Shown: positions 1 to 64,000 of the stretch, in pieces
Layout of the letters: the number at the start of each line of letters is the position of its first letter
How positions within the stretch are numbered: the first letter of the stretch is position 1
Source of the DNA: Podarcis pityusensis
Lineage: Eukaryota
Strand: one strand, 5' to 3'
Assembly (NCBI GenBank): GCA_964106645.2
Contig: CAXKZF020000232.1
DNA length: 64,000 nucleotides
Translations under genes and position numbers: made by a program
The notes under the pieces: model-generated
Databases searched by the model: none
Seen by the model: the letters and a program-made list of their open reading frames with translations, nothing else
What the model was told of the DNA's origin: nothing

Positions 1-197
1 GAACTCCCGAACGGCACCGTTGTGATCGACAAGCCGGGCCACGGGACCAGCAGGCATGGTCTTCGCACGTACGTCCGTACCGACCGAGGTTGGCACTCGC
101 CTGACAACCCCGGTGGCTACACCCACTTCGACCTGGACAGTCGCGTGGACAGGGGCACTGCTCGCATCCTGTACATCCCGCCGATCAGAAGGGGCCG

Positions 198-536
198 ATG
201 ATGCTCTCCCATGACTACACAGACCTGCTGGAAGCAGCCCGTCCCTCGTTCGGCCCCCGCATCTACGTCAAGTACGTGGGTGAGTACACCGAGACGCAGA
301 CAGCAGTGAGGACCGGCAACCCGACCCACTACTGCTATGAGGACAAGGTGTACAGCTCGATGGGCACCGCCCGGAATGCGTGCACCAAGTACCTCAACTA
401 CCGCGACGACACGATGGATGTGCACGCATTCTTCTACGTGTGGAACGCAGAGGATGAGTTCTGGCAGCTCGATTCGTACGTAGCCAAGGGCACCAAGGCT
501 GACGACCTCCCCTGGCGCAAGAAGAAGACCAAGTAG
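198..536 (+). CDS. hypothetical protein (similar to 58997..59290)
   Basis: ORF with phage-like codon usage; C-terminal W.L..YV..GT.A...PW motif shared with 58997..59290. Confidence 0.75.
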   Translation: MMLSHDYTDLLEAARPSFGPRIYVKYVGEYTETQTAVRTGNPTHYCYEDKVYSSMGTARNACTKYLNYRDDTMDVHAFFYVWNAEDEFWQLDSYVAKGTKADDLPWRKKKTK

Positions 537-548
537 TTAGGAGCCCTA

Positions 549-863
549 ATGCAGGTCAAGCTCACAGGCGACTCTTGGCCTGCATGGCTCAAGGGTCACA
601 CGCTCAAAGTGGTTCACAAGCGAGACCACTGGTATGTCACTAGGGATAACGGCGACCACCGCTTCAATGGGTGGAACGTAGAGACCGGAAGCGACCGTTC
701 CGGCTTCGGTGGTGTGTTTGTGGAAGAGGACTCACCCCCGCCGAAGAAGGTCGGCTCCCCCGCCAAGATCATCGCGATCAAGTCTGCGATCGGTCGCGGT
801 CTCGAAGACGACACCGACCCCGCAGAAATCCTGAACACCATCCTCGACATCCTCGACAGTTAG
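549..863 (+). CDS. hypothetical protein
   Basis: ATG overlaps the TTAGGAGCCCTAA RBS motif. Confidence 0.75.
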   Translation: MQVKLTGDSWPAWLKGHTLKVVHKRDHWYVTRDNGDHRFNGWNVETGSDRSGFGGVFVEEDSPPPKKVGSPAKIIAIKSAIGRGLEDDTDPAEILNTILDILDS

Positions 864-871
864 GAGCCCTA

Positions 872-1288
872 ATGGGTTACACCACAGCGCAGATCAAGGG
901 GCTCCTGCTCTCGGCAGCGAGCCTCGCCGCAGACCTCCAGGGTCTCGGTGAAGAGGAGACCAAGGCTCAACTTCTCCAGGTTGAAGCGGAGTTCGATGTG
1001 TGGTACGATAGGCTCTCGACCGGTCACCGGATGGAGGACTACTACGGCAACACCGTGGCCCTTGCCAAGGGTGACAGGATCAAGCTCCTGGGCTATGACT
1101 GGGACGACGCGTACCTCAAGGACCTATGCGGTGGGCAAGGCACGATCCACACGATCACGGACTTCGATACCGACACGGACCCACTGTTCAAAGACAAGCT
1201 AGGCGACCACCGCTACGCATGTCGAGGCGAGAACAACAGCCGAGGCTTTGTCAAGGTGAACGAGGACGACGAGGAGGAAGATGAGTGA
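872..1288 (+). CDS. hypothetical protein
   Basis: Start reassigned to ATG 872 after the TTAGGAGCCCTAA motif. Confidence 0.7.
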   Translation: MGYTTAQIKGLLLSAASLAADLQGLGEEETKAQLLQVEAEFDVWYDRLSTGHRMEDYYGNTVALAKGDRIKLLGYDWDDAYLKDLCGGQGTIHTITDFDTDTDPLFKDKLGDHRYACRGENNSRGFVKVNEDDEEEDE

Positions 1289-2651
1289 GCGGCTGACTCC
1301 CGACTCAGAACAGGAAGCGGCCATCCAGCGGATGGTCGATGAGCCGACACGGGCGGCTCTGAATGCAAGTCAGTATGGCACGGGCAAGACACTCGTGACC
1401 ATTGAGGTAGCGGGTCGGCTTGGCGGTCGGATCAATCTGATCGTCGCCCCGCTGTTCACGAAGTATTCGTGGGAGACCTCGATCAAGACGCAGTACCCGG
1501 ACGCTAACGTGCGACACATCAATAGCCTCAAGCGTGGGAAGGAAGCGCTTGAGGCTATGCTCGCAGGTGAGGCTGGCTGGTACATCATCGGGCGTGAGTA
1601 CCTGATGTCTCGCTCCGTGGTGGAGCGGGTGCAGAAGTTCTCACCCAACATCGACTTCATGGCGTACGATGAGTGCGCGAAGTGGGCCAACCGCAAGTCG
1701 GTCGGGTTCAAGAACATGAAGAAGATCAAGCCTCAGTACCGCATGGCGTTGAGCGCCACGCCAGCGGCCAACAAGTTCGACGGGCTGTACGCCATCACGA
1801 AGTGGCTGTGGTCTGATCTCGTGCCGAACTCATACTGGTTGTGGGTCGGGACGTGGTGTGCCACGCAGGAGGACTACTTCTCTGGCACCTCCGTGGTCGG
1901 TGAGAAGGAGCCGGGCAAGTACGTGCAGCAACTGCCGTGCTACATTAGGCTCACTAAAGACTTCGGTGACCCGATCGAAATGGACATCGAGGTCGAGCTC
2001 TCCCCCAAGGAGCGCAAGGTCTACGACCAGTTCGAGAAGCGGTCGATCGTCTGGCTCAAGGACAACCCGATGGTTGCCAAGTTCCCGATCACCAAGCGCA
2101 TCAGGCTGAGACAGATGAGCCTCGGTGAGTTGGAGGTCGAGTACCTGGAAGATGGTACAGAGATCGTTGGCTTCCCCGAGGATATGAAGTCGAGCAAGTA
2201 CGACGCGCTCGAAGGCATCCTCAGCGAGTACCGAGAGCCCGCTCTGATCTTGACAGACAGCCAGAAGTACGCTAGAGTGGTAGTCAAGAGGCTGGTGGAA
2301 GACGGCTACGCGGCGATGGAGTGGTCGGGTGACGTGCCTGAGAAGGAACGACACGCGATCAAGGATGCGTTCGTGAACGACACGGGTGTGGACTACATCG
2401 TGGCAACCATCCCTGCAATCGGTGAGGGAGTGGACGGACTACAGCATCGTGCACGACTGATGATCTGGCTGTCCCGGTCGGACAACAACATGCTGAACAT
2501 GCAGGCGTTCCGACGCCTGTACCGCCGAGGCCAGAAGCACCAGGTTGTGAGCATCGACATCGTTGCTCGTGACACATACGACAAGGGACAACTGAGTGAC
2601 CTCATCACGAGGGAGCTTGTGATGAACGATAGCCTGAGAAGGGCTGGTTAG
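1281..2651 (+). CDS. SNF2/SF2-family DNA helicase
   Basis: GTGKT Walker A, YDEC Walker B, LSATP motif III, GEGVDGLQ and QAFRRLYRRGQ motifs. Confidence 0.9.
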   Translation: MSERLTPDSEQEAAIQRMVDEPTRAALNASQYGTGKTLVTIEVAGRLGGRINLIVAPLFTKYSWETSIKTQYPDANVRHINSLKRGKEALEAMLAGEAGWYIIGREYLMSRSVVERVQKFSPNIDFMAYDECAKWANRKSVGFKNMKKIKPQYRMALSATPAANKFDGLYAITKWLWSDLVPNSYWLWVGTWCATQEDYFSGTSVVGEKEPGKYVQQLPCYIRLTKDFGDPIEMDIEVELSPKERKVYDQFEKRSIVWLKDNPMVAKFPITKRIRLRQMSLGELEVEYLEDGTEIVGFPEDMKSSKYDALEGILSEYREPALILTDSQKYARVVVKRLVEDGYAAMEWSGDVPEKERHAIKDAFVNDTGVDYIVATIPAIGEGVDGLQHRARLMIWLSRSDNNMLNMQAFRRLYRRGQKHQVVSIDIVARDTYDKGQLSDLITRELVMNDSLRRAG

Positions 2652-2659
2652 GAGACCTA

Positions 2660-2968
2660 ATGTTCAAGCAGATCACAGAGGACGCAAAGGGACTGAGGTT
2701 CGGACAGGGACCGTGGGGTGAGGTGTTCGACACGGTGCTGACAGCAGTGCTCGTCGGCATCCCCATGTACCTGGCAGGACACGCCGCGGCGTCGGACTGG
2801 AACCCGACGTTCAACTTCATCATGGCGGCTCTGGTCACGGCGATCATGGGTGTCGGTGCGTTCGTTGGCTGGCACACCACCTTCATGTCGGGCCAGATCG
2901 ACCAGATCAAGAAGGACACGAAGCGTATGCTGACGCAGATGAGGACGGGACATGGCTTCAAGAGCTGA
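2660..2968 (+). CDS. membrane protein
   Basis: Two hydrophobic segments; RBS motif. Confidence 0.7.
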   Translation: MFKQITEDAKGLRFGQGPWGEVFDTVLTAVLVGIPMYLAGHAAASDWNPTFNFIMAALVTAIMGVGAFVGWHTTFMSGQIDQIKKDTKRMLTQMRTGHGFKS

Positions 2969-3161
2969 GCTCGAAGAGGAATGGCGCGAGTTCCAACTGT
3001 GGCAGCGCAACCAGGGACTTGAGTACCCGGACTACCTTGAGTGGCGTGACCTGATCATCGCCCGAGAGAACATGGCAACACTCAAGTCATTCATCGAAGG
3101 GTTCGATGATGAAGACGAGATCAAGGTGAGCGAACTGAGGGAGATCCTTAAGCATGTCTAG
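2952..3161 (+). CDS. hypothetical protein
   Basis: Coupled ORF. Confidence 0.6.
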   Translation: MASRAELEEEWREFQLWQRNQGLEYPDYLEWRDLIIARENMATLKSFIEGFDDEDEIKVSELREILKHV

Positions 3162-3468
3162 CATCTTCGGGTACATGGACCCAGACGACTTGGGCCGGTA
3201 CACGAAGCTGATCGACGCGATGGATGGGACAGAGCCTTGCAGCATCGAGCCCGATCTCTTCACAGGAGATTGGGTTCGAGGTGTAAAGGAAGAGACAGCG
3301 CAGGCACTCTGCGCTGATTGTCCCGTCCTTGATCTATGCCGAGACTACGCCGTACAGGCCAAGGAACCGTACCATGTGTGGGGCGGAACCACACCAACAT
3401 CAAGAGGCATCCCGAGAGGATACAGACCGTGGGCAGACCGCTCGAAGACGGACAACTCAAGTACCTAG
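3154..3468 (+). CDS. whiB: WhiB-family transcription factor
   Basis: Four Cys (C...CADCPV...C) and HVWGG motif. Confidence 0.9.
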   Translation: MSSIFGYMDPDDLGRYTKLIDAMDGTEPCSIEPDLFTGDWVRGVKEETAQALCADCPVLDLCRDYAVQAKEPYHVWGGTTPTSRGIPRGYRPWADRSKTDNSST

Positions 3469-4139
3469 TCACAGACATGCTCAACCATCCGTCTGAGCGA
3501 GACAACCAGCGACTTGTGGGGGCCAGCCAGATCGGTAACCCCTGCGACTTCTGCTTGGGCAACTCGATGGTCGGGCACGGACAGCGACGCAACAACTACT
3601 GGATGGGTGCCCGCATCGGCACCGCGATCCATGCGGCGCTGGAGACTGAGGCTGAGAAGCATGTGGATCGACCACGGCAGAATCAGTTCGAGGCTCTTAG
3701 GGGCGCTAAGATCGAGCAGAAGATCATCCTCGGTACCATCCAGGGGTACGGCACGATCAAGTCTAAGCCGGACCTGGTGCTGACAGAGCACGACCACCTC
3801 GTGGACTACAAGACCACGACGAAGGCGAAGCTTGCGAAGATGAAGGCGTCCGGCACCGTGCCGATCCAGTACGTCTACCAGCAGCAGCTCTACGCTTGGG
3901 GCCTCAACAACGACGGCATCAAGGTCAAGCGTATCTCGTTGGTGTTCATCGCTCGTGACGGCTCGAATGAGAACGACATCTGGGTACACTCGTTCGACTA
4001 CGATGAGTCCAAGGCACTCGCTGCTTGGGATCGTCTGGACGCGATCTGGAAGTACCTGGAAGAGAACAACCACGACACATCAGGCTTGACAAGTCACCAC
4101 GAATGCTGGTACTGTGTCAACATGCTAGGGAGGATCTAA
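3429..4139 (+). CDS. Cas4-like / PD-(D/E)xK exonuclease
   Basis: GASQIG.PC..C, GTAIH, KPD, DYKT, QQQLY, C-terminal CWYC; GTG start after GAGAGGA. Confidence 0.85.
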   Translation: MGRPLEDGQLKYLVTDMLNHPSERDNQRLVGASQIGNPCDFCLGNSMVGHGQRRNNYWMGARIGTAIHAALETEAEKHVDRPRQNQFEALRGAKIEQKIILGTIQGYGTIKSKPDLVLTEHDHLVDYKTTTKAKLAKMKASGTVPIQYVYQQQLYAWGLNNDGIKVKRISLVFIARDGSNENDIWVHSFDYDESKALAAWDRLDAIWKYLEENNHDTSGLTSHHECWYCVNMLGRI

Positions 4140-4141
4140 TC

Positions 4142-4525
4142 ATGCAGATTGACAACGTTCCGTCGATGGACGACGCCGACGAGATCGAGCGCGAAGCAGC
4201 GCGAGAGATCCTGATGCTCGAAGCAGAGATCAAGGAAGCGCAGGAGCGGGTGGCCGCACTCAAGTCCTACTTCAAGGACCCGAAGCGCTTCGGTCCCGGC
4301 AAGTACGAGCGGGGTCCGGTGGAGATCGTGGTGTCCACGAACCAGCGGATCAGCCAGGCCAAGGCTGAGCGCCACCTGTCGAAGACCCGACTCAACTCCA
4401 TTAGCACACCTAAGGTGGACACCAAGAAGGCGCGGGCGCTGCTGACGGAGACCGAACTGCGTGCCATCATGGACACGTACGACCACAAGATCGAGGTTCG
4501 CCTCGGGAAGGACGGCGCTCAGTGA
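4142..4525 (+). CDS. hypothetical protein
   Basis: GGGAGG RBS, coiled-coil N-terminus. Confidence 0.7.
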   Translation: MQIDNVPSMDDADEIEREAAREILMLEAEIKEAQERVAALKSYFKDPKRFGPGKYERGPVEIVVSTNQRISQAKAERHLSKTRLNSISTPKVDTKKARALLTETELRAIMDTYDHKIEVRLGKDGAQ

Positions 4526-4737
4526 ACCCCGAGGAACTGACACCGGAGCAGAGGGAAGCAGTCCAGCGACTGCTCCACCTGCACTACATCAAGGGCGTCG
4601 TTGACGCCGCAAAGAACCTCTCGGATACGTTCGCGGAACTTGGCGCGAGCACCGAGGTGGCAGTGGAAGCGCTGACACAACTGCTCAACTGGGCACAGGA
4701 CGAGACCAAGGAACAGGAAGAGGTAGCGAGTGAGTGA
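4522..4737 (+). CDS. hypothetical protein
   Basis: Coupled ORF. Confidence 0.6.
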   Translation: MNPEELTPEQREAVQRLLHLHYIKGVVDAAKNLSDTFAELGASTEVAVEALTQLLNWAQDETKEQEEVASE

Positions 4738-5494
4738 AGGTCTGAGCTTCGAGGGAGCGATCAAGAAGGCAACGGCGGTGGACAAGATCAACTCCGCGAT
4801 CATCTTCGGGGAGTCGGGTGTCGGTAAGACGATCCTCGCGGCATCCTCGGTAGAGATCGAGGACTACGCACCAGTGCTCATCCTCGACGTGGAGGGTTCG
4901 ACCGCAGGTGTGGGCCGCATCCACCCCGACGTGGACGTGCTGCCGATCGCAACCCATGCACACTTCGAGGCGGCTCTCGATGAGCTCCTGACGAAGGAGC
5001 ACAAGTACAAGACGGTGATCGTGGACACGTTCAACGTCGCGCAGAACCGGGCCGAGGCATTCTTCCGTGCCAAGCCCGAGAACGCCAACAACAAGTTCGG
5101 TGTGTGGGGCGACCTCAAGGTGTGGTCGATCGGCACGGCGCGTAAGCTTCACCACGCTCCGTTCACCTCATGGCTCATCTGCCACAGCACCACGGCAAAG
5201 GATGAGAACACCGGAGCCATGTCCACCACGGTCAAGCTTGCTGGTTCCAGCAAGGAAGACCTGCCCGCAGTCCACGACCTCATCGGCTACATGGAGAACG
5301 ACGTAGACGAGGACGGCAATGCCATCGCGGTGCTCCGTGTCGGTCGTCGCAAGGGCATCATCACCAAGAACCGGTTCGGCCTGGACGGCACGATCTTCCC
5401 CTCCGAGGGCAAGTCGTACCCCACGATGATCGACATTCAGATGGCGATTACCGCGAAGCAGGTCGAGCAGGAGCAGTCCGAAAACGAGGGTTGA
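4730..5494 (+). CDS. AAA_24 / Sak4-like ATPase (recombination)
   Basis: GESGVGKT, LILDVEGS, TVIVDT, KNRFG; lies between exonuclease and SSB. Confidence 0.85.
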   Translation: MSEGLSFEGAIKKATAVDKINSAIIFGESGVGKTILAASSVEIEDYAPVLILDVEGSTAGVGRIHPDVDVLPIATHAHFEAALDELLTKEHKYKTVIVDTFNVAQNRAEAFFRAKPENANNKFGVWGDLKVWSIGTARKLHHAPFTSWLICHSTTAKDENTGAMSTTVKLAGSSKEDLPAVHDLIGYMENDVDEDGNAIAVLRVGRRKGIITKNRFGLDGTIFPSEGKSYPTMIDIQMAITAKQVEQEQSENEG

Positions 5495-5519
5495 CATCCA
5501 GCACAGGGCGTGCTATGAT
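5491..5519 (+). promoter_or_regulatory. SigA-type promoter
   Basis: TTGACA-17nt-TATGAT with extended TG; TTAG-N5-CTAA site at 5534. Confidence 0.8.
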
Positions 5520-5546
5520 GTATACCTCAGGAGTTAGGAGCCCTAA

Positions 5547-5828
5547 ATGAGTACGACACCGTTCACGGAGACGTACGAACAGATCAGTCTCGCTTTCGAC
5601 CAGGGCTGGGCAGACTCCCAGTTCGAGAACGAGAACGACGACAAGAAGTACATCGACCTCATCGCGAGGGACGGTAACGGCAGGGTCTACATCAGCCTCA
5701 GCAGGGAGCAGGCAGCCGCCATGTGCGACAAGCTCCAGGAGGTCGTAGCCCAGCAGGATGCCTGGCTGGAGACGCGCCAGGCAAGCGCAGCAGACGCAAC
5801 AAGCACAACAGAGCAGGAGAACCAGTAA
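5547..5828 (+). CDS. hypothetical protein
   Basis: RBS motif followed by ATG. Confidence 0.7.
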   Translation: MSTTPFTETYEQISLAFDQGWADSQFENENDDKKYIDLIARDGNGRVYISLSREQAAAMCDKLQEVVAQQDAWLETRQASAADATSTTEQENQ

Positions 5829-6319
5829 TGGCACGTATCATCGCAGTCGGTCAGGCAGCCCTTGGCGACGGGGAGTTCACCCCGATCCCGGCAGGCACCC
5901 GCATCAAGGTGTCGGTCTACGACGTGAAGGAGGGCGTGGCAGGCCCGAACTCCAAGAACCCCGGCTCCGCTCAGTTCGAGTGGACCGCCAAGGTCACGGA
6001 GGAGGGGCAGTTCAAGGGTCGTGAGATCCGCTACAACTACGTCCCGCTCGACCCGAAGGTGGGTCACGCATGGAACCTGGCGGCGTTCGCCAAGGCGGTG
6101 GGCTGGCCCATCGATGACAAGGGCAACGTCGAGGTGCCGGACGACCTCCGCGACCTGCTCGGGACGGAGCTCCTGGCGAAGGTGAGCACCACCGACCCGA
6201 ACCGCGACGAGCAGAAGCGAGTCTTCAACCGCATCGACCGCGTGTTCCCGCTCCCGAAGGACGGTGGCGGCGGTGGCATCACCGAGGCTGCCAAGCCGAC
6301 GTGGGGCGACCTCAACTAG
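5828..6319 (+). CDS. ssDNA-binding protein (DUF669-like)
   Basis: F.PIPAG, F.GR.I motifs; Gly-rich tail with terminal aromatic residue; gene context. Confidence 0.7.
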   Translation: MARIIAVGQAALGDGEFTPIPAGTRIKVSVYDVKEGVAGPNSKNPGSAQFEWTAKVTEEGQFKGREIRYNYVPLDPKVGHAWNLAAFAKAVGWPIDDKGNVEVPDDLRDLLGTELLAKVSTTDPNRDEQKRVFNRIDRVFPLPKDGGGGGITEAAKPTWGDLN

Positions 6320-6338
6320 TCCCAACCTGTAGTACAAA

Positions 6339-6382
6339 CCCTGGCCCGCAGACCTCCCTCTGCGGGCCGGGGTCTTTCTCTT
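6339..6382 (+). terminator. intrinsic terminator
   Basis: GGCCCGCAGA/TCTGCGGGCC stem followed by a T-rich tract. Confidence 0.75.
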
Positions 6383-6408
6383 CCCACCACCTTTAGGAGA
6401 ACTAATTC

Positions 6409-8643
6409 ATGGAAGCACGCGAGTTCTTCGGACACATCTACAAGAACGCCGAAGGCTGGGCAGTCCTCGTGACCCCCGACCGCAGTGGCACACCGTCTGA
6501 GGAAACGTGGTTCCGGTACCCGGCTGAACTCGACCGGATGGTGGCCCGCGTCGAGGAGTACAGCCACACTGACGTGTGGTTCAGCCCCAACCTCTACGAC
6601 AAGCAGGACCGCACCAAGGAAGCCAGCAAGGTCACGCACGTTGCTGCTGCTGACGCGGACACCTGCCACCCCACCAACTTCCGAGTCCAGCCGAGCATCA
6701 CCGTGCAGACCAGCCCCGGTCGGTACCAGGTGTACTGGCTGCTCGTCGGCACGCAGAACCCGCACGAGGTGGCGAAGCTCAACCGTCGCATCGCTCAGGT
6801 CCACAAGGACGAGGGCTGTGACACGGCGTTCGTCAACGCGGCCAAGCTCATGCGTGTCCCCGGAACCTCGAACAACAAGCACCCCGGCGCGATCGTCGTC
6901 GTGGTGGACGACGAGGCTGACCGGCACACGTACCCGAAGATGGTCGGCAAGTACCCGGCGGCAGAGATCCCCGATGCACCGGAGCACGAGAGCAATAGTG
7001 TCGCTATCATGCCTGAGGGCATGGGTGCGTACATCGACAAGAACCGCAACATCGTCCTCAATGGACTGCCGAACACGCCAGCCCTCCGTGACCTCCTGTT
7101 CAAGGAACCGCGTGAGGGCAAGCGTAGCGAGGCACGGTTCAAGCTGCTGTGCGAACTGATCGACCTCGGTCTGGACGACGCTGACATCATGGCTGTCGCC
7201 TGGGACGCGCCGAACAACAAGTACCAGGAGGACGCACGAGGCCACGCCGGACTGTGGGATGAACTACAGAAGGCCCGAGGCATCATGGATGCTGAGGCTG
7301 CGAAGTACGACATCCCCGTGGGCCAGGAGGGTGAGCAGCAGCAGCAGAAGAAGTCCGAGCCTAAGATCCGTCGCAACACGTCGTTCCTCAAGACTGATGC
7401 AGAGCACGAACTCGTCCGCGAGAACGTCAACTTCATCGACCGCTGGGTGGACTGGGCTGCGACCAAGACGGACGCGCCGAGTGAGTACCACCGGGCGGCT
7501 GCCATGTCGCTCATGTCCTGCGTGTACTCTGAGTTCGGCCACGCGATCCCGAAGTTCGCACCCAAGGGTCTCAAGCTGAACCTGTGGTTCATGGTGCTGG
7601 GTCGCTCGACCAAGGACCGTAAGACCACGGCGCGTACGTACATGAACAACGCACTCCGAGACCTCCGGGTTGAGGGTGAGGACGGCTACGACTACCTGCT
7701 CCCTGACGACGTGACGCCTGGCGGAATCAGCCTGGCCCTCCACGACAGGGCGCACAAGGCTAGCCTGTACGACCGCGACGAGGCTCAGGGTCTGTTCAAG
7801 GAACTCATGTCACAGTCATACATGAGCGGTGGGCTCGAAGTGTTCACCAAGCTCTACGATGGCTGGTCTGGTGGACGGCTCCGAGCGTCTGGCGATAAGA
7901 AGCGCATGGACTCCGTGCCTGTCTCGTTCCTCATGTTCCTCACCGGTATCCTCACTGAGGTTGCCGACGTGCTGACCGTGACGAACTACCGCTCAGGCTT
8001 CCTGACCCGCTTCCTCTACGTCGTGGGCTCACGGCCTGAGGACTACGAATCGCCGCCCATCGAGCAGGCCACGGAGAGTGACGAGAAGGAGGATACAGTC
8101 TTCAAGTCGCTCATCGCACACCTGGATCGCAACCGCAGGTACTGGGAAATGTACGGCGGCAAGGGCGACACTCACCCCCTCCGTGTCGAGGACGACGCCT
8201 GGGTTCGCTTCCAGGCGTACGAGCGGGACGTGATTAGGACCGCTAATGAGAGCCGGTACGCTGAGATCATCGGCACGACCAGCGATCGTATGGTGATCAG
8301 CACGCTCAAGCTTGCGTGCATCCTGGCGATGGACGACAAGTGCATGAAGGTGCAGTTGAAGCACGTCCTCCAGGCTATCGCATACGCTGGTGAGTGGTTC
8401 GACAACGCGGCCAAGGTGGCGTCCATGATCTCTGAGTCCGAGTGGCAGAGGGATGTGGACCTGCTGGAGGACTTCATCGTAGCGAAGGGCGGCTCCGTGA
8501 CATACGGCATCGCCTACAAGCAGTTCCCGGACAAGCGTCCGTCCGAGTTCGATGAAATGGTGGGAGCACTGCAAAGCCAGGGACGTGTGGCCCGTATCAA
8601 GAACGGTGCCAAGTGGATTCTACAGATGGAAGAGGGTGACTGA
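6409..8643 (+). CDS. primase-polymerase (RepB-like) fused to DUF3987-like helicase
   Basis: ADAD, QTSPGRYQVYW, LMRVPGTSNNK; C-terminal GRSTKDRKTT, DRDE, SGFLTRF. Confidence 0.85.
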   Translation: MEAREFFGHIYKNAEGWAVLVTPDRSGTPSEETWFRYPAELDRMVARVEEYSHTDVWFSPNLYDKQDRTKEASKVTHVAAADADTCHPTNFRVQPSITVQTSPGRYQVYWLLVGTQNPHEVAKLNRRIAQVHKDEGCDTAFVNAAKLMRVPGTSNNKHPGAIVVVVDDEADRHTYPKMVGKYPAAEIPDAPEHESNSVAIMPEGMGAYIDKNRNIVLNGLPNTPALRDLLFKEPREGKRSEARFKLLCELIDLGLDDADIMAVAWDAPNNKYQEDARGHAGLWDELQKARGIMDAEAAKYDIPVGQEGEQQQQKKSEPKIRRNTSFLKTDAEHELVRENVNFIDRWVDWAATKTDAPSEYHRAAAMSLMSCVYSEFGHAIPKFAPKGLKLNLWFMVLGRSTKDRKTTARTYMNNALRDLRVEGEDGYDYLLPDDVTPGGISLALHDRAHKASLYDRDEAQGLFKELMSQSYMSGGLEVFTKLYDGWSGGRLRASGDKKRMDSVPVSFLMFLTGILTEVADVLTVTNYRSGFLTRFLYVVGSRPEDYESPPIEQATESDEKEDTVFKSLIAHLDRNRRYWEMYGGKGDTHPLRVEDDAWVRFQAYERDVIRTANESRYAEIIGTTSDRMVISTLKLACILAMDDKCMKVQLKHVLQAIAYAGEWFDNAAKVASMISESEWQRDVDLLEDFIVAKGGSVTYGIAYKQFPDKRPSEFDEMVGALQSQGRVARIKNGAKWILQMEEGD

Positions 8644-9023
8644 TGGAGAAGTACGAAGCACTGAGGTTGGCCCGGACGTACTGGGAAATGGAGGGCAGGG
8701 GCGACACCGCTCAGTACGCCCTCCTCCTGGCACGGACAGGCATCTTCACCCACATGGAACTGTCTGCCATCTGTGACATCACCCCCTACGTTGCCCGCAA
8801 GGTGACGCAGGGGGTGGACCTCCCTCGCTACAGGTTCGGGGAGAAGTTCGATCCGCGGACGATCGACTCCATGCTGGTACTGCTAGAGCACTACCAGGCG
8901 TGGGGCAACCTGCCACGAGGGGTGCTGGACCTCATCCTGCCGTACACCAGCCTGACCGTAGTAAGCCGAATGACAGGGATTGGAGTGAGTGACCTTGCGA
9001 ATCCTGAACTTGTACAGTCTTGA
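8643..9023 (+). CDS. putative HTH DNA-binding protein
   Basis: Two HTH-like segments (ELSAICDIT, VVSRMTGIG). Confidence 0.55.
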   Translation: MEKYEALRLARTYWEMEGRGDTAQYALLLARTGIFTHMELSAICDITPYVARKVTQGVDLPRYRFGEKFDPRTIDSMLVLLEHYQAWGNLPRGVLDLILPYTSLTVVSRMTGIGVSDLANPELVQS

Positions 9024-10431
9024 GTCTCCGACCCCTCGGCAGCTTGACGCTATCGGCAGCATGCTCCGTGCCTATGAGAAGTCGCGCGGCGTAGACATCA
9101 AGGTTGTCGCTGAGAAGTGGGGACGTGGTAAGGTGCTGTGCCTCGGTCAAGCACCTGAGGGTGTGTGGTACGGGCAGGAGTTCCAGGTCACCTACTCCCC
9201 CAAGCAGTTCGAGTCCAAGGCGAACGCGGCTACCGTGTTCGACTCGGCGCTCGACAACTACTTCGGCAACGTCAGCGGTCTGCCGAACAACGCGAACGTC
9301 TCGCAGTTCTGGTACGCGGAGCACTTCGAGCGCAACTTCATGCAGAGGATCGACCCCACCCAGCCGGTGGCTGTGGACGTGGAGACTGGCGGCGTGCTGG
9401 GTGAGACTGTCACCTCACGCACAGCGCCGATGATCACCATTGCGTTCGCGCAGGGTCCGAACGCTGTCGTGCTCAAGGTGTGGGACGACCAGGAGGATTG
9501 GGAGGAAGATTCCTCCGAGGTGGAGCGCCGCAAGACGAACCAGGTGTTCCTTGTGAACTTCCTGCCGCTCATCGAGAAGCCGATCTTCCACAACGGCAAG
9601 TTCGACATCCAGGTGATCGAGTCCAACACAGGCGTTAGGATGCCTAACTGGTTCGACACGATGCTGGCTCATCACGCATTGAACCACGCCGCTCGGGAGC
9701 ACGGACTCAAGGTACTGTGCAAGCGGTACTTCGATGCCGATGACTGGGAGGCCGGGATCAAGGAGTGGATCAAGGGTAACGTCAAGGACTACAACAAGAT
9801 CCCGAAGACACACCTGGCGAACTACAACGGCTACGATGTGCTGTGGACGTACCGCCTGTGGCAGATGCTGGCACCGATGATCGAAGCAGACGAGGCGGCT
9901 CAGGCTGCACTGTTCTTCGAAATGCAGGTGGCTGACTTCCTCTCCGACGTGGAGGCTGTCGGCATCCCGTTCTCTCAGTCGCAGGGCAACTACCTGCAAG
10001 CGATCTACGCACACCAGGCCGACGAGGCTCTAGCAAAGCTGCGAGCCCTGGTCAAGGACAAGGGGTTCAACCCTGGCTCCCCACAGCAGGTCAAGAAGTG
10101 GCTAGAGGGACAGCTTGGATACCCTATCGCCTCCACTAAGGAGGAGGCGATCGACATTATCAAGGGCGAGGCACGGAACCCTGACGTGGTGACGTTCTGC
10201 AACCTGCTCATCGAGTACCGCAAGGCAAAGAAGATGATGAGCACGTACCTGCATGCTTGGGAAGATGCGTCTCGGATCGAGGGGGATGCGCGGGTCCACC
10301 CGACGTTCCACGTACACGGCACGACTACTGGTAGACTGTCTAGTAGCGATCCTAACGCGCAGAATGTACCCCGAGACAAGACGATCAGGAAAATGGTGAC
10401 CCTCGATGACCGAAACCAACTCAAGCTTTAG
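8989..10431 (+). CDS. polA: DNA polymerase I, N-terminal part (3'-5' exonuclease + thumb)
   Basis: ExoI VAVDVETG, ExoII HNGKFD, ExoIII YNGYD, TTTGRLSSSDPNAQNVP. Confidence 0.9.
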   Translation: MTLRILNLYSLESPTPRQLDAIGSMLRAYEKSRGVDIKVVAEKWGRGKVLCLGQAPEGVWYGQEFQVTYSPKQFESKANAATVFDSALDNYFGNVSGLPNNANVSQFWYAEHFERNFMQRIDPTQPVAVDVETGGVLGETVTSRTAPMITIAFAQGPNAVVLKVWDDQEDWEEDSSEVERRKTNQVFLVNFLPLIEKPIFHNGKFDIQVIESNTGVRMPNWFDTMLAHHALNHAAREHGLKVLCKRYFDADDWEAGIKEWIKGNVKDYNKIPKTHLANYNGYDVLWTYRLWQMLAPMIEADEAAQAALFFEMQVADFLSDVEAVGIPFSQSQGNYLQAIYAHQADEALAKLRALVKDKGFNPGSPQQVKKWLEGQLGYPIASTKEEAIDIIKGEARNPDVVTFCNLLIEYRKAKKMMSTYLHAWEDASRIEGDARVHPTFHVHGTTTGRLSSSDPNAQNVPRDKTIRKMVTLDDRNQLKL

Positions 10432-10630
10432 GTACGTAGAGTACCGCGGCGACGATGCGGCAGACGTCCTCGTGACACTGCTGATGAACCTCCGCCACGC
10501 AGATGCTGAGGGCGAGCGTGAGGTTCACGACGGCGGCTCAGAGACAGCACGACACGCAGAGCCCGAACGAATCGTTGGGTTCCAGCCCAACCCGGAGGAG
10601 GAACATGACGAACGTCATCCTGAACGTTGA
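10406..10630 (+). CDS. small acidic protein between the two polA halves
   Basis: 74-aa ORF overlapping both polA ORFs. Confidence 0.5.
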   Translation: MTETNSSFRYVEYRGDDAADVLVTLLMNLRHADAEGEREVHDGGSETARHAEPERIVGFQPNPEEEHDERHPER

Positions 10631-11360
10631 CCTGTCACAGGCAGAGCTCCGCGCGATGGCTCTGCTGTCCAACGATGAGTGGATGATCGGTGCCCTGCAA
10701 GAGGGTACGGGTGACTTCTTCTCGAACCACATGATGCCCGTGTGCTTCCCACAGCACCTCGTCAACTTCGGCACGATGGAGGCGTTCGCTGAGCAGGAGC
10801 CCGTCCTGTTCAAGGAGGAGCGCACCAAGGTCAAGGGTGTCCAGTACGGGCTGGCGTTCGGACGCACGGCACCAGCGATCGGCAAGGCGCTGGGCATGAG
10901 CACGGCTGAGGCCAAGACCATCATCAGCAACTACTTCGCCACGGCACCGAACTTCGCACAGTGGCGCGAGGATGTGAAGGCTGCTGCTATCGACCAGAGC
11001 AAGCGGGACCTCCTCGTGTCACCTACGGGCCGCAGGTTCCAGTCGGAAATGGTCACGACGAAGAACATGCATGCGATCCAGCGAGAGGCGCTGTCGTTCC
11101 TGCCTCAGTCCTCGTCGTCTGACATTTGCCTCATGTCTGCGATGCTCCTGCACCAGGAGATCCGGGCAAACAAAATCCCCTTCCGCATCTTCAACGTCGT
11201 TCACGACGCGATCATGCTGGAAGGGGACGAGGCTTACGCCGCGATGGTAGGGGAACTAACGGGGTCGATCATGCGGGAAGTCGGTGCGAAGATGATGGGC
11301 GATGCCGTGCCATTCCTCAGCGACTACAGCTTCGGGCCTAGCTGGTCTGATCTCTCCTAG
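10605..11360 (+). CDS. polA: DNA polymerase I, C-terminal part (palm/fingers)
   Basis: Motif A DLSQAELR, motif B RTKVKGVQYGLAFG, motif C VHDA; own GGAGGAGG RBS. Confidence 0.9.
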   Translation: MTNVILNVDLSQAELRAMALLSNDEWMIGALQEGTGDFFSNHMMPVCFPQHLVNFGTMEAFAEQEPVLFKEERTKVKGVQYGLAFGRTAPAIGKALGMSTAEAKTIISNYFATAPNFAQWREDVKAAAIDQSKRDLLVSPTGRRFQSEMVTTKNMHAIQREALSFLPQSSSSDICLMSAMLLHQEIRANKIPFRIFNVVHDAIMLEGDEAYAAMVGELTGSIMREVGAKMMGDAVPFLSDYSFGPSWSDLS

Positions 11361-11544
11361 CCATAGCCTCCTCCACAGCAAGTCCAAGGACAGTCAAGAA
11401 GTCCTTGGACTTGCTTCGTACTACGAACTCATCTTCACCGACCACACACTGCCAGCGGTTGCGGCCTAGGTCTTCGATCTCGATGTACATGTGGTGCTGT
11501 GCCTGCTCGCGGAAGACAGACCAGTAGAGGGGCTTAGTGCTCAT
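11338..11544 (-). CDS. hypothetical protein
   Basis: 68-aa ORF from ATG 11544 with an extended -10 (TGATATAGT) upstream. Confidence 0.55.
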   Translation of the reverse strand: MSTKPLYWSVFREQAQHHMYIEIEDLGRNRWQCVVGEDEFVVRSKSKDFLTVLGLAVEEAMARRDQTS

Positions 11545-11571
11545 ATTAGTACACACTATATCACATTGCGC

Positions 11572-11600
11572 TTGCGTTTCCGTGCAACATGTGCTATGAT
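11572..11600 (+). promoter_or_regulatory. promoter of tRNA block 1 leader
   Basis: TTGCGT-17nt-TATGAT, extended TG, ATG 6 nt downstream (leaderless). Confidence 0.75.
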
Positions 11601-11606
11601 AGACAC

Positions 11607-11678
11607 ATGACGCACTACGAAGTCCGAATGCACGCCGCCCTCCCGGCGTACTTCGACGTGCGTCTACACTCATGGTGA
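11607..11678 (+). CDS. attenuator leader peptide 1 (MTHYEVRMHAALPAYFDVRLHSW)
   Basis: Leaderless mini-ORF; codons match block-1 tRNAs; last codons complementary to the terminator 5' arm. Confidence 0.75.
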   Translation: MTHYEVRMHAALPAYFDVRLHSW

Positions 11679-11694
11679 CCTCCTAACAGAGAAG

Positions 11695-11731
11695 ATCCCC
11701 TGAGTGCTTGACACTCGGGGGATTTTCTGTT
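11695..11731 (+). terminator. terminator/attenuator before tRNA block 1
   Basis: ATCCCCTGAGTG-CTTGA-CACTCGGGGGAT stem followed by TTTCTGTT. Confidence 0.8.
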
Positions 11732-11748
11732 AGTATGTTCATCTACTA

Positions 11749-11821
11749 GGGTCATTAGCTCCAACGGTAGAGCGCCTGTTTTGCAAGCAGGATGTTGTCG
11801 GTTCGAATCCGACATGATCCA
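11749..11821 (+). tRNA. tRNA-Ala(TGC)
   Basis: Full cloverleaf, G3:U70. Confidence 0.95.
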
Positions 11822-11822
11822 C

Positions 11823-11898
11823 TGCGGTGTAGGGGAGTTCGGTTGTCCCCGCCAGTCTCATAATCTGGAGATCGTGGGTTCAAATCCCACCACCGTAA
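11823..11898 (+). tRNA. tRNA-Met(CAT)
   Basis: Cloverleaf, loop CTCATAA. Confidence 0.9.
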
Positions 11899-11923
11899 CG
11901 GTATAACTCAATAGTGATACTAT

Positions 11924-11995
11924 CCGAATGTACGCAAGTGGTATGCGGCGAAGTTTGGGACTTCGAAGTCAGAGGTTCGACCCCTCTCATTCGGA
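11924..11995 (+). tRNA. tRNA-Pro(TGG)
   Basis: Cloverleaf. Confidence 0.9.
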
Positions 11996-11997
11996 CT

Positions 11998-12074
11998 GTG
12001 ACTGTGACGGAGCGGCCTAACGTCGCTGATTGTGGATCAGTAGTTCGTGGGTTCGAATCCCACCAGTCACCCCA
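11998..12074 (+). tRNA. tRNA-His(GTG)
   Basis: Cloverleaf, C73, encoded CCA. Confidence 0.9.
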
Positions 12075-12075
12075 T

Positions 12076-12147
12076 GTGTTTGAAGCTAAACGGTTCAGCG
12101 CTCGGTTGTCAGCCGAGAGATAGCGGGTTCAACTCCCGTCAGACACG
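12076..12147 (+). tRNA. tRNA-Asp(GTC)
   Basis: Cloverleaf, G73. Confidence 0.9.
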
Positions 12148-12197
12148 CATAGTCCCCGGCCTGAGAGTGACACCAAGCACTTACTCCGGGGGCGTCC

Positions 12198-12270
12198 GGT
12201 CCATTAGAGTAGCGGTAATCTCGTCTGATTCTCAGTCAGAAGATCACGGGTTCGAATCCCGTATGGACTA
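12198..12270 (+). tRNA. tRNA-Glu(CTC)
   Basis: Cloverleaf. Confidence 0.92.
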
Positions 12271-12405
12271 CGGTGAGACTATAGGTACCTAGCAGACTTG
12301 TAGCATCACTACACAACTGAATAGTCGGCGTCGTAGTACCTTCCATATTCAACCGAAGACAAGGTAGAGTGTTGTGCAAGGGCCGCGAGGATCACGCCGA
12401 CGTTA

Positions 12406-12478
12406 GGCTCGTTAGAATAGCGGTCAGTTCCCCAGGCTTTCAACTTGGATGGCACCGGTTCGAATCCGGTACGAGTCA
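12406..12478 (+). tRNA. tRNA-Glu(TTC)
   Basis: Cloverleaf. Confidence 0.92.
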
Positions 12479-12479
12479 C

Positions 12480-12560
12480 GGTTCGCATGGCACAAGGTGT
12501 GCTCGCTGGTTGTAACCCAGTCGCCTTCGGGCATGGGGAGTTCGATTCTCTCGCGGACCA
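12480..12560 (+). tRNA. tRNA-Tyr(GTA)
   Basis: Cloverleaf with long variable arm. Confidence 0.85.
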
Positions 12561-12614
12561 CTTGTGTGGGATTCCATTCACACAGCCCTGTACGCTGGTA
12601 CGTGCAGGGCACCC

Positions 12615-12687
12615 GCCTCGCAAGCTCAGTTGGAAGAGCGCCGGATTGAAACCCCGGAGGTTGCCAGTTCGACTCTGGCGCTTGGCA
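12615..12687 (+). tRNA. tRNA-Phe(GAA)
   Basis: Cloverleaf; two acceptor-stem mismatches. Confidence 0.8.
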
Positions 12688-12707
12688 CTCCAAACGAAGG
12701 AGGAAGC

Positions 12708-12803
12708 ATGAATACACTTTGGTGCTGGTTCACCGGGGGACATCGTAAGGTCTACGACTTTGGGTATCCGGTCTGTTCCAAGTGTGGCATCCTACTTCGG
12801 TAG
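12708..12803 (+). CDS. small Cys/His-containing peptide
   Basis: AAGGAGG RBS; C...GH...CSKC. Confidence 0.6.
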   Translation: MNTLWCWFTGGHRKVYDFGYPVCSKCGILLR

Positions 12804-12814
12804 GAGGTGATGAA

Positions 12815-12895
12815 ATGACACGGTGGGACTGGGGAAGATTCTTCTTTGGGGTTGCCCTGTGGTGTGTATACGCTGCGGCGTCCATCGCCTACTAG
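12815..12895 (+). CDS. small membrane peptide
   Basis: AGGAGGT RBS; hydrophobic, 26 aa. Confidence 0.5.
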   Translation: MTRWDWGRFFFGVALWCVYAAASIAY

Positions 12896-12969
12896 CACGA
12901 GTGGCCCAACTGGTAGAGGCACCCTCTCAAACGGGGTTCAGCGTGTGGGTTCGAAGCCCACCTCGTGTA
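12895..12969 (+). tRNA. tRNA-Leu(CAA)
   Basis: Cloverleaf, short variable region. Confidence 0.8.
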
Positions 12970-13022
12970 CAACACAGGGTTGTGACCCACCACTCGGAAG
13001 GCTCCACCGTGACGGAGCACAT

Positions 13023-13096
13023 GCCTCTCTATCCCAACTGGTAGAGGAAGCAGGCTTAGACCCTGTACAGTGAGAGTTCGAATCTCTCGGGAGGCA
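13023..13096 (+). tRNA. tRNA-Leu(TAG)
   Basis: Cloverleaf, short variable region. Confidence 0.88.
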
Positions 13097-13104
13097 CAAT
13101 CAAG

Positions 13105-13133
13105 TTGACATCGAGCAGAGAGTGTGCTATAGT
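13105..13133 (+). promoter_or_regulatory. promoter of tRNA block 2 leader
   Basis: TTGACA-17nt-TATAGT, extended TG, ATG 6 nt downstream. Confidence 0.85.
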
Positions 13134-13139
13134 ATAACT

Positions 13140-13205
13140 ATGAACACGGTAACAGGAACCAAGCAGTCGGGCAATATCGTCCGTCTCCTCGGGGTGCCGT
13201 CGTAA
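13140..13205 (+). CDS. attenuator leader peptide 2 (MNTVTGTKQSGNIVRLLGVPS)
   Basis: Leaderless mini-ORF; codons match block-2 tRNAs; GGGGTG complementary to the terminator 5' arm. Confidence 0.78.
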   Translation: MNTVTGTKQSGNIVRLLGVPS

Positions 13206-13224
13206 AGCAATCTAAGCTCTACCC

Positions 13225-13258
13225 ACCCCACGATCTTCGGATGGTGGGGTTTTTACTT
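13225..13258 (+). terminator. terminator/attenuator before tRNA block 2
   Basis: ACCCCACGATC-TTCG-GATGGTGGGGT followed by TTTTACTT. Confidence 0.85.
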
Positions 13259-13351
13259 GGATGGATAACCCGAGCGAGGACTATCGGGCGCTGTCTTGAA
13301 AACAGTTGGCGATTGCATCGCGTAGGAGTTCGAGCCTCCTTCCATCCGCCA
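13259..13351 (+). tRNA. tRNA-Ser(TGA)
   Basis: Cloverleaf, long variable arm, GCCA end. Confidence 0.9.
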
Positions 13352-13374
13352 CACAACTCAATAGTGATACTAAT

Positions 13375-13459
13375 GGAATCGTGACAGAGCGGCAATGTGT
13401 CGGCTTGCTAAGCCGTAGCCTACCTCACGGTAGCGAAGGTTCGACCCCTTCCGATTCCG
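13375..13459 (+). tRNA. tRNA-Ser(GCT)
   Basis: Cloverleaf, long variable arm. Confidence 0.9.
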
Positions 13460-13578
13460 CACAGGAGGCTCGCATACTAGTTCGCACCCGACTTCAACCG
13501 ACTTGGGGAAGAGACAGGGTGGCTGGCGGTCCCAATACAGGTTCCCTCTCAGACCTGGCTCCGAAAAGAGAGGGGTAC

Positions 13579-13651
13579 GGATTGTTAGCTCAGTTGGTAG
13601 AGCAAGCGCCTCTTAAGCGTTAGGTCCTGGGTTCGAGCCCCAGACGATCCA
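13579..13651 (+). tRNA. tRNA-Lys(CTT)
   Basis: Cloverleaf. Confidence 0.95.
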
Positions 13652-13716
13652 CAGACTCAGACAGCCTAGGTTACAGTTCTGAGCGCCAGCGGAGGTTCGC
13701 CTCGTGGCTGGCATCC

Positions 13717-13790
13717 GGGTTACTGATGTTCAACGGTTAGCATGGCTGTCTTCCAAACAGCTCGTGGGGGTTCGAATCCCCCGTAGCCCT
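13717..13790 (+). tRNA. tRNA-Gly(TCC)
   Basis: Cloverleaf, U73. Confidence 0.88.
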
Positions 13791-13791
13791 C

Positions 13792-13864
13792 GCCCTTATA
13801 GCTCCAACGGTAGAGCAGCGATCTTGTAAATCGATGGTTGGGAGTTCGAATCTCTCTAGGGGCA
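13792..13864 (+). tRNA. tRNA-Thr(TGT)
   Basis: Cloverleaf. Confidence 0.92.
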
Positions 13865-13865
13865 C

Positions 13866-14249
13866 ATGGCAGGATACTACGAGCGGCACCCGCCCGAGGC
13901 GTGGGCCACAGCACTACAAGCACTCAAGGAGCAGAGGGGTTATGGCGAAGCATCAAGGCGATCAGGCATCAGCACTCGTGGAATTAGCAAAAGGTATCCG
14001 GGTATGGGTCTCCCGAGCGGTAGACGATATCCTGATAGCGTACGCGCTGACGCACAGAGACTACTTGACGATCGCGTCTCGTATCGAGAGGTACAGGCTA
14101 CGCTAGGTATCTCCCGCCACACAGTCCGTGACTGGTTCCCTGGTCGTGGCTGGACAGCACAGGAGGGTGGACAGTTCAAGTCCATGCTCCACTACAACTC
14201 AACAGTGACACTCAAGATGTGGGACAACAACCGCCGCAATCGCGGTTAG
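13866..14249 (+). CDS. tandem HTH DNA-binding protein
   Basis: Two HTH-like repeats (YGEASRRSGIS, SYREVQATLGISRHTV). Confidence 0.7.
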   Translation: MAGYYERHPPEAWATALQALKEQRGYGEASRRSGISTRGISKRYPGMGLPSGRRYPDSVRADAQRLLDDRVSYREVQATLGISRHTVRDWFPGRGWTAQEGGQFKSMLHYNSTVTLKMWDNNRRNRG

Positions 14250-14259
14250 GGTCCCTAAT

Positions 14260-14332
14260 GGATGATTAGCTCAGAGGCCAGAGCAGTTGGCTTACACCCA
14301 ATCGGTCGGGGGTTCGACTCCCTCATCATCCA
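14260..14332 (+). tRNA. tRNA-Val(TAC)
   Basis: Cloverleaf. Confidence 0.92.
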
Positions 14333-14334
14333 CG

Positions 14335-14501
14335 AGGTAGGTTTCCTCACACTCAAACACTTGCCAGCGCACCGGGCTTTTACCCCGGAGAGCGGGGACG
14401 CTATAGCTTCAATGGAAGAAGTGCCCGCCGATACGCGGGAGGTTGCTGGTTCGAGTCCAGCTAGCGGGAACACAGGAACTTGTGCAAGTGAGCACCTACC
14501 T
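14335..14501 (+). ncRNA. putative structured RNA with embedded Ile(GAT)-like tRNA domain (14397-14469)
   Basis: Outer stems AGGTAGGT/ACCTACCT and CACTTGC/GCAAGTG enclose a tRNA-like fold with a 6-nt anticodon loop. Confidence 0.55.
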
Positions 14502-14509
14502 ATACACTT

Positions 14510-14581
14510 TCCCCCATAGCTCAGCGGCAGAGCAGAGAGCTGTTAACTCTAAGGCCCCTGGTTCGATCCCAGGTGGGGGAG
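14510..14581 (+). tRNA. tRNA-Asn(GTT)
   Basis: Cloverleaf. Confidence 0.95.
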
Positions 14582-14582
14582 C

Positions 14583-14795
14583 GCGCGGAGTGCGAACTCC
14601 AAACACGATGAAGGGTCGCGCTATAATTAGCGACTAGGGTCGGTGCCACGGGGGTGCCGTGGAGTGCTGACCTCACAATAGCAGCGTCGCGGCTGCCGTG
14701 TAGCATCGTAGGGTTGGCCTCCTACGGGGTTGCTCGTCTGGAGATTCGATACCAGATGTTGGTGTGATTCGAACTTGCGGCACTCGGTTCCGCGC
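14583..14795 (+). ncRNA. putative ~213-nt structured ncRNA
   Basis: Ends pair (GCGCGGAGT/GTTCCGCGC); several internal hairpins; bounded by tRNAs. Confidence 0.5.
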
Positions 14796-14799
14796 ACAA

Positions 14800-14875
14800 G
14801 CCTTCGTATCAGCTCTGGCTACGAACCAGTTGAAACTGTAACGGACACATGGGAGTTCGAATCTCTCCGGGGGCA
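14800..14875 (+). tRNA. atypical tRNA-Arg(ACG) lacking a normal D-arm
   Basis: Acceptor stem, anticodon arm CTGG-CTACGAA-CCAG and canonical T-arm; 21-nt variable region. Confidence 0.65.
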
Positions 14876-14879
14876 CCCT

Positions 14880-14950
14880 TGCCCGTTAGTGTAACGGTAA
14901 CACGCCTGGTTCTGGCCCAGGTACTCTTGGTTCGAATCCAGGATGGGCAG
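14880..14950 (+). tRNA. tRNA-Gln(CTG)
   Basis: Cloverleaf. Confidence 0.93.
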
Positions 14951-14954
14951 CGAT

Positions 14955-15028
14955 GGTGAGGTGGCTGAATGGCTAGGCGCGTGGCTGCAACCCTCGACAT
15001 GCCGGTTCGACCCCGGTCCTCACCTCCA
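14955..15028 (+). tRNA. tRNA-Cys(GCA)
   Basis: Cloverleaf, U73, CCA. Confidence 0.9.
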
Positions 15029-15029
15029 C

Positions 15030-15098
15030 CCCGCCAGCATGGAGCACGAGGGTGTTCTAAGCCCGGTAGTGAGGGTTCGATTCCTTCTGGCGGGACCA
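15030..15098 (+). tRNA. atypical tRNA-Arg(TCT) with reduced D-arm
   Basis: CCCGCCA/TGGCGGG acceptor, ACCA end, T-arm, GGGT-GTTCTAA-GCCC. Confidence 0.55.
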
Positions 15099-15099
15099 A

Positions 15100-15174
15100 G
15101 GGTTATTAGCTCAGCGGTAGAGCGCTATCCTGATAAGATAGAAGTCCGGGGTTCAACTCCCTGATAACCCACCA
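15100..15174 (+). tRNA. tRNA-Ile(GAT)
   Basis: Cloverleaf, CCA. Confidence 0.95.
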
Positions 15175-15213
15175 CTTGCTTAAGATCCGTTAAGCGAGTA
15201 TACTAGGAGGACT

Positions 15214-15438
15214 ATGACTGTCACTGTTTACACCAAGAACAATTGCTTCGGATGCGGAGCGACCAAGCGCAAGCTCACCGAGGAGGGCATCGAGTTCATC
15301 GAGAAGAACGTGGACACAGACGAGAAGGCACGAGACAAGGTTATCGCCCTTGGCTTCATGCAGATGCCCGTCGTCGTGACCGACAAGGACTCATGGTTCG
15401 GATATGATCCGAGTCGGATTGCACAGATCACAGCATAA
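15214..15438 (+). CDS. nrdH: NrdH-like glutaredoxin
   Basis: VTVYTK..CFGC, QMPVV, W.GY.P; promoter TTGCTT-17-TATACT upstream. Confidence 0.9.
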   Translation: MTVTVYTKNNCFGCGATKRKLTEEGIEFIEKNVDTDEKARDKVIALGFMQMPVVVTDKDSWFGYDPSRIAQITA

Positions 15439-15452
15439 ATAGCCCCCAAGAT

Positions 15453-15486
15453 TAACCCGGCCAACTGGCCGGGTTTTCTTGTTTTT
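15453..15486 (+). terminator. intrinsic terminator
   Basis: AACCCGGCCA/TGGCCGGGTT followed by a T tract. Confidence 0.75.
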
Positions 15487-15517
15487 GGCCGGAAACTGTG
15501 ATATACTTAGGAACGCT

Positions 15518-16738
15518 ATGACACCCAAGCTTACTCGCGATGACATCACTCGCACCCTCCACCTGTCCTCTCGCGATGCTGCGACGGAACTAGGCGTAGG
15601 CAAGACCACTATCAACGACTACCGAAGGATGTACAAGGTGCGCCCTGCATCCACCAATGACCCGATCGTCGCAGAGGATGCCACGATGGAGGGTGTGCTC
15701 CAAGAGCTTCGGCAGGGCAAGACTGACCTCGCCAACCACTCGCTGTCTTTCACTACCGTCGAGCGAGAACTTGCCGATGGTTCGGTCAAGCACCAGTACA
15801 CCGTTCGTGCTGTGCCGCAGAAGGGCGCAAGCGCTCTTAGCATGCCTAACGCCGATGAGCTCATCGCTGCCATCAACGAGTGGGTCCCCGAGCAGGTGGA
15901 GTACAACCCCACCAAGTCCCCCGTGTTCGTCGTCCTCCCTGCTGACCTCCAGGTTGGCAAGGTGTCCGACAACGGTGGGACGGACGAGTTGGAGGAACGC
16001 GTCAAGCGCTCCTTCGACAGGGCAGCCGCCCGCTGCCGTGACGCAGGCGGCTACCCGTTCATCGTGATGGCAGACCTCGGTGACATCATCGAGAACTTCT
16101 ACAACACGTCAGCCCAGCGCGAGACCAACGATCGCGACCTGACGAGCCAGGTCCGCATCGCACGTAGCCTCATGGCCTACGGTGTGCGAGCACTGGCCCC
16201 ATACTGCCAGAAGATGTACGTCGTTAGCGTTCCTAGCAACCACGCATCCGTCCGTGTCGGCTTCAAGGCTGACGCTGCTCACCCGTCGAATGACTGGGGC
16301 ATCGCGATCAACGATCAGCTCAAGGACATCTTCGCTGAGCGTGAGGAGTTCGCTCACGTCGAGTTCGTCGTCCCGACCGGGCTGGAGGACTCCGTGGCTG
16401 TCAACCTGTCCATCACGGACGGCGAGGGCAACATCGTGGACACCACGACCTTCGGCTTCATGCATGGTCACCAGGCTGTCAAGGCTGACAAGATCGGTGA
16501 CTGGTGGCGCGGTCAGTCCCTCGGGCGTGGGCCTGTCGCCACGGCTGACGTCCTGCTGGTGGGTCACTTCCACTCCTACCGCAAGATGCAGGCAGGTGAC
16601 GAGCGCTGGATCGTCGTGGCACCGTCCAGTGACAACGGCTCGGACTGGTACCGCCGCCTCACTGGCGACAAGGCCACGGCTGGCATGCTGACATTCGAGG
16701 CCACGAATGGATCACTACTGCGTGAGGAGATCGTGTGA
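15518..16738 (+). CDS. metallophosphoesterase (Mre11-like) with N-terminal HTH
   Basis: ADLQVG, LGDIIE, PSNH, MHGH, GHFH motifs. Confidence 0.8.
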   Translation: MTPKLTRDDITRTLHLSSRDAATELGVGKTTINDYRRMYKVRPASTNDPIVAEDATMEGVLQELRQGKTDLANHSLSFTTVERELADGSVKHQYTVRAVPQKGASALSMPNADELIAAINEWVPEQVEYNPTKSPVFVVLPADLQVGKVSDNGGTDELEERVKRSFDRAAARCRDAGGYPFIVMADLGDIIENFYNTSAQRETNDRDLTSQVRIARSLMAYGVRALAPYCQKMYVVSVPSNHASVRVGFKADAAHPSNDWGIAINDQLKDIFAEREEFAHVEFVVPTGLEDSVAVNLSITDGEGNIVDTTTFGFMHGHQAVKADKIGDWWRGQSLGRGPVATADVLLVGHFHSYRKMQAGDERWIVVAPSSDNGSDWYRRLTGDKATAGMLTFEATNGSLLREEIV

Positions 16739-17001
16739 GCACCATCTATGGGATCAACGCCAACCAACTCACCATCCCCACCAGTCCCCCGCAGGACCCA
16801 CGCATCAACGTAGCATACGCGGAGATCACACAACTCCAGAGGCAGGTGAGTAACCTGGAGTTGACCAAGATCAGCCACGCCTCGCAGATCCAGGCACTCC
16901 AGGGTCAGCTCCTCGAAGAGATCAATCAGCGCCGGGAACTCCAACGTCTCGTGGAGGATCTGGTCAAGGACCTCACCGCAGGTGTTGACACGGAGGACTA
17001 G
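16735..17001 (+). CDS. coiled-coil hypothetical protein
   Basis: Coupled ORF, GAGGAG RBS. Confidence 0.65.
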   Translation: MSTIYGINANQLTIPTSPPQDPRINVAYAEITQLQRQVSNLELTKISHASQIQALQGQLLEEINQRRELQRLVEDLVKDLTAGVDTED

Positions 17002-17103
17002 TATGTGCTATACTGGTCTTGCAACACAAGAGGGACCTAGCGCCTACGACCAGCTAGTCACAGTCTGACAAACTACTGTCCAGGGGGCTTCGGCCCCCTG
17101 TCT

Positions 17104-17175
17104 GCATCCTTGGTGTAACGGTAACACAGCAGCTTCCAAACCTGCCAGTTCTGGGTTCGAATCCTAGAGGATGTG
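17104..17175 (+). tRNA. tRNA-Trp(CCA)
   Basis: Cloverleaf, G73; promoter TTGACA-18-TATACT at 16985. Confidence 0.88.
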
Positions 17176-17213
17176 CGCCATCCCGACAAGGACGCGCTAC
17201 TGCGCAGGCAACA

Positions 17214-17250
17214 AAGAACCCCCACCCTATACAGGTGGGGGTTCTTCCTT
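17214..17250. terminator. bidirectional terminator between convergent arms
   Basis: AAGAACCCCCACC/GGTGGGGGTTCTT. Confidence 0.8.
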
Positions 17251-17260
17251 GTTAGGAGCC

Positions 17261-17674
17261 CTAACGGGGGAGCGGCTGAGTGTTCTCCTCGACCACGACC
17301 GACGAACCGGCAGTCGCGTGAGCGTCACGCTCAACGGGTGCGGGGATAGCCTCGGTCACAGTCTTCGCGTCACCGGGACGGAAGTACACAGGCAGGTTGG
17401 CAGAGCCAAGCAGCCACTTCTCAAGCCACGGGTACTTCGGGCTAGCCACGCGGACGAGCCAGTAGTACAGGGCGATCACGCCAGCCAGCGCGAGCGACTG
17501 GATGATACCCATAGCCGTGAAGCCGATGAGTCCGGCCCGCTGGATCTCCGCGTCAATGCCCGTCAGCACGTCCGCCACGGCGGGGATCTTCGTGACGAGC
17601 CAGGCGATGAATGCACCTACGGCTGCGGGCACGTAGGTACGGAGCGTACCGATGAATCGGTCACTGCGCGTCAT
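17261..17674 (-). CDS. membrane protein (holin-like)
   Basis: Two TM segments, RTYVP...G motif; lysis context. Confidence 0.65.
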   Translation of the reverse strand: MTRSDRFIGTLRTYVPAAVGAFIAWLVTKIPAVADVLTGIDAEIQRAGLIGFTAMGIIQSLALAGVIALYYWLVRVASPKYPWLEKWLLGSANLPVYFRPGDAKTVTEAIPAPVERDAHATAGSSVVVEENTQPLPR

Positions 17675-18071
17675 GTTCTTCTCTTTCCTTCTGGTATCTG
17701 ATTGCCTTCGGGGTAGGTTCACCCGTCAGAGCGTTGCTGGGCTCAAGTCCATCTGGCGGCTGTCGTACCCACGTAGACCACAGGGTCCACAGCAGTCCAC
17801 CCGATGCCAGCAGCGCGAATCCGTAGATGATCACGCGAGCCCACAGGTATCCCTCAGACTCGAATCCGAAGATTCGGCTCAGGAGACTGAGCGACGATAG
17901 TGCTACTACCATGCTCACGAACGCCATGATACTGCGCCCCGCCGGACGGGTCCACCACTTGAAGAAGAACCCGTAGGACAGCACGAAGGACACCGCCATC
18001 AGCAGTGCGACGTTAGCAAACCATGTGCCGACAATCCACAGCACATGCTCCTCCACTGGTGTCATTAGCAT
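17661..18071 (-). CDS. membrane protein (putative holin)
   Basis: Three TM segments, WW..PAGRS.M. Confidence 0.65.
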   Translation of the reverse strand: MLMTPVEEHVLWIVGTWFANVALLMAVSFVLSYGFFFKWWTRPAGRSIMAFVSMVVALSSLSLLSRIFGFESEGYLWARVIIYGFALLASGGLLWTLWSTWVRQPPDGLEPSNALTGEPTPKAIRYQKEREEHDAQ

Positions 18072-18274
18072 CAGTTGGCCCTTCTCATAGTAATCTCAAA
18101 TCCTTCGCTGAACCCGTTGCGCTTACGGACTCCAACTAGTGCTTCGCTCACCCTCTCGATGAATGGGCGGTTCTGCTCAGCCTGCGCCTTGATCTCTTCT
18201 GCCTGCTCGCGGGCAGTGCTAGCTTCCGACTGGAGCGCATCCAGTTCGGCTACTGTTCTGCGGTTCTGAGTCAC
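18071..18274 (-). CDS. small coiled-coil lysis-cassette protein
   Basis: Coupled ORF, RNGFSE motif. Confidence 0.6.
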   Translation of the reverse strand: MTQNRRTVAELDALQSEASTAREQAEEIKAQAEQNRPFIERVSEALVGVRKRNGFSEGFEITMRRAN

Positions 18275-18642
18275 GGTGAACCGCCTCCCTCTGGGGTCGG
18301 GTGCAGAATCTTGTAACTCCCCGTGACTGGAGTCTTGTTGAAGAAGTCATTGACGACGCGGTTAGCTTCAATGAGCATCGTATTCTGATGACGCAGGATG
18401 TTGTTCGCTTCCATCATGGATGCGATCGTCTCCTGCTGGTTGGTAATGGTCTCGTCCTGCTTGTCGAGGTACTTGTCCCTCGACACCAGGATCTGGTCTA
18501 CTGCGGAGCGCGTCATAATTCTTCCGCTGGCGAAGAGCCAGTAGAGGAAGAGCATCATCCCGGCCACGAGACCGAGAGTACCTAGATTCCCCAGCGCCTC
18601 TGAGCTGACCCAAGAAATGACGGGTGCTGCTGAGGTCTGCAC
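18271..18642 (-). CDS. membrane protein (holin-like)
   Basis: One TM segment plus coiled coil, next to endolysin. Confidence 0.6.
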   Translation of the reverse strand: MQTSAAPVISWVSSEALGNLGTLGLVAGMMLFLYWLFASGRIMTRSAVDQILVSRDKYLDKQDETITNQQETIASMMEANNILRHQNTMLIEANRVVNDFFNKTPVTGSYKILHPTPEGGGSP

Positions 18643-18645
18643 GGA

Positions 18646-19413
18646 TTAACCCTTGTTGTTGAGCTTGTCCAGGTAGTACACCAGGGTTCCGCCGTTGTAC
18701 TTGCCCAGCGCGAACTCGCGCTTGCCGTCCTTGATCGCTTCGCGCCACGCTGTGAGGGCGGCGTCAAGCTGGTCGCGGTGACGGGCTGTTTCGATCTGCA
18801 CACGGCCAGCCGCACTCACAAGGTAGTGCTCACCGCCGTACTCAAGGATCATAAGCATATCTGTATCTCCTGTAGGTAGAGTGATTGGTTCTGGTGCGGG
18901 AGGTGCAACCTCCGCAGGCTTCTCGACTGGTGCGACAGCCTTGGTCTTGTAGGCGGGACGCTGTAGACCTGAGGCCGCAGCCCAAGCATCGATCGACGCC
19001 CACTTGACGCCCTCCCAATACTGCACGATGCCCGACAGCGCACGGCGCTCATCGGTGTACTGCGAGTAGTGGAGGTGCGGTCCTGTGACCTTGCCGGTTC
19101 CACCCAGCAGGCCGATCACCTGACCCTCGGTGACGCGAGTACCCGCCTTCACGACCATCTTGGCGAGGTGACCATAGACACCGTACACGCCATGGTTGTA
19201 GCGGATGATGATGCGGTTGCCCGCGTTCGCGTGCCAGTTGGCTGACATCACGACGCCCGAGTGGACGGCGAGCACGTCAGGGTACTCCTGTAGCGGCTTG
19301 TCCAGCAGCTTCTTGCGCGCCCAGTCGTCGCCAGTGTGCGGGAACGAACGGCCCTTAGTCGTGCCGAACGGCTCGCGCATGTAGCAGTAGCGCTCGTCAA
19401 TAGGTAGTCCCAT
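18646..19413 (-). CDS. endolysin, M23 peptidase
   Basis: HTGDD, YGHL, TGPHLH motifs. Confidence 0.88.
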   Translation of the reverse strand: MGLPIDERYCYMREPFGTTKGRSFPHTGDDWARKKLLDKPLQEYPDVLAVHSGVVMSANWHANAGNRIIIRYNHGVYGVYGHLAKMVVKAGTRVTEGQVIGLLGGTGKVTGPHLHYSQYTDERRALSGIVQYWEGVKWASIDAWAAASGLQRPAYKTKAVAPVEKPAEVAPPAPEPITLPTGDTDMLMILEYGGEHYLVSAAGRVQIETARHRDQLDAALTAWREAIKDGKREFALGKYNGGTLVYYLDKLNNKG

Positions 19414-19940
19414 TAGACACCAATCCTTGTCAGCGCGAACGAACTGTTGGACGCGCGCACGGTACCGCCCTGGCTTCCTGTAGTCCAGATGCTGACCGTA
19501 TCGTTAGCAGCAAGCGTGACGGGCACGGTTGCGATGATCACGAGCGATGGACCGCTCGAACCGAGCAGGCCACTGAATCGTGCGTACGGAATGACGACGC
19601 CATTCACGCGGAACTCTGCGTCTCGCCAGGTGTTGTTCACCGTGGGCGAGATACTGATGCTGGCACTCACCAGGTAGGTGCCAGGCTTCGACGGACGAAG
19701 CCCGCTGCTCGCGACTGTGACATCCGAGCCGATCACCAGCGACGCGAATGCGATCTGCTGCATCGTGTCGTTACCTGTGAGGGTCTGGTCAGCGGTGAGG
19801 CGTGCGCGCCCATACACGGCGGCGGATGCTGCTGTGATGGCGGCGTCCGTTGTGGACGCCATCTGCGCGAACACGTTCTCAAGCGGCGCAAGCTGCGTCG
19901 TTGAGTCCGGGTAGTAGATCCCTCTTGTGGTCGTTGGCAT
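19413..19940 (-). CDS. minor tail protein with C1q/BclA-like C-terminal domain
   Basis: TTRGIYYP N-terminus; beta-rich C-terminus similar to that of the tail fiber. Confidence 0.7.
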   Translation of the reverse strand: MPTTTRGIYYPDSTTQLAPLENVFAQMASTTDAAITAASAAVYGRARLTADQTLTGNDTMQQIAFASLVIGSDVTVASSGLRPSKPGTYLVSASISISPTVNNTWRDAEFRVNGVVIPYARFSGLLGSSGPSLVIIATVPVTLAANDTVSIWTTGSQGGTVRASNSSFALTRIGV

Positions 19941-19968
19941 TAGTTCTCCTAATCTATTGTATCATCTT

Positions 19969-22900
19969 CTAGAACTGCTCGCGGCTCACAGTGAGTCCAG
20001 TCGTCAGCGCCTGGATCACTGTCGTGCCAGCCGACGCAGAACCCTGCGTCCACAGCTCAACGTAGTCGCCCGCCACGAGCGGGATCGGGACGCTCAGCGA
20101 GCAGAGAGCGGCAGCACCGCTCGGTCCCATGGATGCACCTCGCGTCGTACCGTTCACGATGACACCGTTCACGCGGATGTGGATGTCGCGCCAGGTGTTC
20201 GAGTTCGTCGGCTGAGCCACGAGGTCCGCCGTGATTCGGTACACGCCTGACGCACCAGCCGGGATGGTGATGCGAGAGTTCGATACCGGGATAGGGTCGG
20301 ACGTGCTGTTGTTCAGCGTCACTCGCGTCCAGGTGTTGGGGCTGGTGATCGTCTGGTTCACAGCAGGGTAGGCCAGGGCGTAGAACTGCCGCGCCGTAAC
20401 CATGCCGTAGCCCGAGCCGAGGTCGATCTGCGTCGTCTTGATCTGCGATGACGTGACCTTATCGAGCCACGACTCGCTAGCCGCGAGGTCGTACTGCACA
20501 CCGTTGGTCGTACCGCCGATCTGGATGAAGCGGTTGCGGTTGTTCGCCTTGTCGAACGCACTGAGCGTCATCACGCCACGAGCGAACGAGTCCATGGTGC
20601 TGACCGTGACGCGGGCCATGTCGTAGTTGACCTTGCCGTCTGTCCAGTCGGAGGTCCACGTCAGACCTGTGTCGCGCAGACCCATGTGCTGCTCAAGGCC
20701 GTCAGGCGATGTGATCTCGATACCCTCACCGAGGTACTGGATCGAGTCAACGATCGTACCTGTGATGGTTCCACCCACGATGCTTGATCCGGTGATCGTC
20801 TTACCTGTGATCGCGTCAGCCGCGAGAGCGGTGGCAGTGATCTCTCCTGCCTTGATCTCGTTCGCCGTGATCGTGTTGGCTGCGATCTCGTTGGCCGTCA
20901 CCTGGTTCGCACCGATGCGATCTGAGGTGATCGAGCGAGCGATGATCTTAGTAGCGCTAAGAGTGTTCGCCGCGATGCGGTCACCGTTGATCGAGTCGGC
21001 CAGCATGTTCTCGGTCATAATCGACCCAGCCACGATGCGGTTCGCATTCAGGGTGTTCGTAGCGATACGGTCACCGTTGATGCTGTTGGCCGTCATGCGG
21101 TCAGTCGTGATGGACCCGGCTACGATCTTGTCAGCGTTGAGCGTGTTCGTCAGGATGCGGTCACCGTTAATGGTGTTCGCTGTCATCCTGTCAGTGGTGA
21201 TCGTACCCGCTGTGATCTTGCTCGCGTCGAGCGAGTTGGCTGCGATGCGATCAGACGCCAGGAACCCAGCCGTGATCTTCGCCGCGGACAGGTCGTTGAC
21301 CTTCGCGTTCGTCACGGCGAGGTCAGCGATCTTGGCGGAGGTGATGACAGCATCCGCGAGGATACCGGACGCTGCTGTGATCGTGCCTGTCACCATCTTC
21401 GAGGCTGTGATCTCACCAGCCTTGATCGCGTTGGCTGTGACGGCATCCGCCTGGATAGCGCCAGCGTACACAGCGTTGGCAGCGAGCTCGTTGGCAGTGA
21501 TGGCGTTGGTAGCGATCTGCCCAGCGGTCACCGAGTCAGCCTCGATCTTGCCGCCGTCGATGGTCGTCTTGCCTGTGACCTTCCACGCCTGCACGAGGTT
21601 GTTAGCGTCGCTAGCAGCCTTGTCCTGTGCGCTCACCCATGTCGTACCGTTCCAGCGCTTCGGTGTGTTCGCCCCGCCGGTCTCATCGATCCACAGATCG
21701 TAGGCGCGGTCGTCCGGGCTGTCGCCGTAGAACCACTGGCGCGTGGGATCGTACTCACCTGCATAGATGTCGATGTCAGAGAGCTCGATCCATGCACCCG
21801 CAGCCTGTGGCTTGGGTCCGATGACCGCTCTCGTGTTGCCGTCGTAGGTGCGCGGCTCGCTGTTGGTAGAGCGCAGAGTCACCCAGTCAGTGTAGGTGAC
21901 GCCGGGGACTGCATTGATGTCAGTCGTGCGGTTGCGGCTGACCTGGACGATACCGCCAGAGCCTGAGTATGCGGCGATCGGGCCGATTGACCCTGCGGTG
22001 TTCACTCTCCACGAAACCACAGCAGTGATAGACGTCGCCACAGGCACAGCGTCCAGCGCGTGTCGCACGATAGCGCCGATGTCACCGTTGTTGACGACGA
22101 CTGTTGTCCAGGTCTTACGTCGGGCGAAGCCGGACTTCGACCAAGTGACCGACTGGGTTGTGTCGGTAGCTACGTTACCTGCACTTCCGCTGTACGACGT
22201 GAACCCGGTTGAGCCGTTGCCGCCAGGGTTGAGGTGCATGTTACGCGCAACCTCGACGCCATCGACGGTCTTGGTAGACATTGTGCTGTTCGCTGCGCCG
22301 ACCCACTGGTACGTGGTACCGCTGGGCGGAGTAGCAGCCTGGCTCCAGATGCGGCCCTTGGTCGCAGCCAGCGCAGCAGCGCTGTCCACCTTAATGCCCT
22401 GAGCCGCGAGGTTGTTGTTCAGGTTCGGGATGGTCGTGTTGTTGAGCGTGTTGAGCTGGCCCTGAGCCGTACCGATGTTCGTGTTAGCGGTGCTAATCGC
22501 GGAGTCCACGGCAGTCTTGTTGTCCGTGATGCGCTGACGCTCCGTAGCCAGGTCGGTGTTGAGCTGGGGGATCGTCGTAGTCGTCAGCGTGTTGAGCTGA
22601 CCCTTGGCTGTGCTGAGGTCCGTGCTCAGCGTTCCTAGACTCCCTGACAGCTCCGTGATGCGACCGCGCTCCGTGGCGAGATCCGTGTTGAGCTGCGGAA
22701 TCGTGACCGTGTTGAGCGTCGTGATCTCGTTGCGTGCGATCTGGCCCTCAGCCAGCCCCGTCACGTTGCGGAACGAGAAGTCCGTCCACCAGACCGTACC
22801 CTCAGTGTTGTCCGCCACGATCGTCGCGCGCAGGGTTGTGACGCCAGCCGGTACCGTGTAACGCGACTTGACTTCACGCCACTGGTTGCGGAACGAGAGC

Positions 22901-23595
22901 GGCGCGACAGGTGCCGTGCGGAGTGCGTTGGTCTGGTCGGCCACGCGGAGCTTCGAGTTGCTGGTCGTACCGTTGAACGCATCGTCCAGGTATGCCCAGC
23001 CGCTGATCTCCCAGACTTCGCCCTCAGTGACGGATGTCTGGAGCGTGACGTTCGGCTGGTTGGCGCGAGTCAGGAGGACGCTCGAAGTGGTAGGCGTACC
23101 TGTGCGCTTGAGTGCGCCGCCAACGCCGTTGCGGTTCATCGTCATGTCGATGGACCAGCTCGCGTCAGGCAGATCCCACAGCGTCGCGTTCGTCACATAC
23201 GGGTCGATGATGACATTCGAGTTCATCGTCGCGACGCGGTTAGCCCAGCTAATGACGCCGGGGATCGTCGTCGTGTTGATCGTACCGATCGCGTTGCTGG
23301 CTGCCAGCAGGTCCGCGTCGAGCTGAGGTAGCTTGACAGTGTTGAGGTCGTTGAGCGCCGTGTCCAGCGCAGGAAGCTGCACCTCATCGAGGTTGGTCAG
23401 CTTAGCCTCTGCCTCAGTCAGCGCAGCGCCAACGACGGCTGCCCGGTTGTTGGTCTCCACGACCGCCTGACCGAACGAACCGACGTTGACGCTGACGCCG
23501 CGAACCTGAGTCTGAGCCGCCGACAGCCTACGCTCCATTTCGCGAGCCCATGGCATCGCGTTGGGAGGCAGGTTAGCCGGAGGAAGCTTAGACAT
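19969..23595 (-). CDS. tail fiber / receptor-binding protein
   Basis: Coiled-coil repeats, CBM-like domains, 10-aa I.A..I.A..I repeats. Confidence 0.8.
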   Translation of the reverse strand: MSKLPPANLPPNAMPWAREMERRLSAAQTQVRGVSVNVGSFGQAVVETNNRAAVVGAALTEAEAKLTNLDEVQLPALDTALNDLNTVKLPQLDADLLAASNAIGTINTTTIPGVISWANRVATMNSNVIIDPYVTNATLWDLPDASWSIDMTMNRNGVGGALKRTGTPTTSSVLLTRANQPNVTLQTSVTEGEVWEISGWAYLDDAFNGTTSNSKLRVADQTNALRTAPVAPLSFRNQWREVKSRYTVPAGVTTLRATIVADNTEGTVWWTDFSFRNVTGLAEGQIARNEITTLNTVTIPQLNTDLATERGRITELSGSLGTLSTDLSTAKGQLNTLTTTTIPQLNTDLATERQRITDNKTAVDSAISTANTNIGTAQGQLNTLNNTTIPNLNNNLAAQGIKVDSAAALAATKGRIWSQAATPPSGTTYQWVGAANSTMSTKTVDGVEVARNMHLNPGGNGSTGFTSYSGSAGNVATDTTQSVTWSKSGFARRKTWTTVVVNNGDIGAIVRHALDAVPVATSITAVVSWRVNTAGSIGPIAAYSGSGGIVQVSRNRTTDINAVPGVTYTDWVTLRSTNSEPRTYDGNTRAVIGPKPQAAGAWIELSDIDIYAGEYDPTRQWFYGDSPDDRAYDLWIDETGGANTPKRWNGTTWVSAQDKAASDANNLVQAWKVTGKTTIDGGKIEADSVTAGQIATNAITANELAANAVYAGAIQADAVTANAIKAGEITASKMVTGTITAASGILADAVITSAKIADLAVTNAKVNDLSAAKITAGFLASDRIAANSLDASKITAGTITTDRMTANTINGDRILTNTLNADKIVAGSITTDRMTANSINGDRIATNTLNANRIVAGSIMTENMLADSINGDRIAANTLSATKIIARSITSDRIGANQVTANEIAANTITANEIKAGEITATALAADAITGKTITGSSIVGGTITGTIVDSIQYLGEGIEITSPDGLEQHMGLRDTGLTWTSDWTDGKVNYDMARVTVSTMDSFARGVMTLSAFDKANNRNRFIQIGGTTNGVQYDLAASESWLDKVTSSQIKTTQIDLGSGYGMVTARQFYALAYPAVNQTITSPNTWTRVTLNNSTSDPIPVSNSRITIPAGASGVYRITADLVAQPTNSNTWRDIHIRVNGVIVNGTTRGASMGPSGAAALCSLSVPIPLVAGDYVELWTQGSASAGTTVIQALTTGLTVSREQF

Positions 23596-23598
23596 ATA

Positions 23599-25050
23599 TT
23601 ATGGTCCTAGTGGTGAGAGGTTAAAGTCTGAGATAGTCTTACCAGTCCACAGCGCATTGAACTGAGCAATAGTCATACTACCATACCGCGTGTTCATGTC
23701 AGACAGTCTCGTGTCTGCGACAGCGTTATAGGTGATGCCCTCAGGTCGGATCGTTGCGTCCGTGATCCGGTACACAGCGTCGTCGCGCTTAATGATCGCA
23801 CCCGCTGTGTAGCCGAACGCCTGGTAGCCTCCGACGCCAGCGGGTGCCAGCGAGAGCGCGTCACCTGTGATCGTCACGACGGAGCCGGACTGGTCAGCGG
23901 CTAGACCACGAGCGGCATCGAGTGCCTGCTCGTATGTGCGGATCGCTGGGCTCTCAAGGGTCATGCCCTCGATGGTGTTGAGGCTACCCTCAGGCGCACC
24001 CGTCAGCGTCGTCACTGTGAGCGGCACCGTGCGGACACCAGTGCCCACCAGTCGCAGCGTCGAGTACGAATCCGACACACCCGAGTTGACGCTCAGCGTG
24101 AACGGTGACAGATGTCCGAGCGCTGCGCCCATGATCTTCACCGTGACGCTCTTGCGGTCATCCTCGTTGATAGCAACGCTAACGCGCCCACCGAAGTTCG
24201 CCCACATCGTCGGAGAGATCGGCAGGCCGTCATTGCCAGCCACGGTGTACACGGAGTCGGGACCCTCATAGTCCGGGCTCACGAACTGCTGAGGCGTGGG
24301 CTGCTTCACAGAGATCAGCGAGGTCTCGGTCTCCAGGATGTGCTCGCTGTACTCGCCAGCATTCACAGTCAGCGTCTCGGTGTCCTCGTTCCATCCGTTC
24401 GGAGGCCACACCAGCGTGTTCGTCACGTAGGTGTCGTTGTTGTATGTGACGCTCACCTCGCGTGCGTACTCGTTGCGTGTAACGTTCCAGGCGTCGTTGA
24501 CCGTGTTGGTCTCCACCGCTGAGATCGCACGCTGAGCGCGGATCATCACGACGTTGTTGACGTACGCGATCTCGAACTTGTAGACCGCACCGAGCTGCTT
24601 GATCAGCTCCCAGGAGTCGCCCTCGTACGCTGCGATCGTGAACGGGATCGAGGAGATAGCCGACGCGATGTTCAGCGTCAGCCCCTCGCGTGCCATGATC
24701 CCGGTCAGGTATCCGCCGAGCGTCCCGTTGTACGGAGCCATCTTCGAGTAGCCGACCAGGTATGACAGCGGGCTCTGCGCCTCGACCGACACGACAGAGT
24801 TGCTGGAGTTCAGCGTGACAGCGCTGCCCTCGAAGCTGCCGTTGTACGTGTCGTTCAGGCGGAACGAGCTACCCTGTAGCTGCTTGCTGTACTTGGATTC
24901 GAGGACGCTAAAGTTCAGCGAGTTCACAGCACCTGCGGTGTTGTGCGGGAACGTCGGCGTAGCCTCTTCCGTGTAGCTGTACTGCTCGATATTCCCTGAG
25001 GTTCCAGCCCATGCACCACTGCCTGCTGTTACGGTGATGTCTACCGCCAT
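23599..25050 (-). CDS. minor tail protein (baseplate hub-like)
   Basis: Synteny after distal tail gene. Confidence 0.7.
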   Translation of the reverse strand: MAVDITVTAGSGAWAGTSGNIEQYSYTEEATPTFPHNTAGAVNSLNFSVLESKYSKQLQGSSFRLNDTYNGSFEGSAVTLNSSNSVVSVEAQSPLSYLVGYSKMAPYNGTLGGYLTGIMAREGLTLNIASAISSIPFTIAAYEGDSWELIKQLGAVYKFEIAYVNNVVMIRAQRAISAVETNTVNDAWNVTRNEYAREVSVTYNNDTYVTNTLVWPPNGWNEDTETLTVNAGEYSEHILETETSLISVKQPTPQQFVSPDYEGPDSVYTVAGNDGLPISPTMWANFGGRVSVAINEDDRKSVTVKIMGAALGHLSPFTLSVNSGVSDSYSTLRLVGTGVRTVPLTVTTLTGAPEGSLNTIEGMTLESPAIRTYEQALDAARGLAADQSGSVVTITGDALSLAPAGVGGYQAFGYTAGAIIKRDDAVYRITDATIRPEGITYNAVADTRLSDMNTRYGSMTIAQFNALWTGKTISDFNLSPLGP

Positions 25051-25862
25051 GGCTCAACCTCCACGAGCTTGACTGCGATGCCCCGGTTGGCGTTTGGCAG
25101 CACGGCGCTGTAACGCGTCTCAGAGGGCTCTCCAGCCGGGAGGCACCCTCCCATACCCTCGCCCGGAGAAAAGCCCGTAGCGGGCGGCTGAGAGCCGATT
25201 AGAGCCACATGAGCGACGATGGCCTGGAGGTCGATCGTCCCGTTGCCTGAAAGCTCGATCGTCACGCCTGTGTGCGTGTTGCCGGAGATCACATGGCTGT
25301 ACTTCGCTCCGCCCGCTGTGGTCAGCGTTGCGTTGAACGATGTGCCGCTGTCGTAGGTCACCTTCACGACCGGCGTACCGGCGACCACAGCGCCCTTGAC
25401 GCCGAGGTGCAGGTTGTAGCCAGGCGGGATTGGCAGCCACACCTTGCGTCGAGTCGCAGCCGTGGCAGCGGTCAGCACGTAGCGTGCGGCCTTTGCCGGG
25501 TAGCGGTTCGACGTGACCAGCGTCGTCACGGTGGGGCGGACGTTCGAACCGTCGAGGATCGGGCCGTCCACCGTCGCACGCCAAGGCTCAGCCCATGCCT
25601 GAGGCATGACGTTCTCAGCGAACGGGTCCACCCAGTACACAGGCTCGCCAGAGCGCAGCGGCATGAGGATGTCATTAGCCTGACTATTGGACATCAGGGA
25701 CCAAGACAGATCCACCTCAGCGTGAGAGGACGTGGAGGAGCGGATAGCCGCCCCTCCATTCAGGAAGTTCACCTGAGCAGTCCAGCCTACTCGGCTCGCG
25801 TTGAAGTCAACGGACGGGTCCTTGACCCAGCCCATGTTGCCCTTGGTTCCGAAGTAGACCAC
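25041..25862 (-). CDS. minor tail protein (distal tail-like)
   Basis: Immediately after tape measure. Confidence 0.7.
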   Translation of the reverse strand: MVYFGTKGNMGWVKDPSVDFNASRVGWTAQVNFLNGGAAIRSSTSSHAEVDLSWSLMSNSQANDILMPLRSGEPVYWVDPFAENVMPQAWAEPWRATVDGPILDGSNVRPTVTTLVTSNRYPAKAARYVLTAATAATRRKVWLPIPPGYNLHLGVKGAVVAGTPVVKVTYDSGTSFNATLTTAGGAKYSHVISGNTHTGVTIELSGNGTIDLQAIVAHVALIGSQPPATGFSPGEGMGGCLPAGEPSETRYSAVLPNANRGIAVKLVEVEPWR

Positions 25863-28800
25863 TAGTTCGTGCCTCTCTGTAGTGCCGCCGCGTTCTGACG
25901 GTTGTTGCTCTGTGCGAGCACCCGACCGTCGATGCTCAGCGTCACGTTGTTGCTCGCTGCGATCAGCGCACGGTCAGCGGGAGCGAGCTCCACCATCATA
26001 ACAGATGGGTAGGACGGAGCCGCGGGGATCGTCCCTGTGTTCCGCATGTGCTCCAGCGCGGGGCGACCGATGGCTGCCGTTGCCGAAGCAGGCATCACGA
26101 ACTCCTGGCCGTGCACGAGACCAGCGATCTCGTCGCGTCCGATGTTGCCCGTGTAGCCACCCTTGCGGAAGGCCGTTGACATGTTGAGCGCGCTCTTGGT
26201 ACCGCCACCAGCCACGATGGGCTTCGTCGCGTTGAAGCCGGACTTCATGCCCTTGGCGACGTTGACACCCATGTTGTATCCGATGCCCGACCAGTTGGCC
26301 GACTTCACGGAGTTGGCGAGCGCGTTCGCTACCTTCGAGGGGCTGGCACCGTTGGAGAGTCCAGTGTTGAACTCAGCACCAGCGGACTTACCGCGAGAGT
26401 ACCATCCGTTGACCTCGACGCTGCGGAGCAGTGTGATGCCGACGTTGTTCTCGCTGTAGCCGCCCTTGATGCCCTCAGCGTACTGGGTACCAGCACCCTT
26501 ACCGCGTGAGTACCAGCCGACCGTCGAGGTGGACTTGTCCAGGAACTCGCCGGGGTTGATGCGACCGTCGAAGCCGATGCTCACACCAGCGCCGAGGTCA
26601 CGACCCAGGCCGCGACCCTTCATCGACCACGATCCGCCACGGAGGCCAGCCAGCACCTTCGAATCAGGCTTAGCAGCACTAAAGCCGCGCTTCACACCCT
26701 CGCTCAGGTTCGAGCCGAAGACGTGACCGCGTGTGCGCCAGCCACCGTTCGTGCCGGACTTCGCCACACCGCCGACCAGGTTCTCAGCGATCGCCTTGCC
26801 GACTGGCTCCCACTTGTCAGGATCGCCCGCGATGGCGTTCTTGATGTTCTTGTTCAGCTTCGTCGTGTTGGCGCGCTTGACACCATCAGCGGTAGAGCGG
26901 AGCACGTTGCGACCGATTGCAAGGCCGATGCTCGTCGTGTACTGAGGTGTCGTGGAGGTGTTCTCAGTCAGCGACTCCCAGAAGGTGTCCCACCAGTTCT
27001 TGCCTGTCTCCTCTGCGGCCTCAGCCACATCGGGTCCCATGCGGTCGCCCAGGTCAGGACCTGTACCACCCTCACCAAAGGTCGGGTCGTAGATGTCGTA
27101 GCCGTCACGAGGAGCGACGATGCGCGTACCGTCGTTGAGCGGCAGGTTGTTGTTCTTCTTGACACCGAACAGGTCGCCCAGATCAGGGAGCGCAGGCATC
27201 GGGATGTCGAGACCACCAAGGCCGCCACCCAGACCGCCACCGAATCCACCGGAGTAGGCACGACCGGCACGACGGCCAGCCGCCTCAGCGCGGGACGCTG
27301 CCTCAGCGTCGAACTCAGCGAGAGCCTGGAGTGCAGGGTCGGAGTTGAGCGACACGTTGACGTTGTACGGAACGCGGGCGATGATCTTGCCGAAGTCATC
27401 GAATGCCTTGCCGTACTCGCCCAGCTCGGAAGCCGAGAAGCCAGCAGCGACGCCCTGCGCCATGAACTGCGCCTTGAGCTGACGCGCCGTAGCCTGGAGC
27501 TTCGACTGGCTCACGCCAGACGCAGCCAGCGCCAGGAGGTAGTCCTGGTACGAGTCAGCCAGACCGATGATGTTCGCACGGTTCTCGCGAGCAGCCTTGC
27601 TGTCGCCAGTCAGGCCGGATGCCAGGTTCTCCTGAGCCTCAGCACGATCCTTCTGCGCGTCGGTCAGGTCCTTCTGCTTGTCCGCCATGTCGGCGTCGAT
27701 CTTCGCCAGTTCGGCGCGGATCTCGTCAGCGCGCAGCGAGTCCTTGTACGCCTCAGCGATGCCGAGGAAGTACAGCTTGATGTTCTTGTCAGCCGCGAGC
27801 TCAGCCATGCTGGCACGAGTCTCGGCGATCTCCTGGTTGGCGTCAGCCATCGCCTCGCGTGCATCTGCGATGCGGTCTGCGATGTCAGCCCAGCCAGCCG
27901 TGATCTTGTCCATCGCCTGACCCGCACCGAAGCGGATCTCGAAGGCACGGCCCATGACCTTGCGGAGGTCGTTCGTGTAGTCCACGAGTGTGCGGACTTC
28001 CGTCTTCGCCTCAGCGGCGGAGTTGGCGAGCGAGTCGCGGTTGCCGCCAGTGCGGCGTCCACCAAGGCTACGAGACGTACGCGCTGTCGATGCAGCCGCG
28101 CGCTTCTGAGCGTTCTGGTACACGGTGTTCATGTACGTGCTCAGCTCGGAGACGCCCGTCTGTGCGCCGTTGGCGGAACGCTGGAGATTAGCCATGCTAA
28201 TCCCGGCCATGCTGGAGACACCCTGCGCCTGGAGCGCCTGGAGAATCGCCATGACATCGAGACCGTTGGCCTTGAGCGTGGCGAACAGGCTGTTGATCGA
28301 GTCAGCAGCGGAGATACCCTGGCTTGCACCAGCGACGATCGCGCTTCCGACGAGAGCCTGGAAGTTGGCGACGTTGACCTGACCCTCAGCGGCAACCGCC
28401 GAGAAGATCATTCCACCCTCAGCGATGCCCATGGCGAAGTCACGCATGGCAGTGCCGAGCTCACCGAGCATCGTCGGCATGCTGAACTCAGTAGCCAGCA
28501 CGTCAGCGACGGTCTGGAGTTCGCCACCAGCCTCAGAGGCAGAGTCAGCGAGGTAGTACATCGCCTCGGAGCCGACCATCGCCTCACCAGCGACGTAGCC
28601 GATGCCGTGCTCGATCTCGCTGAGGATGAGGTTGAACAGGTCGCCCTCGGTGATCACACCGTCGAAGCCAGCCTCAAGTTCACCGGCACCCTCAGCACCC
28701 GTGATCATCGCCTGTGCCAGTTCAGGCATGGCGGTCAGCAGGTCGCGCATCGCAGACTCGGACAGGTCCATGTCCTGAGCGAAGTTGATGAACGCACCGC

Positions 28801-31357
28801 GCATCGCCTGGCTGTCGCCAAGCGCCATCATGCCCTGCTCGATGTCTCCGAGCGCGCCAACGATACCTGACGCGTTCAGGTCCATGTAGCCCGCGATGTT
28901 GCCCCACTCAACGAATGCGTTGCGTGAGCGCTGAGCGATCAAGTCGAGGTACTGGGGAACGCGCGCTAGGTTGTCCGTGTCGAACGGGCGCAGGTTGACG
29001 CCCTGGTTCGCCAGGTTGAACAGGCGAGTGGCGCTGGCGCTCTCGTTGAGCGCAGCCGTGTACGCGTCGCTCTGCGCATGCGTGGACTCGATGCCCATAC
29101 GCAGTGCTTCGAGGCCAGCGATACCAACGCCGATGGCGATGGTCCACGGCGACATCAGGAATGCCGCGCCCTTGCTCAGAGCGTTGGTCAGACGGTTGCC
29201 ACCGTCAGCACCGCCGATGAGCACCTGGCGAAGAGCCTGCACGTTGGACACGGCAGACGCGCCGGTAGCCGCGGTGTACGCAGCCGTCGCGGCAGTAGCC
29301 GCCTGCATGCGGATGGTCGTCTCGTTGAGCTTGCCAGCGAGACCAGTCTGCGCGATGTTGGCGCGACCGATAGCGCCAGTGTTGGCGTTGACGGCCATCG
29401 TGTTCTGAGCGTCAGCGACGGACTTCTCCATCATCGCCAGCTTGGCGACTTCGATCTCCGTGGTCAGCACGCGCATGGCTGTGCGACCAGCGATGATTGC
29501 AGCGGTGAACAGCGTCACCGTTCCAGCCACGAGGCCGACCGCAGCACCGGCAGTCGCGAGACCGCCGAGCACAGCGAGCAGACCCTGGAGCATCGGGCTC
29601 TGAGAGATCAGGTCAGCCAGCGCCTTCGCAGCCTCAGTCGCACCCACCACGAGCGGACCGAACGCAGACAGTGCCGACCCAGCCGTGACAGCGAACAGCG
29701 CGTGCAGCGAGTTCATCAGCATCTGGAGACGCGAAGCCAGTGTGCCAGCCTGCACGTCGAACGCAGCCTGGAGCTGAGTCCCCTCAGTGAAGCCGTCGTT
29801 AGCGTAGCTAATAGCGCTGGTCAGCTCGTCGTAGTTCTGCGAGAGCACAGCGAGCACCTGGCGGTCCTGGGAGTTCACGACACCCAGGCGGTTCATCGTC
29901 TGGTACAGGTCCTCGCCACCCTGGCGAGCTTCCTCCATGCCACGGAGGAGGTCGATGAATGTCGTCGCAGCAGAGTCGCGCCAGTCAGCCTCGAACGACT
30001 GAGCGGAACGGCCCGAGAGCGCAGCGAACTCGTTGAGGCTCGCGCCACCACCAGCGATGGCGTCAGAGATCACACCGAAGATACGGGTCAGACCACCGCG
30101 AGAGAGGTACGGGTTGATACCCACGGAGCGCATGGCTGCCGCGAATCCGATAACCTCGTCAGCGGAGAAGCCAGCCTGCGAACCGACAGCGGCGATCTGC
30201 GTGGCAGTACCGATGATGTCGGACTCGGTAGCGACAGAGTTCACACCGACGTTGAGGATCGAGCTACCCAGCGCATCGTAGTTGTCGCGCACGTCAGGGA
30301 GCAGGCCGTTGAGACGACCGAACGCCTCGGCGGCTGTGCCAGCCTGCACGTTCGTCGTCATGCCGAACTGCGCCACCGACTCGGTGAAGCCAGCTAGGTT
30401 CTCCTGCGAGATATTGAGCTGACCACCCAGCGTAGCAATCTCGCTGATGTCAGCGAACGCGATCGGGATGGTGCTTGCGAGGTCACGGAGGTCGCCCGAG
30501 AAGTTCTGGAGGGCGAGCCCAGTCATGCCGGACGTACGGCTGATCTGCGCGAGCGCAGTCTCGTAGTCCATGGCAGCGCTGACCATGCCGAGCATAGCCG
30601 CACCGAGCGCGAACGATCCGGCAGCGAGCGAGGCTCCCGCCGCGAACATCGCGTAGCGGGCGTTAGTGAGCCTATTGGTAGCCGCTTCCTCTTCCTGGAG
30701 GTGGGCCACGAGGGCGCGCTGCGGGCCGAGCGTAGCGTCAAGGCTCTGACGGTAGCGCTCCATGTCCGCGATGATGTTGGCATTGATCATGCCAGGGACG
30801 GCCTTGGGGATGAGACCCATGCGTCCCGCGGTAGCCTGCGCGGAGTTGACGTTGACGTTCTTGCCGCGCTCTGCTGCTAGTGCAGCGGCGCGACCGATCT
30901 CACCGTACTCAGCCTCGATGAGTTCGAGCTGGCGGTGCCATTCCTTGCCCGACAGTGTTGCGAGCTTCTGGACCTGTGCAGTGCGCTCAGCCTCGACGCG
31001 AGCGTTGCGAGCAGACGCTACCTCTTCGAGGCGCGCTGCTGGGTTGTTGTACTGCGAGTTGCGGTAGTGGCGGTTGACGATCGCATCCGGCGCACGGTTA
31101 CTCGTGTCGCCAAGCGACTTCTGTAGTCGGCTGATGCGCTCAAGCTGGTCGCCCTGTGCCTTGAGTGCCGCAGACGATGTGGTCGCGGAACGAGCAAGGG
31201 ACTTAGCCATCGTCTCAGCGCTGCGGCTGGTCTGGTTAAGTCCCTTGCCCAGCGCACCGATCTGCGCTGAGATACCTTCGAGCGCACTGATCGCATTATC
31301 GAGACCCTTAGTATTGCTATTAAGGTCTACATCAATGCCAATGCGCTCGTCGGCCAT
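25862..31357 (-). CDS. tape measure protein
   Basis: 1831 aa, Ala/Gly-rich, TP901-type core, GGYTG...AGLVHGQEFV. Confidence 0.93.
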   Translation of the reverse strand: MADERIGIDVDLNSNTKGLDNAISALEGISAQIGALGKGLNQTSRSAETMAKSLARSATTSSAALKAQGDQLERISRLQKSLGDTSNRAPDAIVNRHYRNSQYNNPAARLEEVASARNARVEAERTAQVQKLATLSGKEWHRQLELIEAEYGEIGRAAALAAERGKNVNVNSAQATAGRMGLIPKAVPGMINANIIADMERYRQSLDATLGPQRALVAHLQEEEAATNRLTNARYAMFAAGASLAAGSFALGAAMLGMVSAAMDYETALAQISRTSGMTGLALQNFSGDLRDLASTIPIAFADISEIATLGGQLNISQENLAGFTESVAQFGMTTNVQAGTAAEAFGRLNGLLPDVRDNYDALGSSILNVGVNSVATESDIIGTATQIAAVGSQAGFSADEVIGFAAAMRSVGINPYLSRGGLTRIFGVISDAIAGGGASLNEFAALSGRSAQSFEADWRDSAATTFIDLLRGMEEARQGGEDLYQTMNRLGVVNSQDRQVLAVLSQNYDELTSAISYANDGFTEGTQLQAAFDVQAGTLASRLQMLMNSLHALFAVTAGSALSAFGPLVVGATEAAKALADLISQSPMLQGLLAVLGGLATAGAAVGLVAGTVTLFTAAIIAGRTAMRVLTTEIEVAKLAMMEKSVADAQNTMAVNANTGAIGRANIAQTGLAGKLNETTIRMQAATAATAAYTAATGASAVSNVQALRQVLIGGADGGNRLTNALSKGAAFLMSPWTIAIGVGIAGLEALRMGIESTHAQSDAYTAALNESASATRLFNLANQGVNLRPFDTDNLARVPQYLDLIAQRSRNAFVEWGNIAGYMDLNASGIVGALGDIEQGMMALGDSQAMRGAFINFAQDMDLSESAMRDLLTAMPELAQAMITGAEGAGELEAGFDGVITEGDLFNLILSEIEHGIGYVAGEAMVGSEAMYYLADSASEAGGELQTVADVLATEFSMPTMLGELGTAMRDFAMGIAEGGMIFSAVAAEGQVNVANFQALVGSAIVAGASQGISAADSINSLFATLKANGLDVMAILQALQAQGVSSMAGISMANLQRSANGAQTGVSELSTYMNTVYQNAQKRAAASTARTSRSLGGRRTGGNRDSLANSAAEAKTEVRTLVDYTNDLRKVMGRAFEIRFGAGQAMDKITAGWADIADRIADAREAMADANQEIAETRASMAELAADKNIKLYFLGIAEAYKDSLRADEIRAELAKIDADMADKQKDLTDAQKDRAEAQENLASGLTGDSKAARENRANIIGLADSYQDYLLALAASGVSQSKLQATARQLKAQFMAQGVAAGFSASELGEYGKAFDDFGKIIARVPYNVNVSLNSDPALQALAEFDAEAASRAEAAGRRAGRAYSGGFGGGLGGGLGGLDIPMPALPDLGDLFGVKKNNNLPLNDGTRIVAPRDGYDIYDPTFGEGGTGPDLGDRMGPDVAEAAEETGKNWWDTFWESLTENTSTTPQYTTSIGLAIGRNVLRSTADGVKRANTTKLNKNIKNAIAGDPDKWEPVGKAIAENLVGGVAKSGTNGGWRTRGHVFGSNLSEGVKRGFSAAKPDSKVLAGLRGGSWSMKGRGLGRDLGAGVSIGFDGRINPGEFLDKSTSTVGWYSRGKGAGTQYAEGIKGGYSENNVGITLLRSVEVNGWYSRGKSAGAEFNTGLSNGASPSKVANALANSVKSANWSGIGYNMGVNVAKGMKSGFNATKPIVAGGGTKSALNMSTAFRKGGYTGNIGRDEIAGLVHGQEFVMPASATAAIGRPALEHMRNTGTIPAAPSYPSVMMVELAPADRALIAASNNVTLSIDGRVLAQSNNRQNAAALQRGTN

Positions 31358-31360
31358 CGT

Positions 31361-31786
31361 TTAGTCTTCCTGTAGTGATCGTAGCCACTCGTGGCGAGTG
31401 GGCATCTGCTTGTCGAACAGCATGACTGGCTCGACGTATTCAAACTCTCCTGGCTTGAGTTCCTGCTTCTTCTTCTGCCGCTTGTCGCGTGTCCGCTCCA
31501 GAGCCTTGCTGGAGTAGCACACTGCCGTGCGTACTACGAAGTCGAGGTTCGCATCATCAGAGCGGCAGATCCATAGTGGCTGTCCACACTTCGGGCAAGT
31601 CTGCTTCTTGAGGATGTGCGCCGCGACAGCGAGCTTCTTGTCCGTGTCATCCCAGTCGTCGCTGGGCTGTCGGTTCTTGTAGACCAGTGTCGTCGGCGGC
31701 ATCCTCAGGTCCAACGCAGCCTCGATGGACTGCATCATTCCGAAGTTCTTGCCTCGGCTCAGTACGTCAGCTAGAAAACCCGGCAT
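31361..31786 (-). CDS. tail assembly chaperone, downstream (frameshift) ORF
   Basis: Overlaps the end of the TAC ORF at GGGTTTT; CPKCG motif. Confidence 0.7.
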   Translation of the reverse strand: MPGFLADVLSRGKNFGMMQSIEAALDLRMPPTTLVYKNRQPSDDWDDTDKKLAVAAHILKKQTCPKCGQPLWICRSDDANLDFVVRTAVCYSSKALERTRDKRQKKKQELKPGEFEYVEPVMLFDKQMPTRHEWLRSLQED

Positions 31787-32294
31787 CGACGCTGTCGTTG
31801 AACAGCTTCGCGTCGAAGTTGACGATGTTCACACCGTCAGCCAGCTTCTCATACTCGGACGGGAGCAGGACGCCACGGAGGTGTGCTGCGCGGGCTGTGT
31901 CCCACGAGCGCTTGTCCTCGCGACCGTCAGCGGTGACGACCTTCTGGATCGACGCAGCGGTCAGGCTGTCCGTGCTTTCGAGGAATCGCTTCACGCGCTC
32001 CTCGTCGTTGATGTCCTTCGAGTTAATGTTCATCTTGCTCATCATCACCTCGATGACCTTGGGTGCCAGGCCGCGGAGGGTGAAGGTCAGCGCGCTGTCC
32101 TCGATCTCCTTGCGGAGGGCAGTCAGCTTGTCACCGTCCTGCGTCTCCTCGTCGCTTGCCAGGAGCTCGCGGAGCTCGATGGCTGCCTTGCCATTGGTGT
32201 AGACCTTGACGGTCTTCTCGGGGTAGTTGGAGCCCTCGATGAATGCGATGATATCGAAGTCTTCGGGGTCTAGGGGGGTGTTCTCTGTGCTCAT
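31767..32294 (-). CDS. tail assembly chaperone
   Basis: Position between tail tube and tape measure genes. Confidence 0.75.
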   Translation of the reverse strand: MSTENTPLDPEDFDIIAFIEGSNYPEKTVKVYTNGKAAIELRELLASDEETQDGDKLTALRKEIEDSALTFTLRGLAPKVIEVMMSKMNINSKDINDEERVKRFLESTDSLTAASIQKVVTADGREDKRSWDTARAAHLRGVLLPSEYEKLADGVNIVNFDAKLFNDSVDAGFSS

Positions 32295-32313
32295 GTGAAC
32301 ATCCTATCACATG

Positions 32314-32353
32314 AAGAAAGCTACCCACCCCGGAGAAGAGGGTGGGTAGCTTC
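32314..32353 (-). terminator. terminator after major tail gene
   Basis: AAGCTACCCACCC/GGGTGGGTAGCTT followed by TCTTC on the - strand. Confidence 0.75.
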
Positions 32354-32369
32354 CTATATGAGCACAGGG

Positions 32370-33140
32370 TTAGGCGGAGACCGTAACTGCCTGCGTTACC
32401 GGAGCGGTCGCTCCGGGGTGTGTCACGCTGATGGTAGCGGTACCAGCAGCGATGCCCTTGATCACGCCGCTCTGAGAGACGGTGACCTTGGTTGTGTCAG
32501 ACGAGCTGTACTTGGCAGTCGCACGGATGTCCGTACCCGACAGGGTAGGAACGATCGTCTTTGCGCCACCGACAGTGAGCGTCTGAGTCGTCGCGACACC
32601 CGTGATCGCAGCAGGCGTTGCCGCCTGGACGACCGTGTAGGTGTGCATGATGCCCTGCGGGAGGAAGTTGACCGTGAACTTCACGCTGTCGTCGCCCTCG
32701 GTGTCGTCCACGATGGCGTCAGCCACGAAGCGGAAGACCGAGACGCGATCGCCAGCAGCGAACGGCTGGTCCCACTTCTTCTCAGCGACGCGCATCACGA
32801 GGTACCCGTAGGTGCGCGGCGTGCGGAAGGTCTGGAACGCCTTCACGTAGTCAGAGGTCGTGTCGTTCGGGTTAGCGTCGCGGAAGAACGAGAGCGTAGC
32901 CTCGAAGTTCGCGAAGCCGCGAGTGACAGCGTTGCCGGGGTCCGTGATGCCACGGTCCTCAACGTCGTCAGAGTCCGTTGCTCCCAGGCTCCAGTCCTGC
33001 CAAGCAACAGCAGGGCTGAGGTCCTGCGTGCCCGCACCGTTCAGGATTGTGACCGAGGGCGCAGCAGCCTGCGCCGGAGTCATCGCGCTGTCGAGAACCC
33101 ATGCGACCTTCGTGTATTCGTTAGAGGTGATCTTTGCCAT
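32370..33140 (-). CDS. major tail protein with C-terminal Ig-like (Big_2) domain
   Basis: Tail tube motifs; YSSSDTTKVTVS.SG.I.GIAAGTATI. Confidence 0.85.
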   Translation of the reverse strand: MAKITSNEYTKVAWVLDSAMTPAQAAAPSVTILNGAGTQDLSPAVAWQDWSLGATDSDDVEDRGITDPGNAVTRGFANFEATLSFFRDANPNDTTSDYVKAFQTFRTPRTYGYLVMRVAEKKWDQPFAAGDRVSVFRFVADAIVDDTEGDDSVKFTVNFLPQGIMHTYTVVQAATPAAITGVATTQTLTVGGAKTIVPTLSGTDIRATAKYSSSDTTKVTVSQSGVIKGIAAGTATISVTHPGATAPVTQAVTVSA

Positions 33141-33149
33141 GTTGTATCC

Positions 33150-33680
33150 TTACGCCAGTGTGACGTTTGTGTAGAGCTGTCCGCTCGTCTTGAAGCGCGA
33201 ACCGAACAGGATGTTCTCACCGTCACCGAGGATGTCGGTCGGGTAGTCAGTCGTCACGCCGTAGACGCTGACGATCTGGCCCGCAGCGAGCGCCGTACCC
33301 TGAGGCACGCCGATGCGCTTGAGGATGTAGAACGGGAGGTCGGGAGCAGAGAACAGACGAACCGGGAGGTCGTACACTGCGACCGCTGCACCAGCGGCGA
33401 CGGGTCCGTTGCGGAAGCTGTCGAACGTTACCTCGTAGTTGTAGAACGTCGGCGTCTCCACGTTGCCGATGTCGCAGATCGAGATAGAGTCGTCAGTGTC
33501 AGAGTCCGTGAGGTTGATGCTCACAGAGTCGTCGGTCAGGGCGCACGAAATGTCGAACCCGAGTCCAGCCGTCACTGCCGCCTGGAGGGCGGTTCCTGTC
33601 AGGTTAGCCCAGTTCGGGATAGCCTCAGGGTAGAAGGCGTAGACAGAGAAGTTGCCTCGAAGAAGCTTAGTACCTGCCAT
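33150..33680 (-). CDS. second tail tube protein paralog
   Basis: Aligns with 32370..33140 (DISCA/DLSPA, TDSD, D.GN, N.E.T..FR). Confidence 0.75.
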   Translation of the reverse strand: MAGTKLLRGNFSVYAFYPEAIPNWANLTGTALQAAVTAGLGFDISCALTDDSVSINLTDSDTDDSISICDIGNVETPTFYNYEVTFDSFRNGPVAAGAAVAVYDLPVRLFSAPDLPFYILKRIGVPQGTALAAGQIVSVYGVTTDYPTDILGDGENILFGSRFKTSGQLYTNVTLA

Positions 33681-33682
33681 GT

Positions 33683-33922
33683 TTATTCCTTGTCAGTCGT
33701 AGTCTCGTCGGTAGCAACCTTGCGGGTGCTACGTACAGCGGTACGCTGCTCGACGGGAAGTTCGTGGGTGTCGTCCAGGACAACCTTGTCCTCTTCGTAT
33801 TCCTCCCGCGTGTCCTCATCGACCAGCTCTAGCAGGTCCTTGAAGGCAGGGTGGTCTACGTAGTGGGCGGGGTACTGTGCCTCGATGCCCGTTTCCGTGT
33901 TTCTGAATGTCTTGAAGTCCAT
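33683..33922 (-). CDS. hypothetical virion-region protein
   Basis: RBS, synteny. Confidence 0.65.
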   Translation of the reverse strand: MDFKTFRNTETGIEAQYPAHYVDHPAFKDLLELVDEDTREEYEEDKVVLDDTHELPVEQRTAVRSTRKVATDETTTDKE

Positions 33923-33946
33923 ATGAGTTCCTATCTTAGTATAGCA

Positions 33947-34375
33947 TCAACTGAGATTGAACAGGTACGAAAATCCGACGACCTGGACGTAACGGTTGTA
34001 ACCGAGGTCCGCGTCTACGAATGAGTAGCCTGTATTGACGATCAGTGCGCTGCCGTCCGTGGGGCGGAACCCCACGAGACTGTCGCGTACCTTGTCCTTC
34101 ACTTCCTGTGCCACCTCGTCATACGGGGCGACCATGTAGACCGTGAAGGTTGCGCGCTGTGTATCCTTGCGCGGTCCTGCGAGCCCGTTGTCGCGGGCGA
34201 ACTCATACGAGCCGCCGAACGCCACGAGCACGTATGGCTGGAAGAGGCCGTTGGCGTCGGCCTCGGGGGCGTACCCGTCATCCAGGTACGCCCCTCTCTG
34301 CACGTAGACACCAGTGCCTAGATCCTGCTTCATCTTGGCGATGATTTCCTTCTCGCCGGGAAGTGTTGCCAGCAT
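33947..34375 (-). CDS. tail terminator
   Basis: PYVLV motif, synteny. Confidence 0.65.
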   Translation of the reverse strand: MLATLPGEKEIIAKMKQDLGTGVYVQRGAYLDDGYAPEADANGLFQPYVLVAFGGSYEFARDNGLAGPRKDTQRATFTVYMVAPYDEVAQEVKDKVRDSLVGFRPTDGSALIVNTGYSFVDADLGYNRYVQVVGFSYLFNLS

Positions 34376-34998
34376 CAGCCGTCTGCCCCTTCGTCAATAG
34401 TGCTGCTAAGAACCTGTCGCCAGGTGCTTCCCAGCGCTGTTGCGTTGCGGCGTCGTGTGCCACGGATCGAGCCGAGGAAGTCACCGCGGATGTCACGAGC
34501 GAGCTGCTTCATGTCATTCGTCATTTCTTCCATCATCTGCCACTCGATCTCCTGCTGAGCTCGTCCCAGGGCGTTCATCGCTCGGACACCATCCTGCGTG
34601 CCGAACTCCTGGAAGAGCGTGTACTGCGGCATACCACGGAGCCAACCGAAGTCCACATGGAAGCGGACCTTCTTGTTGTTGAGCGTCGTGATGCCGTTAC
34701 CCTTCGTGGCAACGAATGCGTCGTGCATCTTGCCTGTCAGGTAGCGGCCCGCATACTTCCCGCCGTTTGCCTTGCGTTCACGGCCTGTCTTCGTCTCAAC
34801 TTCCTTCGACTCGCGGATGTACCAGCGAGTGTCACGGAGAATCGACGCGGCGCGGGACTGCATCTTCTGGAAGTAGTTCCCCGACGCCGAGACGGTGACC
34901 TCCTTTCCTGCCGTAATACCAGTCCGCAGGTTCTGGAGCTTCACCTGAGCCTGCTTGAGCTGGGAACTGCCGATGTGTAGGAACTGGTCACGCGCCAT
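34375..34998 (-). CDS. neck/tail completion protein (HK97 gp10-like)
   Basis: TGKM, YTLFQEFGT. Confidence 0.65.
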   Translation of the reverse strand: MARDQFLHIGSSQLKQAQVKLQNLRTGITAGKEVTVSASGNYFQKMQSRAASILRDTRWYIRESKEVETKTGRERKANGGKYAGRYLTGKMHDAFVATKGNGITTLNNKKVRFHVDFGWLRGMPQYTLFQEFGTQDGVRAMNALGRAQQEIEWQMMEEMTNDMKQLARDIRGDFLGSIRGTRRRNATALGSTWRQVLSSTIDEGADG

Positions 34999-35434
34999 TG
35001 TGAGCCTTCACGTTGGCCTCGGCTACCAGGTCGGTGATCCATGCGTTAGAGCTGCTAATCGTACCTCGCACTTCTAGTCGGAACTGTTCCAGGTCAGGAT
35101 TGTCGGGGCACGAGACCACTTCGATCTCGTCGTCCACCGCGATCCCGGTTCCCATTTCCTTGATCTGAACTCGCATCAGGCGTCGGCCTGTCGGGTCCTG
35201 AGCAACGATCTGGTCACCGATGATACCGAAGGGCTGGACACGAGCGTTGCCCGTGAAGACCTCGGTGATCGTCGTCCCGTCGTACTTCCCAGTCTCGAAG
35301 TTGTACGTCGGGCTGTCTCCGGTCGTGGTCTTGCGACGGACCACGATGGTCGCCAGCATGAAGTCGCCAGCGGTACGGCGGTTGTGGCGGGTCCAGCGCG
35401 GGTCCAGTGCGGACCGTGCGTTTACAGGTGCCAT
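34988..35434 (-). CDS. head-to-tail stopper
   Basis: Synteny; G.ARVQ, D.IEV motifs. Confidence 0.65.
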   Translation of the reverse strand: MAPVNARSALDPRWTRHNRRTAGDFMLATIVVRRKTTTGDSPTYNFETGKYDGTTITEVFTGNARVQPFGIIGDQIVAQDPTGRRLMRVQIKEMGTGIAVDDEIEVVSCPDNPDLEQFRLEVRGTISSSNAWITDLVAEANVKAHNGA

Positions 35435-35808
35435 TCCCTCTCCGTCAGCTCTGGACGTCCGCCCCAACCGTAGTCGATGATCTCGAACGAATTGTTCAGC
35501 ACATCTGCGTCCGCTGCGTCAGCAGCCTTGAGCAGCGTGTCTGCCTTCTTGATCAGGGCCTCAGCGACCTTGGCACCGTCAGTGCTCAGGTCCTGCGTCT
35601 TGATCGCCTTGTTGATCAGAGCCTCGGATACAGCGATCGCCAGCACGGCGAAGGCAGAAGCGCGAAGCTTGTTGCCGCTCGCAGCGGCGAAGTAGTGCCC
35701 GATCTGCTCGTCCGAGAACATGTACTCGTTCTCGCCTGGTCCGAAGACCGCAGCGTCATCTGGGATCAGGGCGCGAATCGCGCCAATCTCATCGGCTGTA
35801 GGTGTCAT
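35422..35808 (-). CDS. head-to-tail adaptor
   Basis: IRALIPD, FSDEQI, TQDLSTDG. Confidence 0.75.
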   Translation of the reverse strand: MTPTADEIGAIRALIPDDAAVFGPGENEYMFSDEQIGHYFAAASGNKLRASAFAVLAIAVSEALINKAIKTQDLSTDGAKVAEALIKKADTLLKAADAADADVLNNSFEIIDYGWGGRPELTEREWHL

Positions 35809-35889
35809 GTCTTCTCCTTATACGAGGAAACCCCCCACCCATGTTCGGGCGGGGGGTCCCCGTTAGCGGTGCTAAAGCTGGGTTACAGC

Positions 35890-37011
35890 TTAGGCTACGT
35901 TGGTACCGTTCGAGACGGCGGTCACCTCAGGAGCGATACCAGCGGCACCGACGAAGTGACGGACACGGAACTCGATGTCGTCGTTCAGGAACGATCCCTC
36001 GCGAGGAGCGACAGGGCCACCGCCGAGCGTAACGCCAGTAGCGTTCGCCATGCGGAGCTCAGGTGCCTCACGGCCACGGAGCTTCGAGAAGACCACAGCC
36101 GGGCGGATGCCAGCAGAGCCGGTCGGAACCAGGTACCAGGTCGTGTTCGCGTTAGCCGACTTGTCGATGACAGGCAGCCACGGGTTGACGATGACGTTCA
36201 GCGCCGAGATCGGGTTCGCGTACTGGTAGGTACCGTTCACCGGGTCCTCGATCACGAACGAGCTGACACCAGTCAGGCGGCGAGCCTCAGCCTCAAGGGC
36301 AGGCGGCACGATGAGCGAGAACGCTCCGACCATGACGGGGTTGCCGTTGAAGCGGCGAGTGCGGACAGCCGCCATCGCGTTCTCCAGCGCAGCCACGGAG
36401 AGTGCCGGGTTGCCGGGGATCAGGTTGCCGTTCGCCTCGTTGAAGAAGCGAGCGTTCGGGCCGGTCTCCGAGGCAAGGACCTCAGTCGCCACGATGTCCT
36501 CGATGTTGCGAGCCTGCTGGGCAAGCTGACCAGGAAGCGTCTCAAGGATGCCCCACTCGTCGTTCAGCAGCATTTCGAACGAGAAGATCGCACGGTTACC
36601 GTACTTGGCGACACCGAAGCTGGTCTCAGACGCAGCGAAGGTGATCGTCGGGTACTCGGTCAGCTCGGGGATGCGAGCCAGGCCACCCGGAGTCTCAGTG
36701 ACAGTCTTGACGCCACCGTTCTCCTCAAGGTTGCTCGACACGTCAGGCATGAAGCTGTAGAACTCCTGCGGACGCAGGTTGTTGACGTTGAACTGTCGCG
36801 TGTACTGCGGGTACACCGACTCGATCTGCGCGTACTCACCGAGGAACGCACGCTGCGTCACGGCACGGAAGGCAGCCGGGAAGTCCGACGTGCTGTGTGC
36901 CTCTTCGATGGGGCGGATCTGGTTCTTGATAGTTGCCTGAGCGATGAAGTCGCCATCGAGGGCGTGCTCGATCAGCTCAGACACTTCGTTGAAGCGCTTG
37001 TTGTCGATCAT
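35890..37011 (-). CDS. major capsid protein
   Basis: STSDFP, KYG..FSFEML.NDE, LIVPPALE, F.NDDIEFRVRH. Confidence 0.88.
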   Translation of the reverse strand: MIDNKRFNEVSELIEHALDGDFIAQATIKNQIRPIEEAHSTSDFPAAFRAVTQRAFLGEYAQIESVYPQYTRQFNVNNLRPQEFYSFMPDVSSNLEENGGVKTVTETPGGLARIPELTEYPTITFAASETSFGVAKYGNRAIFSFEMLLNDEWGILETLPGQLAQQARNIEDIVATEVLASETGPNARFFNEANGNLIPGNPALSVAALENAMAAVRTRRFNGNPVMVGAFSLIVPPALEAEARRLTGVSSFVIEDPVNGTYQYANPISALNVIVNPWLPVIDKSANANTTWYLVPTGSAGIRPAVVFSKLRGREAPELRMANATGVTLGGGPVAPREGSFLNDDIEFRVRHFVGAAGIAPEVTAVSNGTNVA

Positions 37012-37397
37012 TAGTTGTGAATCCTTACTACGACGGGCTGACCGGCGGTTGCGCCCTTAGTTGTGAGTGCGTGACCGAACAGTGCGTTAGCGCCAGCGTT
37101 GTCCGTCGATGTCACAGTCCCTGTGGGTGTGATGAAGACGGGATCGCCCACGGCTAGCGTGACGGTTCCGGCGACGTTGAGGCGGTACGCTCCCTTGAGC
37201 GAGACGCTTGCGTAGCCGTCCTTGTTGCCGCTCGGGTGCTGGTCCCATGCTCCGTGCTCGGCGTGCCATGCTGTCGGCTCGTCAGTCGTCGCGACGCCGT
37301 TCAGGTCACCGACGCGTACTGCGTCGCCTGAAAGCGTACCGACCTTGACTGGGAGAGACAGGTAATCGGCTGCCTTGAATACTTCATTGCGTGCCAT
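37011..37397 (-). CDS. capsid decoration/cement protein (DUF2190-like)
   Basis: MARN, SGDAV.VG.L.GVA. Confidence 0.75.
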   Translation of the reverse strand: MARNEVFKAADYLSLPVKVGTLSGDAVRVGDLNGVATTDEPTAWHAEHGAWDQHPSGNKDGYASVSLKGAYRLNVAGTVTLAVGDPVFITPTGTVTSTDNAGANALFGHALTTKGATAGQPVVVRIHN

Positions 37398-37410
37398 ATC
37401 TTATCCTTAC

Positions 37411-38331
37411 TTACTTAGTCCAGCGGCTAGGCAGCTTTGCCTCGACCGGAGCCTTCTGCTGCTCCTCGGCTTCGCGGCGGGCAGACTCTTCTGCACCGGC
37501 CTCGTCACCAGCGTCAGCGGCGTTGTCAGCGAGGTACGCCTCTTCGGCAGCGATCAGGGTGGCGATGTCCTCGCCGTTTGCCTTGTGAAGGTCCAGAACG
37601 CGCTTACGACCGGCTGCACCGAGCTTCGAAGCAGAAAGCGCCTCGACCAGCTCAACAGTCTTGTCGAAGTCAGCGACCTTGACCTCCTTGGGTGCCTGCT
37701 CCTCAGCCGAAACCTGTGCAGGCTCGATCTCAGCAACGGCAGCCTCAATGGCGTCCTTGATCAGCTTCGGAAGTGCGGCCTCAAGAGCGTCAATCTTCTC
37801 AGCGAGTTCCATATTTCCTTCTTCTTCGAGTTGTGCCGATTCGAGAATCGACATGATCTTGCCGCCTGCGCCAGCCTTCACTACGAAGTCTGCGCTTCTG
37901 GCTTCGATAAGTTCCTTAAAGACAGGAACGGTCTTACCATTCATCTTCTCGTTGGTCGTTACCCCGAGGGCACGAATCGAGATTCCGATGTGATCCTTGA
38001 GTGACTTGATCAGCGGGATCTGGTGCTCGAACACTTCGATGTTCGCGTACAGTCCGTCGTTCTCGTACACTGCGTCTTCGGCCAGCGTTCCCGCGAAGGT
38101 TGTCACGGAGCCGAATGGCTTGTGCGTCTTCTCGTCGGGAGTCTGGTGGTCCAGGTACATAGGCGTACCCTTCTTGAAAATCTTCGGGCCGTCACGGCGA
38201 ACCGTCTCAGCCGGGTAGTAGCCCGAAGATCCCATGCGGTCACCCTCGATGAGACGGACGCGATACTTGCGGCCCGTCAGTTCGATGGGCTCGACGTTGA
38301 AAGTCGCTGCCTCTAGGATTTCCGTCTTCAT
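37411..38331 (-). CDS. capsid maturation protease / scaffold
   Basis: MYLDH, IGISI, SADFV..AGAGG; acidic coiled-coil tail. Confidence 0.8.
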   Translation of the reverse strand: MKTEILEAATFNVEPIELTGRKYRVRLIEGDRMGSSGYYPAETVRRDGPKIFKKGTPMYLDHQTPDEKTHKPFGSVTTFAGTLAEDAVYENDGLYANIEVFEHQIPLIKSLKDHIGISIRALGVTTNEKMNGKTVPVFKELIEARSADFVVKAGAGGKIMSILESAQLEEEGNMELAEKIDALEAALPKLIKDAIEAAVAEIEPAQVSAEEQAPKEVKVADFDKTVELVEALSASKLGAAGRKRVLDLHKANGEDIATLIAAEEAYLADNAADAGDEAGAEESARREAEEQQKAPVEAKLPSRWTK

Positions 38332-38357
38332 ACTAAATCTACTATACCATAGAGCAT

Positions 38358-40010
38358 TTACTTACCCTCGTCCTTTGAGCGGTTGTCGCGTGCCGAGTTG
38401 GCCGTACCCTGTGCCTTGCCAGCCGCCGAGACGCCTCCCGAGACCCCCTGCTTGGCGATCACAGAGGGCTGCGTGTTGCCCTGAGCCCCGGAAACACCGG
38501 GCTCTGGGAGCTCAGGCTTCTCGGGGAGCTCGTCCCACGGCTTGTACGGCGGGATGCCGAAGACATCCAGTGCTTCCTTGCGAACTTCCTCAGGGTGCAG
38601 GATGTAGAGTTCCATCATCGTACCGAGAGCGGCGATGCGGTCCTTGGTGCTGTCGCTGTCGATCGGCGGGAACGACACAGTTACGTAGTCGCGACCGGAG
38701 CCGCTGTTCTTGCGGGCCGCGCCCTGTGCCTCATTAGCCTCACTAAGAGACGGCTTGCCCTCACCGAGCTCCGAGACCTTGAGGCCCCAGAAGTGGAAGA
38801 TGTCCAGGAAGCGCTCGACGTGGAGCTGCTGTCGCGTCTCCATCGCCTTGCGTGTCGGGCCGTCCAGCGTCTCAGCCGCAGAGCGGTTGCCCGCACCGGG
38901 GTCAGACGTGATGACGACCTTCGAGACCTCAAGACCGGAGGCGATCGCCGCAGCGAGGGCCGACCCGTTCTCGAAGTTGACCGATGAGCCGTTGGCAGGC
39001 AGGGCGATGATCTCCTGACCGTTGCCGGTCACAGCCGATCCACCCACGTCCTTGAGCTCGCCCGTCAGTCCGTCACGGACAGGAGCACGACGGATAGCCG
39101 AGGCTGCTGCCTGCTGGCCTGTGCCGCTCGCTGACTTGTACTGCCACGCCAGGCGGCTGTACGCCTTGACGAGCAGGGCGTTGTCCTCAAGGTACTCCTT
39201 GTAGGCACGAGCCCAGAAGATGACCGGCATGACGTCCGGCAGTCCCCACTTCCAGCCAACCTGCTTGTTGACCGTCATGTGGTGCACTACGTAGTCCTGC
39301 GAGACCGGGTGACCGCGCCATGACTTGTGCATGGCCTTGCCCTCAGCCGCACGACGCTGCGTGTACTCGATCGTCGGGTAGTAGATGATCTTCTCGGTCG
39401 TCTTGGTGTGACCGGCAGTAGTGGTCGTCACCTCGTCCCACGTACGCTTGTACATGATGACCGTCTCGCGGTCCTCCTTGTCGGAGACCGCACCGCTGAT
39501 CTGATCCAGCGGAATCCTGAACCCGTGGCGTACCTTCGAGTCGTTGCTGAGCGCCGTGAACACGTTGCCGTCCGTGGCAAGGGCGCGCTCAAGCTCCTCG
39601 AACGCCTGCGGACTGAACACACGCTTGCGGTTGATGTCCATTTCCTTGGCGACAGTCTCAACGCCGTCGAAGGCGACACCCTTCCCCCAGATGTAGGAGA
39701 TTCGGGCCTGGACACCGCGCTTCACGAACGGGTTCATCATGTTCATGGCACGAGCGAGCTTGGCGACCTTCTTGACGGTCTCCAGGCTCAGCTCGTTGGC
39801 GTCGTTGCTGTTCTCCAGCGGCGTCCAGCCGATGTTGTCGAAGCGATCGCTGATCTCAAGGAGTGATTCCTGGAGTTCGCGCACTTCCTGGAGCGTAGCC
39901 CCGAGATCCTGCTGGAGATCGCCGTTGGACTGCGCCAGCATGTCCCGTTCCACGAAAATCGCGTCTTCAACGATGTCTAGGGCGCGCTCTGGGCGTGGAA
40001 TTAGGCTCAT
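38358..40010 (-). CDS. portal protein
   Basis: 550 aa after terminase; DGNVF, WGLPD. Confidence 0.8.
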   Translation of the reverse strand: MSLIPRPERALDIVEDAIFVERDMLAQSNGDLQQDLGATLQEVRELQESLLEISDRFDNIGWTPLENSNDANELSLETVKKVAKLARAMNMMNPFVKRGVQARISYIWGKGVAFDGVETVAKEMDINRKRVFSPQAFEELERALATDGNVFTALSNDSKVRHGFRIPLDQISGAVSDKEDRETVIMYKRTWDEVTTTTAGHTKTTEKIIYYPTIEYTQRRAAEGKAMHKSWRGHPVSQDYVVHHMTVNKQVGWKWGLPDVMPVIFWARAYKEYLEDNALLVKAYSRLAWQYKSASGTGQQAAASAIRRAPVRDGLTGELKDVGGSAVTGNGQEIIALPANGSSVNFENGSALAAAIASGLEVSKVVITSDPGAGNRSAAETLDGPTRKAMETRQQLHVERFLDIFHFWGLKVSELGEGKPSLSEANEAQGAARKNSGSGRDYVTVSFPPIDSDSTKDRIAALGTMMELYILHPEEVRKEALDVFGIPPYKPWDELPEKPELPEPGVSGAQGNTQPSVIAKQGVSGGVSAAGKAQGTANSARDNRSKDEGK

Positions 40011-40038
40011 AGTAGTTCCATTCTAGCAGTTAGCACCG

Positions 40039-41691
40039 CTAATAGGGGCTGATCCAGCCGTTTTCCTCCGCCATGCCAAGGAATGCCTGTGCATCCATGC
40101 TGAACTTGTCTCCTGGCTGGAGACCGGGGATCGGGCTGTTCGTTCTCGTGAGGTCTGCCATAGCGTAGATGGCGGCGTCTGCGAAGTCGGGGGACTTGAG
40201 GCCGCGCTTACGCATGTCATCCTTGGACTCGATCTGGAGAGCGCCCTGCTGGTTCTTGAAGTGGTACTGAACCTGCTGGAGTTCGTCTGCGAGCTTCGTG
40301 TCGTTGATGTCAATGTCGATCATACCACGACTCATCTGCTCACGGGCGTCGTCGTACCAGTATGCACGCGCATTTCGCCAGCGATAGCGGTCAGGGCTGG
40401 CAGCCGAGCCGCGCATTTCCACGACCTGGTACGAGCCCTCCGAGAGTCTGGTGATCTGGTCGAGGATCGGTCCACCGATACCCTCAGCGTCCACTCGCAC
40501 CTCTTCTGCGCCGTAGCTGACGGCGAGCTGGTGCACTCGGGACGCGGACTCCATGCCGTCCACCTTGATCTCGTCAGCCTTGCCGCCCCATGCGTCAACG
40601 AGCCTGACCTGCCCATCTTCGTACTTGTAGACGGTCGAGTAGTCAGGGCCGAACCGGGAGAGGTCCACGCCGAGGATGATCTTGGCCTCGCGGCTCGGGC
40701 GGATGTCCGTGTCCCAGCCGACCTGCATGGTCGCCAGGGAGAAGAGCGTGTTGAGCGAGGTGTCAGGGAACTTGCCGAGGACCTTCGCGGCCCACAGCGG
40801 GCTGTCCTCGCCCCATGCCAGGCGACGCTCCTCGACCCACGTCTTGTTGGGCAGCATCGGGAGGATGTCGGCCTTCGTGTCCTTGTCGCGCTCCCAACGC
40901 GCAGCCCACTCGCGCTCCCGGCAGTTCTCGGGGTCGTAGCAGTTCATGTTGGCCCGGTCTTCGTCCGTGAAGTGGCCCTTGTGGTCTCGGGTGTAGTTCG
41001 GGCTGTCGAAGCTGGAGATATCGATGCGATGCCACGTAGGGTCGCTGGTGAAGAACTTGTAGAAGTGGGCGCTCGGATCGTCAGGGTTGCCGACTGCCAG
41101 GATGCGGGAGTTCTCGGTGGTCGTGATCGCTTCGACGGCGGTGAACAGCTTCGGCACGATGCCGCACGACTCGTCCACCACAACCAATACGTATCGACGG
41201 TGAATACCCTGGAAGGCGTGGTCGTTCGAGTCAGCAGGCTTGCGCCCGAACCCGACGAGCGTTCCGTTGGCGGTCTTCCAGTCGTCGTCCTGTGTGATGT
41301 ACCCAGGCAGTTCCATGGGCGACAGTCCCAGCTCGAATCGCTCCTTAGCGATGCGGTGGTGGCGTCTGATGGCCTCCCAGAGGATGTTGTGGACCTGAGG
41401 GTAGGTTGGGGCAGTGGTCACCACGATTGCCTCGCCTACGGGCCGCGTAGCGACCCACCAGCAGGCGATGATGGACGCGATCTCAGACTTGCCCGAACCG
41501 TGGCAGCTCCGTACGGCAGTGTGGATGTTGTCCTGCACAGAGCGCAGGATGTCCACCTGCTTCGACCACGGGTGGAATCCGAGCACATCCTGAGCGAACA
41601 GGACCGGATCATCGCGGTATCGCGACATCCGGCTCTGCTGCTCGAACTGACTGCGGGCCTGTGCCAGGACCCTCTTGGTTACGTCATCCAT
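40039..41691 (-). CDS. terL: terminase large subunit
   Basis: CHGSGKS, VVDES, GNP, GVDLSRFGPD, SPDFADA. Confidence 0.93.
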   Translation of the reverse strand: MDDVTKRVLAQARSQFEQQSRMSRYRDDPVLFAQDVLGFHPWSKQVDILRSVQDNIHTAVRSCHGSGKSEIASIIACWWVATRPVGEAIVVTTAPTYPQVHNILWEAIRRHHRIAKERFELGLSPMELPGYITQDDDWKTANGTLVGFGRKPADSNDHAFQGIHRRYVLVVVDESCGIVPKLFTAVEAITTTENSRILAVGNPDDPSAHFYKFFTSDPTWHRIDISSFDSPNYTRDHKGHFTDEDRANMNCYDPENCREREWAARWERDKDTKADILPMLPNKTWVEERRLAWGEDSPLWAAKVLGKFPDTSLNTLFSLATMQVGWDTDIRPSREAKIILGVDLSRFGPDYSTVYKYEDGQVRLVDAWGGKADEIKVDGMESASRVHQLAVSYGAEEVRVDAEGIGGPILDQITRLSEGSYQVVEMRGSAASPDRYRWRNARAYWYDDAREQMSRGMIDIDINDTKLADELQQVQYHFKNQQGALQIESKDDMRKRGLKSPDFADAAIYAMADLTRTNSPIPGLQPGDKFSMDAQAFLGMAEENGWISPY

Positions 41692-41694
41692 CTG

Positions 41695-42180
41695 CTATGC
41701 CTCTAGCTGCTTCTGTGCTGCCTCGATCTGCGTGAGTGTGAACGTCGCCCACTCATCTTCGGACTTGAATGCGTCAGGGGCGACGGATCTGAACGCTGCC
41801 ACGAGCATGTTCAGGGTGTGCAGGTAGACCGCGAGCTGGTGCTCGTACATCTTCTGCATGAGCTCGGCATCGGCCTCCTTGTTGAGGGCCAGGAGCTCGT
41901 TGAGCTGCTGGAGCACCATGACGAGGTTCTTCACGTCGTCGCTCTCAGCATGCTTCATCGTGCGCTCCCAGAGGGCGTCCACGATCTTCTCCAGGCGGTA
42001 CACCTGGAGGCGACGCCGCTGGTCGGCGTCTGTGATGATCTCCTTGTCCAGGAGGTCGTAGGCAAGCTTGCTCGCCTCAGCGGGGGTCACCCCGAGTACC
42101 TGTGCAATCTGGCGTGGCGTCTTGCCCGCCGCGATCATGTCGAGGACTGTGCCCTCTAGTAGGCTCAGTTCCTTAGCCAT
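41695..42180 (-). CDS. terminase small subunit (HTH)
   Basis: N-terminal HTH; upstream of terL. Confidence 0.65.
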   Translation of the reverse strand: MAKELSLLEGTVLDMIAAGKTPRQIAQVLGVTPAEASKLAYDLLDKEIITDADQRRRLQVYRLEKIVDALWERTMKHAESDDVKNLVMVLQQLNELLALNKEADAELMQKMYEHQLAVYLHTLNMLVAAFRSVAPDAFKSEDEWATFTLTQIEAAQKQLEA

Positions 42181-42451
42181 CGTGCACTACTCTCTCTCGC
42201 TCGAAGAACCACGGAATCTCCTGGATGATCTTCACCCGCTGTGGCTCGCCATTGTCGTCTGGTAGGGCTGTCCTCTTAGTGATCCTAACGGTCCCCGGCT
42301 CAATCACGATCTCCATGAGGTCTTCTACGGGGGCGTCGATCATGGCAGCGAACAGCTTCGCCGTCTCTGTGATCTCTCGGTTATACATGATTACGGGCGC
42401 AGTCCTTACTTGCATACAGGTGGGGGTCGCAGTGCTCCTTGTGGGCTTCAT
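42173..42451 (-). CDS. hypothetical protein (start uncertain)
   Basis: ORF coupled to the putative terS. Confidence 0.5.
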   Translation of the reverse strand: MKPTRSTATPTCMQVRTAPVIMYNREITETAKLFAAMIDAPVEDLMEIVIEPGTVRITKRTALPDDNGEPQRVKIIQEIPWFFERERVVHDG

Positions 42452-42511
42452 AGGCCGCTGCGTTGGGGTAGGTCCACCAGCAGTCCTGGCAGGCCCAGCG
42501 GGTCTCCTCGC

Positions 42512-42841
42512 TCAAAGGTCGTCGCCGGTCTTGAGCACAGGCAGGTCCCACATGCGTTCATACCGGCGGTTCCCCTCGATCACGGCGATGGGGAGCATGT
42601 TGCTGTGCTTGCGAAGGATGTCTAGGGCGTTCGTCCTGAACGTGGCATGATCCTTGTCACCGGAGTTGACGATCACGCTGTCCCACTCAACGGTGAGCGG
42701 GACGGCCCCGCCGCTGTTCTCCTGGAGCAGGACCAGGGGGATCGGCGTCTGCTCCTGATAGAAGGTGATCAGATCGGCTGTACTGGGCTGTACGGTGTAG
42801 CCGTCCAGGACGACGAGGATGACGGGGGTTACTGTGCTCAT
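42512..42841 (-). CDS. hypothetical protein
   Basis: Leaderless, after TGTGGTAGACT. Confidence 0.65.
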   Translation of the reverse strand: MSTVTPVILVVLDGYTVQPSTADLITFYQEQTPIPLVLLQENSGGAVPLTVEWDSVIVNSGDKDHATFRTNALDILRKHSNMLPIAVIEGNRRYERMWDLPVLKTGDDL

Positions 42842-43007
42842 GCTGCGAGTCTACCACATGTATAGGGAAGTATAGGCTCGTATAGCTGAATCTTGCTCAT
42901 GTATCGTTGTTAAGCTTTTCTGGGGGGATTTTTATTTATAATTTTTTATATTTTGTCCCGGCCATGTTAAAAATCGCCCCGGATACTTACGCGCACCCCC
43001 CATCCAC

Positions 43008-43097
43008 ACCCTATGCCTTTCCTATGAGTTTCCTGAGTTCTTTCAGTGAGCCTGCTGTGAGCCCGAACCCTATGTGATCCCTATGTGATCCCTATGC
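43008..43097. repeat. CCTATG short direct repeats
   Basis: CCCTATGTGAT x2 plus further CC(C)TATG copies. Confidence 0.7.
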
Positions 43098-43477
43098 TGC
43101 ATGCCTACGCAAGTATGCAACCTCAAGCTGCTGAGTATTCCTCATTTGTTAGGTTAGGCTACCCTTACCTATCGAGCCGGGTCGATCATATACGATCCGT
43201 GCCGGCAGGGATCATATAGGATTCTGGCCCTAGCGTGTCCCCCCTCACATGTGGTATACGCATGCGGGCGCGGTCCTTTTCATCTCGCATGCGCGCGTGA
43301 GAATGATCCTCAATCGCGGGCCCGATTCCCCGTTACCAAACCGTTACATTGGGTGTCGCCCATCCCTTGCCCTCCGTGCTACGCTTGACGGAGTCAGGCT
43401 GAAAGATTGAGCCGGACCGGAGGGAACGGGCTCGGGCGCAGGGATGCAACCGGACCGGATCGGCCGCTACTTGACAA

Positions 43478-44431
43478 CTACACACTGATTCACACTCTCC
43501 CACCAGCGCACCGCGCGTCGCCACTATGGGCCGCGCGGGCAGGGTAGGGGGTACAGCGTCCGCCACGCATGCCACGCCCACCCATTGGGCGCACCGCTTG
43601 CACCGCGCGCCACCTAGGGCAAGCCAGGGATGGGGCACCTAGTGAGGAATCCTCACTTTCTCTCTCCACCTGATCCAAGCACCGCTAGGCCGCACCGCAC
43701 GACGGTTCGCACCGCATACCGCACCGCATGACGGCGCGACACTGTACCCCGTACCGTGCCAGGGCATCCGCCCGGTACGCAACCGATTAGGCTTCCTAAT
43801 CACTCACCAACGGGAGAGAAACATGAACGCAACCACGAACGTTGACCTTGCCGCCGCGCACTACGCGGAGGCAGTCACGAACAACCGAGGCTACGGTCTC
43901 GCCGCAAAGTTCGCGGCATACGCGCTCGCTGATCTGATCGACGCGAACACCACTCAGGGTGACGCCGCGGCAATGATCGCTGAGGCGGCCACCGCGGCCC
44001 TCACGGCGCGGACCGGCGGCAAGAGCCAGAAGTGCGGCGCGAACAAGGTCGTGCAGATGAGCCTGGCATTCGATGCCACGGTGGAGGCTGGCTTCAGCGC
44101 AGATGACGCCGACGTGATCGGTGCTGTCTACCGTGCCCGTGTCGGCAAGGTCGACGGCGGCGCAAAGCGGGTCACGGCGACGCTCGCCACGCTCAAGGGC
44201 GCGGACCCGGTGCAGGCCGTCGCCGCCCTGGAGTCGCTCACGCGGCAGGCGGGCAAGCCCAAGCAGGGCCCGACCCTGGAGGCCGTGCAGCGCACGCTGG
44301 ACGCATGGGCCGACGCGGAGTGGTCCGACACGGACCGCGCCACGCTCGCCGCCATGCTCGCCACCGCGGCGGAGGCGCACCTCAGCACGGACGCGCAGTA
44401 GCCAACCAAGAGAGTGTGAATCAGTGTGTAG
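43478..44431. repeat. perfect 22-bp inverted repeat pair (43478-43499 / 44410-44431)
   Basis: CTACACACTGATTCACACTCTC and its exact reverse complement. Confidence 0.9.
43823..44401 (+). CDS. Ala-rich early protein (paralog of 51473..52084)
   Basis: GGGAG RBS; alignment by eye. Confidence 0.75.
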   Translation: MNATTNVDLAAAHYAEAVTNNRGYGLAAKFAAYALADLIDANTTQGDAAAMIAEAATAALTARTGGKSQKCGANKVVQMSLAFDATVEAGFSADDADVIGAVYRARVGKVDGGAKRVTATLATLKGADPVQAVAALESLTRQAGKPKQGPTLEAVQRTLDAWADAEWSDTDRATLAAMLATAAEAHLSTDAQ

Positions 44432-44603
44432 GGGGAGGACAGGCCGCTAGGATAGGGCATGTCCTCCCCTTGTCGAGCCCCGACATTTTTTGTTGCTTTT
44501 AGGTCGCCTAAACAGCCCCGCTGTTAGGAAGCCTAAAAGTTCCAAAAACTTCCAAAAGTCCCCAAATTGCTAAATATCCCCGAGATTCCAGAAAGGTGGG
44601 AAG

Positions 44604-44873
44604 ATGGACACGCCACTGCCAACGCTCGCAGACCGCCTCAAGGCGATCAAGGTTGCCGCGGGCTACGCTGAGAACACGAAGCTCAGGAGACTGCCCAAGG
44701 TCACCAGGGCTAAGGCGCTGTCCTCCCACCACAACAACGGACGCATTGGTGAGATCGCTGGTCTCTACATGCCCCGGAGTGCTCACCGACGTGTGAGCAA
44801 CCAGAAGTCCAAGGTCACTGGTGTGTCGTCCGGTGGTCTCGTCAACCTTCCCGCATTCGAAGACAGAACCTGA
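44604..44873 (+). CDS. basic hypothetical protein
   Basis: RBS plus ORF. Confidence 0.6.
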   Translation: MDTPLPTLADRLKAIKVAAGYAENTKLRRLPKVTRAKALSSHHNNGRIGEIAGLYMPRSAHRRVSNQKSKVTGVSSGGLVNLPAFEDRT

Positions 44874-45018
44874 TTAGGAGCCCTAAAGTGGACTGCAAGC
44901 ACAACATCGTCATCTGGTCGCCCAACTGGGATGACACGGCGCAGGGTTACACCCCGCCGATGGTCGCGCTCTGCTGGGGCTGCCGTGAGGTTCGTTACGC
45001 TGCGGTGGTGACGCTGTA

Positions 45019-45255
45019 ATGGCGATCAACCCGATGCTGTACCGTGCTGCCATGTACCTCAAGACAGGGCATCCCGCCTACCGCCCCCACTGGGATGCGT
45101 ACATCGCAAGCCTCAACGAGAGCGACCAGCCCACCATCGCAACGATCGCAACCCTCTCCAACATGTCCACCACGGACGTGGCACGAGCGATCATCCGTGC
45201 CCTCAACGGCCTGAACCCGATCCCGACCCCCACCCCCATTAGGAGCCCTAAGTGA
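45019..45255 (+). CDS. hypothetical protein
   Basis: Coupled ORF. Confidence 0.6.
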   Translation: MAINPMLYRAAMYLKTGHPAYRPHWDAYIASLNESDQPTIATIATLSNMSTTDVARAIIRALNGLNPIPTPTPIRSPK

Positions 45256-45501
45256 TCTTCCCGAACCCCAAGTGGCGTAAGACCTTCCTCTTCGTCGGGA
45301 TCGCATCAGCAGCAATGGCAGCGGCGACCGTGATCGTGTTCTTCCTGATCCCGGCGTACGCTCACTTCATCCTCTGGATCGGAGCCGAGAACATCAGGAT
45401 GTGACAAGCCAAAACTAAAAATAGAAAACCTAAAATAGAAAACTTAATAAGCAAAACCCACCCACCCACCAGCAACACCTAGCCAAGTTAGGAACCCTAA
45501 A

Positions 45502-45681
45502 ATGGGCAACAAGACCAGCCACACCATCCACCAGCAGGACTACATCCCGGCGACTCGCAACGAGGACAAGAACGCGGAGCACAAGCGTGCCAAGCGTGAG
45601 TTCAGGCTCGCAGCATCCTCGCTCGCCTCTTCCACCCCGGAGGAGGACGACTACTTCGACACGGGCTTCTGGACGGACTGA
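45502..45681 (+). CDS. hypothetical protein
   Basis: ATG after TTAGGAACCCTAA. Confidence 0.55.
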   Translation: MGNKTSHTIHQQDYIPATRNEDKNAEHKRAKREFRLAASSLASSTPEEDDYFDTGFWTD

Positions 45682-45759
45682 TGACGGTCTGGGAGCTCTA
45701 CGCCGCGTTCTGTGTCGGCATAGCGATCGCGTTCTGCGTCGTGTTCGTGATCTACTGGT

Positions 45760-46020
45760 TCACGGATTAGACACCCTAAAGACGTCGAGAGCGTCTTCGA
45801 CCATGCTGGCACCGTGGATAGCAAGGATCTGCGCTAGCATGTTCTGAGCCCACTCGGCCTCGTAGACCTGAGCAACAGGGTAATCGTCAAGGTAGCCACC
45901 TCGACGTGCAGCCTGATAATGCGCCATGCAGAGTCCGCGAGCCTTGACCTCTCCACCACACTCTACACAACCAAGGTAGGTCTTCTCAACAGTAGCATCG
46001 GCTTCAATAACAGCAGTCAT
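45760..46020 (-). CDS. Zn-finger-like hypothetical protein
   Basis: CVECG..ARGLCMAHY; leaderless after TTGACA-17-TAGGGT. Confidence 0.6.
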   Translation of the reverse strand: MTAVIEADATVEKTYLGCVECGGEVKARGLCMAHYQAARRGGYLDDYPVAQVYEAEWAQNMLAQILAIHGASMVEDALDVFRVSNP

Positions 46021-46124
46021 GCCTACACCCTACCACATAACCACCCTAATGTCAAGGAGGTAACATGATCCGTGCACCGCCCTGAGGACACCGGAGGGCA
46101 CTCAACACACTTTTAGAGGATGAT

Positions 46125-46510
46125 GACCCCCCATGTTGTGACGACCCACCTATGGTGCTTGCTCACTGTCACTGTTTTTACATGGGGGGTCCCTCCCTCT
46201 ATAAATATATGTGTAATATATATAATACATATAATATATATATACATATTCTGTTATACGTGAGGGGGCCACCCCCTAGAAAACCCGGTTACACGACTAC
46301 CCAGTAAACTACTGCTATGTGCCGCAAACGGCATACAACCTTTACCCCCAAAACACCCTCTCAGCGTCCAAAAGCGGCGTACACCAAAATAATACTTTAA
46401 AGTTCGACAAAGTAATACATGTGTATTATTCCAGTATAAGACATATAAAACTCAAATACTTTGAAAGTGTGCGAGACTAATACAGTCAAAAGAGCGCATT
46501 AAACCGCGTT
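46125..46510. other. AT-rich non-coding region, candidate replication origin
   Basis: ~60-nt near-pure AT tract at 46200-46258 with flanking inverted repeats. Confidence 0.45.
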
Positions 46511-46568
46511 ACAACGGCCTCAAAACCGTACACCTTTGAGAATACACCCTGACGTTAGGAGCCCTAAA

Positions 46569-47015
46569 ATGGCACAGACCACCACCAAGCGCATCGAGAA
46601 CGCCTACATCCAGGACGTCAAGAAGGGCGACAAGATCGTCCTCGCGGGCCAGAACGGCACCGAGACGCTGCTGGAGATCGTGAGCACCCCGGTGTACTCG
46701 CGCTACAAGTACAACGTCGAGATCGCGGGCCTCGGTGAGGCGACGTACTCCGAGAACACGAAGTTCACGATCGTGCGCGACGAGCTCGTCCCGGACCCGC
46801 ACCCGATCGGCACCGTCCTGTCGGTGGACAACGGCCACTCGTTCTACTACCGCGTCAACGCGGGCGAGGACGGCTGGTTCGTCCGCTCCAAGAACGACCG
46901 CGACAACGACCGCCCGCTCAGCCAGGCGGCGGGCTGGAACAACGCGTCGATCCAGCAGTGGGTCGCCCAGGGCTCGTTCTCGGCCAAGGTCGTCTTCGAC
47001 CCGACCAAGCAGTAG
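46569..47015 (+). CDS. hypothetical protein
   Basis: ATG after RBS motif. Confidence 0.75.
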   Translation: MAQTTTKRIENAYIQDVKKGDKIVLAGQNGTETLLEIVSTPVYSRYKYNVEIAGLGEATYSENTKFTIVRDELVPDPHPIGTVLSVDNGHSFYYRVNAGEDGWFVRSKNDRDNDRPLSQAAGWNNASIQQWVAQGSFSAKVVFDPTKQ

Positions 47016-47091
47016 GACCGCTGGGGCGGGGGTAACACCCCGCCCCACCACCCCACCGCCACCATCTACTAACCAAGAGTTAGGACTCCTA

Positions 47092-47613
47092 ATGCCCCTC
47101 CTGTTCGCTGAGCAGAGCACCTACCCGCTCCACCTGAGCAGGGTCCACGTTCGCAAGGAGCGAGCCAGCACGAAGCTCGGCTCGAACCTGTACGCCAGAG
47201 TCGAGAACGACATGGGCACCCATGCCGACGCGGTGTACCGCTACTACGAGACCGACCTGATCCGTGCCCTCTACGAGTACGGGGAGCACGAGGGCCAGGA
47301 ACGGCTCAACATCCTCGCGTTCGAGATATTCACGAACGGCTACGAGTGGAGCACGTACACGAAGCGCAGGATCACGCAGTTCCTCTGGCAGAACGTGACG
47401 AGCACCACGGTGTTCTCGCACCAGGGCATCTTCTACGTGCTGCCCCAAGACCACTACCGCGAATACTGGTCTGAGGACGCCAAGAGCCTCTACAACCAGA
47501 CCGGCAAGACCCGCGAAGAGCGCTGGGCCGAGCGCAACCTGTACAACGCGGACACCTACACCGCGTTCGTCCCTCTCAGCATGCCCGTGATCCACACCGC
47601 CACCGAGGATTAG
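47092..47613 (+). CDS. hypothetical protein
   Basis: ATG after TTAGGACTCCTAA. Confidence 0.7.
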   Translation: MPLLFAEQSTYPLHLSRVHVRKERASTKLGSNLYARVENDMGTHADAVYRYYETDLIRALYEYGEHEGQERLNILAFEIFTNGYEWSTYTKRRITQFLWQNVTSTTVFSHQGIFYVLPQDHYREYWSEDAKSLYNQTGKTREERWAERNLYNADTYTAFVPLSMPVIHTATED

Positions 47614-47624
47614 GAGTCCTAACC

Positions 47625-47864
47625 ATGAAGTTCACCACCGAGTCCGGCACGCAGTACGAGATCGACCTGGACGAGGGCCGCGTTCGTCGGCTCCCCAGCG
47701 AGCACGGCGAGGGTCTTCGCAAGGACAACGACTGGATTGACCTCCAGATCCTGCCCGACGTGACCGTGGGCAGCCCCTGCACCATGATCCTCGCCCCGCT
47801 CGGGCAGGGAGACGCCACCATGCGACGCACGACCATCGTCATGGACATCGAGTTCGAGGATTAG
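47625..47864 (+). CDS. hypothetical protein
   Basis: RBS motif. Confidence 0.7.
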   Translation: MKFTTESGTQYEIDLDEGRVRRLPSEHGEGLRKDNDWIDLQILPDVTVGSPCTMILAPLGQGDATMRRTTIVMDIEFED

Positions 47865-47874
47865 GAGTCCTAAC

Positions 47875-48081
47875 ATGAGACGCAAGCCCCCCAGCCTCAT
47901 CTTCCCGCTCATGCTCGGCCTCGCAGTCGGCAACATCTGGTCGGTGGCGATGGAGACCAACAACAACAAGGCATGGATGGCGCTCGCGTTCATCCTGGTC
48001 GCCCTCGTCTACGGCCTCATCAGCATCATCATCGAGGCCGTGTTCGACTACCGCGACGACAAGAGGAGGTACAACACATGA
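47875..48081 (+). CDS. membrane protein
   Basis: Two TM segments. Confidence 0.65.
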   Translation: MRRKPPSLIFPLMLGLAVGNIWSVAMETNNNKAWMALAFILVALVYGLISIIIEAVFDYRDDKRRYNT

Positions 48082-48413
48082 AAGAGACCATGAAGATCCT
48101 GGGCTTCGCCCTGCTGTTCGGCCTGGCCGTTGGCATGATCGTGTTCGGCGTCAGCGGGATCATCAAGCTCGTGACCGACCCTGAGCCGAGCGCGACGATC
48201 GGCGCTGATGAGGCGCAGATCCACAACATGTCGGCACCCGACGATGAGCACGTCGAGGGCTACATGGACAGCACCGACATCGGGTTCGCCACGGTGCTGT
48301 ACTACGAGATCAACACCCCTGACGGTTCCGTGCCCTGCCTCGTCGTGGAGCCCATCATTCGCAACGGGGCCATCCCGACCCTCGACTGTGATTGGACGGT
48401 GATCCGACCGTGA
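48078..48413 (+). CDS. membrane-anchored protein
   Basis: GAGGAGG RBS; N-terminal TM segment. Confidence 0.65.
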   Translation: MKETMKILGFALLFGLAVGMIVFGVSGIIKLVTDPEPSATIGADEAQIHNMSAPDDEHVEGYMDSTDIGFATVLYYEINTPDGSVPCLVVEPIIRNGAIPTLDCDWTVIRP

Positions 48414-48658
48414 AGACTCTCGCCAGCCAGACCATCGCGAACCTGATCGAGTTCCACTACGATCAGTACCCGGACTCCGAGCCGCCTGTGCTCGATGGGC
48501 TCGCATCGGGAGATTGGTGCTTGACACGCACCGCTCCAGATGGTAGCGTCACCTTCATCGAGGTCATCGACTACGACACTGGCGAGTTCCAGAGCACGGC
48601 ACGCGCTGCACACGAGACCCCGGAACAGCGAGCCCTGGCACTGGGGCTCATCACGTAG
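48410..48658 (+). CDS. hypothetical protein
   Basis: GTGA-coupled ORF. Confidence 0.55.
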   Translation: MKTLASQTIANLIEFHYDQYPDSEPPVLDGLASGDWCLTRTAPDGSVTFIEVIDYDTGEFQSTARAAHETPEQRALALGLIT

Positions 48659-48672
48659 AGTTAGGAGCCCTA

Positions 48673-49074
48673 ATGGACACCATCACGGTCACGCCGGACA
48701 GCATCGAGAACCTGGCCGAGCGGCTGGGCCGCGACCTCCGGCCAGACCGGCCAAAGACCGTCCACTTCGGCATCGACCTCAACTCGGAGGACGGGGAGAT
48801 CCTGACGAGCCTGGTCACCAAGCCGAGTGGTGAGCCTGCCTACGACTACGACAGCGACGACTGGGAAGAGTGGGGCGAGCCGTCGCTGACGTACGCCGAG
48901 CACCGCCACGTCACGATCAAGGCCAAGGACCTGATGGACGCGCTCGAATGGGTGCTGTACATCGAGAGCATCGACCTGAGCCTCCCCGCAATGGAATACG
49001 AGTTCCAGCGTGGCACCCGCATCGTGATCTCTGATCAGGAAGACTGGTCAGAGGACCAGGTGAGCATCACATGA
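48673..49074 (+). CDS. hypothetical protein
   Basis: RBS motif. Confidence 0.7.
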   Translation: MDTITVTPDSIENLAERLGRDLRPDRPKTVHFGIDLNSEDGEILTSLVTKPSGEPAYDYDSDDWEEWGEPSLTYAEHRHVTIKAKDLMDALEWVLYIESIDLSLPAMEYEFQRGTRIVISDQEDWSEDQVSIT

Positions 49075-49364
49075 TCAAGCCGATCGTCACGTCCGAAGCA
49101 CCGGCACGAGACCCCAAGTGGCAGGAACCGCTCTACTTCCAGGCATGGGTAGGCCACGAGAACATCACGTTCATCGGGCACAGCGGCGGTCTCGACTACT
49201 ACGTGGCGCACATGGACCCCACCAGGCACGATCGAGCCGTCAACAAGGACGGCAACGCGGTCTCGTATCTTTACGGGATCGACAAGGATGGCTCCCTCGT
49301 CATCTGCCTCAACTTCAACCTCAACATCGAGTTCATGCTCGATGACGAACCTTCGACCGATTAG
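49071..49364 (+). CDS. hypothetical protein
   Basis: ATGA-coupled ORF. Confidence 0.65.
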   Translation: MIKPIVTSEAPARDPKWQEPLYFQAWVGHENITFIGHSGGLDYYVAHMDPTRHDRAVNKDGNAVSYLYGIDKDGSLVICLNFNLNIEFMLDDEPSTD

Positions 49365-49375
49365 GAGCACTAAAC

Positions 49376-50551
49376 ATGACGCACTACATCCCGCAGGGCA
49401 ACTCCCTCGACGTGACCGCCAACGCCAACATCACCGTGCTCGATGAGCTCCCGCTCGGCACGTACGCCGTGAAGCTCGACATGAAGCGCGGCTACTACCT
49501 CGACCGCATCGCCTCGTTCACGCCGCCCAAGGGCAAGGTGTACGGGCACACGCCCCGCCACGCCGAGCGCATCTGGAGCACCTTCGACCAGCGCCCGCAC
49601 CAGGCCGGCGTCCTGCTCTCCGGTGAGGCCGGGTCGGGCAAGACGATGCTCGCCAAGGAGCTCAGCCTCATGGGCCTCGCCAAGGGCGTCAGCACGCTCG
49701 TGATCAACCAGGCGCTCTACGGTGAGGACTTCAACACCTTCATCGCGAGCATCGACCAGCCCGTCGTCGTCATCTTCGATGAGTTCGAGAAGGTCTACGA
49801 CCGCGACGACCAGGAGAAGATGCTCACGCTGCTCGACGGCCTGTACGCCTCGAAGCGCCTGTTCATCCTCACCTGCAACGACAAGTACCGGATCAACACG
49901 CACATGCTGAACCGTCCGGGTCGGCTGTTCTACCACCTGGAGTACACGGGCCTCGACCAGACGTTCATCGAGGAATACTGCAACGACAACCTGGACGACA
50001 AGGCGCACACGCCGGTCATCATGTCCATCGCGGCGGTCTTCCCGAAGTTCAACTTCGACATGCTCAAGGCGATCGTGGAGGAGGTCAACCGCTACGGCGA
50101 CACGCCGCACCAGGCGCTGGAGATGCTGAACGCGAAGCCCAACACGGAGTACAGCCAGACGTTCCAGGTCCGCGTCACCGACAAGGACGGCAAGACGCTC
50201 GACACCGACAAGACGTGGAACGGTGCGCCGCTCGACGCGGGCGGCATCGAGCTCTACCTCAACAGCGAGGAGCAGATCCTCAAGGTGCGGGAGCAGATGA
50301 CCGAGGAGTACGGTCGCCACATCGCGTCGGGCGTCTACACCGAGGCCCAGATGGAGCGCCAGGTCGAGCGAGCACTCCGTGACCTCAAGTACACCGCGGA
50401 CTCCGACGAGAACCCTGAGCTGTTCGCCCAGTTCACGATCCGCGACTTCCAGCGCGCCGACGCGAAGACGGGCGACTTCATCTTCGAGAACGAGCAGGGC
50501 CAGACCCTGACGCTCGCGAAGAAGGTCGAGCAGACCTTCTCCTGGGCCTGA
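49376..50551 (+). CDS. AAA+ ATPase
   Basis: GEAGSGKT, IFDEFEK, LTLLDG, NRPGR. Confidence 0.88.
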   Translation: MTHYIPQGNSLDVTANANITVLDELPLGTYAVKLDMKRGYYLDRIASFTPPKGKVYGHTPRHAERIWSTFDQRPHQAGVLLSGEAGSGKTMLAKELSLMGLAKGVSTLVINQALYGEDFNTFIASIDQPVVVIFDEFEKVYDRDDQEKMLTLLDGLYASKRLFILTCNDKYRINTHMLNRPGRLFYHLEYTGLDQTFIEEYCNDNLDDKAHTPVIMSIAAVFPKFNFDMLKAIVEEVNRYGDTPHQALEMLNAKPNTEYSQTFQVRVTDKDGKTLDTDKTWNGAPLDAGGIELYLNSEEQILKVREQMTEEYGRHIASGVYTEAQMERQVERALRDLKYTADSDENPELFAQFTIRDFQRADAKTGDFIFENEQGQTLTLAKKVEQTFSWA

Positions 50552-50590
50552 TCGACACCAACCCGCAGTACCCAACAGTTAGGAGCCCTA

Positions 50591-51067
50591 ATGGCTGACA
50601 TGACAGAACGACAGGCTGCTGCCGAGCAGAAGCTCGACGCGATCATCGCAGAGGTTCGTCGCCTCGCCGCGGAGAACCCGGATCACGTCTACCGGTCGAT
50701 CAACGACCACTGGTGGACCGAGCACGCACCGAGCAAGCTCGACCTCGCCTGGTACGGCGTCCAGAGCGGCAAGGAGCTCAACGGCTGTCTCTACATCCAC
50801 AAGACCGTGGGCTCGGAGCCGACCGGCGGCTGCATCTTCGGGCAGGCGTTCCTGAACGTCGGCTACACGCCCGACGAGATCAAGCGCTGCGACACGTCCT
50901 TCGACGCCGCAGGTGCGATCAAGGCGCTCGTCACGGACCTCGACTGGGAGAAGGACTCCGTTCAGCAGAAGCTCGACTGGTGCACCGAGGTCCAGGCGGG
51001 CCAGGACGCGAACCACACCTGGGGCGAGGCCGTCGAGGACGCCGACCTGGAGGACGAGAACGCATGA
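50591..51067 (+). CDS. hypothetical protein
   Basis: CLY, GCIFGQA, QD...TWG.A. Confidence 0.7.
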   Translation: MADMTERQAAAEQKLDAIIAEVRRLAAENPDHVYRSINDHWWTEHAPSKLDLAWYGVQSGKELNGCLYIHKTVGSEPTGGCIFGQAFLNVGYTPDEIKRCDTSFDAAGAIKALVTDLDWEKDSVQQKLDWCTEVQAGQDANHTWGEAVEDADLEDENA

Positions 51068-51321
51068 GCGCCTTCGAGACCACGCTGGCAGCAGCGGCCC
51101 GTGCAGGCTCTGAGGCGGGCCGTGAGGCCGCAGGCTCGGGCAGGTACACCCGAGGTCAGCTCGTGGACCTGCACCCCACCGACGAGGGCTACACGCCGAC
51201 CGAGATCCTGCTCAAGATCACGGGCAACAAGGAACTCGCGGACCCGGATGAGGCTGACATCATCGTCGGCTGCTTCGAGGACAACTTCTTCGAGGCGATC
51301 GAGGAGTACGAGGAGGACTGA
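51064..51321 (+). CDS. hypothetical protein
   Basis: ATGA-coupled ORF. Confidence 0.6.
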   Translation: MSAFETTLAAAARAGSEAGREAAGSGRYTRGQLVDLHPTDEGYTPTEILLKITGNKELADPDEADIIVGCFEDNFFEAIEEYEED

Positions 51322-51472
51322 TGGAACTCGCATCGCTCGCTCTCGTGTTCCTGCTGGGCATCGCAATCGGGGCAGCCCTGATGAACGTGCTCAGCAACCA
51401 CATCAAGTAGCAAGACCGGGGGGATTAGGGACCCTAATCCCCCCACGCAGCATCTACCTAAGGAGACACACC

Positions 51473-52084
51473 ATGACCAACACCACCCTCGGCACCGTGG
51501 ACCACGCTGCCGCCACGTTCTGGAAGACCGACACCACCGGCAAGGGCCACCTCCAGCGAGGTGCCGCCTTCCACGCCGCCGTCGCCTCGCTCGTCCAGGA
51601 GGGCGAGAAGAAGGGCAACGCGCAGAAGATCATCGCGGAGGCCGTCGCGGAGAGCGCCCCGGCCCACGAGAAGAAGTTCGGCTCGGCCACCGTCAGCCAG
51701 TACAACGCGTCCTACGCGCTCATGCTGGAGGAGACGAGCAACTTCCGGCCCGTGCAGTCCACCGCGGACCTGTACGCCGTCGTCCACAAGGCGTACGCCG
51801 CCAGCATGGGCGTCGAGAACCTGCGCGCGATCCTGTCGGGCTACACCGAGACGGACCTCGCGATCGCCGCTGTCGGCGCGCTCAAGCGTCCGGGCCAGGA
51901 GCCCAAGGGCGAGGGCGAGGAGGAGCGCAAGGGTCGCGGTTCGTTCGGCCTCAAGGCCGCGCTGACCGCCCTCGCCAAGATCCAGGACCACGACTGGTCC
52001 GACGACGAGAAGCACCAGCTCTTCGAGGCGCTGATCGCCACGACCGTCGCCGTCCAGCCCGACGTGCAGGAGGACGGCGAGTGA
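51473..52084 (+). CDS. hypothetical protein (paralog of 43823..44401)
   Basis: AAGGAG RBS. Confidence 0.75.
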   Translation: MTNTTLGTVDHAAATFWKTDTTGKGHLQRGAAFHAAVASLVQEGEKKGNAQKIIAEAVAESAPAHEKKFGSATVSQYNASYALMLEETSNFRPVQSTADLYAVVHKAYAASMGVENLRAILSGYTETDLAIAAVGALKRPGQEPKGEGEEERKGRGSFGLKAALTALAKIQDHDWSDDEKHQLFEALIATTVAVQPDVQEDGE

Positions 52085-52275
52085 TGATCTTCCTCGCGAT
52101 CCTCTGCTTCCTGATCTCGTGGGTGTGCGGCTACTTCGGCCTGCACCCCATCCTGTCGGCGGTCGTCAACGGCTCCGACATCAGCACCGCGCAGGCGCTG
52201 TTCAGCGCCGTGCTGCTCGCGATCTGGATCTGGTTCTCGATCCTCGCCGGTCAGGCGTTCGCTGCACGGGATTAG
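52081..52275 (+). CDS. membrane protein
   Basis: Two TM segments. Confidence 0.6.
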   Translation: MMIFLAILCFLISWVCGYFGLHPILSAVVNGSDISTAQALFSAVLLAIWIWFSILAGQAFAARD

Positions 52276-52323
52276 GACTCCTAATCCCCACTCCACCAAC
52301 CACAATAGAAAGCAGGACAACAC

Positions 52324-52536
52324 ATGGCAAGCAACAAGAAGCGTCCCACGTTCCGTGAGTCGTACGAGTACGACAAGGTGCGGGTCACGCCGCTCCACAA
52401 CGGCGGTGCGTACTTCGTCACGAGCAACGGACGCTCGATGGTCGAGATCGGCCTCAGCAAGAAGCAGATCAAGGAGCTGATCCGGCAGCTCAAGCGGGCC
52501 ACCACGCTCACGGAGCGGGAGAGGGAGTGCTTCTGA
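52324..52536 (+). CDS. hypothetical protein
   Basis: RBS plus ORF. Confidence 0.65.
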   Translation: MASNKKRPTFRESYEYDKVRVTPLHNGGAYFVTSNGRSMVEIGLSKKQIKELIRQLKRATTLTERERECF

Positions 52537-52856
52537 TGCGCGACTGGTTCCGCAAGGTCGGGCGGGCCATCGCGTCCGCCCCTGACCGCAAGGGCTGGTA
52601 CCTGTTCTGGCTGATCTGGGATGCAGCGTACATGCTGTACCTCGGCGCTCGGCTGGACAACTACATCGCAGAGGGTGTCCTCTGGATGTGGTTCCTCATG
52701 GTCGCGCTGTTCTTCGGCCTGATGATCTGGATGTTCTTCCAGGCGTGGCGTCTGGCCTACGACAAGGGCTGGGATGAGCACGATGCACTCGTGAACCTCG
52801 CACAGAAGCTTCGCGAGATCCACATGAAAGCGGCTGGCAGCCACCCCACCAAGTAG
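52536..52856 (+). CDS. membrane protein
   Basis: Two TM segments. Confidence 0.6.
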   Translation: MRDWFRKVGRAIASAPDRKGWYLFWLIWDAAYMLYLGARLDNYIAEGVLWMWFLMVALFFGLMIWMFFQAWRLAYDKGWDEHDALVNLAQKLREIHMKAAGSHPTK

Positions 52857-52868
52857 TTAGGAGCCCTA

Positions 52869-53426
52869 ATGACACCCGAGCAGGCAGTCGAGTACCTGAA
52901 CGGCAAGTACCGTTCGTACGATGAGCGAGCAGTCAGGTACCGGCTGTCGGCGTACGCCATGATCCTCATGGGCCTCGAAGAGGATGACAGCATCATCGAC
53001 TTCGGCGGTGGTGAGGCCGAGCTTGAGAGGTGCCTCCGTGAGGAGTTCGGGTGGACGGGTGTCTACACCAACGTGGACTACTCGACGGGCATGGACATCA
53101 AGACGATCCTCAACGATTTCGACAGCCGTACGTCGTACGTCCATGACTTCGTGGCGTCGCTGGAGGTGGTCGAGCACTTCGACACGATGTGGGCGAAGTT
53201 CATGCTCGACCGCCTCCCGAGGTACGCTCGCAAGGGCGTCGTGCTGACCACCCCCAACCCGCACGTACAGAACATCTACGAGATGGACGACACGCATGTG
53301 ACGCCGATCGGGCCACAGCGGCTGGAGGTGTACGGGTACACTGTCGAGGAGCACATGCTCTACGACGGGTACTACTCGCAAGGACAGGTCGATGGGCTTG
53401 TGGCCTATCAGAAGGGGCGGGCATGA
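52869..53426 (+). CDS. class I SAM-dependent methyltransferase
   Basis: IIDFGGGEA, SLEVVEH, LTTPN. Confidence 0.75.
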   Translation: MTPEQAVEYLNGKYRSYDERAVRYRLSAYAMILMGLEEDDSIIDFGGGEAELERCLREEFGWTGVYTNVDYSTGMDIKTILNDFDSRTSYVHDFVASLEVVEHFDTMWAKFMLDRLPRYARKGVVLTTPNPHVQNIYEMDDTHVTPIGPQRLEVYGYTVEEHMLYDGYYSQGQVDGLVAYQKGRA

Positions 53427-53580
53427 CCAACCGCTTAGAGTTCATCGTCACCAAGACGAAGGACGGTAAGTTCACCACCAAGTACAACCGCAAGACTTTC
53501 AGTGCCTCGACGCTCCGTGCGTTGGACAGGGCGCTGACGAAGGCTGATGTTCCTGATCACAGAACGTTCAGAGTCCAGCC

Positions 53581-53609
53581 TTGACAACCAACCAACCATG
53601 TGCTACTGT
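53581..53609 (+). promoter_or_regulatory. SigA-type promoter
   Basis: TTGACA-17nt-TACTGT with extended TG. Confidence 0.65.
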
Positions 53610-53646
53610 ATTCATACAGCCAGCCACCCACTGTTAGGAGCACTAA

Positions 53647-54183
53647 ATGCTGCACATCGCATCCGACTGGACCCGTGACCAGATCGACACCGCCCTCGCT
53701 GAGCTCGCCCCCGTCGTGGAGGTCCTGGGCGGCGAGTTCCGCTCGTTCGAGCAGGAGCACCACGGCGAGCCCGTCCGCGCCGCGAACTGGAACGAGTGGA
53801 TCGCGGAGAACCTGAGCCTCTTCATCCTCGACCCGGAGCACGACGCCGACGCCAAGGAGTCGGACCTGGCGGCGGTCTTCCTCGTCGGCATCGGCACGGA
53901 CCTGGGCCAGTGCCTGCACATCGCCAGCCTGCTCGGCATGTTCGACCCGAACGAGCTCAACGCGTTCCGCGAGGAGGGCGACAAGCTCACGGAGACGCAG
54001 ATCAAGGAGCACCTGATCACGGCGAACCTCGCGTTCGTCAAGGCGCGTCAGACGGTCATCGACATCGAGACCGCCAACCGCAACGAGCAGGGCATCCCGC
54101 TCGACGTGGAGCAGGACGACGTGGAGGCCGTGGACCTCACCGAGGACCGCCTCCGCACCATCTACGGCCTCGACGCCGAGTAG
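53647..54183 (+). CDS. acidic hypothetical protein
   Basis: RBS motif. Confidence 0.7.
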   Translation: MLHIASDWTRDQIDTALAELAPVVEVLGGEFRSFEQEHHGEPVRAANWNEWIAENLSLFILDPEHDADAKESDLAAVFLVGIGTDLGQCLHIASLLGMFDPNELNAFREEGDKLTETQIKEHLITANLAFVKARQTVIDIETANRNEQGIPLDVEQDDVEAVDLTEDRLRTIYGLDAE

Positions 54184-54228
54184 TCACCACCACCACCAAC
54201 CCACCCACCAAGAGTTAGGACCCCTAAT

Positions 54229-54816
54229 ATGGAGAAGTTCGAGAACACCCACCACCAGCACCCGATCACCTTCTCGGACGGCGAGACGTTCATCGAGGTC
54301 GAGGGCCAGCGCTTCAGCGCGGAGGAGGTCATCCGCAAGCTGGCTGAGGCTGCTGCTGACGAGGACGCGCTGTACGACACGCCCGAGGGCGAGGACCTGC
54401 CCGAGACCGACCTGACCGACGAGGAGACCGAGCGCCTGGTCGAGGCACTGGGCGGGATCACCGAGACGATCACCAACACCATCGGCTACTTCGCGGAGCC
54501 GGTGACGCGCGAGGTCTTCCGGGACACCTTCAAGATCGACCAGATCCAGATGAACGAGGACGGCCAGCTCAAGCAGGTCAACCGGTACCTCATCCGCAAC
54601 GCGTGGGAGGCGCTGGGCGTGCAGGTGAGCCGCATCTTCCTCGTCATCACCGGCAACAAGGCGCAGGCGATCAAGGCTGCCAGCGCGGCGTTCCCGGACC
54701 GCGAGATCACCGACGCGTACCTGGACAACGCGCTCGACCAGATCGGTGAGGCTCTGGCAGTCGCATCGAAGGCCGCGAAGGAGATCAGCGCCGCTCGTGG
54801 AGAGGGCGGTCTGTGA
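54229..54816 (+). CDS. hypothetical protein
   Basis: RBS motif. Confidence 0.7.
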   Translation: MEKFENTHHQHPITFSDGETFIEVEGQRFSAEEVIRKLAEAAADEDALYDTPEGEDLPETDLTDEETERLVEALGGITETITNTIGYFAEPVTREVFRDTFKIDQIQMNEDGQLKQVNRYLIRNAWEALGVQVSRIFLVITGNKAQAIKAASAAFPDREITDAYLDNALDQIGEALAVASKAAKEISAARGEGGL

Positions 54817-55310
54817 CATCAGCGATCGTCACTGCGTACGATGAGTACGTAGCGGCTCGTGTGGAGGCCCGTCGTGCTGCGCGAGAGCGTGTCACGGCGG
54901 AACTCCGCCCCCACCTTGCCGCCTTCGGTAAGGTCGTCCAGGAGGCACAGAACGATGGACTCAGCATCGCTGAGGTCGCTCGTGTCCTCGACATCAAGAA
55001 CCGCAACTTCATCTACGACGCCAAGCGTGCGTACGCAGAGCAGAGCGGCGAGGACTACAAGGTCCGCGAGTACGTTAGGAGCCCTAAGGTGGCAGTAGAA
55101 GAGCGCATCATCCCCGCCGACCCCGAGCCGGAGTACAAGATCCAGGTGATCGGTGACGACTGCTTCGAGGTCACGTTCCTGGGCGAGGACTACTTCATCA
55201 CGACCGATGAGGACGGCCACCTGATCTTCCCTGAGGAGTGGGCGGACTTCGATGCCACCACCCGTCAGATCGTGAAGAAGATCATCGCGGACGTGAAGGG
55301 ACTTGTGTGA
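54813..55310 (+). CDS. putative HTH protein
   Basis: GLSIAEVARVLDIKNRNFIY; contains an internal TTAGGAGCCCTAA. Confidence 0.6.
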   Translation: MTSAIVTAYDEYVAARVEARRAARERVTAELRPHLAAFGKVVQEAQNDGLSIAEVARVLDIKNRNFIYDAKRAYAEQSGEDYKVREYVRSPKVAVEERIIPADPEPEYKIQVIGDDCFEVTFLGEDYFITTDEDGHLIFPEEWADFDATTRQIVKKIIADVKGLV

Positions 55311-55517
55311 GCCGACTACCCCGCTCTCGTGGCGGTAAGACACCCGTAACGGTGGACGTGGTGCTGACCCAGCAGAAGGGTCTGCCCCGCGTCCGCCTTC
55401 GGATGGGCCACGAGAACCAGTACAACAGCAAGAACACAGACATGGACGAGGAGGAGACAGAGGCTCTGATCGTCCTCCTGCAATACAAGCTAGCCGAGTT
55501 GAGAGGTGAGGTGTGAC

Positions 55518-55769
55518 ATGTTCGCAATGAAGTTCGATGACAAGATGCGTGCGGCGCGAGCCAAGGGCATCGAGTACAAGAAGATCGAGACGCTGTACGA
55601 GAACACGCCCGAGTTCGAAGCGATGTGGGAGGCGTACGTCGCGAACAACGACCCGCTCTACAACATCGTGACCGAGGACGATGGGCGCACGCACACGTTC
55701 TACTACATCCACCTGCCGACCACCGTGGTCGAGCCGACGAAGGAGGTCGCCCATGCCGAAGCTGGTTGA
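55518..55769 (+). CDS. hypothetical protein
   Basis: GAGGTG RBS. Confidence 0.6.
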   Translation: MFAMKFDDKMRAARAKGIEYKKIETLYENTPEFEAMWEAYVANNDPLYNIVTEDDGRTHTFYYIHLPTTVVEPTKEVAHAEAG

Positions 55770-56106
55770 CGAGCACAAGTGCGAGGACTGCAACGACGAG
55801 ACCTGGTTCGTCCGGCTCGCTGAGCCTCAGGCTGTCCGGGTCGCACCGGATGGCAACAAGCCGGGGTACATGGCGTACGCAGACTACGCTGTGATCAAGC
55901 TCCACAATGGCACGTACGGGAAGGACGAGAACAAGAAGAAGTTCTCCGACACGTCCGTGTGGGCCGCCGATGAGAACGAGCAGACGTTCCCCGGACCCAT
56001 CTACCACATCAACCGGGCACGCACCCTCGATGAGGTCCTGTGGACCCTCGGCGGCGAGTACACCGACAACCGACCGGAAGGCAAGCTCAACAATGGCACT
56101 GCGTAG
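55753..56106 (+). CDS. hypothetical protein
   Basis: AGGAGGT RBS. Confidence 0.65.
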   Translation: MPKLVDEHKCEDCNDETWFVRLAEPQAVRVAPDGNKPGYMAYADYAVIKLHNGTYGKDENKKKFSDTSVWAADENEQTFPGPIYHINRARTLDEVLWTLGGEYTDNRPEGKLNNGTA

Positions 56107-56452
56107 TTTCAACGAGGACGTTCCCGCCGACAACAAGCACGGCGGGGGCGCACCCTCACCCGAGGAGCAGCGTGCTATGATGCAGCCGCTCGTCAAGGCA
56201 GCACTCGACCGGGCGATCGCAGAGATCCTGCACGCCGCTGAGGCTGCGATTAAGGAGGAGCGGGCGAATGGCAGGCCCGGAGACAAGTGGGACGAACTGC
56301 TCCTGCTGATCAGCAGCCTGACTCACATCCCTGCCGACGACAGGCTCCGTCTCGTCCTCGTGGCACGGCTGGCATTCCTGCTCGTGGCGGCTCGCAACCT
56401 GCTGCCGCCGAACACCGACATCGACCCGAACACCACGCAGTTCCGGGATTAG
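56093..56452 (+). CDS. hypothetical protein
   Basis: Coupled ORF. Confidence 0.55.
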   Translation: MALRSFNEDVPADNKHGGGAPSPEEQRAMMQPLVKAALDRAIAEILHAAEAAIKEERANGRPGDKWDELLLLISSLTHIPADDRLRLVLVARLAFLLVAARNLLPPNTDIDPNTTQFRD

Positions 56453-56569
56453 GGTCCCTAACAACCACGGAGTTTGATGAAAGTTTTGCAATACTTTTGT
56501 TAAGTTCCGTGTAGCACTACCCCGAAAAAATTTTTCGGGTTCACACATCATAGTACGGGAGGGTACACC

Positions 56570-57610
56570 ATGAACGATCGACTCACCATCACCGACATGC
56601 GCGAGCTGCTTGAGAAGAAGAAGCAGGGCGCGCAGGTCCGACTCACCGAGGACGGCCAGGGCGTCGAGCTCATCGGCAAGACCATGGACAAGCTCCGCGA
56701 GGAGATCAACGCGGGCATGGAGCCCGTCGTCGCAGAGACGATCGGCAAGATCGTCGCCCGCGACATGGGCAAGCTGGAGAAGGCCGTCCGTCAGGCGGTG
56801 ACCGAGCTGGAGCAGCGCGCCGAGGAGGTGCGCCCCATCGAGGTCAACATCAAGGGCGTCAAGAAGAAGCTCGAAGGCGTTAGGCACGCTAACTTCGACA
56901 AGCTCCTGACCTCGGTGCAGGTCGGCCAGCCCACGCTGCTCGTCGGTCCCGCCGGTACCGGCAAGACGCACTCGGCGGCGCAGATCGCAGACGTGCTCGG
57001 CCTGGAGTTCTACTCGATCTCGGTCGGTGCTCAGACCTCGAAGTCCGACCTCGTGGGCTACATGCACGCGGCGGGTGGCTACGTCTCGACACAGTTCCGC
57101 GAGGCGTACGAGAAGGGCGGCGTCTTCCTGCTCGATGAGGCGGACGCTGGCAACAGCAACGTCCTGATCCTGCTGAACGCGGCTCTGTCGAACGGCTACA
57201 TGGCGTTCCCGGACAAGATGGTCAAGGCGCACGAGGACTTCCGTCTGATCGCGTCGGCCAACACGTTCGGTCACGGTGCGAGCCGTCAGTACGTCGGTCG
57301 CAACCAGCTCGACGCGGCAACGCTCGACCGCTTCACGGTGCTGACGTGGGACATCGACGCTCGCGTCGAGAAGTCGCTCGCTGGTGACCAGACCAAGTGG
57401 TACCAGGTGGTGCTCGCCGTCCGCAAGGAGGCGATCGACAACCTCCAGCTCCGCGTCGTGATCAGCCCGCGTGCCACCAAGCGTGGTGCTGAGCTGCTGG
57501 CGGCAGGCATGGACTTCGACACGGTGCTGGAAATGGCACTCACGGCGAACCTGCCCGGCGACTCGCAGGACGGCCTGCGGGCGCTCGCTCGGACCACCTG
57601 GAACAAGTAG
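56570..57610 (+). CDS. MoxR/CobS-like AAA ATPase
   Basis: GPAGTGKT, LLDEAD, YVGRNQLDAATLDRF, ISPRA. Confidence 0.88.
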   Translation: MNDRLTITDMRELLEKKKQGAQVRLTEDGQGVELIGKTMDKLREEINAGMEPVVAETIGKIVARDMGKLEKAVRQAVTELEQRAEEVRPIEVNIKGVKKKLEGVRHANFDKLLTSVQVGQPTLLVGPAGTGKTHSAAQIADVLGLEFYSISVGAQTSKSDLVGYMHAAGGYVSTQFREAYEKGGVFLLDEADAGNSNVLILLNAALSNGYMAFPDKMVKAHEDFRLIASANTFGHGASRQYVGRNQLDAATLDRFTVLTWDIDARVEKSLAGDQTKWYQVVLAVRKEAIDNLQLRVVISPRATKRGAELLAAGMDFDTVLEMALTANLPGDSQDGLRALARTTWNK

Positions 57611-57984
57611 TCAGGTGTACGCTCCAAGGACAGGGGGACCAGGAAACTGGTCCCCCTCTCCGTCCCCGTGGGTGGGGGCGGCACCGTACCCCCAGCAGTG
57701 GTCGAAAGACTTCCGCATCGTAGCGTACTGGGGTCAGAGACCTGAGATCCAGATTCGTGAGATCACATGGGGCAAGAGGGGTCTAGTGCACTCCGACTCG
57801 CTCGTCCTCAAGAGGTTCGTCGTGCTCGATGGAAGGTGCGGATACTGTTCTGACGAGCACTCAACCGTCGAGGAAGCATACGACTGCGCGCAAGAGGCAG
57901 CGATGCTGGCACTCATCCTCAAGAGGGATGGCTCGAAAGAGAAGCAAGACTTCATTAGGATCGCTAAAGAAAGGGGTCATAGCA

Positions 57985-58848
57985 ATGGCTAAGATCATGG
58001 AGGTTGGCAACAACCGTAAGCTCCACCTTGAGTTCAACTCGGTGGGCGAGGTGTTCCGAGCGATCGACAAGAAGGGCTGGACGCCGCAGAAGAGCCAGTC
58101 GTCAGACGCTCGCGGTCGTGACGGCGGCTTCTACACGTTCGGTTCGCTGGCAGAGGCGACGGACGTGTTCCGCAACCACCCCGAGCGCATCCGCAAGTTC
58201 ATTATGAACGACGTGAAGCTCGTCGCTCCGAACTCTCCGGGTAAGGAGATCGAGTACGACGTGACCGGTGACTTCATCGACATGGATCGGTTCATGGAGG
58301 GCGTGCCCGAGGTCTTCGGCAACGTCACGATGGGCAACCCGCGCAACGTGTTCTGCACGATCAACCTGCTCGACGTGTTCGTCTCGTACACCGACCCGGC
58401 ATACGTGCTGGCGAAGCTCTCTCGTGTCGTCCGTCTCGTGGACTGGCTTGAGAACCAGGGTGTCCGGTGCCAGATCGTCACGGCGGCTGACTCGGAGATC
58501 ATGTTCATGTCGGCAGTCGTGAAGCGGTTCGCTGAGCCGGTGGACCTCAACGAAATCTGCGTGGCCCTCCACCCGGACTGGCTGCGTCGGATCAAGTTCC
58601 TGCTCATGGAGCAGTCGAACACCTGGTCGTACGGCTACGGTCGTGCCGACACGTACGACAACAACATGCTCAAGTACCAGTCGCGTCCCGAGGACGGCAT
58701 CTACGTCTACGTCGGTGGCTACTTCCCGCCGACGACGGAGTTCATGGAGGAGCAGTTCGATCAGATCGAGAAGGACATCGCTGAGATCCTGGCGGCTGGC
58801 ATGACGTTCAACGACAAGCCGCTCGTCGTCCGAGGCGGTCGGTACTAA
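57985..58848 (+). CDS. vWA-like partner of the AAA ATPase
   Basis: YDVTG..D..RF..G.PE, LVDWLE..G, HP.WLRR; near the MoxR-like gene. Confidence 0.6.
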   Translation: MAKIMEVGNNRKLHLEFNSVGEVFRAIDKKGWTPQKSQSSDARGRDGGFYTFGSLAEATDVFRNHPERIRKFIMNDVKLVAPNSPGKEIEYDVTGDFIDMDRFMEGVPEVFGNVTMGNPRNVFCTINLLDVFVSYTDPAYVLAKLSRVVRLVDWLENQGVRCQIVTAADSEIMFMSAVVKRFAEPVDLNEICVALHPDWLRRIKFLLMEQSNTWSYGYGRADTYDNNMLKYQSRPEDGIYVYVGGYFPPTTEFMEEQFDQIEKDIAEILAAGMTFNDKPLVVRGGRY

Positions 58849-58996
58849 TGGCGAACCGGGGCAACACCAAGGCCCAGGTCCAGGCGTACATCCAGGACTT
58901 GATCGACGCCCGCTGCCCCGGTAAGATCGGGTCTGCGGAAGACCTGGCAGAGGCAGTCATGTCCACCATCGACAACGCAATCGGTTAGGAGCCCTA

Positions 58997-59290
58997 ATGA
59001 ACGAAGCACTAGTTGCCGCACTGCGTCCGCACCTCAACGGCTACTACCTGATCGTGGAGGTGCAGGAAGGGCCGGAAGGTAGGGTGTACCGCAGTCGTCC
59101 CGAACTGCACCGCGCACTCAGCACATGTCGAGGCATCATCACGCGAGAGTCCAATTACAGCCAGACTGCCAAGTCTCACTACGCCACCTACTCATGGGAC
59201 GCCGAGGATGAGGGCTGGAAGCTCGAAGATTACGTGCCGCAAGGCACACCCGCCAGTGAGTTCCCCTGGAAGAACAAGAAGCAGAGTTAG
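58997..59290 (+). CDS. hypothetical protein
   Basis: RBS motif. Confidence 0.7.
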   Translation: MNEALVAALRPHLNGYYLIVEVQEGPEGRVYRSRPELHRALSTCRGIITRESNYSQTAKSHYATYSWDAEDEGWKLEDYVPQGTPASEFPWKNKKQS

Positions 59291-59298
59291 GAGTCCTA

Positions 59299-59841
59299 AT
59301 GGTTACCAAGAAGCAGGAGAAGGAAGAGGATCAGTACGTTCTGGCGTTCGATCCGGGCGGCACGACGGGCATGGCACTCGTCCGCTTCAACAGCAAGGAG
59401 GTCGTCCTCTCGGTGCTGGCACAGATCGAGGACGGTGTGCCTGGCTACTACGACAACCTCGTGGGTGTCCCGGCAGGCTACGGCACCAACACCCACCTCG
59501 TGTCCGAGAAGTGGGTGGAGACCGGCGTCAAGGGTGCCGACCACACGCCGCTCGTGATCGAGGGTGTGCAGTACGCGTTCTGGCCTGACCAGATGCAGTA
59601 CCAGACGCCCTCGCAGAAGCACGACATCACCGACGAACTCCTCCAGGAGCTCGGTGTGTGGACGCCGGGTAAGCCGCACCAGATGGACGCGCTCCGTCAC
59701 GCTCTCGTGTGGCTCCGCAACCAGATGCACATGCCCACGCTCAAGATGCTCGGCGGTGAGGATGGCGAGCCTAAGCCGATGGAGAAGGACGGCGAGGCTG
59801 CTGAGGGCATCAGCACTGGCGTCAAGCCCCGAGCCCGGTGA
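59299..59841 (+). CDS. RuvC-like Holliday junction resolvase (may extend to 60211 through indels)
   Basis: LAFDPGGTTGMA, VSE, HQMDALRHA. Confidence 0.75.
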   Translation: MVTKKQEKEEDQYVLAFDPGGTTGMALVRFNSKEVVLSVLAQIEDGVPGYYDNLVGVPAGYGTNTHLVSEKWVETGVKGADHTPLVIEGVQYAFWPDQMQYQTPSQKHDITDELLQELGVWTPGKPHQMDALRHALVWLRNQMHMPTLKMLGGEDGEPKPMEKDGEAAEGISTGVKPRAR

Positions 59842-60210
59842 GGATGAGGACGGCGAGGGTGGCGAGGGCCAGGAGCCCGGTGAGGGTGACCAGCCTGGTG
59901 AGGGTGAGGGCCAGTCCGGCCAGGAGAAGGACGGCACCGGCCAGCAGGGCAAGCCCGAGAACCGCAACGGAGACACCGAGCGTCGCGAGGCACGCAAGGA
60001 CCGCGGTGAGCTGACGGACTTCAAGGCGTTCGCCACGCACTCCAGGCGATCACCGAGGGCACCGACGAGGAGGCAGACGAGGACGGTCTGACCATCGATG
60101 AGCGTGCGGAGCAGGTCTACAAGAAGGAGCGCGGACCTCGACGGTGCGTTCTCTGGCTGGCAGGCTGACCCCGGTGCGACGGTCCACCACTACGAGGAGG
60201 AGGACTTCTG

Positions 60211-60534
60211 ATGGACGACATGGAAGCAGTCGTCGCACTGCTGACCGAGGGCCTGGACATCGCTGATGTTCAGGCCCTCGGGGTCTCCCTCATGGAGAAG
60301 GCAAACCTCGCGATCCTCGAAGACCGAGGCGGAGAACTCCCGAACGGCACCGTTGTGATCGACAAGCCGGGCCACGGGACCAGCAGGCATGGTCTTCGCA
60401 CGTACGTCCGTACCGACCGAGGTTGGCACTCGCCTGACAACCCCGGTGGCTACACCCACTTCGACCTGGACAGTCGCGTGGACAGGGGCACTGCTCGCAT
60501 CCTGTACATCCCGCCGATCAGAAGGGGCCGATGA
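60211..60534 (+). CDS. hypothetical protein
   Basis: GAGGAGG RBS; 3' part also at window 1-201. Confidence 0.65.
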   Translation: MDDMEAVVALLTEGLDIADVQALGVSLMEKANLAILEDRGGELPNGTVVIDKPGHGTSRHGLRTYVRTDRGWHSPDNPGGYTHFDLDSRVDRGTARILYIPPIRRGR

Positions 60535-61613
60535 TGCTCTCCCATGACTACACAGACCTGCTGGAAGCAGCCCGTCCCTCGTTCGGCCCCCGCATCTACG
60601 TCAAGTACGTGGGTGAGTACACCGAGACGCAGACAGCAGTGAGGACCGGCAACCCGACCCACTACTGCTATGAGGACAAGGTGTACAGCTCGATGGGCAC
60701 CGCCCGGAATGCGTGCACCAAGTACCTCAACTACCGCGACGACACGATGGATGTGCACGCATTCTTCTACGTGTGGAACGCAGAGGATGAGTTCTGGCAG
60801 CTCGATTCGTACGTAGCCAAGGGCACCAAGGCTGACGACCTCCCCTGGCGCAAGAAGAAGACCAAGTAGTTAGGAGCCCTAATGCAGGTCAAGCTCACAG
60901 GCGACTCTTGGCCTGCATGGCTCAAGGGTCACACGCTCAAAGTGGTTCACAAGCGAGACCACTGGTATGTCACTAGGGATAACGGCGACCACCGCTTCAA
61001 TGGGTGGAACGTAGAGACCGGAAGCGACCGTTCCGGCTTCGGTGGTGTGTTTGTGGAAGAGGACTCACCCCCGCCGAAGAAGGTCGGCTCCCCCGCCAAG
61101 ATCATCGCGATCAAGTCTGCGATCGGTCGCGGTCTCGAAGACGACACCGACCCCGCAGAAATCCTGAACACCATCCTCGACATCCTCGACAGTTAGGAGC
61201 CCTAATGGGTTACACCACAGCGCAGATCAAGGGGCTCCTGCTCTCGGCAGCGAGCCTCGCCGCAGACCTCCAGGGTCTCGGTGAAGAGGAGACCAAGGCT
61301 CAACTTCTCCAGGTTGAAGCGGAGTTCGATGTGTGGTACGATAGGCTCTCGACCGGTCACCGGATGGAGGACTACTACGGCAACACCGTGGCCCTTGCCA
61401 AGGGTGACAGGATCAAGCTCCTGGGCTATGACTGGGACGACGCGTACCTCAAGGACCTATGCGGTGGGCAAGGCACGATCCACACGATCACGGACTTCGA
61501 TACCGACACGGACCCACTGTTCAAAGACAAGCTAGGCGACCACCGCTACGCATGTCGAGGCGAGAACAACAGCCGAGGCTTTGTCAAGGTGAACGAGGAC
61601 GACGAGGAGGAAG

Positions 61614-62984
61614 ATGAGTGAGCGGCTGACTCCCGACTCAGAACAGGAAGCGGCCATCCAGCGGATGGTCGATGAGCCGACACGGGCGGCTCTGAATGCA
61701 AGTCAGTATGGCACGGGCAAGACACTCGTGACCATTGAGGTAGCGGGTCGGCTTGGCGGTCGGATCAATCTGATCGTCGCCCCGCTGTTCACGAAGTATT
61801 CGTGGGAGACCTCGATCAAGACGCAGTACCCGGACGCTAACGTGCGACACATCAATAGCCTCAAGCGTGGGAAGGAAGCGCTTGAGGCTATGCTCGCAGG
61901 TGAGGCTGGCTGGTACATCATCGGGCGTGAGTACCTGATGTCTCGCTCCGTGGTGGAGCGGGTGCAGAAGTTCTCACCCAACATCGACTTCATGGCGTAC
62001 GATGAGTGCGCGAAGTGGGCCAACCGCAAGTCGGTCGGGTTCAAGAACATGAAGAAGATCAAGCCTCAGTACCGCATGGCGTTGAGCGCCACGCCAGCGG
62101 CCAACAAGTTCGACGGGCTGTACGCCATCACGAAGTGGCTGTGGTCTGATCTCGTGCCGAACTCATACTGGTTGTGGGTCGGGACGTGGTGTGCCACGCA
62201 GGAGGACTACTTCTCTGGCACCTCCGTGGTCGGTGAGAAGGAGCCGGGCAAGTACGTGCAGCAACTGCCGTGCTACATTAGGCTCACTAAAGACTTCGGT
62301 GACCCGATCGAAATGGACATCGAGGTCGAGCTCTCCCCCAAGGAGCGCAAGGTCTACGACCAGTTCGAGAAGCGGTCGATCGTCTGGCTCAAGGACAACC
62401 CGATGGTTGCCAAGTTCCCGATCACCAAGCGCATCAGGCTGAGACAGATGAGCCTCGGTGAGTTGGAGGTCGAGTACCTGGAAGATGGTACAGAGATCGT
62501 TGGCTTCCCCGAGGATATGAAGTCGAGCAAGTACGACGCGCTCGAAGGCATCCTCAGCGAGTACCGAGAGCCCGCTCTGATCTTGACAGACAGCCAGAAG
62601 TACGCTAGAGTGGTAGTCAAGAGGCTGGTGGAAGACGGCTACGCGGCGATGGAGTGGTCGGGTGACGTGCCTGAGAAGGAACGACACGCGATCAAGGATG
62701 CGTTCGTGAACGACACGGGTGTGGACTACATCGTGGCAACCATCCCTGCAATCGGTGAGGGAGTGGACGGACTACAGCATCGTGCACGACTGATGATCTG
62801 GCTGTCCCGGTCGGACAACAACATGCTGAACATGCAGGCGTTCCGACGCCTGTACCGCCGAGGCCAGAAGCACCAGGTTGTGAGCATCGACATCGTTGCT
62901 CGTGACACATACGACAAGGGACAACTGAGTGACCTCATCACGAGGGAGCTTGTGATGAACGATAGCCTGAGAAGGGCTGGTTAG
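61614..62984 (+). CDS. SNF2 helicase (second copy)
   Basis: Identical to 1281..2651. Confidence 0.9.
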   Translation: MSERLTPDSEQEAAIQRMVDEPTRAALNASQYGTGKTLVTIEVAGRLGGRINLIVAPLFTKYSWETSIKTQYPDANVRHINSLKRGKEALEAMLAGEAGWYIIGREYLMSRSVVERVQKFSPNIDFMAYDECAKWANRKSVGFKNMKKIKPQYRMALSATPAANKFDGLYAITKWLWSDLVPNSYWLWVGTWCATQEDYFSGTSVVGEKEPGKYVQQLPCYIRLTKDFGDPIEMDIEVELSPKERKVYDQFEKRSIVWLKDNPMVAKFPITKRIRLRQMSLGELEVEYLEDGTEIVGFPEDMKSSKYDALEGILSEYREPALILTDSQKYARVVVKRLVEDGYAAMEWSGDVPEKERHAIKDAFVNDTGVDYIVATIPAIGEGVDGLQHRARLMIWLSRSDNNMLNMQAFRRLYRRGQKHQVVSIDIVARDTYDKGQLSDLITRELVMNDSLRRAG

Positions 62985-63486
62985 GAGACCTAATGTTCAA
63001 GCAGATCACAGAGGACGCAAAGGGACTGAGGTTCGGACAGGGACCGTGGGGTGAGGTGTTCGACACGGTGCTGACAGCAGTGCTCGTCGGCATCCCCATG
63101 TACCTGGCAGGACACGCCGCGGCGTCGGACTGGAACCCGACGTTCAACTTCATCATGGCGGCTCTGGTCACGGCGATCATGGGTGTCGGTGCGTTCGTTG
63201 GCTGGCACACCACCTTCATGTCGGGCCAGATCGACCAGATCAAGAAGGACACGAAGCGTATGCTGACGCAGATGAGGACGGGACATGGCTTCAAGAGCTG
63301 AGCTCGAAGAGGAATGGCGCGAGTTCCAACTGTGGCAGCGCAACCAGGGACTTGAGTACCCGGACTACCTTGAGTGGCGTGACCTGATCATCGCCCGAGA
63401 GAACATGGCAACACTCAAGTCATTCATCGAAGGGTTCGATGATGAAGACGAGATCAAGGTGAGCGAACTGAGGGAGATCCTTAAGC

Positions 63487-63801
63487 ATGTCTAGCATCTT
63501 CGGGTACATGGACCCAGACGACTTGGGCCGGTACACGAAGCTGATCGACGCGATGGATGGGACAGAGCCTTGCAGCATCGAGCCCGATCTCTTCACAGGA
63601 GATTGGGTTCGAGGTGTAAAGGAAGAGACAGCGCAGGCACTCTGCGCTGATTGTCCCGTCCTTGATCTATGCCGAGACTACGCCGTACAGGCCAAGGAAC
63701 CGTACCATGTGTGGGGCGGAACCACACCAACATCAAGAGGCATCCCGAGAGGATACAGACCGTGGGCAGACCGCTCGAAGACGGACAACTCAAGTACCTA
63801 G
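63487..63801 (+). CDS. whiB: WhiB-family protein (second copy)
   Basis: Identical to 3154..3468. Confidence 0.9.
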   Translation: MSSIFGYMDPDDLGRYTKLIDAMDGTEPCSIEPDLFTGDWVRGVKEETAQALCADCPVLDLCRDYAVQAKEPYHVWGGTTPTSRGIPRGYRPWADRSKTDNSST

Positions 63802-64000
63802 TCACAGACATGCTCAACCATCCGTCTGAGCGAGACAACCAGCGACTTGTGGGGGCCAGCCAGATCGGTAACCCCTGCGACTTCTGCTTGGGCAACTCGA
63901 TGGTCGGGCACGGACAGCGACGCAACAACTACTGGATGGGTGCCCGCATCGGCACCGCGATCCATGCGGCGCTGGAGACTGAGGCTGAGAAGCATGTGGA

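Follow-up and report, generated by a model that had tools for sequence, protein, structure and literature searches.

Why should a phage genome carry the same short palindrome some fifty times, inside genes as well as between them? The window analysed here, a stretch of 64,000 bases, contains a complete phage unit of 60,333 bp. It holds 54 exact copies of TTAG-N5-CTAA, four of them second copies within bases 60334-64000, which repeat bases 1-3667, giving 50 per unit. Judged from its genes (WhiB and AQ-like genes), the window is an actinophage, distant kin of Arthrobacter cluster AQ, and its source is an uncultured virus of a soil bacterium; the contig itself comes from a eukaryote assembly. The preliminary description had put the array at about 50 copies genome-wide with fewer than one predicted, and both figures hold, as 100 dinucleotide shuffles gave a mean of 0.07 copies and a maximum of 1. 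This was the top dyad of the genome in an enriched-dyad scan, N5 was the sole spacer length present for TTAG/CTAA arms when spacers of 0-15 were scanned (strict N6 count, 0), and 12 of 12 one-mismatch copies deviated solely at the outermost base. Written as WTAG-N5-CTAW, the motif occurs 61 times per unit.

537..59299, no strand: strict array of 50 dyads, starting at 537, 860, 1945, 2648, 3697, 4401, 5534, 6393, 8234, 9635, 14246, 15837, 17252, 19940, 20948, 22484, 23240, 26670, 28188, 29799, 35046, 35863, 38734, 40030, 42276, 43787, 44499, 44524, 44874, 45239, 45488, 45767, 46555, 47080, 47610, 47861, 48661, 49361, 50579, 51425, 52272, 52857, 53634, 54215, 55075, 56449, 56880, 57955, 58985 and 59287
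6995..45433: eleven relaxed copies with A/T outer bases, at 6995, 11911, 13129, 13361, 15507, 24170, 25675, 30663, 31308, 34397 and 45421
10343, 11247 and 16224/21602 type: three further one-mismatch copies, outer base G
43787..46567: highest site density, within the divergent block that separates early and late arms, putative terminal-repeat region
1945..57967: nineteen intragenic copies, in helicase, primase, polymerase, tail, tape measure, portal and other genes

Strict sites lie a median of 860 bp apart (range 25-5247), closer than the 1-3 kb previously given as typical. The relaxed copies close the widest gaps, bringing the maximum from 5247 down to 3089 bp, and the 61 W-sites, a motif selected post hoc once the data had been viewed, are spread more regularly than at random (CV 0.65, P=0.0004); the evenness of the strict 50 is no better than random (P=0.15). 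W-site density reaches 2.42 per kb in the 43787..46567 block compared to 0.66 per kb in the late arm, and both complete relatives are classed with direct terminal repeats.

Inside genes, the sites are under selection. The 17 intragenic examples named earlier all fall within open reading frames, and two more are present at 45239 and 57955. All 19 share one codon phase, NTT-AGN-NNN-NCT-AAN, and the enrichment survived the codon-preserving shuffle proposed as a check, with 19 copies observed against a mean of 0.11 and a maximum of 2 in 500 synonymous resamplings. Peptides that permit a site are themselves enriched (31 vs 11.3 ± 3.5), with 19 of the 31 occupied by one, and the tape measure has the site-compatible ISYAN where two relatives at 61-63% have IGYAN. 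Intragenic sites spend the rare codons ATT, CTT and AGG, their spacers obey codon constraints, and some lie deep in late genes, distant from the consensus promoters found.

Intergenic copies mostly carry a Shine-Dalgarno sequence within the dyad: AGGA is present in 22 of the 31 and AGGAG in 17, and an ATG begins 0-4 nt past the site in 19. A site lies within 45 nt of 21 of 46 plus-strand gene starts and of 2 of 26 late starts; the strong promoter at 5491 is closely followed by a site, and a relaxed site overlaps the -10 of another, at 13105. The arms form a perfect dyad with no asymmetry, and the spacer bias is accounted for by Shine-Dalgarno and codon effects. The arms are fixed, as described earlier, with slightly wider outer bases (W), and the spacer does not vary freely everywhere. 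As single strands, 42 of the 50 sites form a 4-bp stem (mean -2.35 kcal/mol), which is not lengthened in genes, the inner pair being complementary in 7 of 19 and the flanks in 6 of 19; no RNA holder of the dyad is listed.

The sites differ between lineages. In a contig about 89% identical (run X5; 71 differences over 633 bases), the arms are kept at 35863 and the spacer is different, so the conservation sought in relatives is seen at this distance, whereas more distant relatives carry other dyads. The relative G001 has TTAR-N3-YTAA (TTA-N5-TAA 34 times vs 7 in the control), likewise fused to the Shine-Dalgarno sequence, its 34 sites having a CV of 0.99 and a gap of 7.6 kb. TGAC-N8-GTCA was counted 13, 8 and 6 times in G004, G005 and G008 (controls 2, 1 and 1) and more weakly in G002 (6 vs 3; refined pattern 6/5 vs 1/1). 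There are thus at least three dyad geometries within one clade. No clear dyad was found in G003 (68% capsid, partial genome), and scans of 50 kb from each of the cultured phages Amigo and WaterT showed none that was enriched. Post hoc dyads in loci L081, L020 and L082 (10, 12 and 13 vs Markov means of 1.0, 2.0 and 4.5) are unconfirmed on unseen DNA. In IMG/VR, a scan with the Shine-Dalgarno-fused 15-mer returned 12 loci, each holding 1-3 strict sites, without enrichment, and a single-protein terminase search gave no match. Of 121 capsid-related loci, the 110 that reach 3 kb, many of them present in more than one collection, held at most 2 strict sites each. The GC content of the relatives is 47-61%, and their hosts therefore probably differ. 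The phage carries its word even within genes and the relatives have different words, a pattern indicative of a virus-made protein able to recognise the genome that encodes it. The earlier proposal of a site for a dimeric DNA-binding protein is, at the level of sequence, well supported by the fixed arms and spacer length, the codon controls, the arms kept in the close relative and the unextended stem.

Which protein might bind it? The following genes were weighed.

54813..55310, + strand: 165-aa HTH protein, HTH near residues 40-80, encloses the 55075 site
43823..44401, + strand: first early gene, 192 aa, all-helical and HTH-like, flanked by sites 43787 and 44499/44524
51473..52084, + strand: 203-aa paralog of 43823, modelled with a ParB/Spo0J/SopB/KorB-like DNA-binding domain, a linker and a C-terminal helix pair
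8643..9023, + strand: 126-aa gene between primase and polymerase, minor candidate, no Pfam or PHROG match
6409..8643, + strand: RepB'-type primase (Pfam RepB_primase, E=6e-8), with orthologs at 40-59% in 4 of 5 relatives
13866..14249, + strand: 127-aa HTH protein in the tRNA cluster (Pfam HTH_23, E=1e-8), terminates in the 14246 site

The preliminary description had named 8643, 13866 and 54813, and had correctly placed a site within 54813 and another at the end of 13866. Among these three, 54813 gains support. Its Pfam match (HTH_28, E=0.0016) is below the cut-off and it has no match among cultured phages; homologs in G001 (31%) and G002 (E=7.8e-8) place the family in three of three complete genomes, and its putative recognition helix reads NRNFIYD vs NRTFIYE in G001, whose half-site is nearly the same. 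The 54813 family is our best candidate for the binder, at somewhat less than even odds. At the position of 8643, G001 and G002 each have a weak match, and Amigo, which has no array, also has a gene of equal size separating primase from polymerase; 13866 is an unlikely binder.

The paralogs 43823 and 51473, absent from the earlier candidate list, form the second candidate, a doubtful one. The AF2 model of 51473 (pLDDT 81.7) matched Spo0J in VIA at Z 5.8 (rmsd 4.7, 106 aligned), ParB-parS at 5.5, SopB at 4.9 and KorB at 4.7, with ParB-family chains in 5 of the top 7 rows (Z 4.7-5.8, rmsd 4.2-7.1), and the best HTH rows for 43823 were DnaA domain IV (Z 5.6) and SopB (Z 4.6), all of these scores falling below the caution line of Z 8. 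Neither all-helical model contains a CTPase (ParBc) N-terminal domain, and neither protein has a Pfam match; the homodimer prediction for 51473 (score 0.17) is not counted as evidence in either direction. A divergent syntenic homolog of 43823 in G001, flanked by that genome's own dyad, is a weak match (E=0.002 among 687 ORFs, 0.018 among 5797; hhalign probability 36%) that plain genome searches missed and a full HMM scan found, so blanks elsewhere, including that in G002, where the family was not detected, are not proof of absence. No member was found in IMG/VR, GTDB or cultured phages, or by sequence in PDB or PHROG; bacterial genomes gave no 51473-family relative and one distant capsid match, and atlas searches gave solely unnamed viral clusters and DUF3102 leads scoring below 0.9. 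A link of 51473 to Cluster AP terminal proteins, seen in a weak Foldseek row (E=1.4), was unsupported by profiles, and one from the 43823/51473 profile to Corndog proteins (gp90) likewise had no sequence support by profiles. Another phage protein as binder is improbable. We rejected the terminase small subunit, whose HTH hardly changes between lineages with different dyads, and DtxR/IdeR, whose dimer unit is N6, a spacing with no strict copies.

From these observations we infer a binder, dimeric binding and a coat or self-tag function, and we give a probability of roughly 0.4 to the reading that a phage-encoded HTH dimer recognises the 13-mer in double-stranded DNA and coats the genome as a self-tag. 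A phage-encoded dimer, made early, would bind about once per kilobase across the whole genome, irrespective of gene boundaries or direction, and the coat would act as a sequence-specific tag that organises or shields phage DNA, for example during replication or from nucleases and competing phages, every lineage having its own site and its own protein. At early-gene starts, where the site is merged into the Shine-Dalgarno/stop/start junction, the bound protein may dampen early transcription as a side role. The E. coli LysR-type dimer GcvA has a predicted site with an identical core, which means that this geometry is readable by HTH dimers. Against a coat, the bias of sites to early-gene starts fits regulation, and with three complete genomes compared, numerous early genes would co-distribute with the array. 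A wider and less probable version is that of a lytic actinophage clade with diversifying self-recognition, in which each lineage has a private palindrome and a co-evolving early HTH dimer that reads that word alone. Tiling of the genome would be paid for in rare codons and amino-acid changes, and the coat would mark self DNA for protection or compartment building, discriminating against host DNA and rival relatives.

A self-recognising coat is favoured over stoperator-type repression, in which an HTH dimer, using the sites as operators or roadblocks, would turn early genes off late in the infection, or silence a carrier genome and exclude superinfecting kin. This is possible if unlikely: the clustering of sites at plus-strand starts and at the 5491 and 13105 promoters suits it, the lineage-specific sites recall immunity groups, and the candidate genes enclose sites or are flanked by them. 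The sites are symmetric, however, and stoperators are asymmetric and oriented in the available portions of PMC4351075 and PMC13313380. Among the 84 ORFs scanned with PHROG and Pfam, which include unannotated HTH proteins, there was no integrase, repressor or ParA (the two phage ATPases are AAA/CobS-like, leaving no cognate ParA), no relative of the 51473 family was found in bacterial genomes, as described above, and roadblocks in the tail and tape-measure genes would cost lytic growth. Recruitment or titration of a host protein (LysR-type, another dimeric regulator or a nucleoid factor), with sites differing because hosts differ, is improbable. In its favour, the site predicted for GcvA, ATTAG-n5-CTAAT, has this very core, which also agrees with the T-N11-A geometry of LysR-type operators (PMC5002191, in the part available), the relatives probably have different hosts, and host Lsr2 organises mycobacteriophage replication zones (PMC10066036); but GcvA is gammaproteobacterial and the phage here an actinophage, a single clade holds at least three geometries, and it is a phage HTH family, that of 54813, that tracks the arrays.

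It is very unlikely that the RepB'-type primase uses the sites, which lie about one Okazaki fragment apart, as priming signals on either strand. The RepB_primase domain, the spacing near 1 kb and the single-strand stem would agree with this, and the NrS-1 primase is reportedly an example of sequence-specific phage primases; the stem is unextended in genes, however, G001 pairs a 58% primase ortholog with a different spacer length, Amigo has its primase at the same position without an array, and density peaks at the genome end. Still less likely is a protein encoded in the terminal repeat that binds entering DNA and ratchets a second-step transfer like that of T5, for which a two-step mechanism of DNA transfer has reportedly been described. 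It is consistent with 43823 as the first gene past the terminal block, with the direct terminal repeats of the relatives and with the limited largest gap, but it needs neither sequence specificity nor lineage switching, and two-step injection is without support here. The chance that the array is an artefact or by-product of codon bias, ribosome-binding-site consensus or assembly is negligible: the frequent AGGA in intergenic copies and the eukaryote assembly would suggest it, and the codon controls, the single spacer length, the independent relative keeping the arms and the rare codons refute it.

The closest known case is the 17-bp dyad of Cluster O mycobacteriophages, TGTTCGG-N3-CCGAACA, described in the available part of PMC4351075 as a function-unexplained array of more than 30 symmetric copies with invariant arms, about one third of them intragenic, denser toward the early end of genomes without integrase, and with a dimeric binder proposed. 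The present array likewise has invariant arms, one spacer length, more than 30 copies both within and between genes, and greater density toward the early end; it differs in sequence, in its shorter arms (4+5+4) and in the many copies fused to Shine-Dalgarno sequences and starts. New here are the protein-level selection on sites, with codon and amino-acid effects quantified, and the switching of sites across a clade. Cluster A/CA stoperators, as far as the accessible text of PMC4351075 and PMC13313380 describes them, are 13-14-bp, many-copy sites often over gene termini, transcription-oriented and tied to repressor and lysogeny, in contrast to 19 of 50 intragenic copies here. The KorB-OB system of plasmid RK2 also has a 13-bp palindrome scattered across some 60 kb, and its reader is a dimeric HTH protein with a linker and C-terminal dimerisation domain (PMC13768133, in the part available), and the 51473 model weakly resembles the KorB DNA-binding domain; RK2 has 12 sites vs 50-61 here and another TAG/CTA half spacing, and no CTPase clamp domain or ParA is present here. 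The SAS of Clusters K and EF, which are asymmetric, and the 18-bp inverted repeats of Cluster EG Microbacterium phages, 8-10 intergenic copies, lie at or just upstream of the ribosome-binding sites of selected genes (PMC7302621, in excerpt), whereas the present dyad holds the Shine-Dalgarno sequence and is also found deep in genes. In E. coli, the LysR-type GcvA has a predicted operator pair at one promoter region in the available text of PMC5002191, the sole match in a literature search for the exact motif; no phage ORF here matched a LysR-type gene, and the phage has an actinobacterial host. Cluster AP Arthrobacter phages (SilentRX, Tank and BruhMoment) carry a dispersed GGGTCG-N6-CGACCC-type dyad and a conserved last gene, with TCGG-N4-CCGA counted 40 times in 65 kb, 25 in 40 kb and 22 in 20 kb. 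These phages are lytic and have terminal repeats; the arms are GC-rich and longer and the genome unrelated; their dyad goes unmentioned in the portions of the AP literature consulted. The CIRs of phiC31 are a further comparison, for which a literature search gave no primary paper, and a search joining ParB-like proteins, terminal repeats and palindromes in phages gave no paper.

Since Cluster O, dispersed dyad arrays of lytic actinophages have been a puzzle without a known binder or function. This clade supplies at least three site variants (TTAG-N5-CTAA, TTAR-N3-YTAA and TGAC-N8-GTCA), and these genomes also encode homologs of two small candidate proteins, so that cross-binding can be tested with synthetic DNA, making phage culture unnecessary. 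The DNA signal is powerful enough to change the sequences of structural proteins. If true, the self-recognition reading would describe a self-tag that needs no methylation, and would account for the arrays of Clusters O, AP and EG.

The window is filled by a single phage genome, circularised and 60,333 bp long, of which 3,667 bases occur twice, and this phage sequence makes up an entire contig within a 1.5-Gb eukaryote assembly. The closest cultured phages belong to Arthrobacter cluster AQ (terminase 42%, capsid 40%). A plus-strand early arm and a minus-strand, siphoviral late arm diverge from a block at ~42.9-46.5 kb, in which we infer the genome ends to lie. Encoded functions include a helicase, WhiB, a Cas4-like exonuclease, Sak4, a RepB'-type primase, and DNA polymerase I, and no integrase or repressor was found in a scan of 84 ORFs.

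Features of the phage genome outside the dyad array
8989-10431 and 10605-11360, DNA polymerase I as two ORFs, with a stop at 10431 and ~170 bp between
11749-15174 and 17104-17176, tRNA genes (20)
46180-46290, long (TA)n-rich tract between GC-rich inverted arms, followed by more AT-rich DNA

The 46180-46290 tract is likely a replication origin or end-processing region. The first polymerase ORF stops within the motif region, past which a continuous enzyme would extend, and a split gene, an intron, or an assembly error is possible. Strong sigma-70-like promoters at 11708, 13105, and 16985 precede the tRNA genes, and the HTH gene 13866 sits within their cluster. At 43149-43172, a 19-mer agrees at 18 of 19 positions with the DtxR/IdeR iron-box consensus, with an overlapping 16/19 copy 5 bp further; these were the only matches with up to four mismatches in a genome-wide scan, and iron control near the genome end is possible. 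By eye, the small early proteins at 198-536 and 58997-59290, with similar C-terminal motifs, form a second apparent paralog pair.

The strict site TTAG-N5-CTAA occurs in 50 exact copies per genome unit compared to 0.07 expected by shuffling, and no copies were found with any other spacer from 0 to 15 between these arms. As all 12 one-mismatch copies vary at an outer base, the site was widened to WTAG-N5-CTAW (the W-set, 61 copies). The W-set, defined after inspection, is spaced more evenly than random (CV 0.65, P = 0.0004), with no such evenness in the strict set (P = 0.15). The sites at 51415-51447, 52264-52290, and 56443-56461 lengthen into perfect inverted repeats with arms of up to ~12 bp and may double as RNA hairpins.

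The enrichment claimed in the preliminary description persists when codons are preserved, with 19 intragenic strict copies compared to 0.11 expected and a maximum of 2 in 500 synonymous resamplings (0.04 expected from codon-order shuffling). All 19 lie in the phase NTT AGN NNN NCT AAN; the remaining open phase would require TTA, a codon absent from the 51,105 nt of curated coding sequence (CTA 58, TTG 19, ATA 2). The site-compatible peptide [LFIV][SR]x[APTS][KN] occurs 31 times against 11.3 ± 3.5 expected and carries a site in 19 cases, so that the excess of peptides is close to the number of sites. In the tape measure, four of five site peptides are kept in a 76% relative, and IGYAN replaces ISYAN in two 61-63% relatives. 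The array is a real, strongly selected feature.

AGGA occurs in 22 of the 31 intergenic copies, and an ATG begins no more than 4 nt after 19 of them; a site precedes 21 of 46 plus-strand starts compared to 2 of 26 late starts. Since most sites lie away from the consensus promoters found and many fall in late genes at a coding cost, place along the genome seems to outweigh place relative to genes.

Conservation of the motif was seen only at close range. In a contig from a sequencing run containing a ~89% identical relative (71 differences in 633 bases), the site at 35863 keeps both arms while its spacer differs; further out, the motif is replaced by other dyads. No more than two strict copies were found in any of 110 loci from distant relatives, and W-sites are not enriched in the complete genomes G001 and G002 (0 and 4, controls 1 and 6). 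G001 (67% capsid identity) has instead 34 copies of TTA-N5-TAA compared to 7 in the control, 14 of them in DNA outside the motif-discovery set; they are mostly TTAR-N3-YTAA, often fused to the Shine-Dalgarno sequence, and unevenly spaced (CV 0.99). TGAC-N8-GTCA occurs in G004, G005, and G008 (59-61%) in 13, 8, and 6 copies compared to 2, 1, and 1, and the G002 array is weaker than these. An array was not seen in G003 in the tests applied, nor was any dyad enriched in 50 kb each of the cultured phages Amigo and WaterT. Possible lineage dyads, picked post hoc at other loci (L081, L096, L020, L082), are TTTY-N8-RAAA, TAA-N9-TTA, and GGG-N6-CCC.

Fixed arms, a single spacer length, orientation independence, and the lack of stem extension point to a site in double-stranded DNA that a dimer would bind, and an identical core has been predicted as the target of a LysR-type dimer (PMC5002191). 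Judged from sequence, the putative binder ranked first is 54813, a weak HTH match, on account of its matches in both G001 and G002 and a helix that fits the half-sites, set against the weaknesses of the other candidates. Its G001 ortholog (31% identity) is flanked by dyads, and its HTH-region match in G002 (E = 7.8e-8) adjoins two sites; no match was found in the cultured phages searched. The putative recognition helix, NRNFIYD, is nearly unchanged in G001 (NRTFIYE), which fits the near-identical half-sites TTAG and TTAR. The paralogs 43823 and 51473 (28%) form a narrow family (12 matches among 1.84 billion representatives, 2 of them spurious repeats). The 43823 model (pLDDT 91) resembles assorted HTH domains, and the 51473 model (pLDDT 82) matches ParB-family DNA-binding domains in five of the best seven rows, weakly (Z 4.7-5.8). 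A weak syntenic homolog is the first early gene of G001, with dyads on both sides. None was detected in G002, where the first gene in the sequence examined encodes an HExxH protein; in the TGAC-N8-GTCA sub-clade (L022 784-1545, L021 428-1291), the first early gene of the sequence examined encodes an HExxH protein, presumably SprT-like, and not a homolog of 43823. Counterparts of both the primase and 8643 occur in relatives, but Amigo has genes at both positions yet no array. The terminase small subunit was rejected, its HTH being too constant across lineages.

The reading favoured over all rivals, at a probability of about 0.4, is that an early-made phage HTH dimer would bind the dyads and, once bound, coat and tag the phage's own genome. 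Stoperator-like repression or kin exclusion, which gains from the bias to early-gene starts and the uneven spacing in G001, comes second as a less likely reading; stoperators are asymmetric, unlike the sites here. Binding by a host protein is less probable still, a role as primase signals is improbable, and an injection ratchet is the most doubtful of these.

Of the arrays described so far, that of Cluster O is nearest (17 bp, 34 copies with about a third of them inside genes, and no lysogens; PMC4351075). KorB-OB (PMC13768133) offers a working analogy that breaks down at the CTPase domain and at ParA, and the SAS and EG repeats (PMC7302621) are restricted to gene starts, unlike the partly intragenic array here. 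The host protein Lsr2 organises the zones in which phages replicate, and some lytic phages carry a gene for Lsr2 within terminal repeats (PMC10066036), a precedent for terminal DNA organisers. By following a weak fold match, we located dispersed GGGTCG-N6-CGACCC-type dyads in the Cluster AP Arthrobacter phages SilentRX (L136/L137), Tank (L138), and BruhMoment (L139), denser at the right end, together with a conserved last gene that lies in or near the terminal repeat. The available text of PMC5513430 and PMC12509547 makes no mention of this array, and profile comparison gave no link between the Cluster AP protein and the 43823/51473 family. Dispersed arrays are already known, and unexplained; new here are selection reaching the protein level and switching of the site across a clade, together with two testable candidate binders, 54813 and 43823/51473.

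Follow-up and report, generated by a model that had tools for sequence, protein, structure and literature searches.

Why phages carry tRNA genes is a long-open question, with codon bias set against insurance against the loss of host tRNA. The window (the whole stretch of 64,000 nucleotides analysed here) bears on it through a phage genome of 60 kb, whose tRNA genes lie in two isotype-sorted blocks. What do the elements at the head of each block do, and why should the tRNA genes be sorted in this manner?

All the features described here are on the + strand. Block 1 (11749–13097) comprises tRNA genes for Ala, Met, Pro, His, Asp, Glu (two), Tyr, Phe and Leu (two). The solid genes of block 2 (13259–15174) are those for Ser-UGA, Ser-GCU, Lys, Gly, Thr, Val, Asn, Gln, Cys and Ile, of which Ser-UGA forms a clean cloverleaf yet is not called by ARAGORN, either by default or with -ps90. 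Three further elements of block 2 are less secure, and two of these, Ile-like and Arg-ACG-like, are degenerate. The Ile-like element (14397–14472) has an anticodon loop of 6 nt, the Arg-ACG-like element (∼14800–14878) has no D-arm by eye and no tRNA call at its place from ARAGORN or Rfam, and Arg-UCU (15027–15098) is weak (found by ARAGORN -ps90; 21.6 bits with Rfam). A first-pass annotation, made from the sequence, had assigned the two blocks non-overlapping amino-acid sets; the overlap is indeed zero, but these three of its block-2 genes are doubtful. An HTH open reading frame (13866–14249) interrupts block 2. A tRNA-Trp gene (17104–17176, within the feature 16985–17176) lies outside both blocks, with its own promoter-like site (16985–17014) and without a leaderless ORF.

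Each block is preceded by a promoter, a leaderless ORF of 21–23 codons and a U-tailed terminator, an architecture already recognized in the first-pass annotation. The upstream promoter of block 1, P1 (11572–11600), has the sequence TTGCGT-17-TATGAT with TG before the −10 box. Its match to consensus is 8/12 by eye, which falls below the threshold of the consensus scan, so that P1 is not listed there. The −10 box with an ATG 6–7 nt downstream is conserved in all 10 aligned units. Leader ORF 1 (11607–11678) encodes the 23 amino acid peptide MTHYEVRMHAALPAYFDVRLHSW, in which all nine block-1 amino acids are present, and its coding part folds as a long hairpin (11609–11664). The block-2 promoter (13105–13133), TTGACA-17-TATAGT, scores 11/12 in the consensus scan. 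Leader ORF 2 (13140–13205) encodes the 21 amino acid peptide MNTVTGTKQSGNIVRLLGVPS, containing nine of the 10 block-2 amino acids (Cys is absent), with Thr, Val and Gly each found in three different codon classes. In both leaders the ATG is located 6 nt past the TANNNT box, where transcription is predicted to begin.

The two leaders divide the genetic code much as the blocks do. Own-block codons make up 15/22 of leader 1 and 17/20 of leader 2 (32/42 in total), with own-block runs of 10 and 14; the sensor segments are thus built mostly of the amino acids of their own block, as first supposed. This match between codon and block had been named beforehand as a point on which the proposal might be refuted. 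It is significant in an exact partition test, where 23 of 92,378 partitions reach the codon total (P = 2.5 × 10⁻⁴) and three of 92,378 reach the runs (P = 3 × 10⁻⁵). Any single measure of count, run or coverage is attained by 28–367 same-length segments of the phage's own proteins; all three jointly are attained by 0/9,879 and 0/9,923. No clear pattern emerged when leader codons were compared with the anticodons that the phage encodes (12/15 for block 1 compared with 11.9 expected from genome usage, and 14/17 compared with 10.9 for block 2).

The unit of promoter, leader and hairpin was found at 15/19 block-1 heads and 14/14 block-2 heads, 29 in all, from three phage groups. Short ORFs and hairpins are common, so that a match chosen post hoc could have arisen by chance, and a loose rule does pick out 13 such ORFs as candidates across the 60 kb of the phage. 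Set against exact P values of 2.5 × 10⁻⁴ or lower in the window, none of ∼9,900 protein segments satisfying every measure and the recurrence at 29 heads, such an origin is extremely improbable. The carriers include the cultured Microbacterium phages Pumpernickel, Big4, Cece and Magritte, in which the unit is unannotated. The statistics cover 27 units (14 block-1 and 13 block-2), Cece having joined afterwards. Same-phage copies (L008, L009, L102, L104, L010, L011, L025 and L109) were removed before counting, block 1 of L023 is interrupted by the contig end, and for truncated contigs (L015, L095, L100, L101, L107, L108 and block 2 of L019) the block content is assumed from the family. All 27 units have an ATG 6–7 nt past a TANNNT box, opening an ORF of 13–23 codons. 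In three phages (L096, L024 and L111) with enough DNA at the block-1 head the promoters are present and the leader is absent, and L018 has a different small array with no leader. In five actinophage arrays of other order (Gilson, PegLeg, Forza, Gamgam and Alone3) no block-matched leaderless leader was seen by eye, under a rule that is blind to leaders with a ribosome-binding site. No cultured phage covering 80% of the region was found, nor any relative of the polymerase in bacterial genome contigs. Of four contig sets compared, one contains the stretch with no difference and may be the source of the window, and another has fragments of a close relative. We infer an actinobacterial host because the tRNA order is common to Microbacterium phages and the starts are leaderless.

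The leaders of the relatives share just 3–11 residues with those of the window; the order of residues is shuffled and the composition kept. Every non-Met amino acid of the block is present in 13/14 block-1 leaders, and at least nine of the block's 9–10 amino acids in 13/13 block-2 leaders, where positions 4–12 are own-block in all 13. The leader of L100 is an exception that mixes both blocks (7/16). Where block 1 includes tRNA-Ala, leader 1 contains 2–4 Ala (10/10); where it does not, there are 0, 0, 0 and 1 Ala. Trp is found in the core of leader 2 in 3/3 analysed phages with a block-2 tRNA-Trp, and also in Cece, compared with 0/10 other cores. In Magritte, tRNA-Ala is in block 2 and Ala is in the leader-2 core. 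The suggestion that the unit should occur in related phages, with leader codons that co-vary with tRNA content, is therefore borne out, Ala and Trp following the tRNA moves in few independent events. Since the units share descent, the pooled P values overstate the evidence, and the co-variation amounts to two or three events. These compositions bear on the idea that each leader is a small gene closed by its own terminator, and that promoters within or beyond the hairpins drive constitutive transcription of the tRNAs with no attenuation. The three block-1 heads without a leader would be in keeping with this, but the peptides conserve composition rather than sequence and follow tRNA content.

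The RNA following each leader is predicted to adopt alternative folds. Terminator 1 (11696–11730; z = −7.7) has a core stem at 11696–11722, extended to 11684–11732 (−29.7 kcal/mol), and the tail UUUUCUGU. Antiterminator 1 (11667–11706) is formed by pairing of the last leader codons (11667–11678) with the 5′ arm of the terminator (11696–11706). In terminator 2 (13226–13254) a stem at 13226–13249 is followed by a UUUUU tail, with no internal promoter, and in antiterminator 2 (13191–13229) GGGGUG of the tail codons (13191–13196) pairs with CACCCC (13224–13229). The proposed competition between the last leader codons and the terminator for its 5′ arm is thus found at both window units. A hairpin is located downstream of the leader stop in 27/27 analysed units. 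The U-rich tail is present in both window units, and poor in both units of L014 and in block 2 of L022.

Simulated sequestering of the terminator arm is greater with a mid-leader stall than with a stall at the stop in 26/27 units. The window block-1 switch (delta = 0.33) ranks 12/27, and the switch is weak (delta ≤ 0.07) in block 1 of L014 and L022 and block 2 of L013, L122 and L129. On swapping terminators under a mid-leader stall, the cognate terminator ranks 1/27 for block 1 of the window and 3/27 for block 2, and it beats the mean of the foreign terminators in 24/27 units, which counts against the small-gene reading. Escherichia coli thrL, trpL and ilvL, run as controls, have the same stall profile as the phage units. 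Equilibrium folding favours the full terminator in most units, which would suit small self-terminated genes. This was dropped as a counter-argument to attenuation, because the terminators of thrL, trpL and ilvL likewise win at equilibrium.

A second promoter-like site, P2 (11708–11736; TTGACA-17-TAGTAT), lies within terminator 1, and at 10/12 in the consensus scan it is a better match than P1. It is present in 10/10 block-1 units of this phage family, window included; in every one the −35 box falls within the loop of the terminator, and the U-tail within the spacer of P2. TTGACA/T is retained in the hairpin of 13/14 block-1 units, including three without a −10 box at 16–19 nt. P2-like sites are found in 5/13 block-2 units, and in the other eight, the window's block 2 among them, there is no promoter-like site after the leader stop. 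The predicted P2 start (∼11743), ∼6 nt before tRNA-Ala, would bypass the block-1 switch, and block 1 could in that case escape its control for the most part. Because a consensus promoter sits inside its terminator, block 1 is probably boosted by the attenuator rather than strictly gated, and the earlier statement that the phage transcribes replacement tRNAs only when host tRNA is lost is too strong.

P2 and its relatives could supply the constitutive transcription required if the leaders are small genes, but the eight block-2 units have no such site, and that explanation as a whole is improbable. Alternatively, leader and termination might act chiefly on P2, through transcriptional interference or re-initiation, placing the control point at promoter competition and not at readthrough. 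The geometry of P2 in the family and the retention of TTGACA/T even without a −10 box are both in its favour. It is inapplicable to the eight block-2 units without P2 and leaves the cognate antiterminator pairing unexplained, and we accord it little probability.

We consider it likely that the units act by ribosome-mediated transcription attenuation that reports the shortage of individual tRNAs, the leader being a checklist of the codons that its block decodes. Each leader has a core of own-block codons followed by a tail, composed largely of other residues, which is able to base-pair with the terminator 5′ arm. The ribosome would begin on the leaderless mRNA and, with all tRNAs available, reach the tail or stop and cover the antiterminator arm, so that the terminator would form and transcription end. 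If a tRNA of the block were scarce the ribosome would wait in the core, leaving the tail free to pair with the emerging terminator arm. Polymerase would then continue into the block, which provides the scarce tRNA, and a feedback loop would result. In block 1 the attenuator would top up a basal level set by probable unconditional transcription from P2, and block 2 of this phage would have no such bypass.

The signal is somewhat more probably the loss of individual tRNA species, by host defence nuclease cleavage or by decay in infection, than amino-acid starvation. Published work supports attenuation as such. Cleavage of tRNA leads to ribosome stalling at the cognate codons, according to the accessible part of PMC13096801, and in the part available of 10.1101/2023.06.02.543512 the amino-acid content of a mycobacterial uORF sets which shortage gives readthrough. 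Alternatively, what these attenuators sense might be starvation, as uncharged tRNA, or a slowing of translation in general, in the manner of the whiB7 uORF and with no tuning to tRNA destruction. This reading, which differs from ours in the signal only, is possible but rather unlikely. A stalled ribosome cannot distinguish cut from uncharged tRNA, and the uORF of Mycobacterium smegmatis whiB7 contains 19 amino acids and senses many shortages (10.1101/2023.06.02.543512, as available in part). Extra tRNA would be no remedy for a missing amino acid, however, and block-specific content is needless in a general sensor, yet the leaders split the code as the blocks do and track tRNA moves. Moreover, identical residues are neighbours in only 22/460 cases, giving single codons rather than tandem runs.

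Codon choice bears on both signals. Repeated residues occupy 183 of 211 possible decoding classes, compared with 144–163 expected, and GAA and GAG each occur once in all nine leaders that contain two Glu. For the window by itself, the spread is significant against genome codon usage (P = 0.009) but falls short of significance against uniform usage (P = 0.07). The corresponding values in a reduced set of 12 are P < 2 × 10⁻⁴ and 0.09 (not significant), and the lack of significance against uniform usage in reduced sets is consistent with starvation sensing.

Returning to the loss of individual tRNAs as the signal, a wider reading, for and against which we see the chances as balanced, is that in several phage lineages the tRNA genes have been sorted so as to place each block under a genetic-code checklist that resolves isoacceptors. 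Such a checklist would sense host anti-tRNA immunity by means of RNA alone and turn on the corresponding antidote. On the same even footing, its range would take in 60-kb actinophages, Microbacterium jumbo phages and a T4-like Stenotrophomonas phage (Moby, a candidate). If true, the checklist would account for the isotype ordering of phage tRNA arrays. A sensor of this kind, raising each block upon slow reading of that block's own codons, would favour insurance, and would make the purpose of phage tRNAs testable by single-codon changes. Because the unit is present in cultured Microbacterium phages that can be propagated on laboratory hosts, no new isolate would be required for this. A further use of the leaders may be as compact reporters of tRNA cleavage.

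How do these units compare with known systems? In the window, the matches from Rfam are to tRNA alone, with no leader or T-box family at gathering score; His_leader scores 31 bits on the opposite strand (cut-off 49). A literature search found no description of checklist leader attenuators on phage tRNA blocks. As judged computationally, the phage leaders nevertheless have the hallmarks of leader-peptide attenuators: an ORF at the head, matching control codons, a terminator and a mutually exclusive antiterminator. Like E. coli thrL, ilvL and trpL they have a short leader ORF with control codons upstream of the sequence complementary to the terminator arm, an intrinsic terminator 24–43 nt past the stop, and the simulated stall profile noted above. 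The E. coli leaders control amino-acid synthesis using runs of one to three residues, whereas the phage units output tRNA, and each phage leader lists 7–10 amino acids nearly once each, often via different synonymous codons. The phage leaders are also leaderless and phage-borne.

The actinobacterial whiB7/wblC uORF is similarly diverse, and its amino-acid content sets the antiterminating shortages (10.1101/2023.06.02.543512, in the part available). It is a single broad sensor before a transcription factor, without partition of the code or tRNA output. Mycobacterial polycysteine sORF attenuators likewise use a leaderless short ORF as a ribosome-based sensor in actinobacteria (10.1101/834739, accessible part). 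The Anabaena trn operon resembles the phage blocks as a spare tRNA array turned on in translational stress (PMC8421152; PMC10272220; both in accessible part). Unlike them it is controlled as a whole by the protein repressor TrcR at its promoter (PMC8421152), in the available text of which 'attenuat', 'leader' and 'uORF' do not occur. For T5 tRNA-Lys, the accessible text of PMC11464382 contains no sensing or conditional expression that we could find, and no occurrence of 'attenuat'. That tRNA, as presented there, replaces the host tRNA cleaved by PARIS, and this is the likely purpose of the phage tRNAs here.

The phage genome within the window is circular and ~60.3 kb in length, with the ORF at 671 recurring at 61004. 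It encodes a helicase, primase, portal, terminase and tail genes, together with a family-A DNA polymerase split into two ORFs (8989–10431 and 10605–11360). In a search covering short forms, the C-terminal polymerase piece (~250 aa) has many relatives of equal length. Sixteen records carry the stretch at ≥99% identity, and comparison with cultured phages found none that covers the region. The host is probably actinobacterial.

The tRNA genes lie in two blocks whose amino acid sets do not overlap, as the first-pass annotation had described. Block 1 (11749–13097) comprises 11 tRNAs identified by ARAGORN and Rfam. Block 2 (13259–15174) has 10 solid tRNAs; three further elements in that block are weak or degenerate. 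The Val–Asn and Asn–Gln gaps of block 2 hold tRNA-like elements (14397–14472 and 14800–14878) in which the anticodon loop has 6 nt or the D-arm is lacking. The motif AACT[CG]AA[TC]A is repeated at 11905, 12313, 13353 and 14194. It is confined to the tRNA region, and lies similarly 5′ of tRNAs in relatives; it resembles the boxA antitermination sites of rRNA operons.

Both blocks are preceded by the common architecture originally proposed. Starting from a −10 box, an ATG follows after 6 nt and opens an ORF of 23 codons (leader 1, 11607–11678) or 21 codons (leader 2, 13140–13205), after which there is a hairpin with a U-tail. Own-block codons make up 15/22 of leader 1 and 17/20 of leader 2, with longest runs of 10 and 14 respectively. 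The proposed match of codons to block was compared with all 92,378 possible 9:10 splits of 19 amino acids; just 23 reached the observed codon total and three reached the runs. Count, run and coverage were matched jointly by none of ~9,900 windows of the same length from the phage's own proteins.

The promoter–leader–terminator element is real and conserved. The polymerase served to locate uncultured relatives whose tRNA order is the same; the Microbacterium phages Magritte, Pumpernickel, Big4, Cece and L129 were located via tRNA matches. Using a fixed rule (TANNNT, short spacer, ATG), a leader is present at 15/19 block-1 heads, counting one truncated contig (L023) as a miss, and at 14/14 block-2 heads; at block 1 of L020 and block 2 of Big4 the search had to be shifted upstream. 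Three contigs (L096, L024 and L111) have promoters at block 1 with no leader conforming to the rule. Within the statistical sample of 27 units, 13/14 block-1 leaders include every non-Met amino acid of their own block, and 13/13 block-2 leaders include at least 9 of the 9–10 block amino acids. The leader core is almost purely own-block, while the first two or three and the last few codons are often foreign. Since only 3–11 residues are shared with the leaders of the window, it is the content that is under selection.

Some relatives have additional features. The block-1 leader at L100:3407 mixes amino acids from both blocks, and is perhaps a single leader for the entire array, the contig ending in block 1. 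Directly 5′ of the block-1 promoter of L020 (11598–11672), and also of L096, L100 and L108, is a small ORF that ends in a conserved Asp-Pro-Met-Asp...Cys-x-x-Cys-Gln motif; none was seen at the equivalent place in the window. In L020 (11838–12290) tRNA-Ala is apparently interrupted by an inserted ORF that is HNH endonuclease-like by eye.

Leader content follows the position of the tRNA genes. Leader 1 contains 2–4 Ala in every phage that carries tRNA-Ala in block 1 (10/10); in the remaining four the counts are 0, 0, 0 and 1. In Magritte tRNA-Ala is located in block 2, and Ala in the leader-2 core. Where block 2 has tRNA-Trp the leader-2 core contains Trp (3/3, plus Cece), and otherwise in 0/10 phages, the Trp of L024 being located in the tail. 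This co-variation, put forward as a check in the first-pass annotation, amounts to two or three independent events, with the block content of truncated contigs assumed.

Repeated residues use 183 of 211 possible decoding classes, compared with 144–163 expected from three null models, and all nine leaders having two Glu use both GAA and GAG. Measured against genome codon usage the class spread gives p = 0.009 for the window alone and p < 2e-4 for 12 less related units; against uniform usage it is not significant (p = 0.07 and 0.09). The spread of synonymous codons gives moderate support to the leader as a checklist of tRNA species.

A strong hairpin lies 3′ of the stop codon in 27/27 units. With the ribosome footprint treated as unpaired bases, the 5′ arm of the terminator is sequestered more by a mid-leader stall than by a ribosome at the stop codon in 26/27 units, and the cognate terminator exceeds the foreign mean in 24/27. 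Switching is nearly absent in five units, and the block-1 contrast of the window ranks only 12th of 27. In the window the antiterminator helix pairs 11667–11678 with 11696–11706 in block 1, and 13191–13196 with 13224–13229 in block 2. On folding the complete transcript the terminator prevails, so control must be kinetic; the same pipeline gives the same outcome for Escherichia coli thrL, trpL and ilvL. The sequences show the anatomy, conservation and composition of the units, together with predicted alternative folds. It is quite likely that attenuation controls the tRNA blocks. The leader would be translated, a ribosome stalled within it would allow readthrough into the tRNA block, and the tRNAs produced would exert feedback. 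As the signal we favour loss of a tRNA species over amino acid starvation, given that the genes controlled encode tRNAs and that the leader codons are diverse and occur singly.

Terminator 1 (11696–11730) contains a promoter-like site, P2 (TTGACA-17-TAGTAT, 11708–11736), overlooked in the first-pass annotation. Such sites occur in 10/10 block-1 units of this phage family and 5/13 block-2 units; none was found at block 2 of the window. If active, P2 would provide a basal level of block 1 that the attenuator would merely raise. The tRNA-Met(CAU) of block 1 has what we take to be the look of an initiator. A leader unable to start cannot report loss of the initiator, and it may be speculated that P2 bypasses this. 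In L014 the two terminators (11788–11827 and 14167–14211) are nearly identical copies, and only the block-1 copy retains the TTGACA and −10 boxes.

Beyond this family, no such leader was seen in five actinophage arrays with other tRNA sorting. In Stenotrophomonas phage Moby a 27-codon ORF precedes an annotated terminator and a tRNA block spanning 15 amino acid types. Of its codons 24/26 belong to the block, the longest run is 18, and 14/15 types are represented (p = 0.010 and 0.004). The predicted switch is less clear-cut, and the candidate, having been picked by eye, is only suggestive of a checklist leader. After the first two tRNAs of that block is a promoter-like site, judged by eye (L130:5616–5645), possibly a bypass comparable to P2. 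Four large Microbacterium phages (L128:1698, L122:19351, L129:18726 and L134:17649) have a third leaderless ORF of 21–23 codons, followed in three of them by a hairpin of ~−20 kcal/mol 3 nt past the stop. It precedes a 239-aa gene, without a Pfam match in the two tested, and Met, Ile and Cys tRNAs, to which its content has no clear match. Gordonia phage Forza (L125:3194) has a strong promoter-like site and a leaderless 14-codon ORF upstream of a Ro-like gene and tRNA array.

In the full-text literature, largely that available without subscription, we found no description of leader-peptide attenuation of tRNA genes. The proposed working is similar to that of a classical leader-peptide attenuator, and the short ORF at the head, the matching control codons, the intrinsic terminator and the predicted alternative fold of such attenuators are present here. 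Compared with classical attenuators, the units are new in having tRNA as their output, in the checklist character of the leader and in the way the code is partitioned.

What the first reader, a model, noticed from the sequence alone, without database searches (positions are those of the whole stretch)
11572..11735. Attenuator 1: leader MTHYEVRMHAALPAYFDVRLHSW covers every block-1 amino acid
TTGCGT-17-TATGAT is followed 6 nt later by ATG 11607. Codons CAC, TAC, GAA, ATG, GCG, CCG, TTC, GAC and CTA are read by block-1 tRNAs His-GTG, Tyr-GTA, Glu-TTC, Met-CAT, Ala-TGC, Pro-TGG, Phe-GAA, Asp-GTC and Leu-TAG. 13 of residues 2-17 are block-1 amino acids and all nine types occur. CACTCA (11667-72, His-Ser codons) is complementary to TGAGTG (11701-06) in the terminator 5' arm. 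A ribosome reaching the stop would mask the antiterminator; one stalled upstream would not.
Basis: partly seen in the sequence, partly recalled or inferred. Interest (0 to 1): 0.9.

Follow-up and report, generated by a model that had tools for sequence, protein, structure and literature searches.

The report
Leader-peptide attenuators before phage tRNA genes
A phage puts a tiny test gene in front of each block of its tRNA genes, built from exactly the amino acids whose tRNAs follow. This looks like a switch that transcribes those tRNAs when the cell runs short of them, and I found no earlier description of it.

Summary
At 11572-11735 there is a promoter, then an ATG with no ribosome-binding site 7 nt after the -10. 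A 23-codon ORF follows, then a -33 kcal/mol hairpin with a U-tract, 15 nt before tRNA-Ala. The ORF contains all nine amino acids whose tRNAs follow; it is the only one of 271 comparable short ORFs in this genome that does.

A second unit (13105-13254) precedes the second tRNA block and is built from that block's amino acids.

The same units occur in related metagenomic phage contigs and in cultured Microbacterium phages. I collected 16 first-block and 18 second-block leaders. They are only 30-38% identical, yet 74% versus 16% of their residues are block-1 amino acids (p 8e-51; 1.6e-21 in loci fetched after the hypothesis was fixed).

Leader content tracks gene content. Ala is absent where tRNA-Ala is outside the block, and Trp is present where tRNA-Trp is inside it. 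One locus with fused blocks has a single mixed leader.

Best explanation: leaderless leader-peptide attenuators that open tRNA transcription when a matching charged tRNA is scarce.

The transcription start, translation, termination and the sign of control are all inferred. The antiterminator is the weakest part. A conserved second promoter sits inside terminator 1.

The parts
11572..11600 (+). Promoter P1: -35 TTGCGT (11572-77), 17-nt spacer, extended -10 TGTGCTATGAT (11590-11600)
   Evidence: Read directly. The extended -10 motif occurs only 3 times in the window, each before a tRNA block, against 0.12 expected. The same motif sits before the homologous leaders in relatives.
11607..11678 (+). 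Leaderless leader ORF 1: 23 codons plus TGA. The predicted transcription start is the A of the ATG. Codons 3-17 form the sensor stretch.
   Evidence: There is no SD sequence upstream, and the ATG lies 7 nt after the -10. It holds 15 block-1 residues of 22, and all nine types. It is unique among 271 short ORFs in this respect. The signal is frame-specific.
11609..11663 (+). Hairpin inside the leader ORF, a possible pause structure
   Evidence: Part of the minimum-energy fold. An ORF-internal hairpin is predicted in all units. In the leader-2 family, 6 of its 7 pairs show compensatory changes.
11667..11706 (+). Candidate antiterminator: the last three codons, the stop and the following bases (11667-11681) pair with the terminator 5' arm (11695-11706)
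   Evidence: It gains -10.6 kcal/mol against -4.5 +/- 2.3 when the upstream partner is shuffled (z -2.6). It is lost when a ribosome is placed on the stop codon. Folded alone, z is only -1.07.
11683..11733 (+). Intrinsic terminator 1: core stem 11695-11706 / 11712-11723, loop 11707-11711, U-rich tract 11723-11731. The lower stem is an A-rich strand pairing with the U-tract.
   Evidence: (-33.3 kcal/mol, z -7.5). Every homologous unit has a strong hairpin here (-12 to -36 kcal/mol) with a different sequence.
11708..11736 (+). Embedded promoter P2: TTGACA in the hairpin loop, 17 nt, TAGTAT. The predicted start is about 11743, 6 nt before tRNA-Ala.
   Evidence: Found by the scanner (10 of 12 matches, TG present). 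Conserved in 12 of 13 first-position units and in 1 of 12 second-block units.
11749..13097 (+). tRNA block 1: Ala, Met, Pro, His, Asp, Glu, Glu, Tyr, Phe, Leu, Leu, with two small SD-led ORFs at 12709-12804 and 12816-12896
   Evidence: The gene order is conserved in relatives.
13105..13133 (+). Promoter of unit 2: TTGACA, 17 nt, TGTGCTATAGT
13140..13205 (+). Leaderless leader ORF 2: 21 codons plus TAA. Codons 2-15 are all block-2 amino acids.
   Evidence: (17 block-2 residues of 20).
13225..13254 (+). Intrinsic terminator 2: GC stem followed by TTTTT
   Evidence: Compensatory stem changes relative to L001.
13259..15174 (+). tRNA block 2. It starts with an unusual tRNA-Ser(UGA) 4-5 nt after the T-run, then Ser, Lys, Gly, Thr, Val, a weak tRNA-like gene, Asn, Gln, Cys, Ile. 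An HTH gene lies at 13866-14249.
   Evidence: There is no room for a promoter between terminator 2 and the first tRNA.

Best explanation
These are ribosome-mediated transcription attenuators placed in front of phage tRNA operons.

Proposed mechanism for unit 1:
1. P1 starts the RNA at the A of ATG 11607, so the leader is translated as a leaderless mRNA.
2. Codons 3-17 call once to three times for each of the nine amino acids whose tRNA genes lie downstream.
3. If all nine charged tRNAs are available, the ribosome keeps up with the polymerase and reaches the stop at 11676-11678. There it covers 11667-11681.
4. The terminator's 5' arm then stays free, the 11695-11723 hairpin forms, and transcription ends at the U-tract.
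5. If any one charged tRNA is scarce, the ribosome is held upstream. Then 11667-11681 pairs with the 5' arm, the terminator cannot form, and the polymerase runs into tRNA-Ala and the rest of block 1.
6. The new tRNAs relieve the stall, which makes this a negative feedback loop.

Unit 2 (13105-13254) does the same for block 2 and is the only way into that block. For block 1, a second promoter embedded in the terminator adds transcription that the attenuator does not control.

What the sequence comparison shows: the units exist, they are conserved, the ORF is under frame-specific selection for composition, and that composition follows the downstream tRNA gene content.

What is inferred: the transcription start, translation of the ORF, termination efficiency, the antiterminator, and the direction of control.
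For: Composition in the window:
- Leader 1 has 15 block-1 and 6 block-2 residues. Leader 2 has 3 and 17 (Fisher p 4e-4).

Across 16 first-block and 18 second-block leaders (window, relatives L001-L093, and Microbacterium phages L094-L096):
- Pooled counts are 199/70 versus 55/297 (p 8e-51). In loci fetched after the hypothesis was fixed they are 72/29 versus 21/137 (p 1.6e-21).
- Mean pairwise peptide identity is only 0.30 and 0.38.
- In second-block leaders, codons 4-14 are block-2 amino acids in 18 of 18, with 3-8 different residues per position.
- The bias exists only in the ORF's frame.
- The last five or so codons, which overlap the pairing segment, are unbiased.

Leader content follows gene content:
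- tRNA-Ala heads block 1 in the 60-kb family, and all 13 of its leaders have 2-4 Ala.
- In Pumpernickel, Cece and Zooman, tRNA-Ala lies outside block 1 and the leaders have no Ala.
- Those phages carry tRNA-Trp inside block 2, and their leader 2 has Trp in the sensor stretch.
- In L087 the two blocks are fused with no unit between them, and the single leader is mixed.

Architecture:
- A -10 element lies 5-9 nt before an SD-less ATG in every unit.
- A strong hairpin follows every leader.
- The first tRNA of block 2 starts 3-34 nt after the hairpin, so read-through is obligatory.

Antiterminator:
- Pairing of the terminator 5' arm with the stop-codon region beats shuffles in 23 of 25 units (mean z -2.05).
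- It is lost when a ribosome is placed on the stop.

Host context: a WhiB gene in the window and its relatives points to actinobacterial hosts. Leaderless short-ORF attenuators are documented there (bioRxiv 10.1101/834739).
Against: - No experimental data exist: no transcription start, ribosome footprint or 3'-end map.
- The antiterminator is weak. It gives -10.6 versus -32 kcal/mol for the terminator, and z is only -1.07 when the segment is folled alone and shuffled as a whole. In two units it is no better than chance.
- The design lacks a structure that enforces termination when no ribosome loads, so untranslated RNA would read through by default.
- Each amino acid appears only one to three times, not in runs as in classical leaders, so sensitivity to mild shortage would be low.
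- P2 inside terminator 1 bypasses attenuator 1.
- Several first-block hairpins have poor U-tracts.
- Some relatives have a promoter before block 1 but no leader (L008, L090, L020, L022), so the unit is dispensable.
- Codon choice is not tuned to strict Watson-Crick or standard wobble reading by the phage anticodons.
- The pooled p-values count related sequences as if they were independent.
Confidence: 0.72

Rival explanations
1. The parts are the same but the sign is opposite. Translation of the leader to its stop promotes read-through, for example because a closely following ribosome disturbs the base of the terminator or shields the RNA from Rho. The tRNAs would then be made only while translation runs well.
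For: The stop codon lies only 4 nt before the extended lower stem of terminator 1, and 3-26 nt before the hairpin in other units. A terminating ribosome would therefore melt part of the stem. The antiterminator is weak on its own.
Against: The 12-bp GC-rich core stem starts 16 nt after the stop, outside a ribosome footprint. The stop-region segment is complementary to the terminator 5' arm more than chance allows in 23 of 25 units, which this model does not need. Positive feedback on tRNA supply gives no obvious benefit.
Confidence: 0.12
2. The short ORFs encode micropeptides with a function of their own. The hairpins simply end those small genes, and the tRNAs are transcribed from P2 and other promoters.
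For: A conserved promoter sits inside terminator 1. A loose shared core around Leu-Pro-Ala-Phe-Glu-Asp occurs in many first-block leaders.
Against: Residue order is scrambled, with mean identity 0.30-0.38, while composition is kept. Composition follows which tRNA genes lie downstream, as shown by the Ala, Trp and fused-block cases. Block 2 has no promoter after its terminator.
Confidence: 0.08
3. These are chance ORFs in an untranslated 5' leader. The hairpins would be processing or stabilising structures of the tRNA precursor.
For: High-GC genomes carry many spurious short ORFs. Rfam has no matching leader family.
Against: The ORF is kept open with an ATG 5-9 nt after the -10 in 37 units. The composition bias is frame-specific. 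Only 1 of 271 short ORFs matches. The out-of-sample p-value is 1.6e-21.
Confidence: 0.03

Closest known systems
Classical leader-peptide attenuators of amino-acid operons (trp, his, leu, thr, pheA; the multivalent ilvGMEDA and ilvBN leaders) - from established knowledge
   Same: A short ORF on the same transcript is rich in the codons to be sensed. It is followed by an intrinsic terminator and by an alternative pairing that a ribosome at the stop codon prevents. The ilv and thr leaders already sense more than one amino acid.
   Different: The controlled genes are tRNA genes, not biosynthetic enzymes, so the product feeds back directly on the sensor. Nine or ten amino acids are sensed with one to three codons each, instead of runs of one. 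Initiation is leaderless. No clear 1:2 structure enforces termination without translation. The system is in phages. There is no Rfam leader family match.
Leaderless polycysteine short-ORF attenuators of mycobacteria (Canestrari et al., bioRxiv 10.1101/834739)
   Same: Actinobacterial setting. A leaderless short ORF is the first cistron, and ribosome stalling on sensor codons raises downstream expression.
   Different: [quoted passage not shown] Here the downstream genes are untranslated tRNAs and the switch must act on transcription.
pheST (pheM leader) attenuation and T-box riboswitches: control of translation-apparatus genes by tRNA charging - from established knowledge
   Same: They regulate components of the decoding machinery in response to the state of the cognate tRNA.
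   Different: pheM senses only Phe and controls a synthetase. T-boxes bind uncharged tRNA directly without a ribosome, and no T-box match was found.
Tandem P1-P2 promoters of bacterial rRNA and tRNA operons - from established knowledge
   Same: Two promoters in series lie before stable-RNA genes, one regulated and one more constitutive.
   Different: Here the downstream promoter is built into the loop and 3' arm of the terminator of a leader peptide unit. I know of no precedent for this.

Membership tests
Ribosome-mediated (leader-peptide) transcription attenuator | Short translated ORF at the 5' end of the regulated transcript | tested here: met
   The ORF is present and kept open in 37 units. 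It shows frame-specific composition selection. Translation itself was not shown.
Ribosome-mediated (leader-peptide) transcription attenuator | Leader enriched in codons for the regulatory amino acid(s) | tested here: met
   Enrichment is for the whole set of amino acids of the downstream tRNA block, not for a run of one.
Ribosome-mediated (leader-peptide) transcription attenuator | Intrinsic terminator between the leader and the regulated genes | tested here: met
   Predicted hairpin of -33.3 kcal/mol (z -7.5) followed by a U-tract. A hairpin is present in all units. Several first-block units have weak U-tracts.
Ribosome-mediated (leader-peptide) transcription attenuator | Mutually exclusive antiterminator whose formation depends on ribosome position | tested here: inconclusive
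   Better than shuffles in 23 of 25 units (mean z -2.05) and masked by a ribosome at the stop. It is weak in energy, with z -1.07 when folded alone.
Ribosome-mediated (leader-peptide) transcription attenuator | Read-through responds to supply of the cognate charged tRNA | not testable with these tools
   Needs reporter or in vitro assays.
Rfam leader families (His_leader RF00514 and others) | Score at or above the family's gathering threshold | tested here: not met
   The best + strand match is His_leader at 23.1 bits against a threshold of 49 (E 0.52). Nothing reaches gathering.
Mycobacterial leaderless polycysteine sORF attenuators | Leaderless short ORF (start codon at the transcript 5' end, no SD) | tested here: met
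   By prediction only: the ATG lies 5-9 nt after the -10 and no SD is present.
Mycobacterial leaderless polycysteine sORF attenuators | Run of Cys codons, with control by unmasking the next gene's ribosome-binding site | tested here: not met
   There is no run of any codon, and the downstream genes are tRNAs with no ribosome-binding site.
T-box riboswitch | Specifier loop and T-box motif recognised by the Rfam model | tested here: not met
   No T-box match at gathering or at E up to 1 in 11540-13380.

The most novel reading that the evidence does not exclude
The units are on-demand tRNA-supply sensors of the phage. Each sensor amino acid is represented by only one to three codons, so the switch would respond mainly to near-complete loss of a tRNA species. 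Such loss occurs when a host anticodon nuclease or tRNA-degrading defence is triggered, or when host tRNAs decay after shut-off. The phage would then make its replacement tRNAs exactly when and where decoding fails. This would be a regulatory counter-defence circuit that reads the state of the whole decoding system through two test peptides, which together cover 19 of the 20 amino acids.
Probability: 0.3. Interest if true: 0.95.

Novelty: new variant of a known kind. Interest (0 to 1): 0.9.

Why it matters
Why phages carry tRNA genes has been debated for about 50 years, and how those genes are controlled is almost unknown. If this reading holds, it would be the first case I know of in which tRNA genes are controlled by a leader peptide. 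It would also be a case in which one leader senses nine or ten amino acids at once.

It makes the question testable. The same units are present, unannotated, in cultured Microbacterium phages (Zooman, Cece, Pumpernickel, Big4, A3Wally) that grow on harmless laboratory hosts.

It would also give a compact natural sensor of decoding capacity. And it predicts that many unannotated short ORFs next to phage tRNA arrays are regulatory.

Tried and rejected
- Phage database searches: near and distant DNA searches with the leader region hit only tRNA genes, so the window's phage has no close cultured relative.
- IMG/VR: a single-protein search found nothing. An alignment-based search was needed.
- Rfam: no leader family at gathering or relaxed thresholds.
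- RNAalifold on the 11 first-block units predicted nothing. The terminators differ in sequence and do not align, so hairpins were scored unit by unit instead.
- Strict codon-anticodon matching is not a discriminating test. Many family-box codons end in C while the phage tRNAs have U34, so I make no claim of codon-level tuning.
- The third promoter, before tRNA-Trp (16985-17014), has no Trp-containing leader and no U-tract. It is not an attenuator of this kind.
- A further leaderless short ORF in Zooman (L097 5414-5479), before tRNA-Met, Met and Cys, does not convincingly match its block. I left it out.
- Curtobacterium phage Yappy, the nearest cultured relative by polymerase, has no tRNA cluster.
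I rewrote it to read the ORFs by coordinate.
- One look-up returned no DNA.

Full report
WHAT THE WINDOW IS

The window is a circularised 60,333-bp genome of a tailed phage. Bases 1-3667 repeat exactly at 60334-64000.

It encodes a capsid protein, a tape-measure protein, an M23 peptidase, a primase, a split family-A DNA polymerase and a WhiB regulator. WhiB genes point to an actinobacterial host.

No close cultured relative exists. The polymerase C-terminal half is at most 42% identical to any phage in the database.

Twenty-one tRNA genes lie between 11749 and 17176 on the + strand. One more, an unusual tRNA-Ser(UGA) at 13259-13347, was missed by both programs. I recognised it by alignment to a relative.

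THE OBSERVATION

- The -35 TTGCGT is at 11572.
- A 17-nt spacer follows, then the -10 TATGAT, which ends at 11600 and is preceded by TGTGC.
- ATG is at 11607, with no Shine-Dalgarno sequence.
- The ORF has 23 codons and ends at 11678.
- A hairpin has its core arms at 11695-11706 and 11712-11723, followed by a U-rich tract.
- tRNA-Ala starts at 11749.

The extended -10 motif TGTGCTATNNT occurs three times in the window, against 0.12 expected. The sites are 11590, 13123 and 17004, each just upstream of a group of tRNA genes.

The upstream gene is divergent. It most likely starts at 11544 on the minus strand. The longer minus-strand ORF that overlaps the leader has an implausible N-terminus.

A SECOND UNIT AND THE PARTITION OF THE AMINO ACIDS

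After tRNA-Leu(TAG), a second unit has the same build:
- a promoter at 13105-13133;
- an ATG at 13140, 6 nt after the -10;
- a 21-codon ORF;
- a GC stem with five T's (13225-13254).

The tRNA-Ser(UGA) gene starts 4-5 nt later.

The tRNA genes after unit 1 serve nine amino acids: Ala, Met, Pro, His, Asp, Glu, Tyr, Phe and Leu. Those after unit 2, in this family, serve ten: Ser, Lys, Gly, Thr, Val, Asn, Arg, Gln, Cys and Ile. Only Trp stands apart.

| Leader | Block-1 residues | Block-2 residues | Types covered |
|---|---|---|---|
| Leader 1 | 15 | 6 | all 9 block-1 types |
| Leader 2 | 3 | 17 | 9 of 10 block-2 types |

- Fisher's exact p for the window alone is 4e-4.
- Of 271 ATG-started ORFs of 14-26 codons in the genome, only leader 1 has all nine block-1 types. 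Leader 2 is one of three with at least nine block-2 types.

RELATIVES

The polymerase half has many metagenomic relatives on contigs of about 60 kb. I fetched loci by exact protein look-up and by alignment-based scans. The tRNA gene order is conserved in them.

Nearly all of them carry a -10 element, an SD-less ATG 5-9 nt later, an ORF of 12-25 codons and a strong hairpin. These sit before block 1 and again before block 2.

The same module, with the same gene order, is present in cultured Microbacterium phages of about 190 kb: Pumpernickel, Cece, Zooman, Big4 and A3Wally. There the regions carry no annotation.

The collection is 16 first-block leaders, 18 second-block leaders and 3 mixed ones. 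All are printed.

WHY THE COMPOSITION IS SELECTED

The peptides are only 30% (first block) and 38% (second block) identical on average, and residue order is scrambled. Composition is nevertheless kept.

| Set | First-block leaders (block-1 / block-2 residues) | Second-block leaders (block-1 / block-2 residues) | p |
|---|---|---|---|
| All units | 199 / 70 | 55 / 297 | 8e-51 |
| Eight loci fetched after the hypothesis was fixed | 72 / 29 | 21 / 137 | 1.6e-21 |

- These p-values treat related sequences as independent, so they overstate the evidence. The out-of-sample result and the positional pattern do not depend on that.
- In second-block leaders, codons 4-14 are block-2 amino acids in all 18 units, with three to eight different residues at each position. 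The sole exception is Trp at codon 9 in the three Microbacterium phages.
- The bias is seen only in the ORF's own frame. The block-1 share is 0.76, 0.32 and 0.46 in frames 0, +1 and +2 for leader 1, and 0.17, 0.34 and 0.50 for leader 2.
- The bias fades to about 50% in the last five codons.

LEADER CONTENT FOLLOWS GENE CONTENT

Three natural experiments support this.
1. In the 60-kb family, tRNA-Ala heads block 1 and all 13 leaders have two to four Ala. In the Microbacterium phages, tRNA-Ala lies far downstream, outside block 1, and their leaders have none.
2. In those phages tRNA-Trp lies inside block 2, and their leader 2 has a Trp codon in the sensor stretch.
3. In L087 the two blocks abut with no unit between them. 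The single leader upstream mixes amino acids of both blocks. L011 and L091 have similar mixed leaders but are cut off too early to check.

STRUCTURE AND MECHANISM

- The whole leader-1 RNA folds at -62.7 kcal/mol (z -8.0) and the terminator at -33.3 kcal/mol (z -7.5).
- Every unit has a hairpin of -12 to -36 kcal/mol after the stop. The sequences are unrelated, which explains why an alignment-based fold fails.
- In the window, folding the transcript up to the terminator loop shows the 5' arm pairing with the bases around the stop codon (11667-11681).
- That pairing forms when a ribosome is held at codons 5-14. It is lost when a ribosome sits on the stop.
- Against shuffles of the upstream partner, the energy gain is -10.6 versus -4.5 (z -2.6) for leader 1 and -10.8 versus -3.8 (z -2.9) for leader 2. 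It is negative in 23 of 25 units, with mean z -2.05.
- Folded alone, the leader-1 segment is not remarkable (z -1.07). This is the weakest link.
- A hairpin inside the ORF is predicted in all units. In the leader-2 family it has compensatory changes at six of seven pairs and could act as a pause site.
- The sensor codons lie far enough upstream that a ribosome stalled on them leaves the pairing segment free.

TWO COMPLICATIONS

First, the loop of terminator 1 reads TTGACA, and 17 nt downstream lies TAGTAT (11708-11736). This embedded promoter is present in 12 of 13 first-position units and in both units of the Microbacterium phages. It is present in only 1 of 12 second-block units of the 60-kb family. 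Block 1 therefore has a route that bypasses attenuator 1.

Block 2 of the 60-kb family has no such route, because its first tRNA starts 3-34 nt after the hairpin. All of its transcription must pass terminator 2. That is hard to reconcile with a plain end-of-gene terminator.

Second, some relatives have a promoter but no leader before block 1 (L008, L090, L020, L022).

COMPARISON WITH WHAT IS KNOWN

The logic is that of classical leader-peptide attenuation. The multivalent ilv and thr leaders are its nearest form, and the leaderless polycysteine short ORFs of mycobacteria are its nearest actinobacterial relative.

It differs in four ways:
- the target is tRNA genes;
- it senses nine or ten amino acids with one to three codons each;
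- initiation is leaderless;
- a promoter is embedded in the terminator.

No Rfam family matches. Eight full-text searches, and a check of a recent paper on phage tRNA arrays, found no description of such units. Absence from that library is not proof of absence.

VERDICT

The comparative signal is very strong. The attenuator reading is the best-supported explanation (about 0.7).

The direction of control and the antiterminator remain inferences. I rate it a new variant of a known kind, of high interest.

Noticed in passing
window 1-3667 and 60334-64000: The two stretches are identical (0 mismatches). The window is therefore one 60,333-bp phage genome read past its join: either a circular permutation or a terminal repeat.
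   Followed up: yes
window 11679-11689; also L001, L002, L006, L013, L015, L020, L028, L034, L088 just after the leader stops: A CCTCC(TTTCT) motif, identical to the anti-Shine-Dalgarno 3' tail of 16S rRNA, follows the stop codon in 10 of 25 units. The background is 4% of windows of that size. Its role is unexplained.
   Followed up: partly
window 16985-17103: A third promoter of the same class (TTGACA, 18 nt, TGTGCTATACT) lies before tRNA-Trp. A GC hairpin at 17082-17101 lacks a U-tract, and there is no Trp-containing leader.
   Followed up: partly
window 13259-13347: An unusual tRNA-Ser(UGA) with an odd D-arm. ARAGORN missed it, and it scores below threshold as tRNA-Sec in Rfam (36 bits). 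It is homologous to a called tRNA-Ser in L001, with compensatory acceptor-stem changes.
   Followed up: yes
window 14399-14466: A weak tRNA-like gene (Rfam 32 bits) whose anticodon loop looks irregular. It may be a decayed or non-standard tRNA. The window lacks the tRNA-Arg(ACG) that relatives carry in block 2, although leader 2 has an Arg codon.
   Followed up: no
window 11904-11922, 13354-13372, 14195-14213: A 19-nt repeat (CAACTCAATAGTGATACTA and variants; 0 expected by chance) lies just before tRNA-Pro and tRNA-Ser(GCT), and within the 3' end of the HTH gene 13866-14249, about 46 nt before tRNA-Val. These may be internal promoters or processing sites. Similar motifs occur in relatives.
   Followed up: partly
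window 8989-10431 and 10503-11360: The family-A DNA polymerase is split into two ORFs with a small ORF between them. The same split is seen in all close relatives, whereas Curtobacterium phage Yappy has a single gene.
   Followed up: partly
window 12709-12804, 12816-12896, 13866-14249, 15214-15438: Protein genes sit inside and just after the tRNA array. Two small Cys/Trp-rich ORFs have good SD sequences, and the second ends inside the start of tRNA-Leu(CAA). There is also an HTH protein and a glutaredoxin.
   Followed up: no
L094 8057-8098 and 14090-14161; L095 9027-9068 and 14609-14680; L096 9030-9083 and 14486-14557: Cultured Microbacterium phages Pumpernickel, Cece and Zooman carry both leader units, unannotated. 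Big4, A3Wally and one record with a masked name also match. In them, both terminators carry the embedded TTGACA promoter.
   Followed up: yes
L097 (Zooman 87900-102000): The tRNA region of Zooman also encodes a peptidyl-tRNA hydrolase, an RtcB-like RNA ligase and a Ro-like RNA-binding protein, as annotated in the record. This gene set fits repair of damaged tRNAs.
   Followed up: no
L008 about 2520-2570; L090 about 12835-12885: In two relatives the block-1 promoter is followed by a short hairpin and tRNA-Ala, with no closed leader ORF. These are natural variants lacking attenuator 1.
   Followed up: partly

Follow-up and report, generated by a model that had tools for sequence, protein, structure and literature searches.

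The 64,000-nucleotide stretch of DNA analysed here (the window) holds a phage genome in which two blocks of tRNA genes are each preceded by the same compact arrangement: a promoter, an open reading frame (ORF) of about 20 codons composed largely of the amino acids that the following tRNA genes serve, and a terminator-like hairpin whose 5′ arm can alternatively pair with the end of the ORF. The arrangement recurs in related phages, and that it is a conserved functional element we regard as close to certain. Its most plausible role, to which we would assign a probability of about 0.7, is that of a ribosome-mediated transcription attenuator, which would sense the decoding of around ten amino acids and control the phage tRNA genes. 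An earlier note on this DNA had proposed as much for the second block, namely a leader-peptide attenuator for block-2 amino acids with a GGGGUG/CACCCC anti-terminator, and this proposal gains support from conservation, composition and, as far as folding models can tell, covariation and register.

The phage genome is complete, with 60,333 bp and a G+C content of about 60%, and the first 3,667 bases of the window recur exactly at its end. Replication, structural and lysis proteins are encoded, together with a family-A DNA polymerase divided over two ORFs, a primase and an M23 peptidase. The terminase and capsid proteins share only about 40% identity with Arthrobacter phages of the Amigo group, and tblastn queries with the polymerase, terminase and capsid proteins recovered solely distant relatives from that group (about 30–42% identity). 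A WhiB-family regulator (3154–3468) and the style of the promoters point to an actinobacterial host, as judged from these sequence marks. A single-protein scan of viral contigs produced no match, and neither did a scan of bacterial genomes, which therefore turned up neither a prophage nor direct evidence of the host. When the region was compared by megablast and blastn with 50,697 phage records, only single tRNA genes matched, so that the leader is absent from the isolated phages in this collection. Relatives were located through the neighbouring ORF for the C-terminal part of the DNA polymerase. They are metagenomic, recovered from soils (52–77% identity), on contigs often of about 60 kb; 55 loci were retrieved, and 17 distinct genomes with a Leu(TAG)-Ser(TGA) junction were evaluated. 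Among these relatives the synteny of polymerase, tRNA array and glutaredoxin gene is preserved, as is the order of the tRNA genes.

In the window, about 24 tRNA genes lie between the polymerase and the glutaredoxin gene, all of them on the + strand, and the array consists of the following elements:

11749–13097, + strand: tRNA block 1, with Ala, Met, Pro, His, Asp (12076–12148), Glu, Glu, Tyr, Phe, Leu and Leu.
13259–15174, + strand: tRNA block 2, whose first part comprises Ser(TGA), Ser(GCT), Lys(CTT), Gly(TCC), Thr(TGT) and Val(TAC).
After Val, the rest of block 2: the aberrant element at 14399–14466, Asn(GTT), Gln(CTG), Cys(GCA), a weak Arg(TCT) and Ile(GAT).
13259–13347, + strand: tRNA-Ser(TGA), matched by Rfam and missed by ARAGORN.
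13866–14249: an HTH ORF that interrupts block 2.
14399–14466: an aberrant tRNA-like element of block 2 with a 6-nt anticodon loop.
15027–15098: the weak tRNA-Arg(TCT) of block 2.
17104: a solitary tRNA-Trp.

The device before block 2 occupies the junction between Leu(TAG) and Ser(TGA), and its parts are:

13105–13133, + strand: leader-2 promoter, with TTGACA at 13105–13110, a 17-nt spacer, TATAGT at 13128–13133 and TG at 13125–26.
13140–13205, + strand: leader ORF 2, predicted to be leaderless, with 21 codons and TAA; codons 2–15 form the cognate run and codons 16–21 a tail that carries the anti-terminator strand.
13146–13172, + strand: segment 1, which pairs with 13179–13200 in the minimum-free-energy fold of the untranslated RNA and thereby sequesters part of the anti-terminator strand.
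13191–13196, + strand: segment 2, the GGGGUG anti-terminator strand in codons 18–19, whose partner is 13224–13229.
13225–13254, + strand: predicted leader-2 intrinsic terminator, with a stem at 13225–13250, a UUCG loop and five U at 13250–13254; its 5′ arm overlaps the anti-terminator partner at 13224–13229.

Nearly everything that had been described for this junction lies at the coordinates given. The promoter and the ATG at 13140, 6 nt beyond TATAGT, lie where the earlier note had placed them; the promoter scores 11/12, occurs a single time in the window and is the best promoter-like site in 10500–18000. There is no Shine-Dalgarno sequence ahead of the ATG, and with a start codon 6 nt past the -10 element the transcript should therefore start at or beside the A of ATG 13140, from which a leaderless mRNA is predicted. 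Residues 2–15 of the encoded peptide are, as claimed, all block-2 amino acids (Ser, Lys, Gly, Thr, Val, Asn, Arg, Gln, Ile), Cys being the missing one. The UUCG-capped terminator that had been noticed just upstream of tRNA-Ser is also found, as the hairpin at 13225–13250 with its five U, and tRNA-Ser(TGA) begins 4 bases after it, which places the predicted terminator between the leader ORF and the tRNA genes that it would regulate. Its local fold reaches -18.9 kcal/mol (z = -3.5), and none of 200 shuffles was as stable. The assertion that block 2 needs readthrough is plausible, since a promoter scan found no second consensus promoter within 13134–15174; transcripts that arrive from block 1 would end at this terminator as well. 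Rfam covariance models (cmscan over 10500–18000, E up to 1) gave no match in 13100–13258, leader families and T-box included, and the sole leader match in 10500–18000 was His_leader on the minus strand at 11688–11807, with 31 bits against a gathering score of 49. By itself, the peptide of the window is only suggestive: the chance of at least 17 cognate residues out of 20 is 0.003–0.013, and that of at least nine kinds is 0.012–0.024. The weight of the evidence therefore comes from the relatives.

A sister device stands before block 1:

11572–11600, + strand: leader-1 promoter, with a weak -35 (TTGCGT), a 17-nt spacer, TATGAT at 11595–11600 and TG at 11592–93.
11607–11678, + strand: leader ORF 1, predicted to be leaderless, with 23 codons and TGA.
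11696–11726, + strand: putative leader-1 terminator, a stem at 11696–11722 (-19.5 kcal/mol) followed by four U.
11708–11736, + strand: second promoter inside the leader-1 terminator, with TTGACA in the loop and TAGTAT past the U run, 12 nt before tRNA-Ala, scoring 10/12.

Leader ORF 1 holds all nine block-1 amino acids (Ala, Met, Pro, His, Asp, Glu, Tyr, Phe, Leu), and its spacing between the -10 element and the ATG is also found in relatives, 14 of which have a homologous leader 1; this leader is missing from L055 and L018. An attenuator was also sought upstream of tRNA-Trp, where a promoter and a hairpin are present, but the ORF and the U run are absent.

The device at the Leu(TAG)-Ser(TGA) junction is found in 16 of the 17 distinct related genomes, with a conserved layout: a TAnnnT hexamer, an ATG 5–7 nt further on (9 in one case), an ORF of 17–22 codons and a stable hairpin 12–28 nt past the stop codon. 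ORFs homologous to leader 2 occur in 14 further non-redundant loci, and with both families taken together the leader layout was seen in 29 block-specific leaders and in two of mixed composition. Nearly all leaders have a spacing of 6–7 nt from the -10 element to the ATG, which would fit a transcription start at the A of the ATG; a spacing of 5–9 nt was a requirement of the search pattern, and only this clustering at 6–7 nt is informative. Three loci (L017, L018 and L036) keep the device in lineages whose entire tRNA array has the opposite orientation with respect to the polymerase gene. The hairpins are wholly different in sequence between lineages and not alignable across them; between the window and L001, the inner stem of the terminator shows a compensatory change from A-U to G-C. 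In several relatives the hairpins have poor U runs. After many leader stop codons there is also a conserved CCUCCU(UUCU) motif, identical to the 3′ end of 16S rRNA. A shallow check of other tRNA-rich actinophages (Streptomyces phage Comrade, Mycobacterium phage MrMagoo and Rhodococcus phage NiceHouse) revealed no comparable leaders.

The composition of the leader peptides matches the two tRNA blocks. With the initiator Met left out of the counts, 235 of the 288 residues in leader-2 peptides (82%) belong to the block-2 set (Ser, Lys, Gly, Thr, Val, Asn, Arg, Gln, Cys, Ile), and His, Asp and Tyr never occur in them; leader-1 peptides draw 185 of 244 residues (76%) from the block-1 set. Each peptide contains 8–10 of the 9–10 kinds, mostly as one unbroken run of 10–16 residues, with about one codon per amino acid of the served block and no tract of a single amino acid. 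Among the 92,378 ways of splitting 19 amino acids into sets of nine and ten, the true partition into tRNA blocks ranks first at separating both leader families, and even with the two peptides of the window alone it ranks within the best 18 of 92,378. As a comparison, 343 small ORFs (a -10 element, then ATG and 12–31 codons) were collected from 1.14 Mb of these phage genomes, and runs of at least 12 block-2 residues were confined to the 15 leaders and two further ORFs.

At the level of codons the picture is different from the one first drawn. The codons GTA, ACA and GGA of leader 2 are indeed rare in the phage genome (0.10, 0.12 and 0.10 of their synonyms, respectively) and complementary to the anticodons TAC, TGT and TCC. 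The further claim that synonymous codons had been picked to fit the phage anticodons exactly fails: family 2 has 78 exact codon-anticodon matches against 81.8 expected from the codon usage of each genome, and family 1 has 54 against 63.1, so neither is enriched. The argument from the A-ending codons was dropped, as exact matches do not exceed ordinary codon usage, and for lack of this family-wide enrichment the three A-ending codons of the window are probably not selected. The conserved signal is amino-acid identity, not synonymous codon choice. The tRNA-Arg(ACG) that had been named as the cognate of CGT could not be recognised either: the window has no clean gene of this kind; the element at 14399–14466 is aberrant, and the one at 15027–15098 is a weak Arg(TCT). 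Among the phage tRNAs that serve four-codon boxes, most carry U at position 34, which may let them decode the entire box. Phage and host tRNAs with the same codons are indistinguishable to the device.

The alternative pairing was followed by folding the RNA from the ATG to the terminator loop with the bases covered by a ribosome masked, the assumed footprint reaching 12 nt beyond the first base of the A-site codon. For a ribosome that has codon 10 in its A site, nearly all leaders form a pairing between the ORF tail and the terminator's 5′ arm, which contributes -7 to -17 kcal/mol; L002 is an exception, with no computed anti-terminator. The pairing of GGGGUG (13191–96) with CACCCC (13224–29), already pointed out in the earlier note, forms in this model at -9.8 kcal/mol when the first 40 nt are masked. 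The anti-terminator of leader 2 in the window is worth about -10 kcal/mol as long as one of codons 2–14 occupies the A site, and -3.7 to 0 for positions between codon 15 and the stop; that of leader 1 is worth -11.0 kcal/mol with the modelled ribosome on codons 2–16. Without a ribosome, the stabilisation of the window's leader 2 drops from -9.8 to -5.4 kcal/mol. The contribution likewise falls in most leader-2 loci, but not all (in L018 from -10.1 to -0.2), and for leader 1 of the window it barely changes. In this ribosome-free state the 5′ part of the ORF often ties up the tail, as in L018, L017, L055, L013 and the window (13146–13172 with 13179–13200).

The pairing is specific to each leader. 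Compared with shuffles of the free segment, tail and arm pair with a Stouffer z of -8.7 in family 2 and -7.1 in family 1. When arms were swapped between leaders, the own arm gave -11.3 kcal/mol versus -6.5 for foreign arms in family 2 (p = 2e-5), and -10.9 versus -7.1 kcal/mol in family 1 (p = 1e-4). It is also in register with the peptide: the contribution of the anti-terminator collapses once the A site passes about codon 14–16, which is the end of the cognate run. Stall-sensitive codons are cognate in 180 of 187 cases versus 55 of 101 insensitive ones in family 2 (Fisher 6e-18), and in 164 of 197 versus 21 of 47 in family 1 (Fisher 2e-7), P values that overstate independence because the sequences are related. 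At equilibrium, the terminator (-15 to -19 kcal/mol) outcompetes the anti-terminator (about -10), and the model therefore requires a kinetic competition.

From these elements the following sequence of events can be proposed. Transcription from the promoter at 13105–13133 would start at or beside the A of ATG 13140 and give a leaderless mRNA. A ribosome would load on its 5′ end and trail the RNA polymerase over the 21-codon frame, in which codons 2–15 would sample nine of the ten block-2 amino acids. If decoding is fast, the ribosome would reach the tail and the stop codon and cover GGGGUG at 13191–96; the hairpin and the five U would then form, and transcription would stop 4 nt short of tRNA-Ser. 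If any sampled codon is decoded slowly, since its tRNA is scarce or uncharged, the ribosome would lag and leave GGGGUG free to pair with CACCCC, and with the anti-terminator formed first the polymerase would go on to transcribe block 2 with its roughly twelve tRNA genes. In RNA that is not translated, segment 1 would fold onto segment 2, and the outcome would be termination as well. The sister device at 11595–11726 would play the same role for block 1 and the other nine amino acids, and both devices together would give the phage a demand-driven supply of tRNAs. A start of this kind has precedent, as a 5′ AUG suffices for efficient translation in mycobacteria (PMC4633059) and leaderless small-ORF attenuators are known there (10.1101/834739). 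With only one to three codons per amino acid, far below the runs of the his and trp leaders, the device may respond weakly to any one tRNA. The his attenuator is reported to have served as an assay of the reading speed of single codons (PMC4046918), and such small numbers of codons may therefore give a graded response.

Attenuation may also share these sites with other functions. A promoter embedded in the terminator is present at leader 1 in most relatives, and at leader 2 in L018, L006 and L017; there the attenuator can therefore not be the sole control, and a basal promoter would act in addition. The hairpin may partly serve RNA processing or stability, because in the Trp unit of the window and in L026 a promoter and a hairpin without any ORF precede the first tRNA.

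The reading closest to attenuation by specific tRNAs is that the leaders do depend on translation, and respond to something else or act by another route: they could report general translation capacity or starvation, operate through Rho or RNA decay, or release a terminated RNA of about 110 nt that works in trans. So many different codons would integrate the overall speed of elongation, and the missing codon-level tuning to the phage anticodons is in keeping with this. A terminated attenuator RNA, rnTrpL, is reported to act as an sRNA (PMC6614838), and the conserved motif after the stop codons could be accommodated too. A general sensor of speed, however, offers no reason why the leaders should be split in the same way as the tRNA genes, nor why they should merge when the blocks merge. 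The latter has happened in L054, where Leu(TAG) abuts Ser(TGA), leader 2 is absent, and the single leader of the fused blocks, like that of its relative L029, is mixed, with 13 block-1 and 17 block-2 residues. The co-varying anti-terminator, in turn, points to the hairpin as the switch, and we find this group of explanations unlikely.

At least one attenuator leader peptide, peTrpL, is reported to be active in trans (PMC7298713), and the leader ORFs could be micropeptide genes, each with its own promoter and terminator, which lie inside the tRNA array by chance and whose composition reflects what the peptide does. Within each family, the peptides have a loose motif and a hydrophobic tail in common and are thus homologous. 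Their evolution is hard to reconcile with a function of the peptide: the order of residues is scrambled, with 3–9 identical residues between lineages, whereas the composition is held. In a simulation of unconstrained drift (9–11 changed residues), all 14 core residues stayed in the set with a probability of 0.0015–0.003 per lineage. The split of amino acids between the families tracks no physical or chemical property, as Val and Ile stand beside Lys and Ser, and Asp, Glu and His beside Leu and Phe, yet it coincides exactly with the split of the tRNA blocks, the partition that ranks first. A micropeptide gene would hardly acquire a mixed peptide in a genome with fused blocks, nor a tail that co-varies with the arm of its own terminator, and block 2 has no other promoter in the window; we consider micropeptides very unlikely.

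Least credible of all is that these sites merely punctuate transcription and RNA processing, with terminators that end transcripts, promoters that restart them, 5′ hairpins that protect or guide the first tRNA, and incidental, untranslated ORFs: promoters embedded in terminators, a leader-2 terminator that would stop block-1 transcripts too and the hairpins without ORF in the Trp unit and L026 all suit such a role, but it requires neither an ATG 5–7 nt (9 in one) past the -10 element in all 31 leaders, of which only the 6–7-nt clustering is informative, nor frames that are open for 15–26 codons in every one of them with a stop at a fixed distance from the hairpin, nor an extreme, block-specific composition.

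Attenuation of the kind we propose resembles that of the amino-acid operons of enterobacteria (trp, his, leu, thr, ilvGMEDA, pheA). These have a short translated leader with regulatory codons, an intrinsic terminator before the genes, and an anti-terminator formed by the end of the ORF and the 5′ arm of the terminator, and in them a stalled ribosome favours readthrough, as would be the case in the phage device. Their untranslated RNA forms a 1:2 pairing, to which the sequestration of the tail computed for the window's leader 2 and several relatives may correspond. The ilv and thr attenuators respond to more than one amino acid. However, the operon attenuators regulate biosynthetic enzymes and carry runs of one to three amino acids, whereas the phage device stands before tRNA genes and has about one codon each for nine or ten. 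Further differences are its predicted leaderless mRNA, its viral nature, its occurrence as two complementary leaders that share out the amino acids, and the absence of an Rfam leader match. A second parallel is the pheST attenuator of Escherichia coli, in which the pheM leader precedes the genes of phenylalanyl-tRNA synthetase. There too, attenuation acts on part of the decoding apparatus, and for exactly the amino acid that the leader samples, but the system concerns a single amino acid, a protein-coding target and a leadered mRNA, and it is cellular.

Among actinobacteria, the polycysteine leaderless small ORFs of mycobacteria (10.1101/834739; PMC4633059) also place a sensory ORF at the 5′ end of the transcript, and a ribosome paused on the sensor codons remodels the RNA downstream, as we propose here. 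They control translation and not termination (10.1101/834739), whereas in the phage device a putative terminator stands before non-coding tRNA genes and ten amino acids are sampled; the phage leaders have no single-amino-acid tract of the mycobacterial Cys type, and what lies downstream is tRNA genes behind that terminator. T-box riboswitches follow the same logic, in which usable tRNA governs readthrough of a terminator before aminoacylation or decoding genes. They bind uncharged tRNA directly and have no ORF, whereas the phage device, which has no T-box match, would read tRNA through the ribosome. In the literature that we searched in full text, no description of leader-peptide control of tRNA genes was found, and as far as these searches show, leader-peptide attenuation is so far on record solely for operons that encode proteins, with one to three amino acids sensed.

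The carriage and regulation of tRNA genes by phages are debated, and the genome described here suggests that their expression is coupled to decoding demand. On balance, we lean towards the view that a group of actinobacterial phages of about 60 kb carries a nearly complete set of tRNAs in two blocks, each under a sampler attenuator, which would measure decodability per amino-acid class and switch on the matching tRNA genes. If the leaders work as described, the principle of attenuation would extend to tRNA genes and to the sampling of nine or ten amino acids. As a natural sensor, the device would register how available tRNAs are and could serve to report decoding capacity in actinobacteria, and the complementary pair of leaders offers an unusually clean test case, in which specific and opposite responses are predicted for each depleted tRNA. 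For annotation, leaderless ORFs of about 20 codons within tRNA arrays deserve attention and not dismissal. Phage tRNAs have been put forward as a counter-measure to host defences that cleave tRNAs (PMC10264068), and a self-regulating tRNA supply, if that is what these phages possess, would be suited to offset the loss of host tRNAs during infection or the action of such tRNA-cleaving defences.

The leader that stands between the two groups of phage tRNA genes is not the only one in the window, since tRNA block 1 is also preceded by a sister device (11572-11736), which likewise comprises a short ORF followed by a predicted terminator:

11607-11678: leader-1 ORF, leaderless, 23 codons, in which all nine block-1 amino acids are present
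11696-11726: leader-1 terminator (predicted)
11708-11736: predicted promoter embedded in this terminator; its TTGACA falls within the loop of the hairpin, and its -10 comes after the run of U

Homologues of leader 1 were found in 14 relatives, that is, among the loci of related metagenomic phages (L001 to L055) gathered through the neighbouring DNA-polymerase gene. Directly 3′ of many leader stop codons lies CCUCCU(UUCU), the same sequence as the 3′ end of 16S rRNA; it occurs just past the leader stops in the window (11680-11685) and in L001, L002, L005, L014, L015, L028 and L030. In L014 and L030, the adjoining bases are complementary to the -35 region of their own leader, a region that would be present in RNA only when the transcript reads through from the upstream block.

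One lineage has tRNA blocks 1 and 2 fused, with Leu-TAG abutting Ser-TGA and no leader 2 (sites in L054, 12095-12142 and 13398/13399, and in L029, 3407-3460), and the sole leader left there is of mixed composition, with both block-1 and block-2 amino acids. The tRNA array is an insertion hot spot: DndB-like, VanY, Thy1 and HNH-like genes are found in relatives (L003, 14525-15886; L007, 12081-13010; L015, about 11760-12210; L053), and in L015 the insertion parts leader 1 from tRNA-Ala. Block 2 of the window holds one such insertion together with one aberrant and one weak tRNA element:

13866-14249: HTH_23 ORF, inserted in the tRNA array
14399-14466: tRNA-like element (Rfam, 32 bits) between tRNA-Val and tRNA-Asn, whose anticodon loop has 6 nt and to which ARAGORN could give no assignment
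15027-15098: weak tRNA-Arg(TCT), scoring under the Rfam threshold, whose position matches Arg(TCT) of L055 and L017

Neither Rfam nor ARAGORN found a clean tRNA-Arg(ACG) within the window; in relatives this tRNA sits just after Asn.

The family-A DNA polymerase consists of two ORFs (8989-10431, exonuclease and palm start; 10503-11360, the remainder). The split recurs in all relatives fetched, where one or two small ORFs often separate the halves. The first 3,667 bases of the window are repeated exactly at its end (1-3667 = 60334-64000); the genome is therefore 60,333 bp, shorter than the window, and either circularly permuted or joined end to end.

Hairpins also precede a first tRNA in units lacking a leader ORF. 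The tRNA-Trp unit (16985-17104) has a strong promoter of its own (TTGACA, 18-nt spacer, TATACT), and a search of the unit for an ORF and a U run found neither:

17083-17102: UUCG-capped hairpin immediately upstream of tRNA-Trp

Similarly, L026 has a promoter, a hairpin with U4 and then tRNA-Ala, with no leader ORF.

A promoter is likewise embedded in the terminator in the leader-2 regions of L018, L006 and L017, the -10 of these embedded promoters lying after the U run or within the hairpin, and the arrangement at leader 1 is conserved across most relatives. A promoter in the attenuator's own terminator implies that the same tRNA block would be served by two promoters, one basal and one attenuated.
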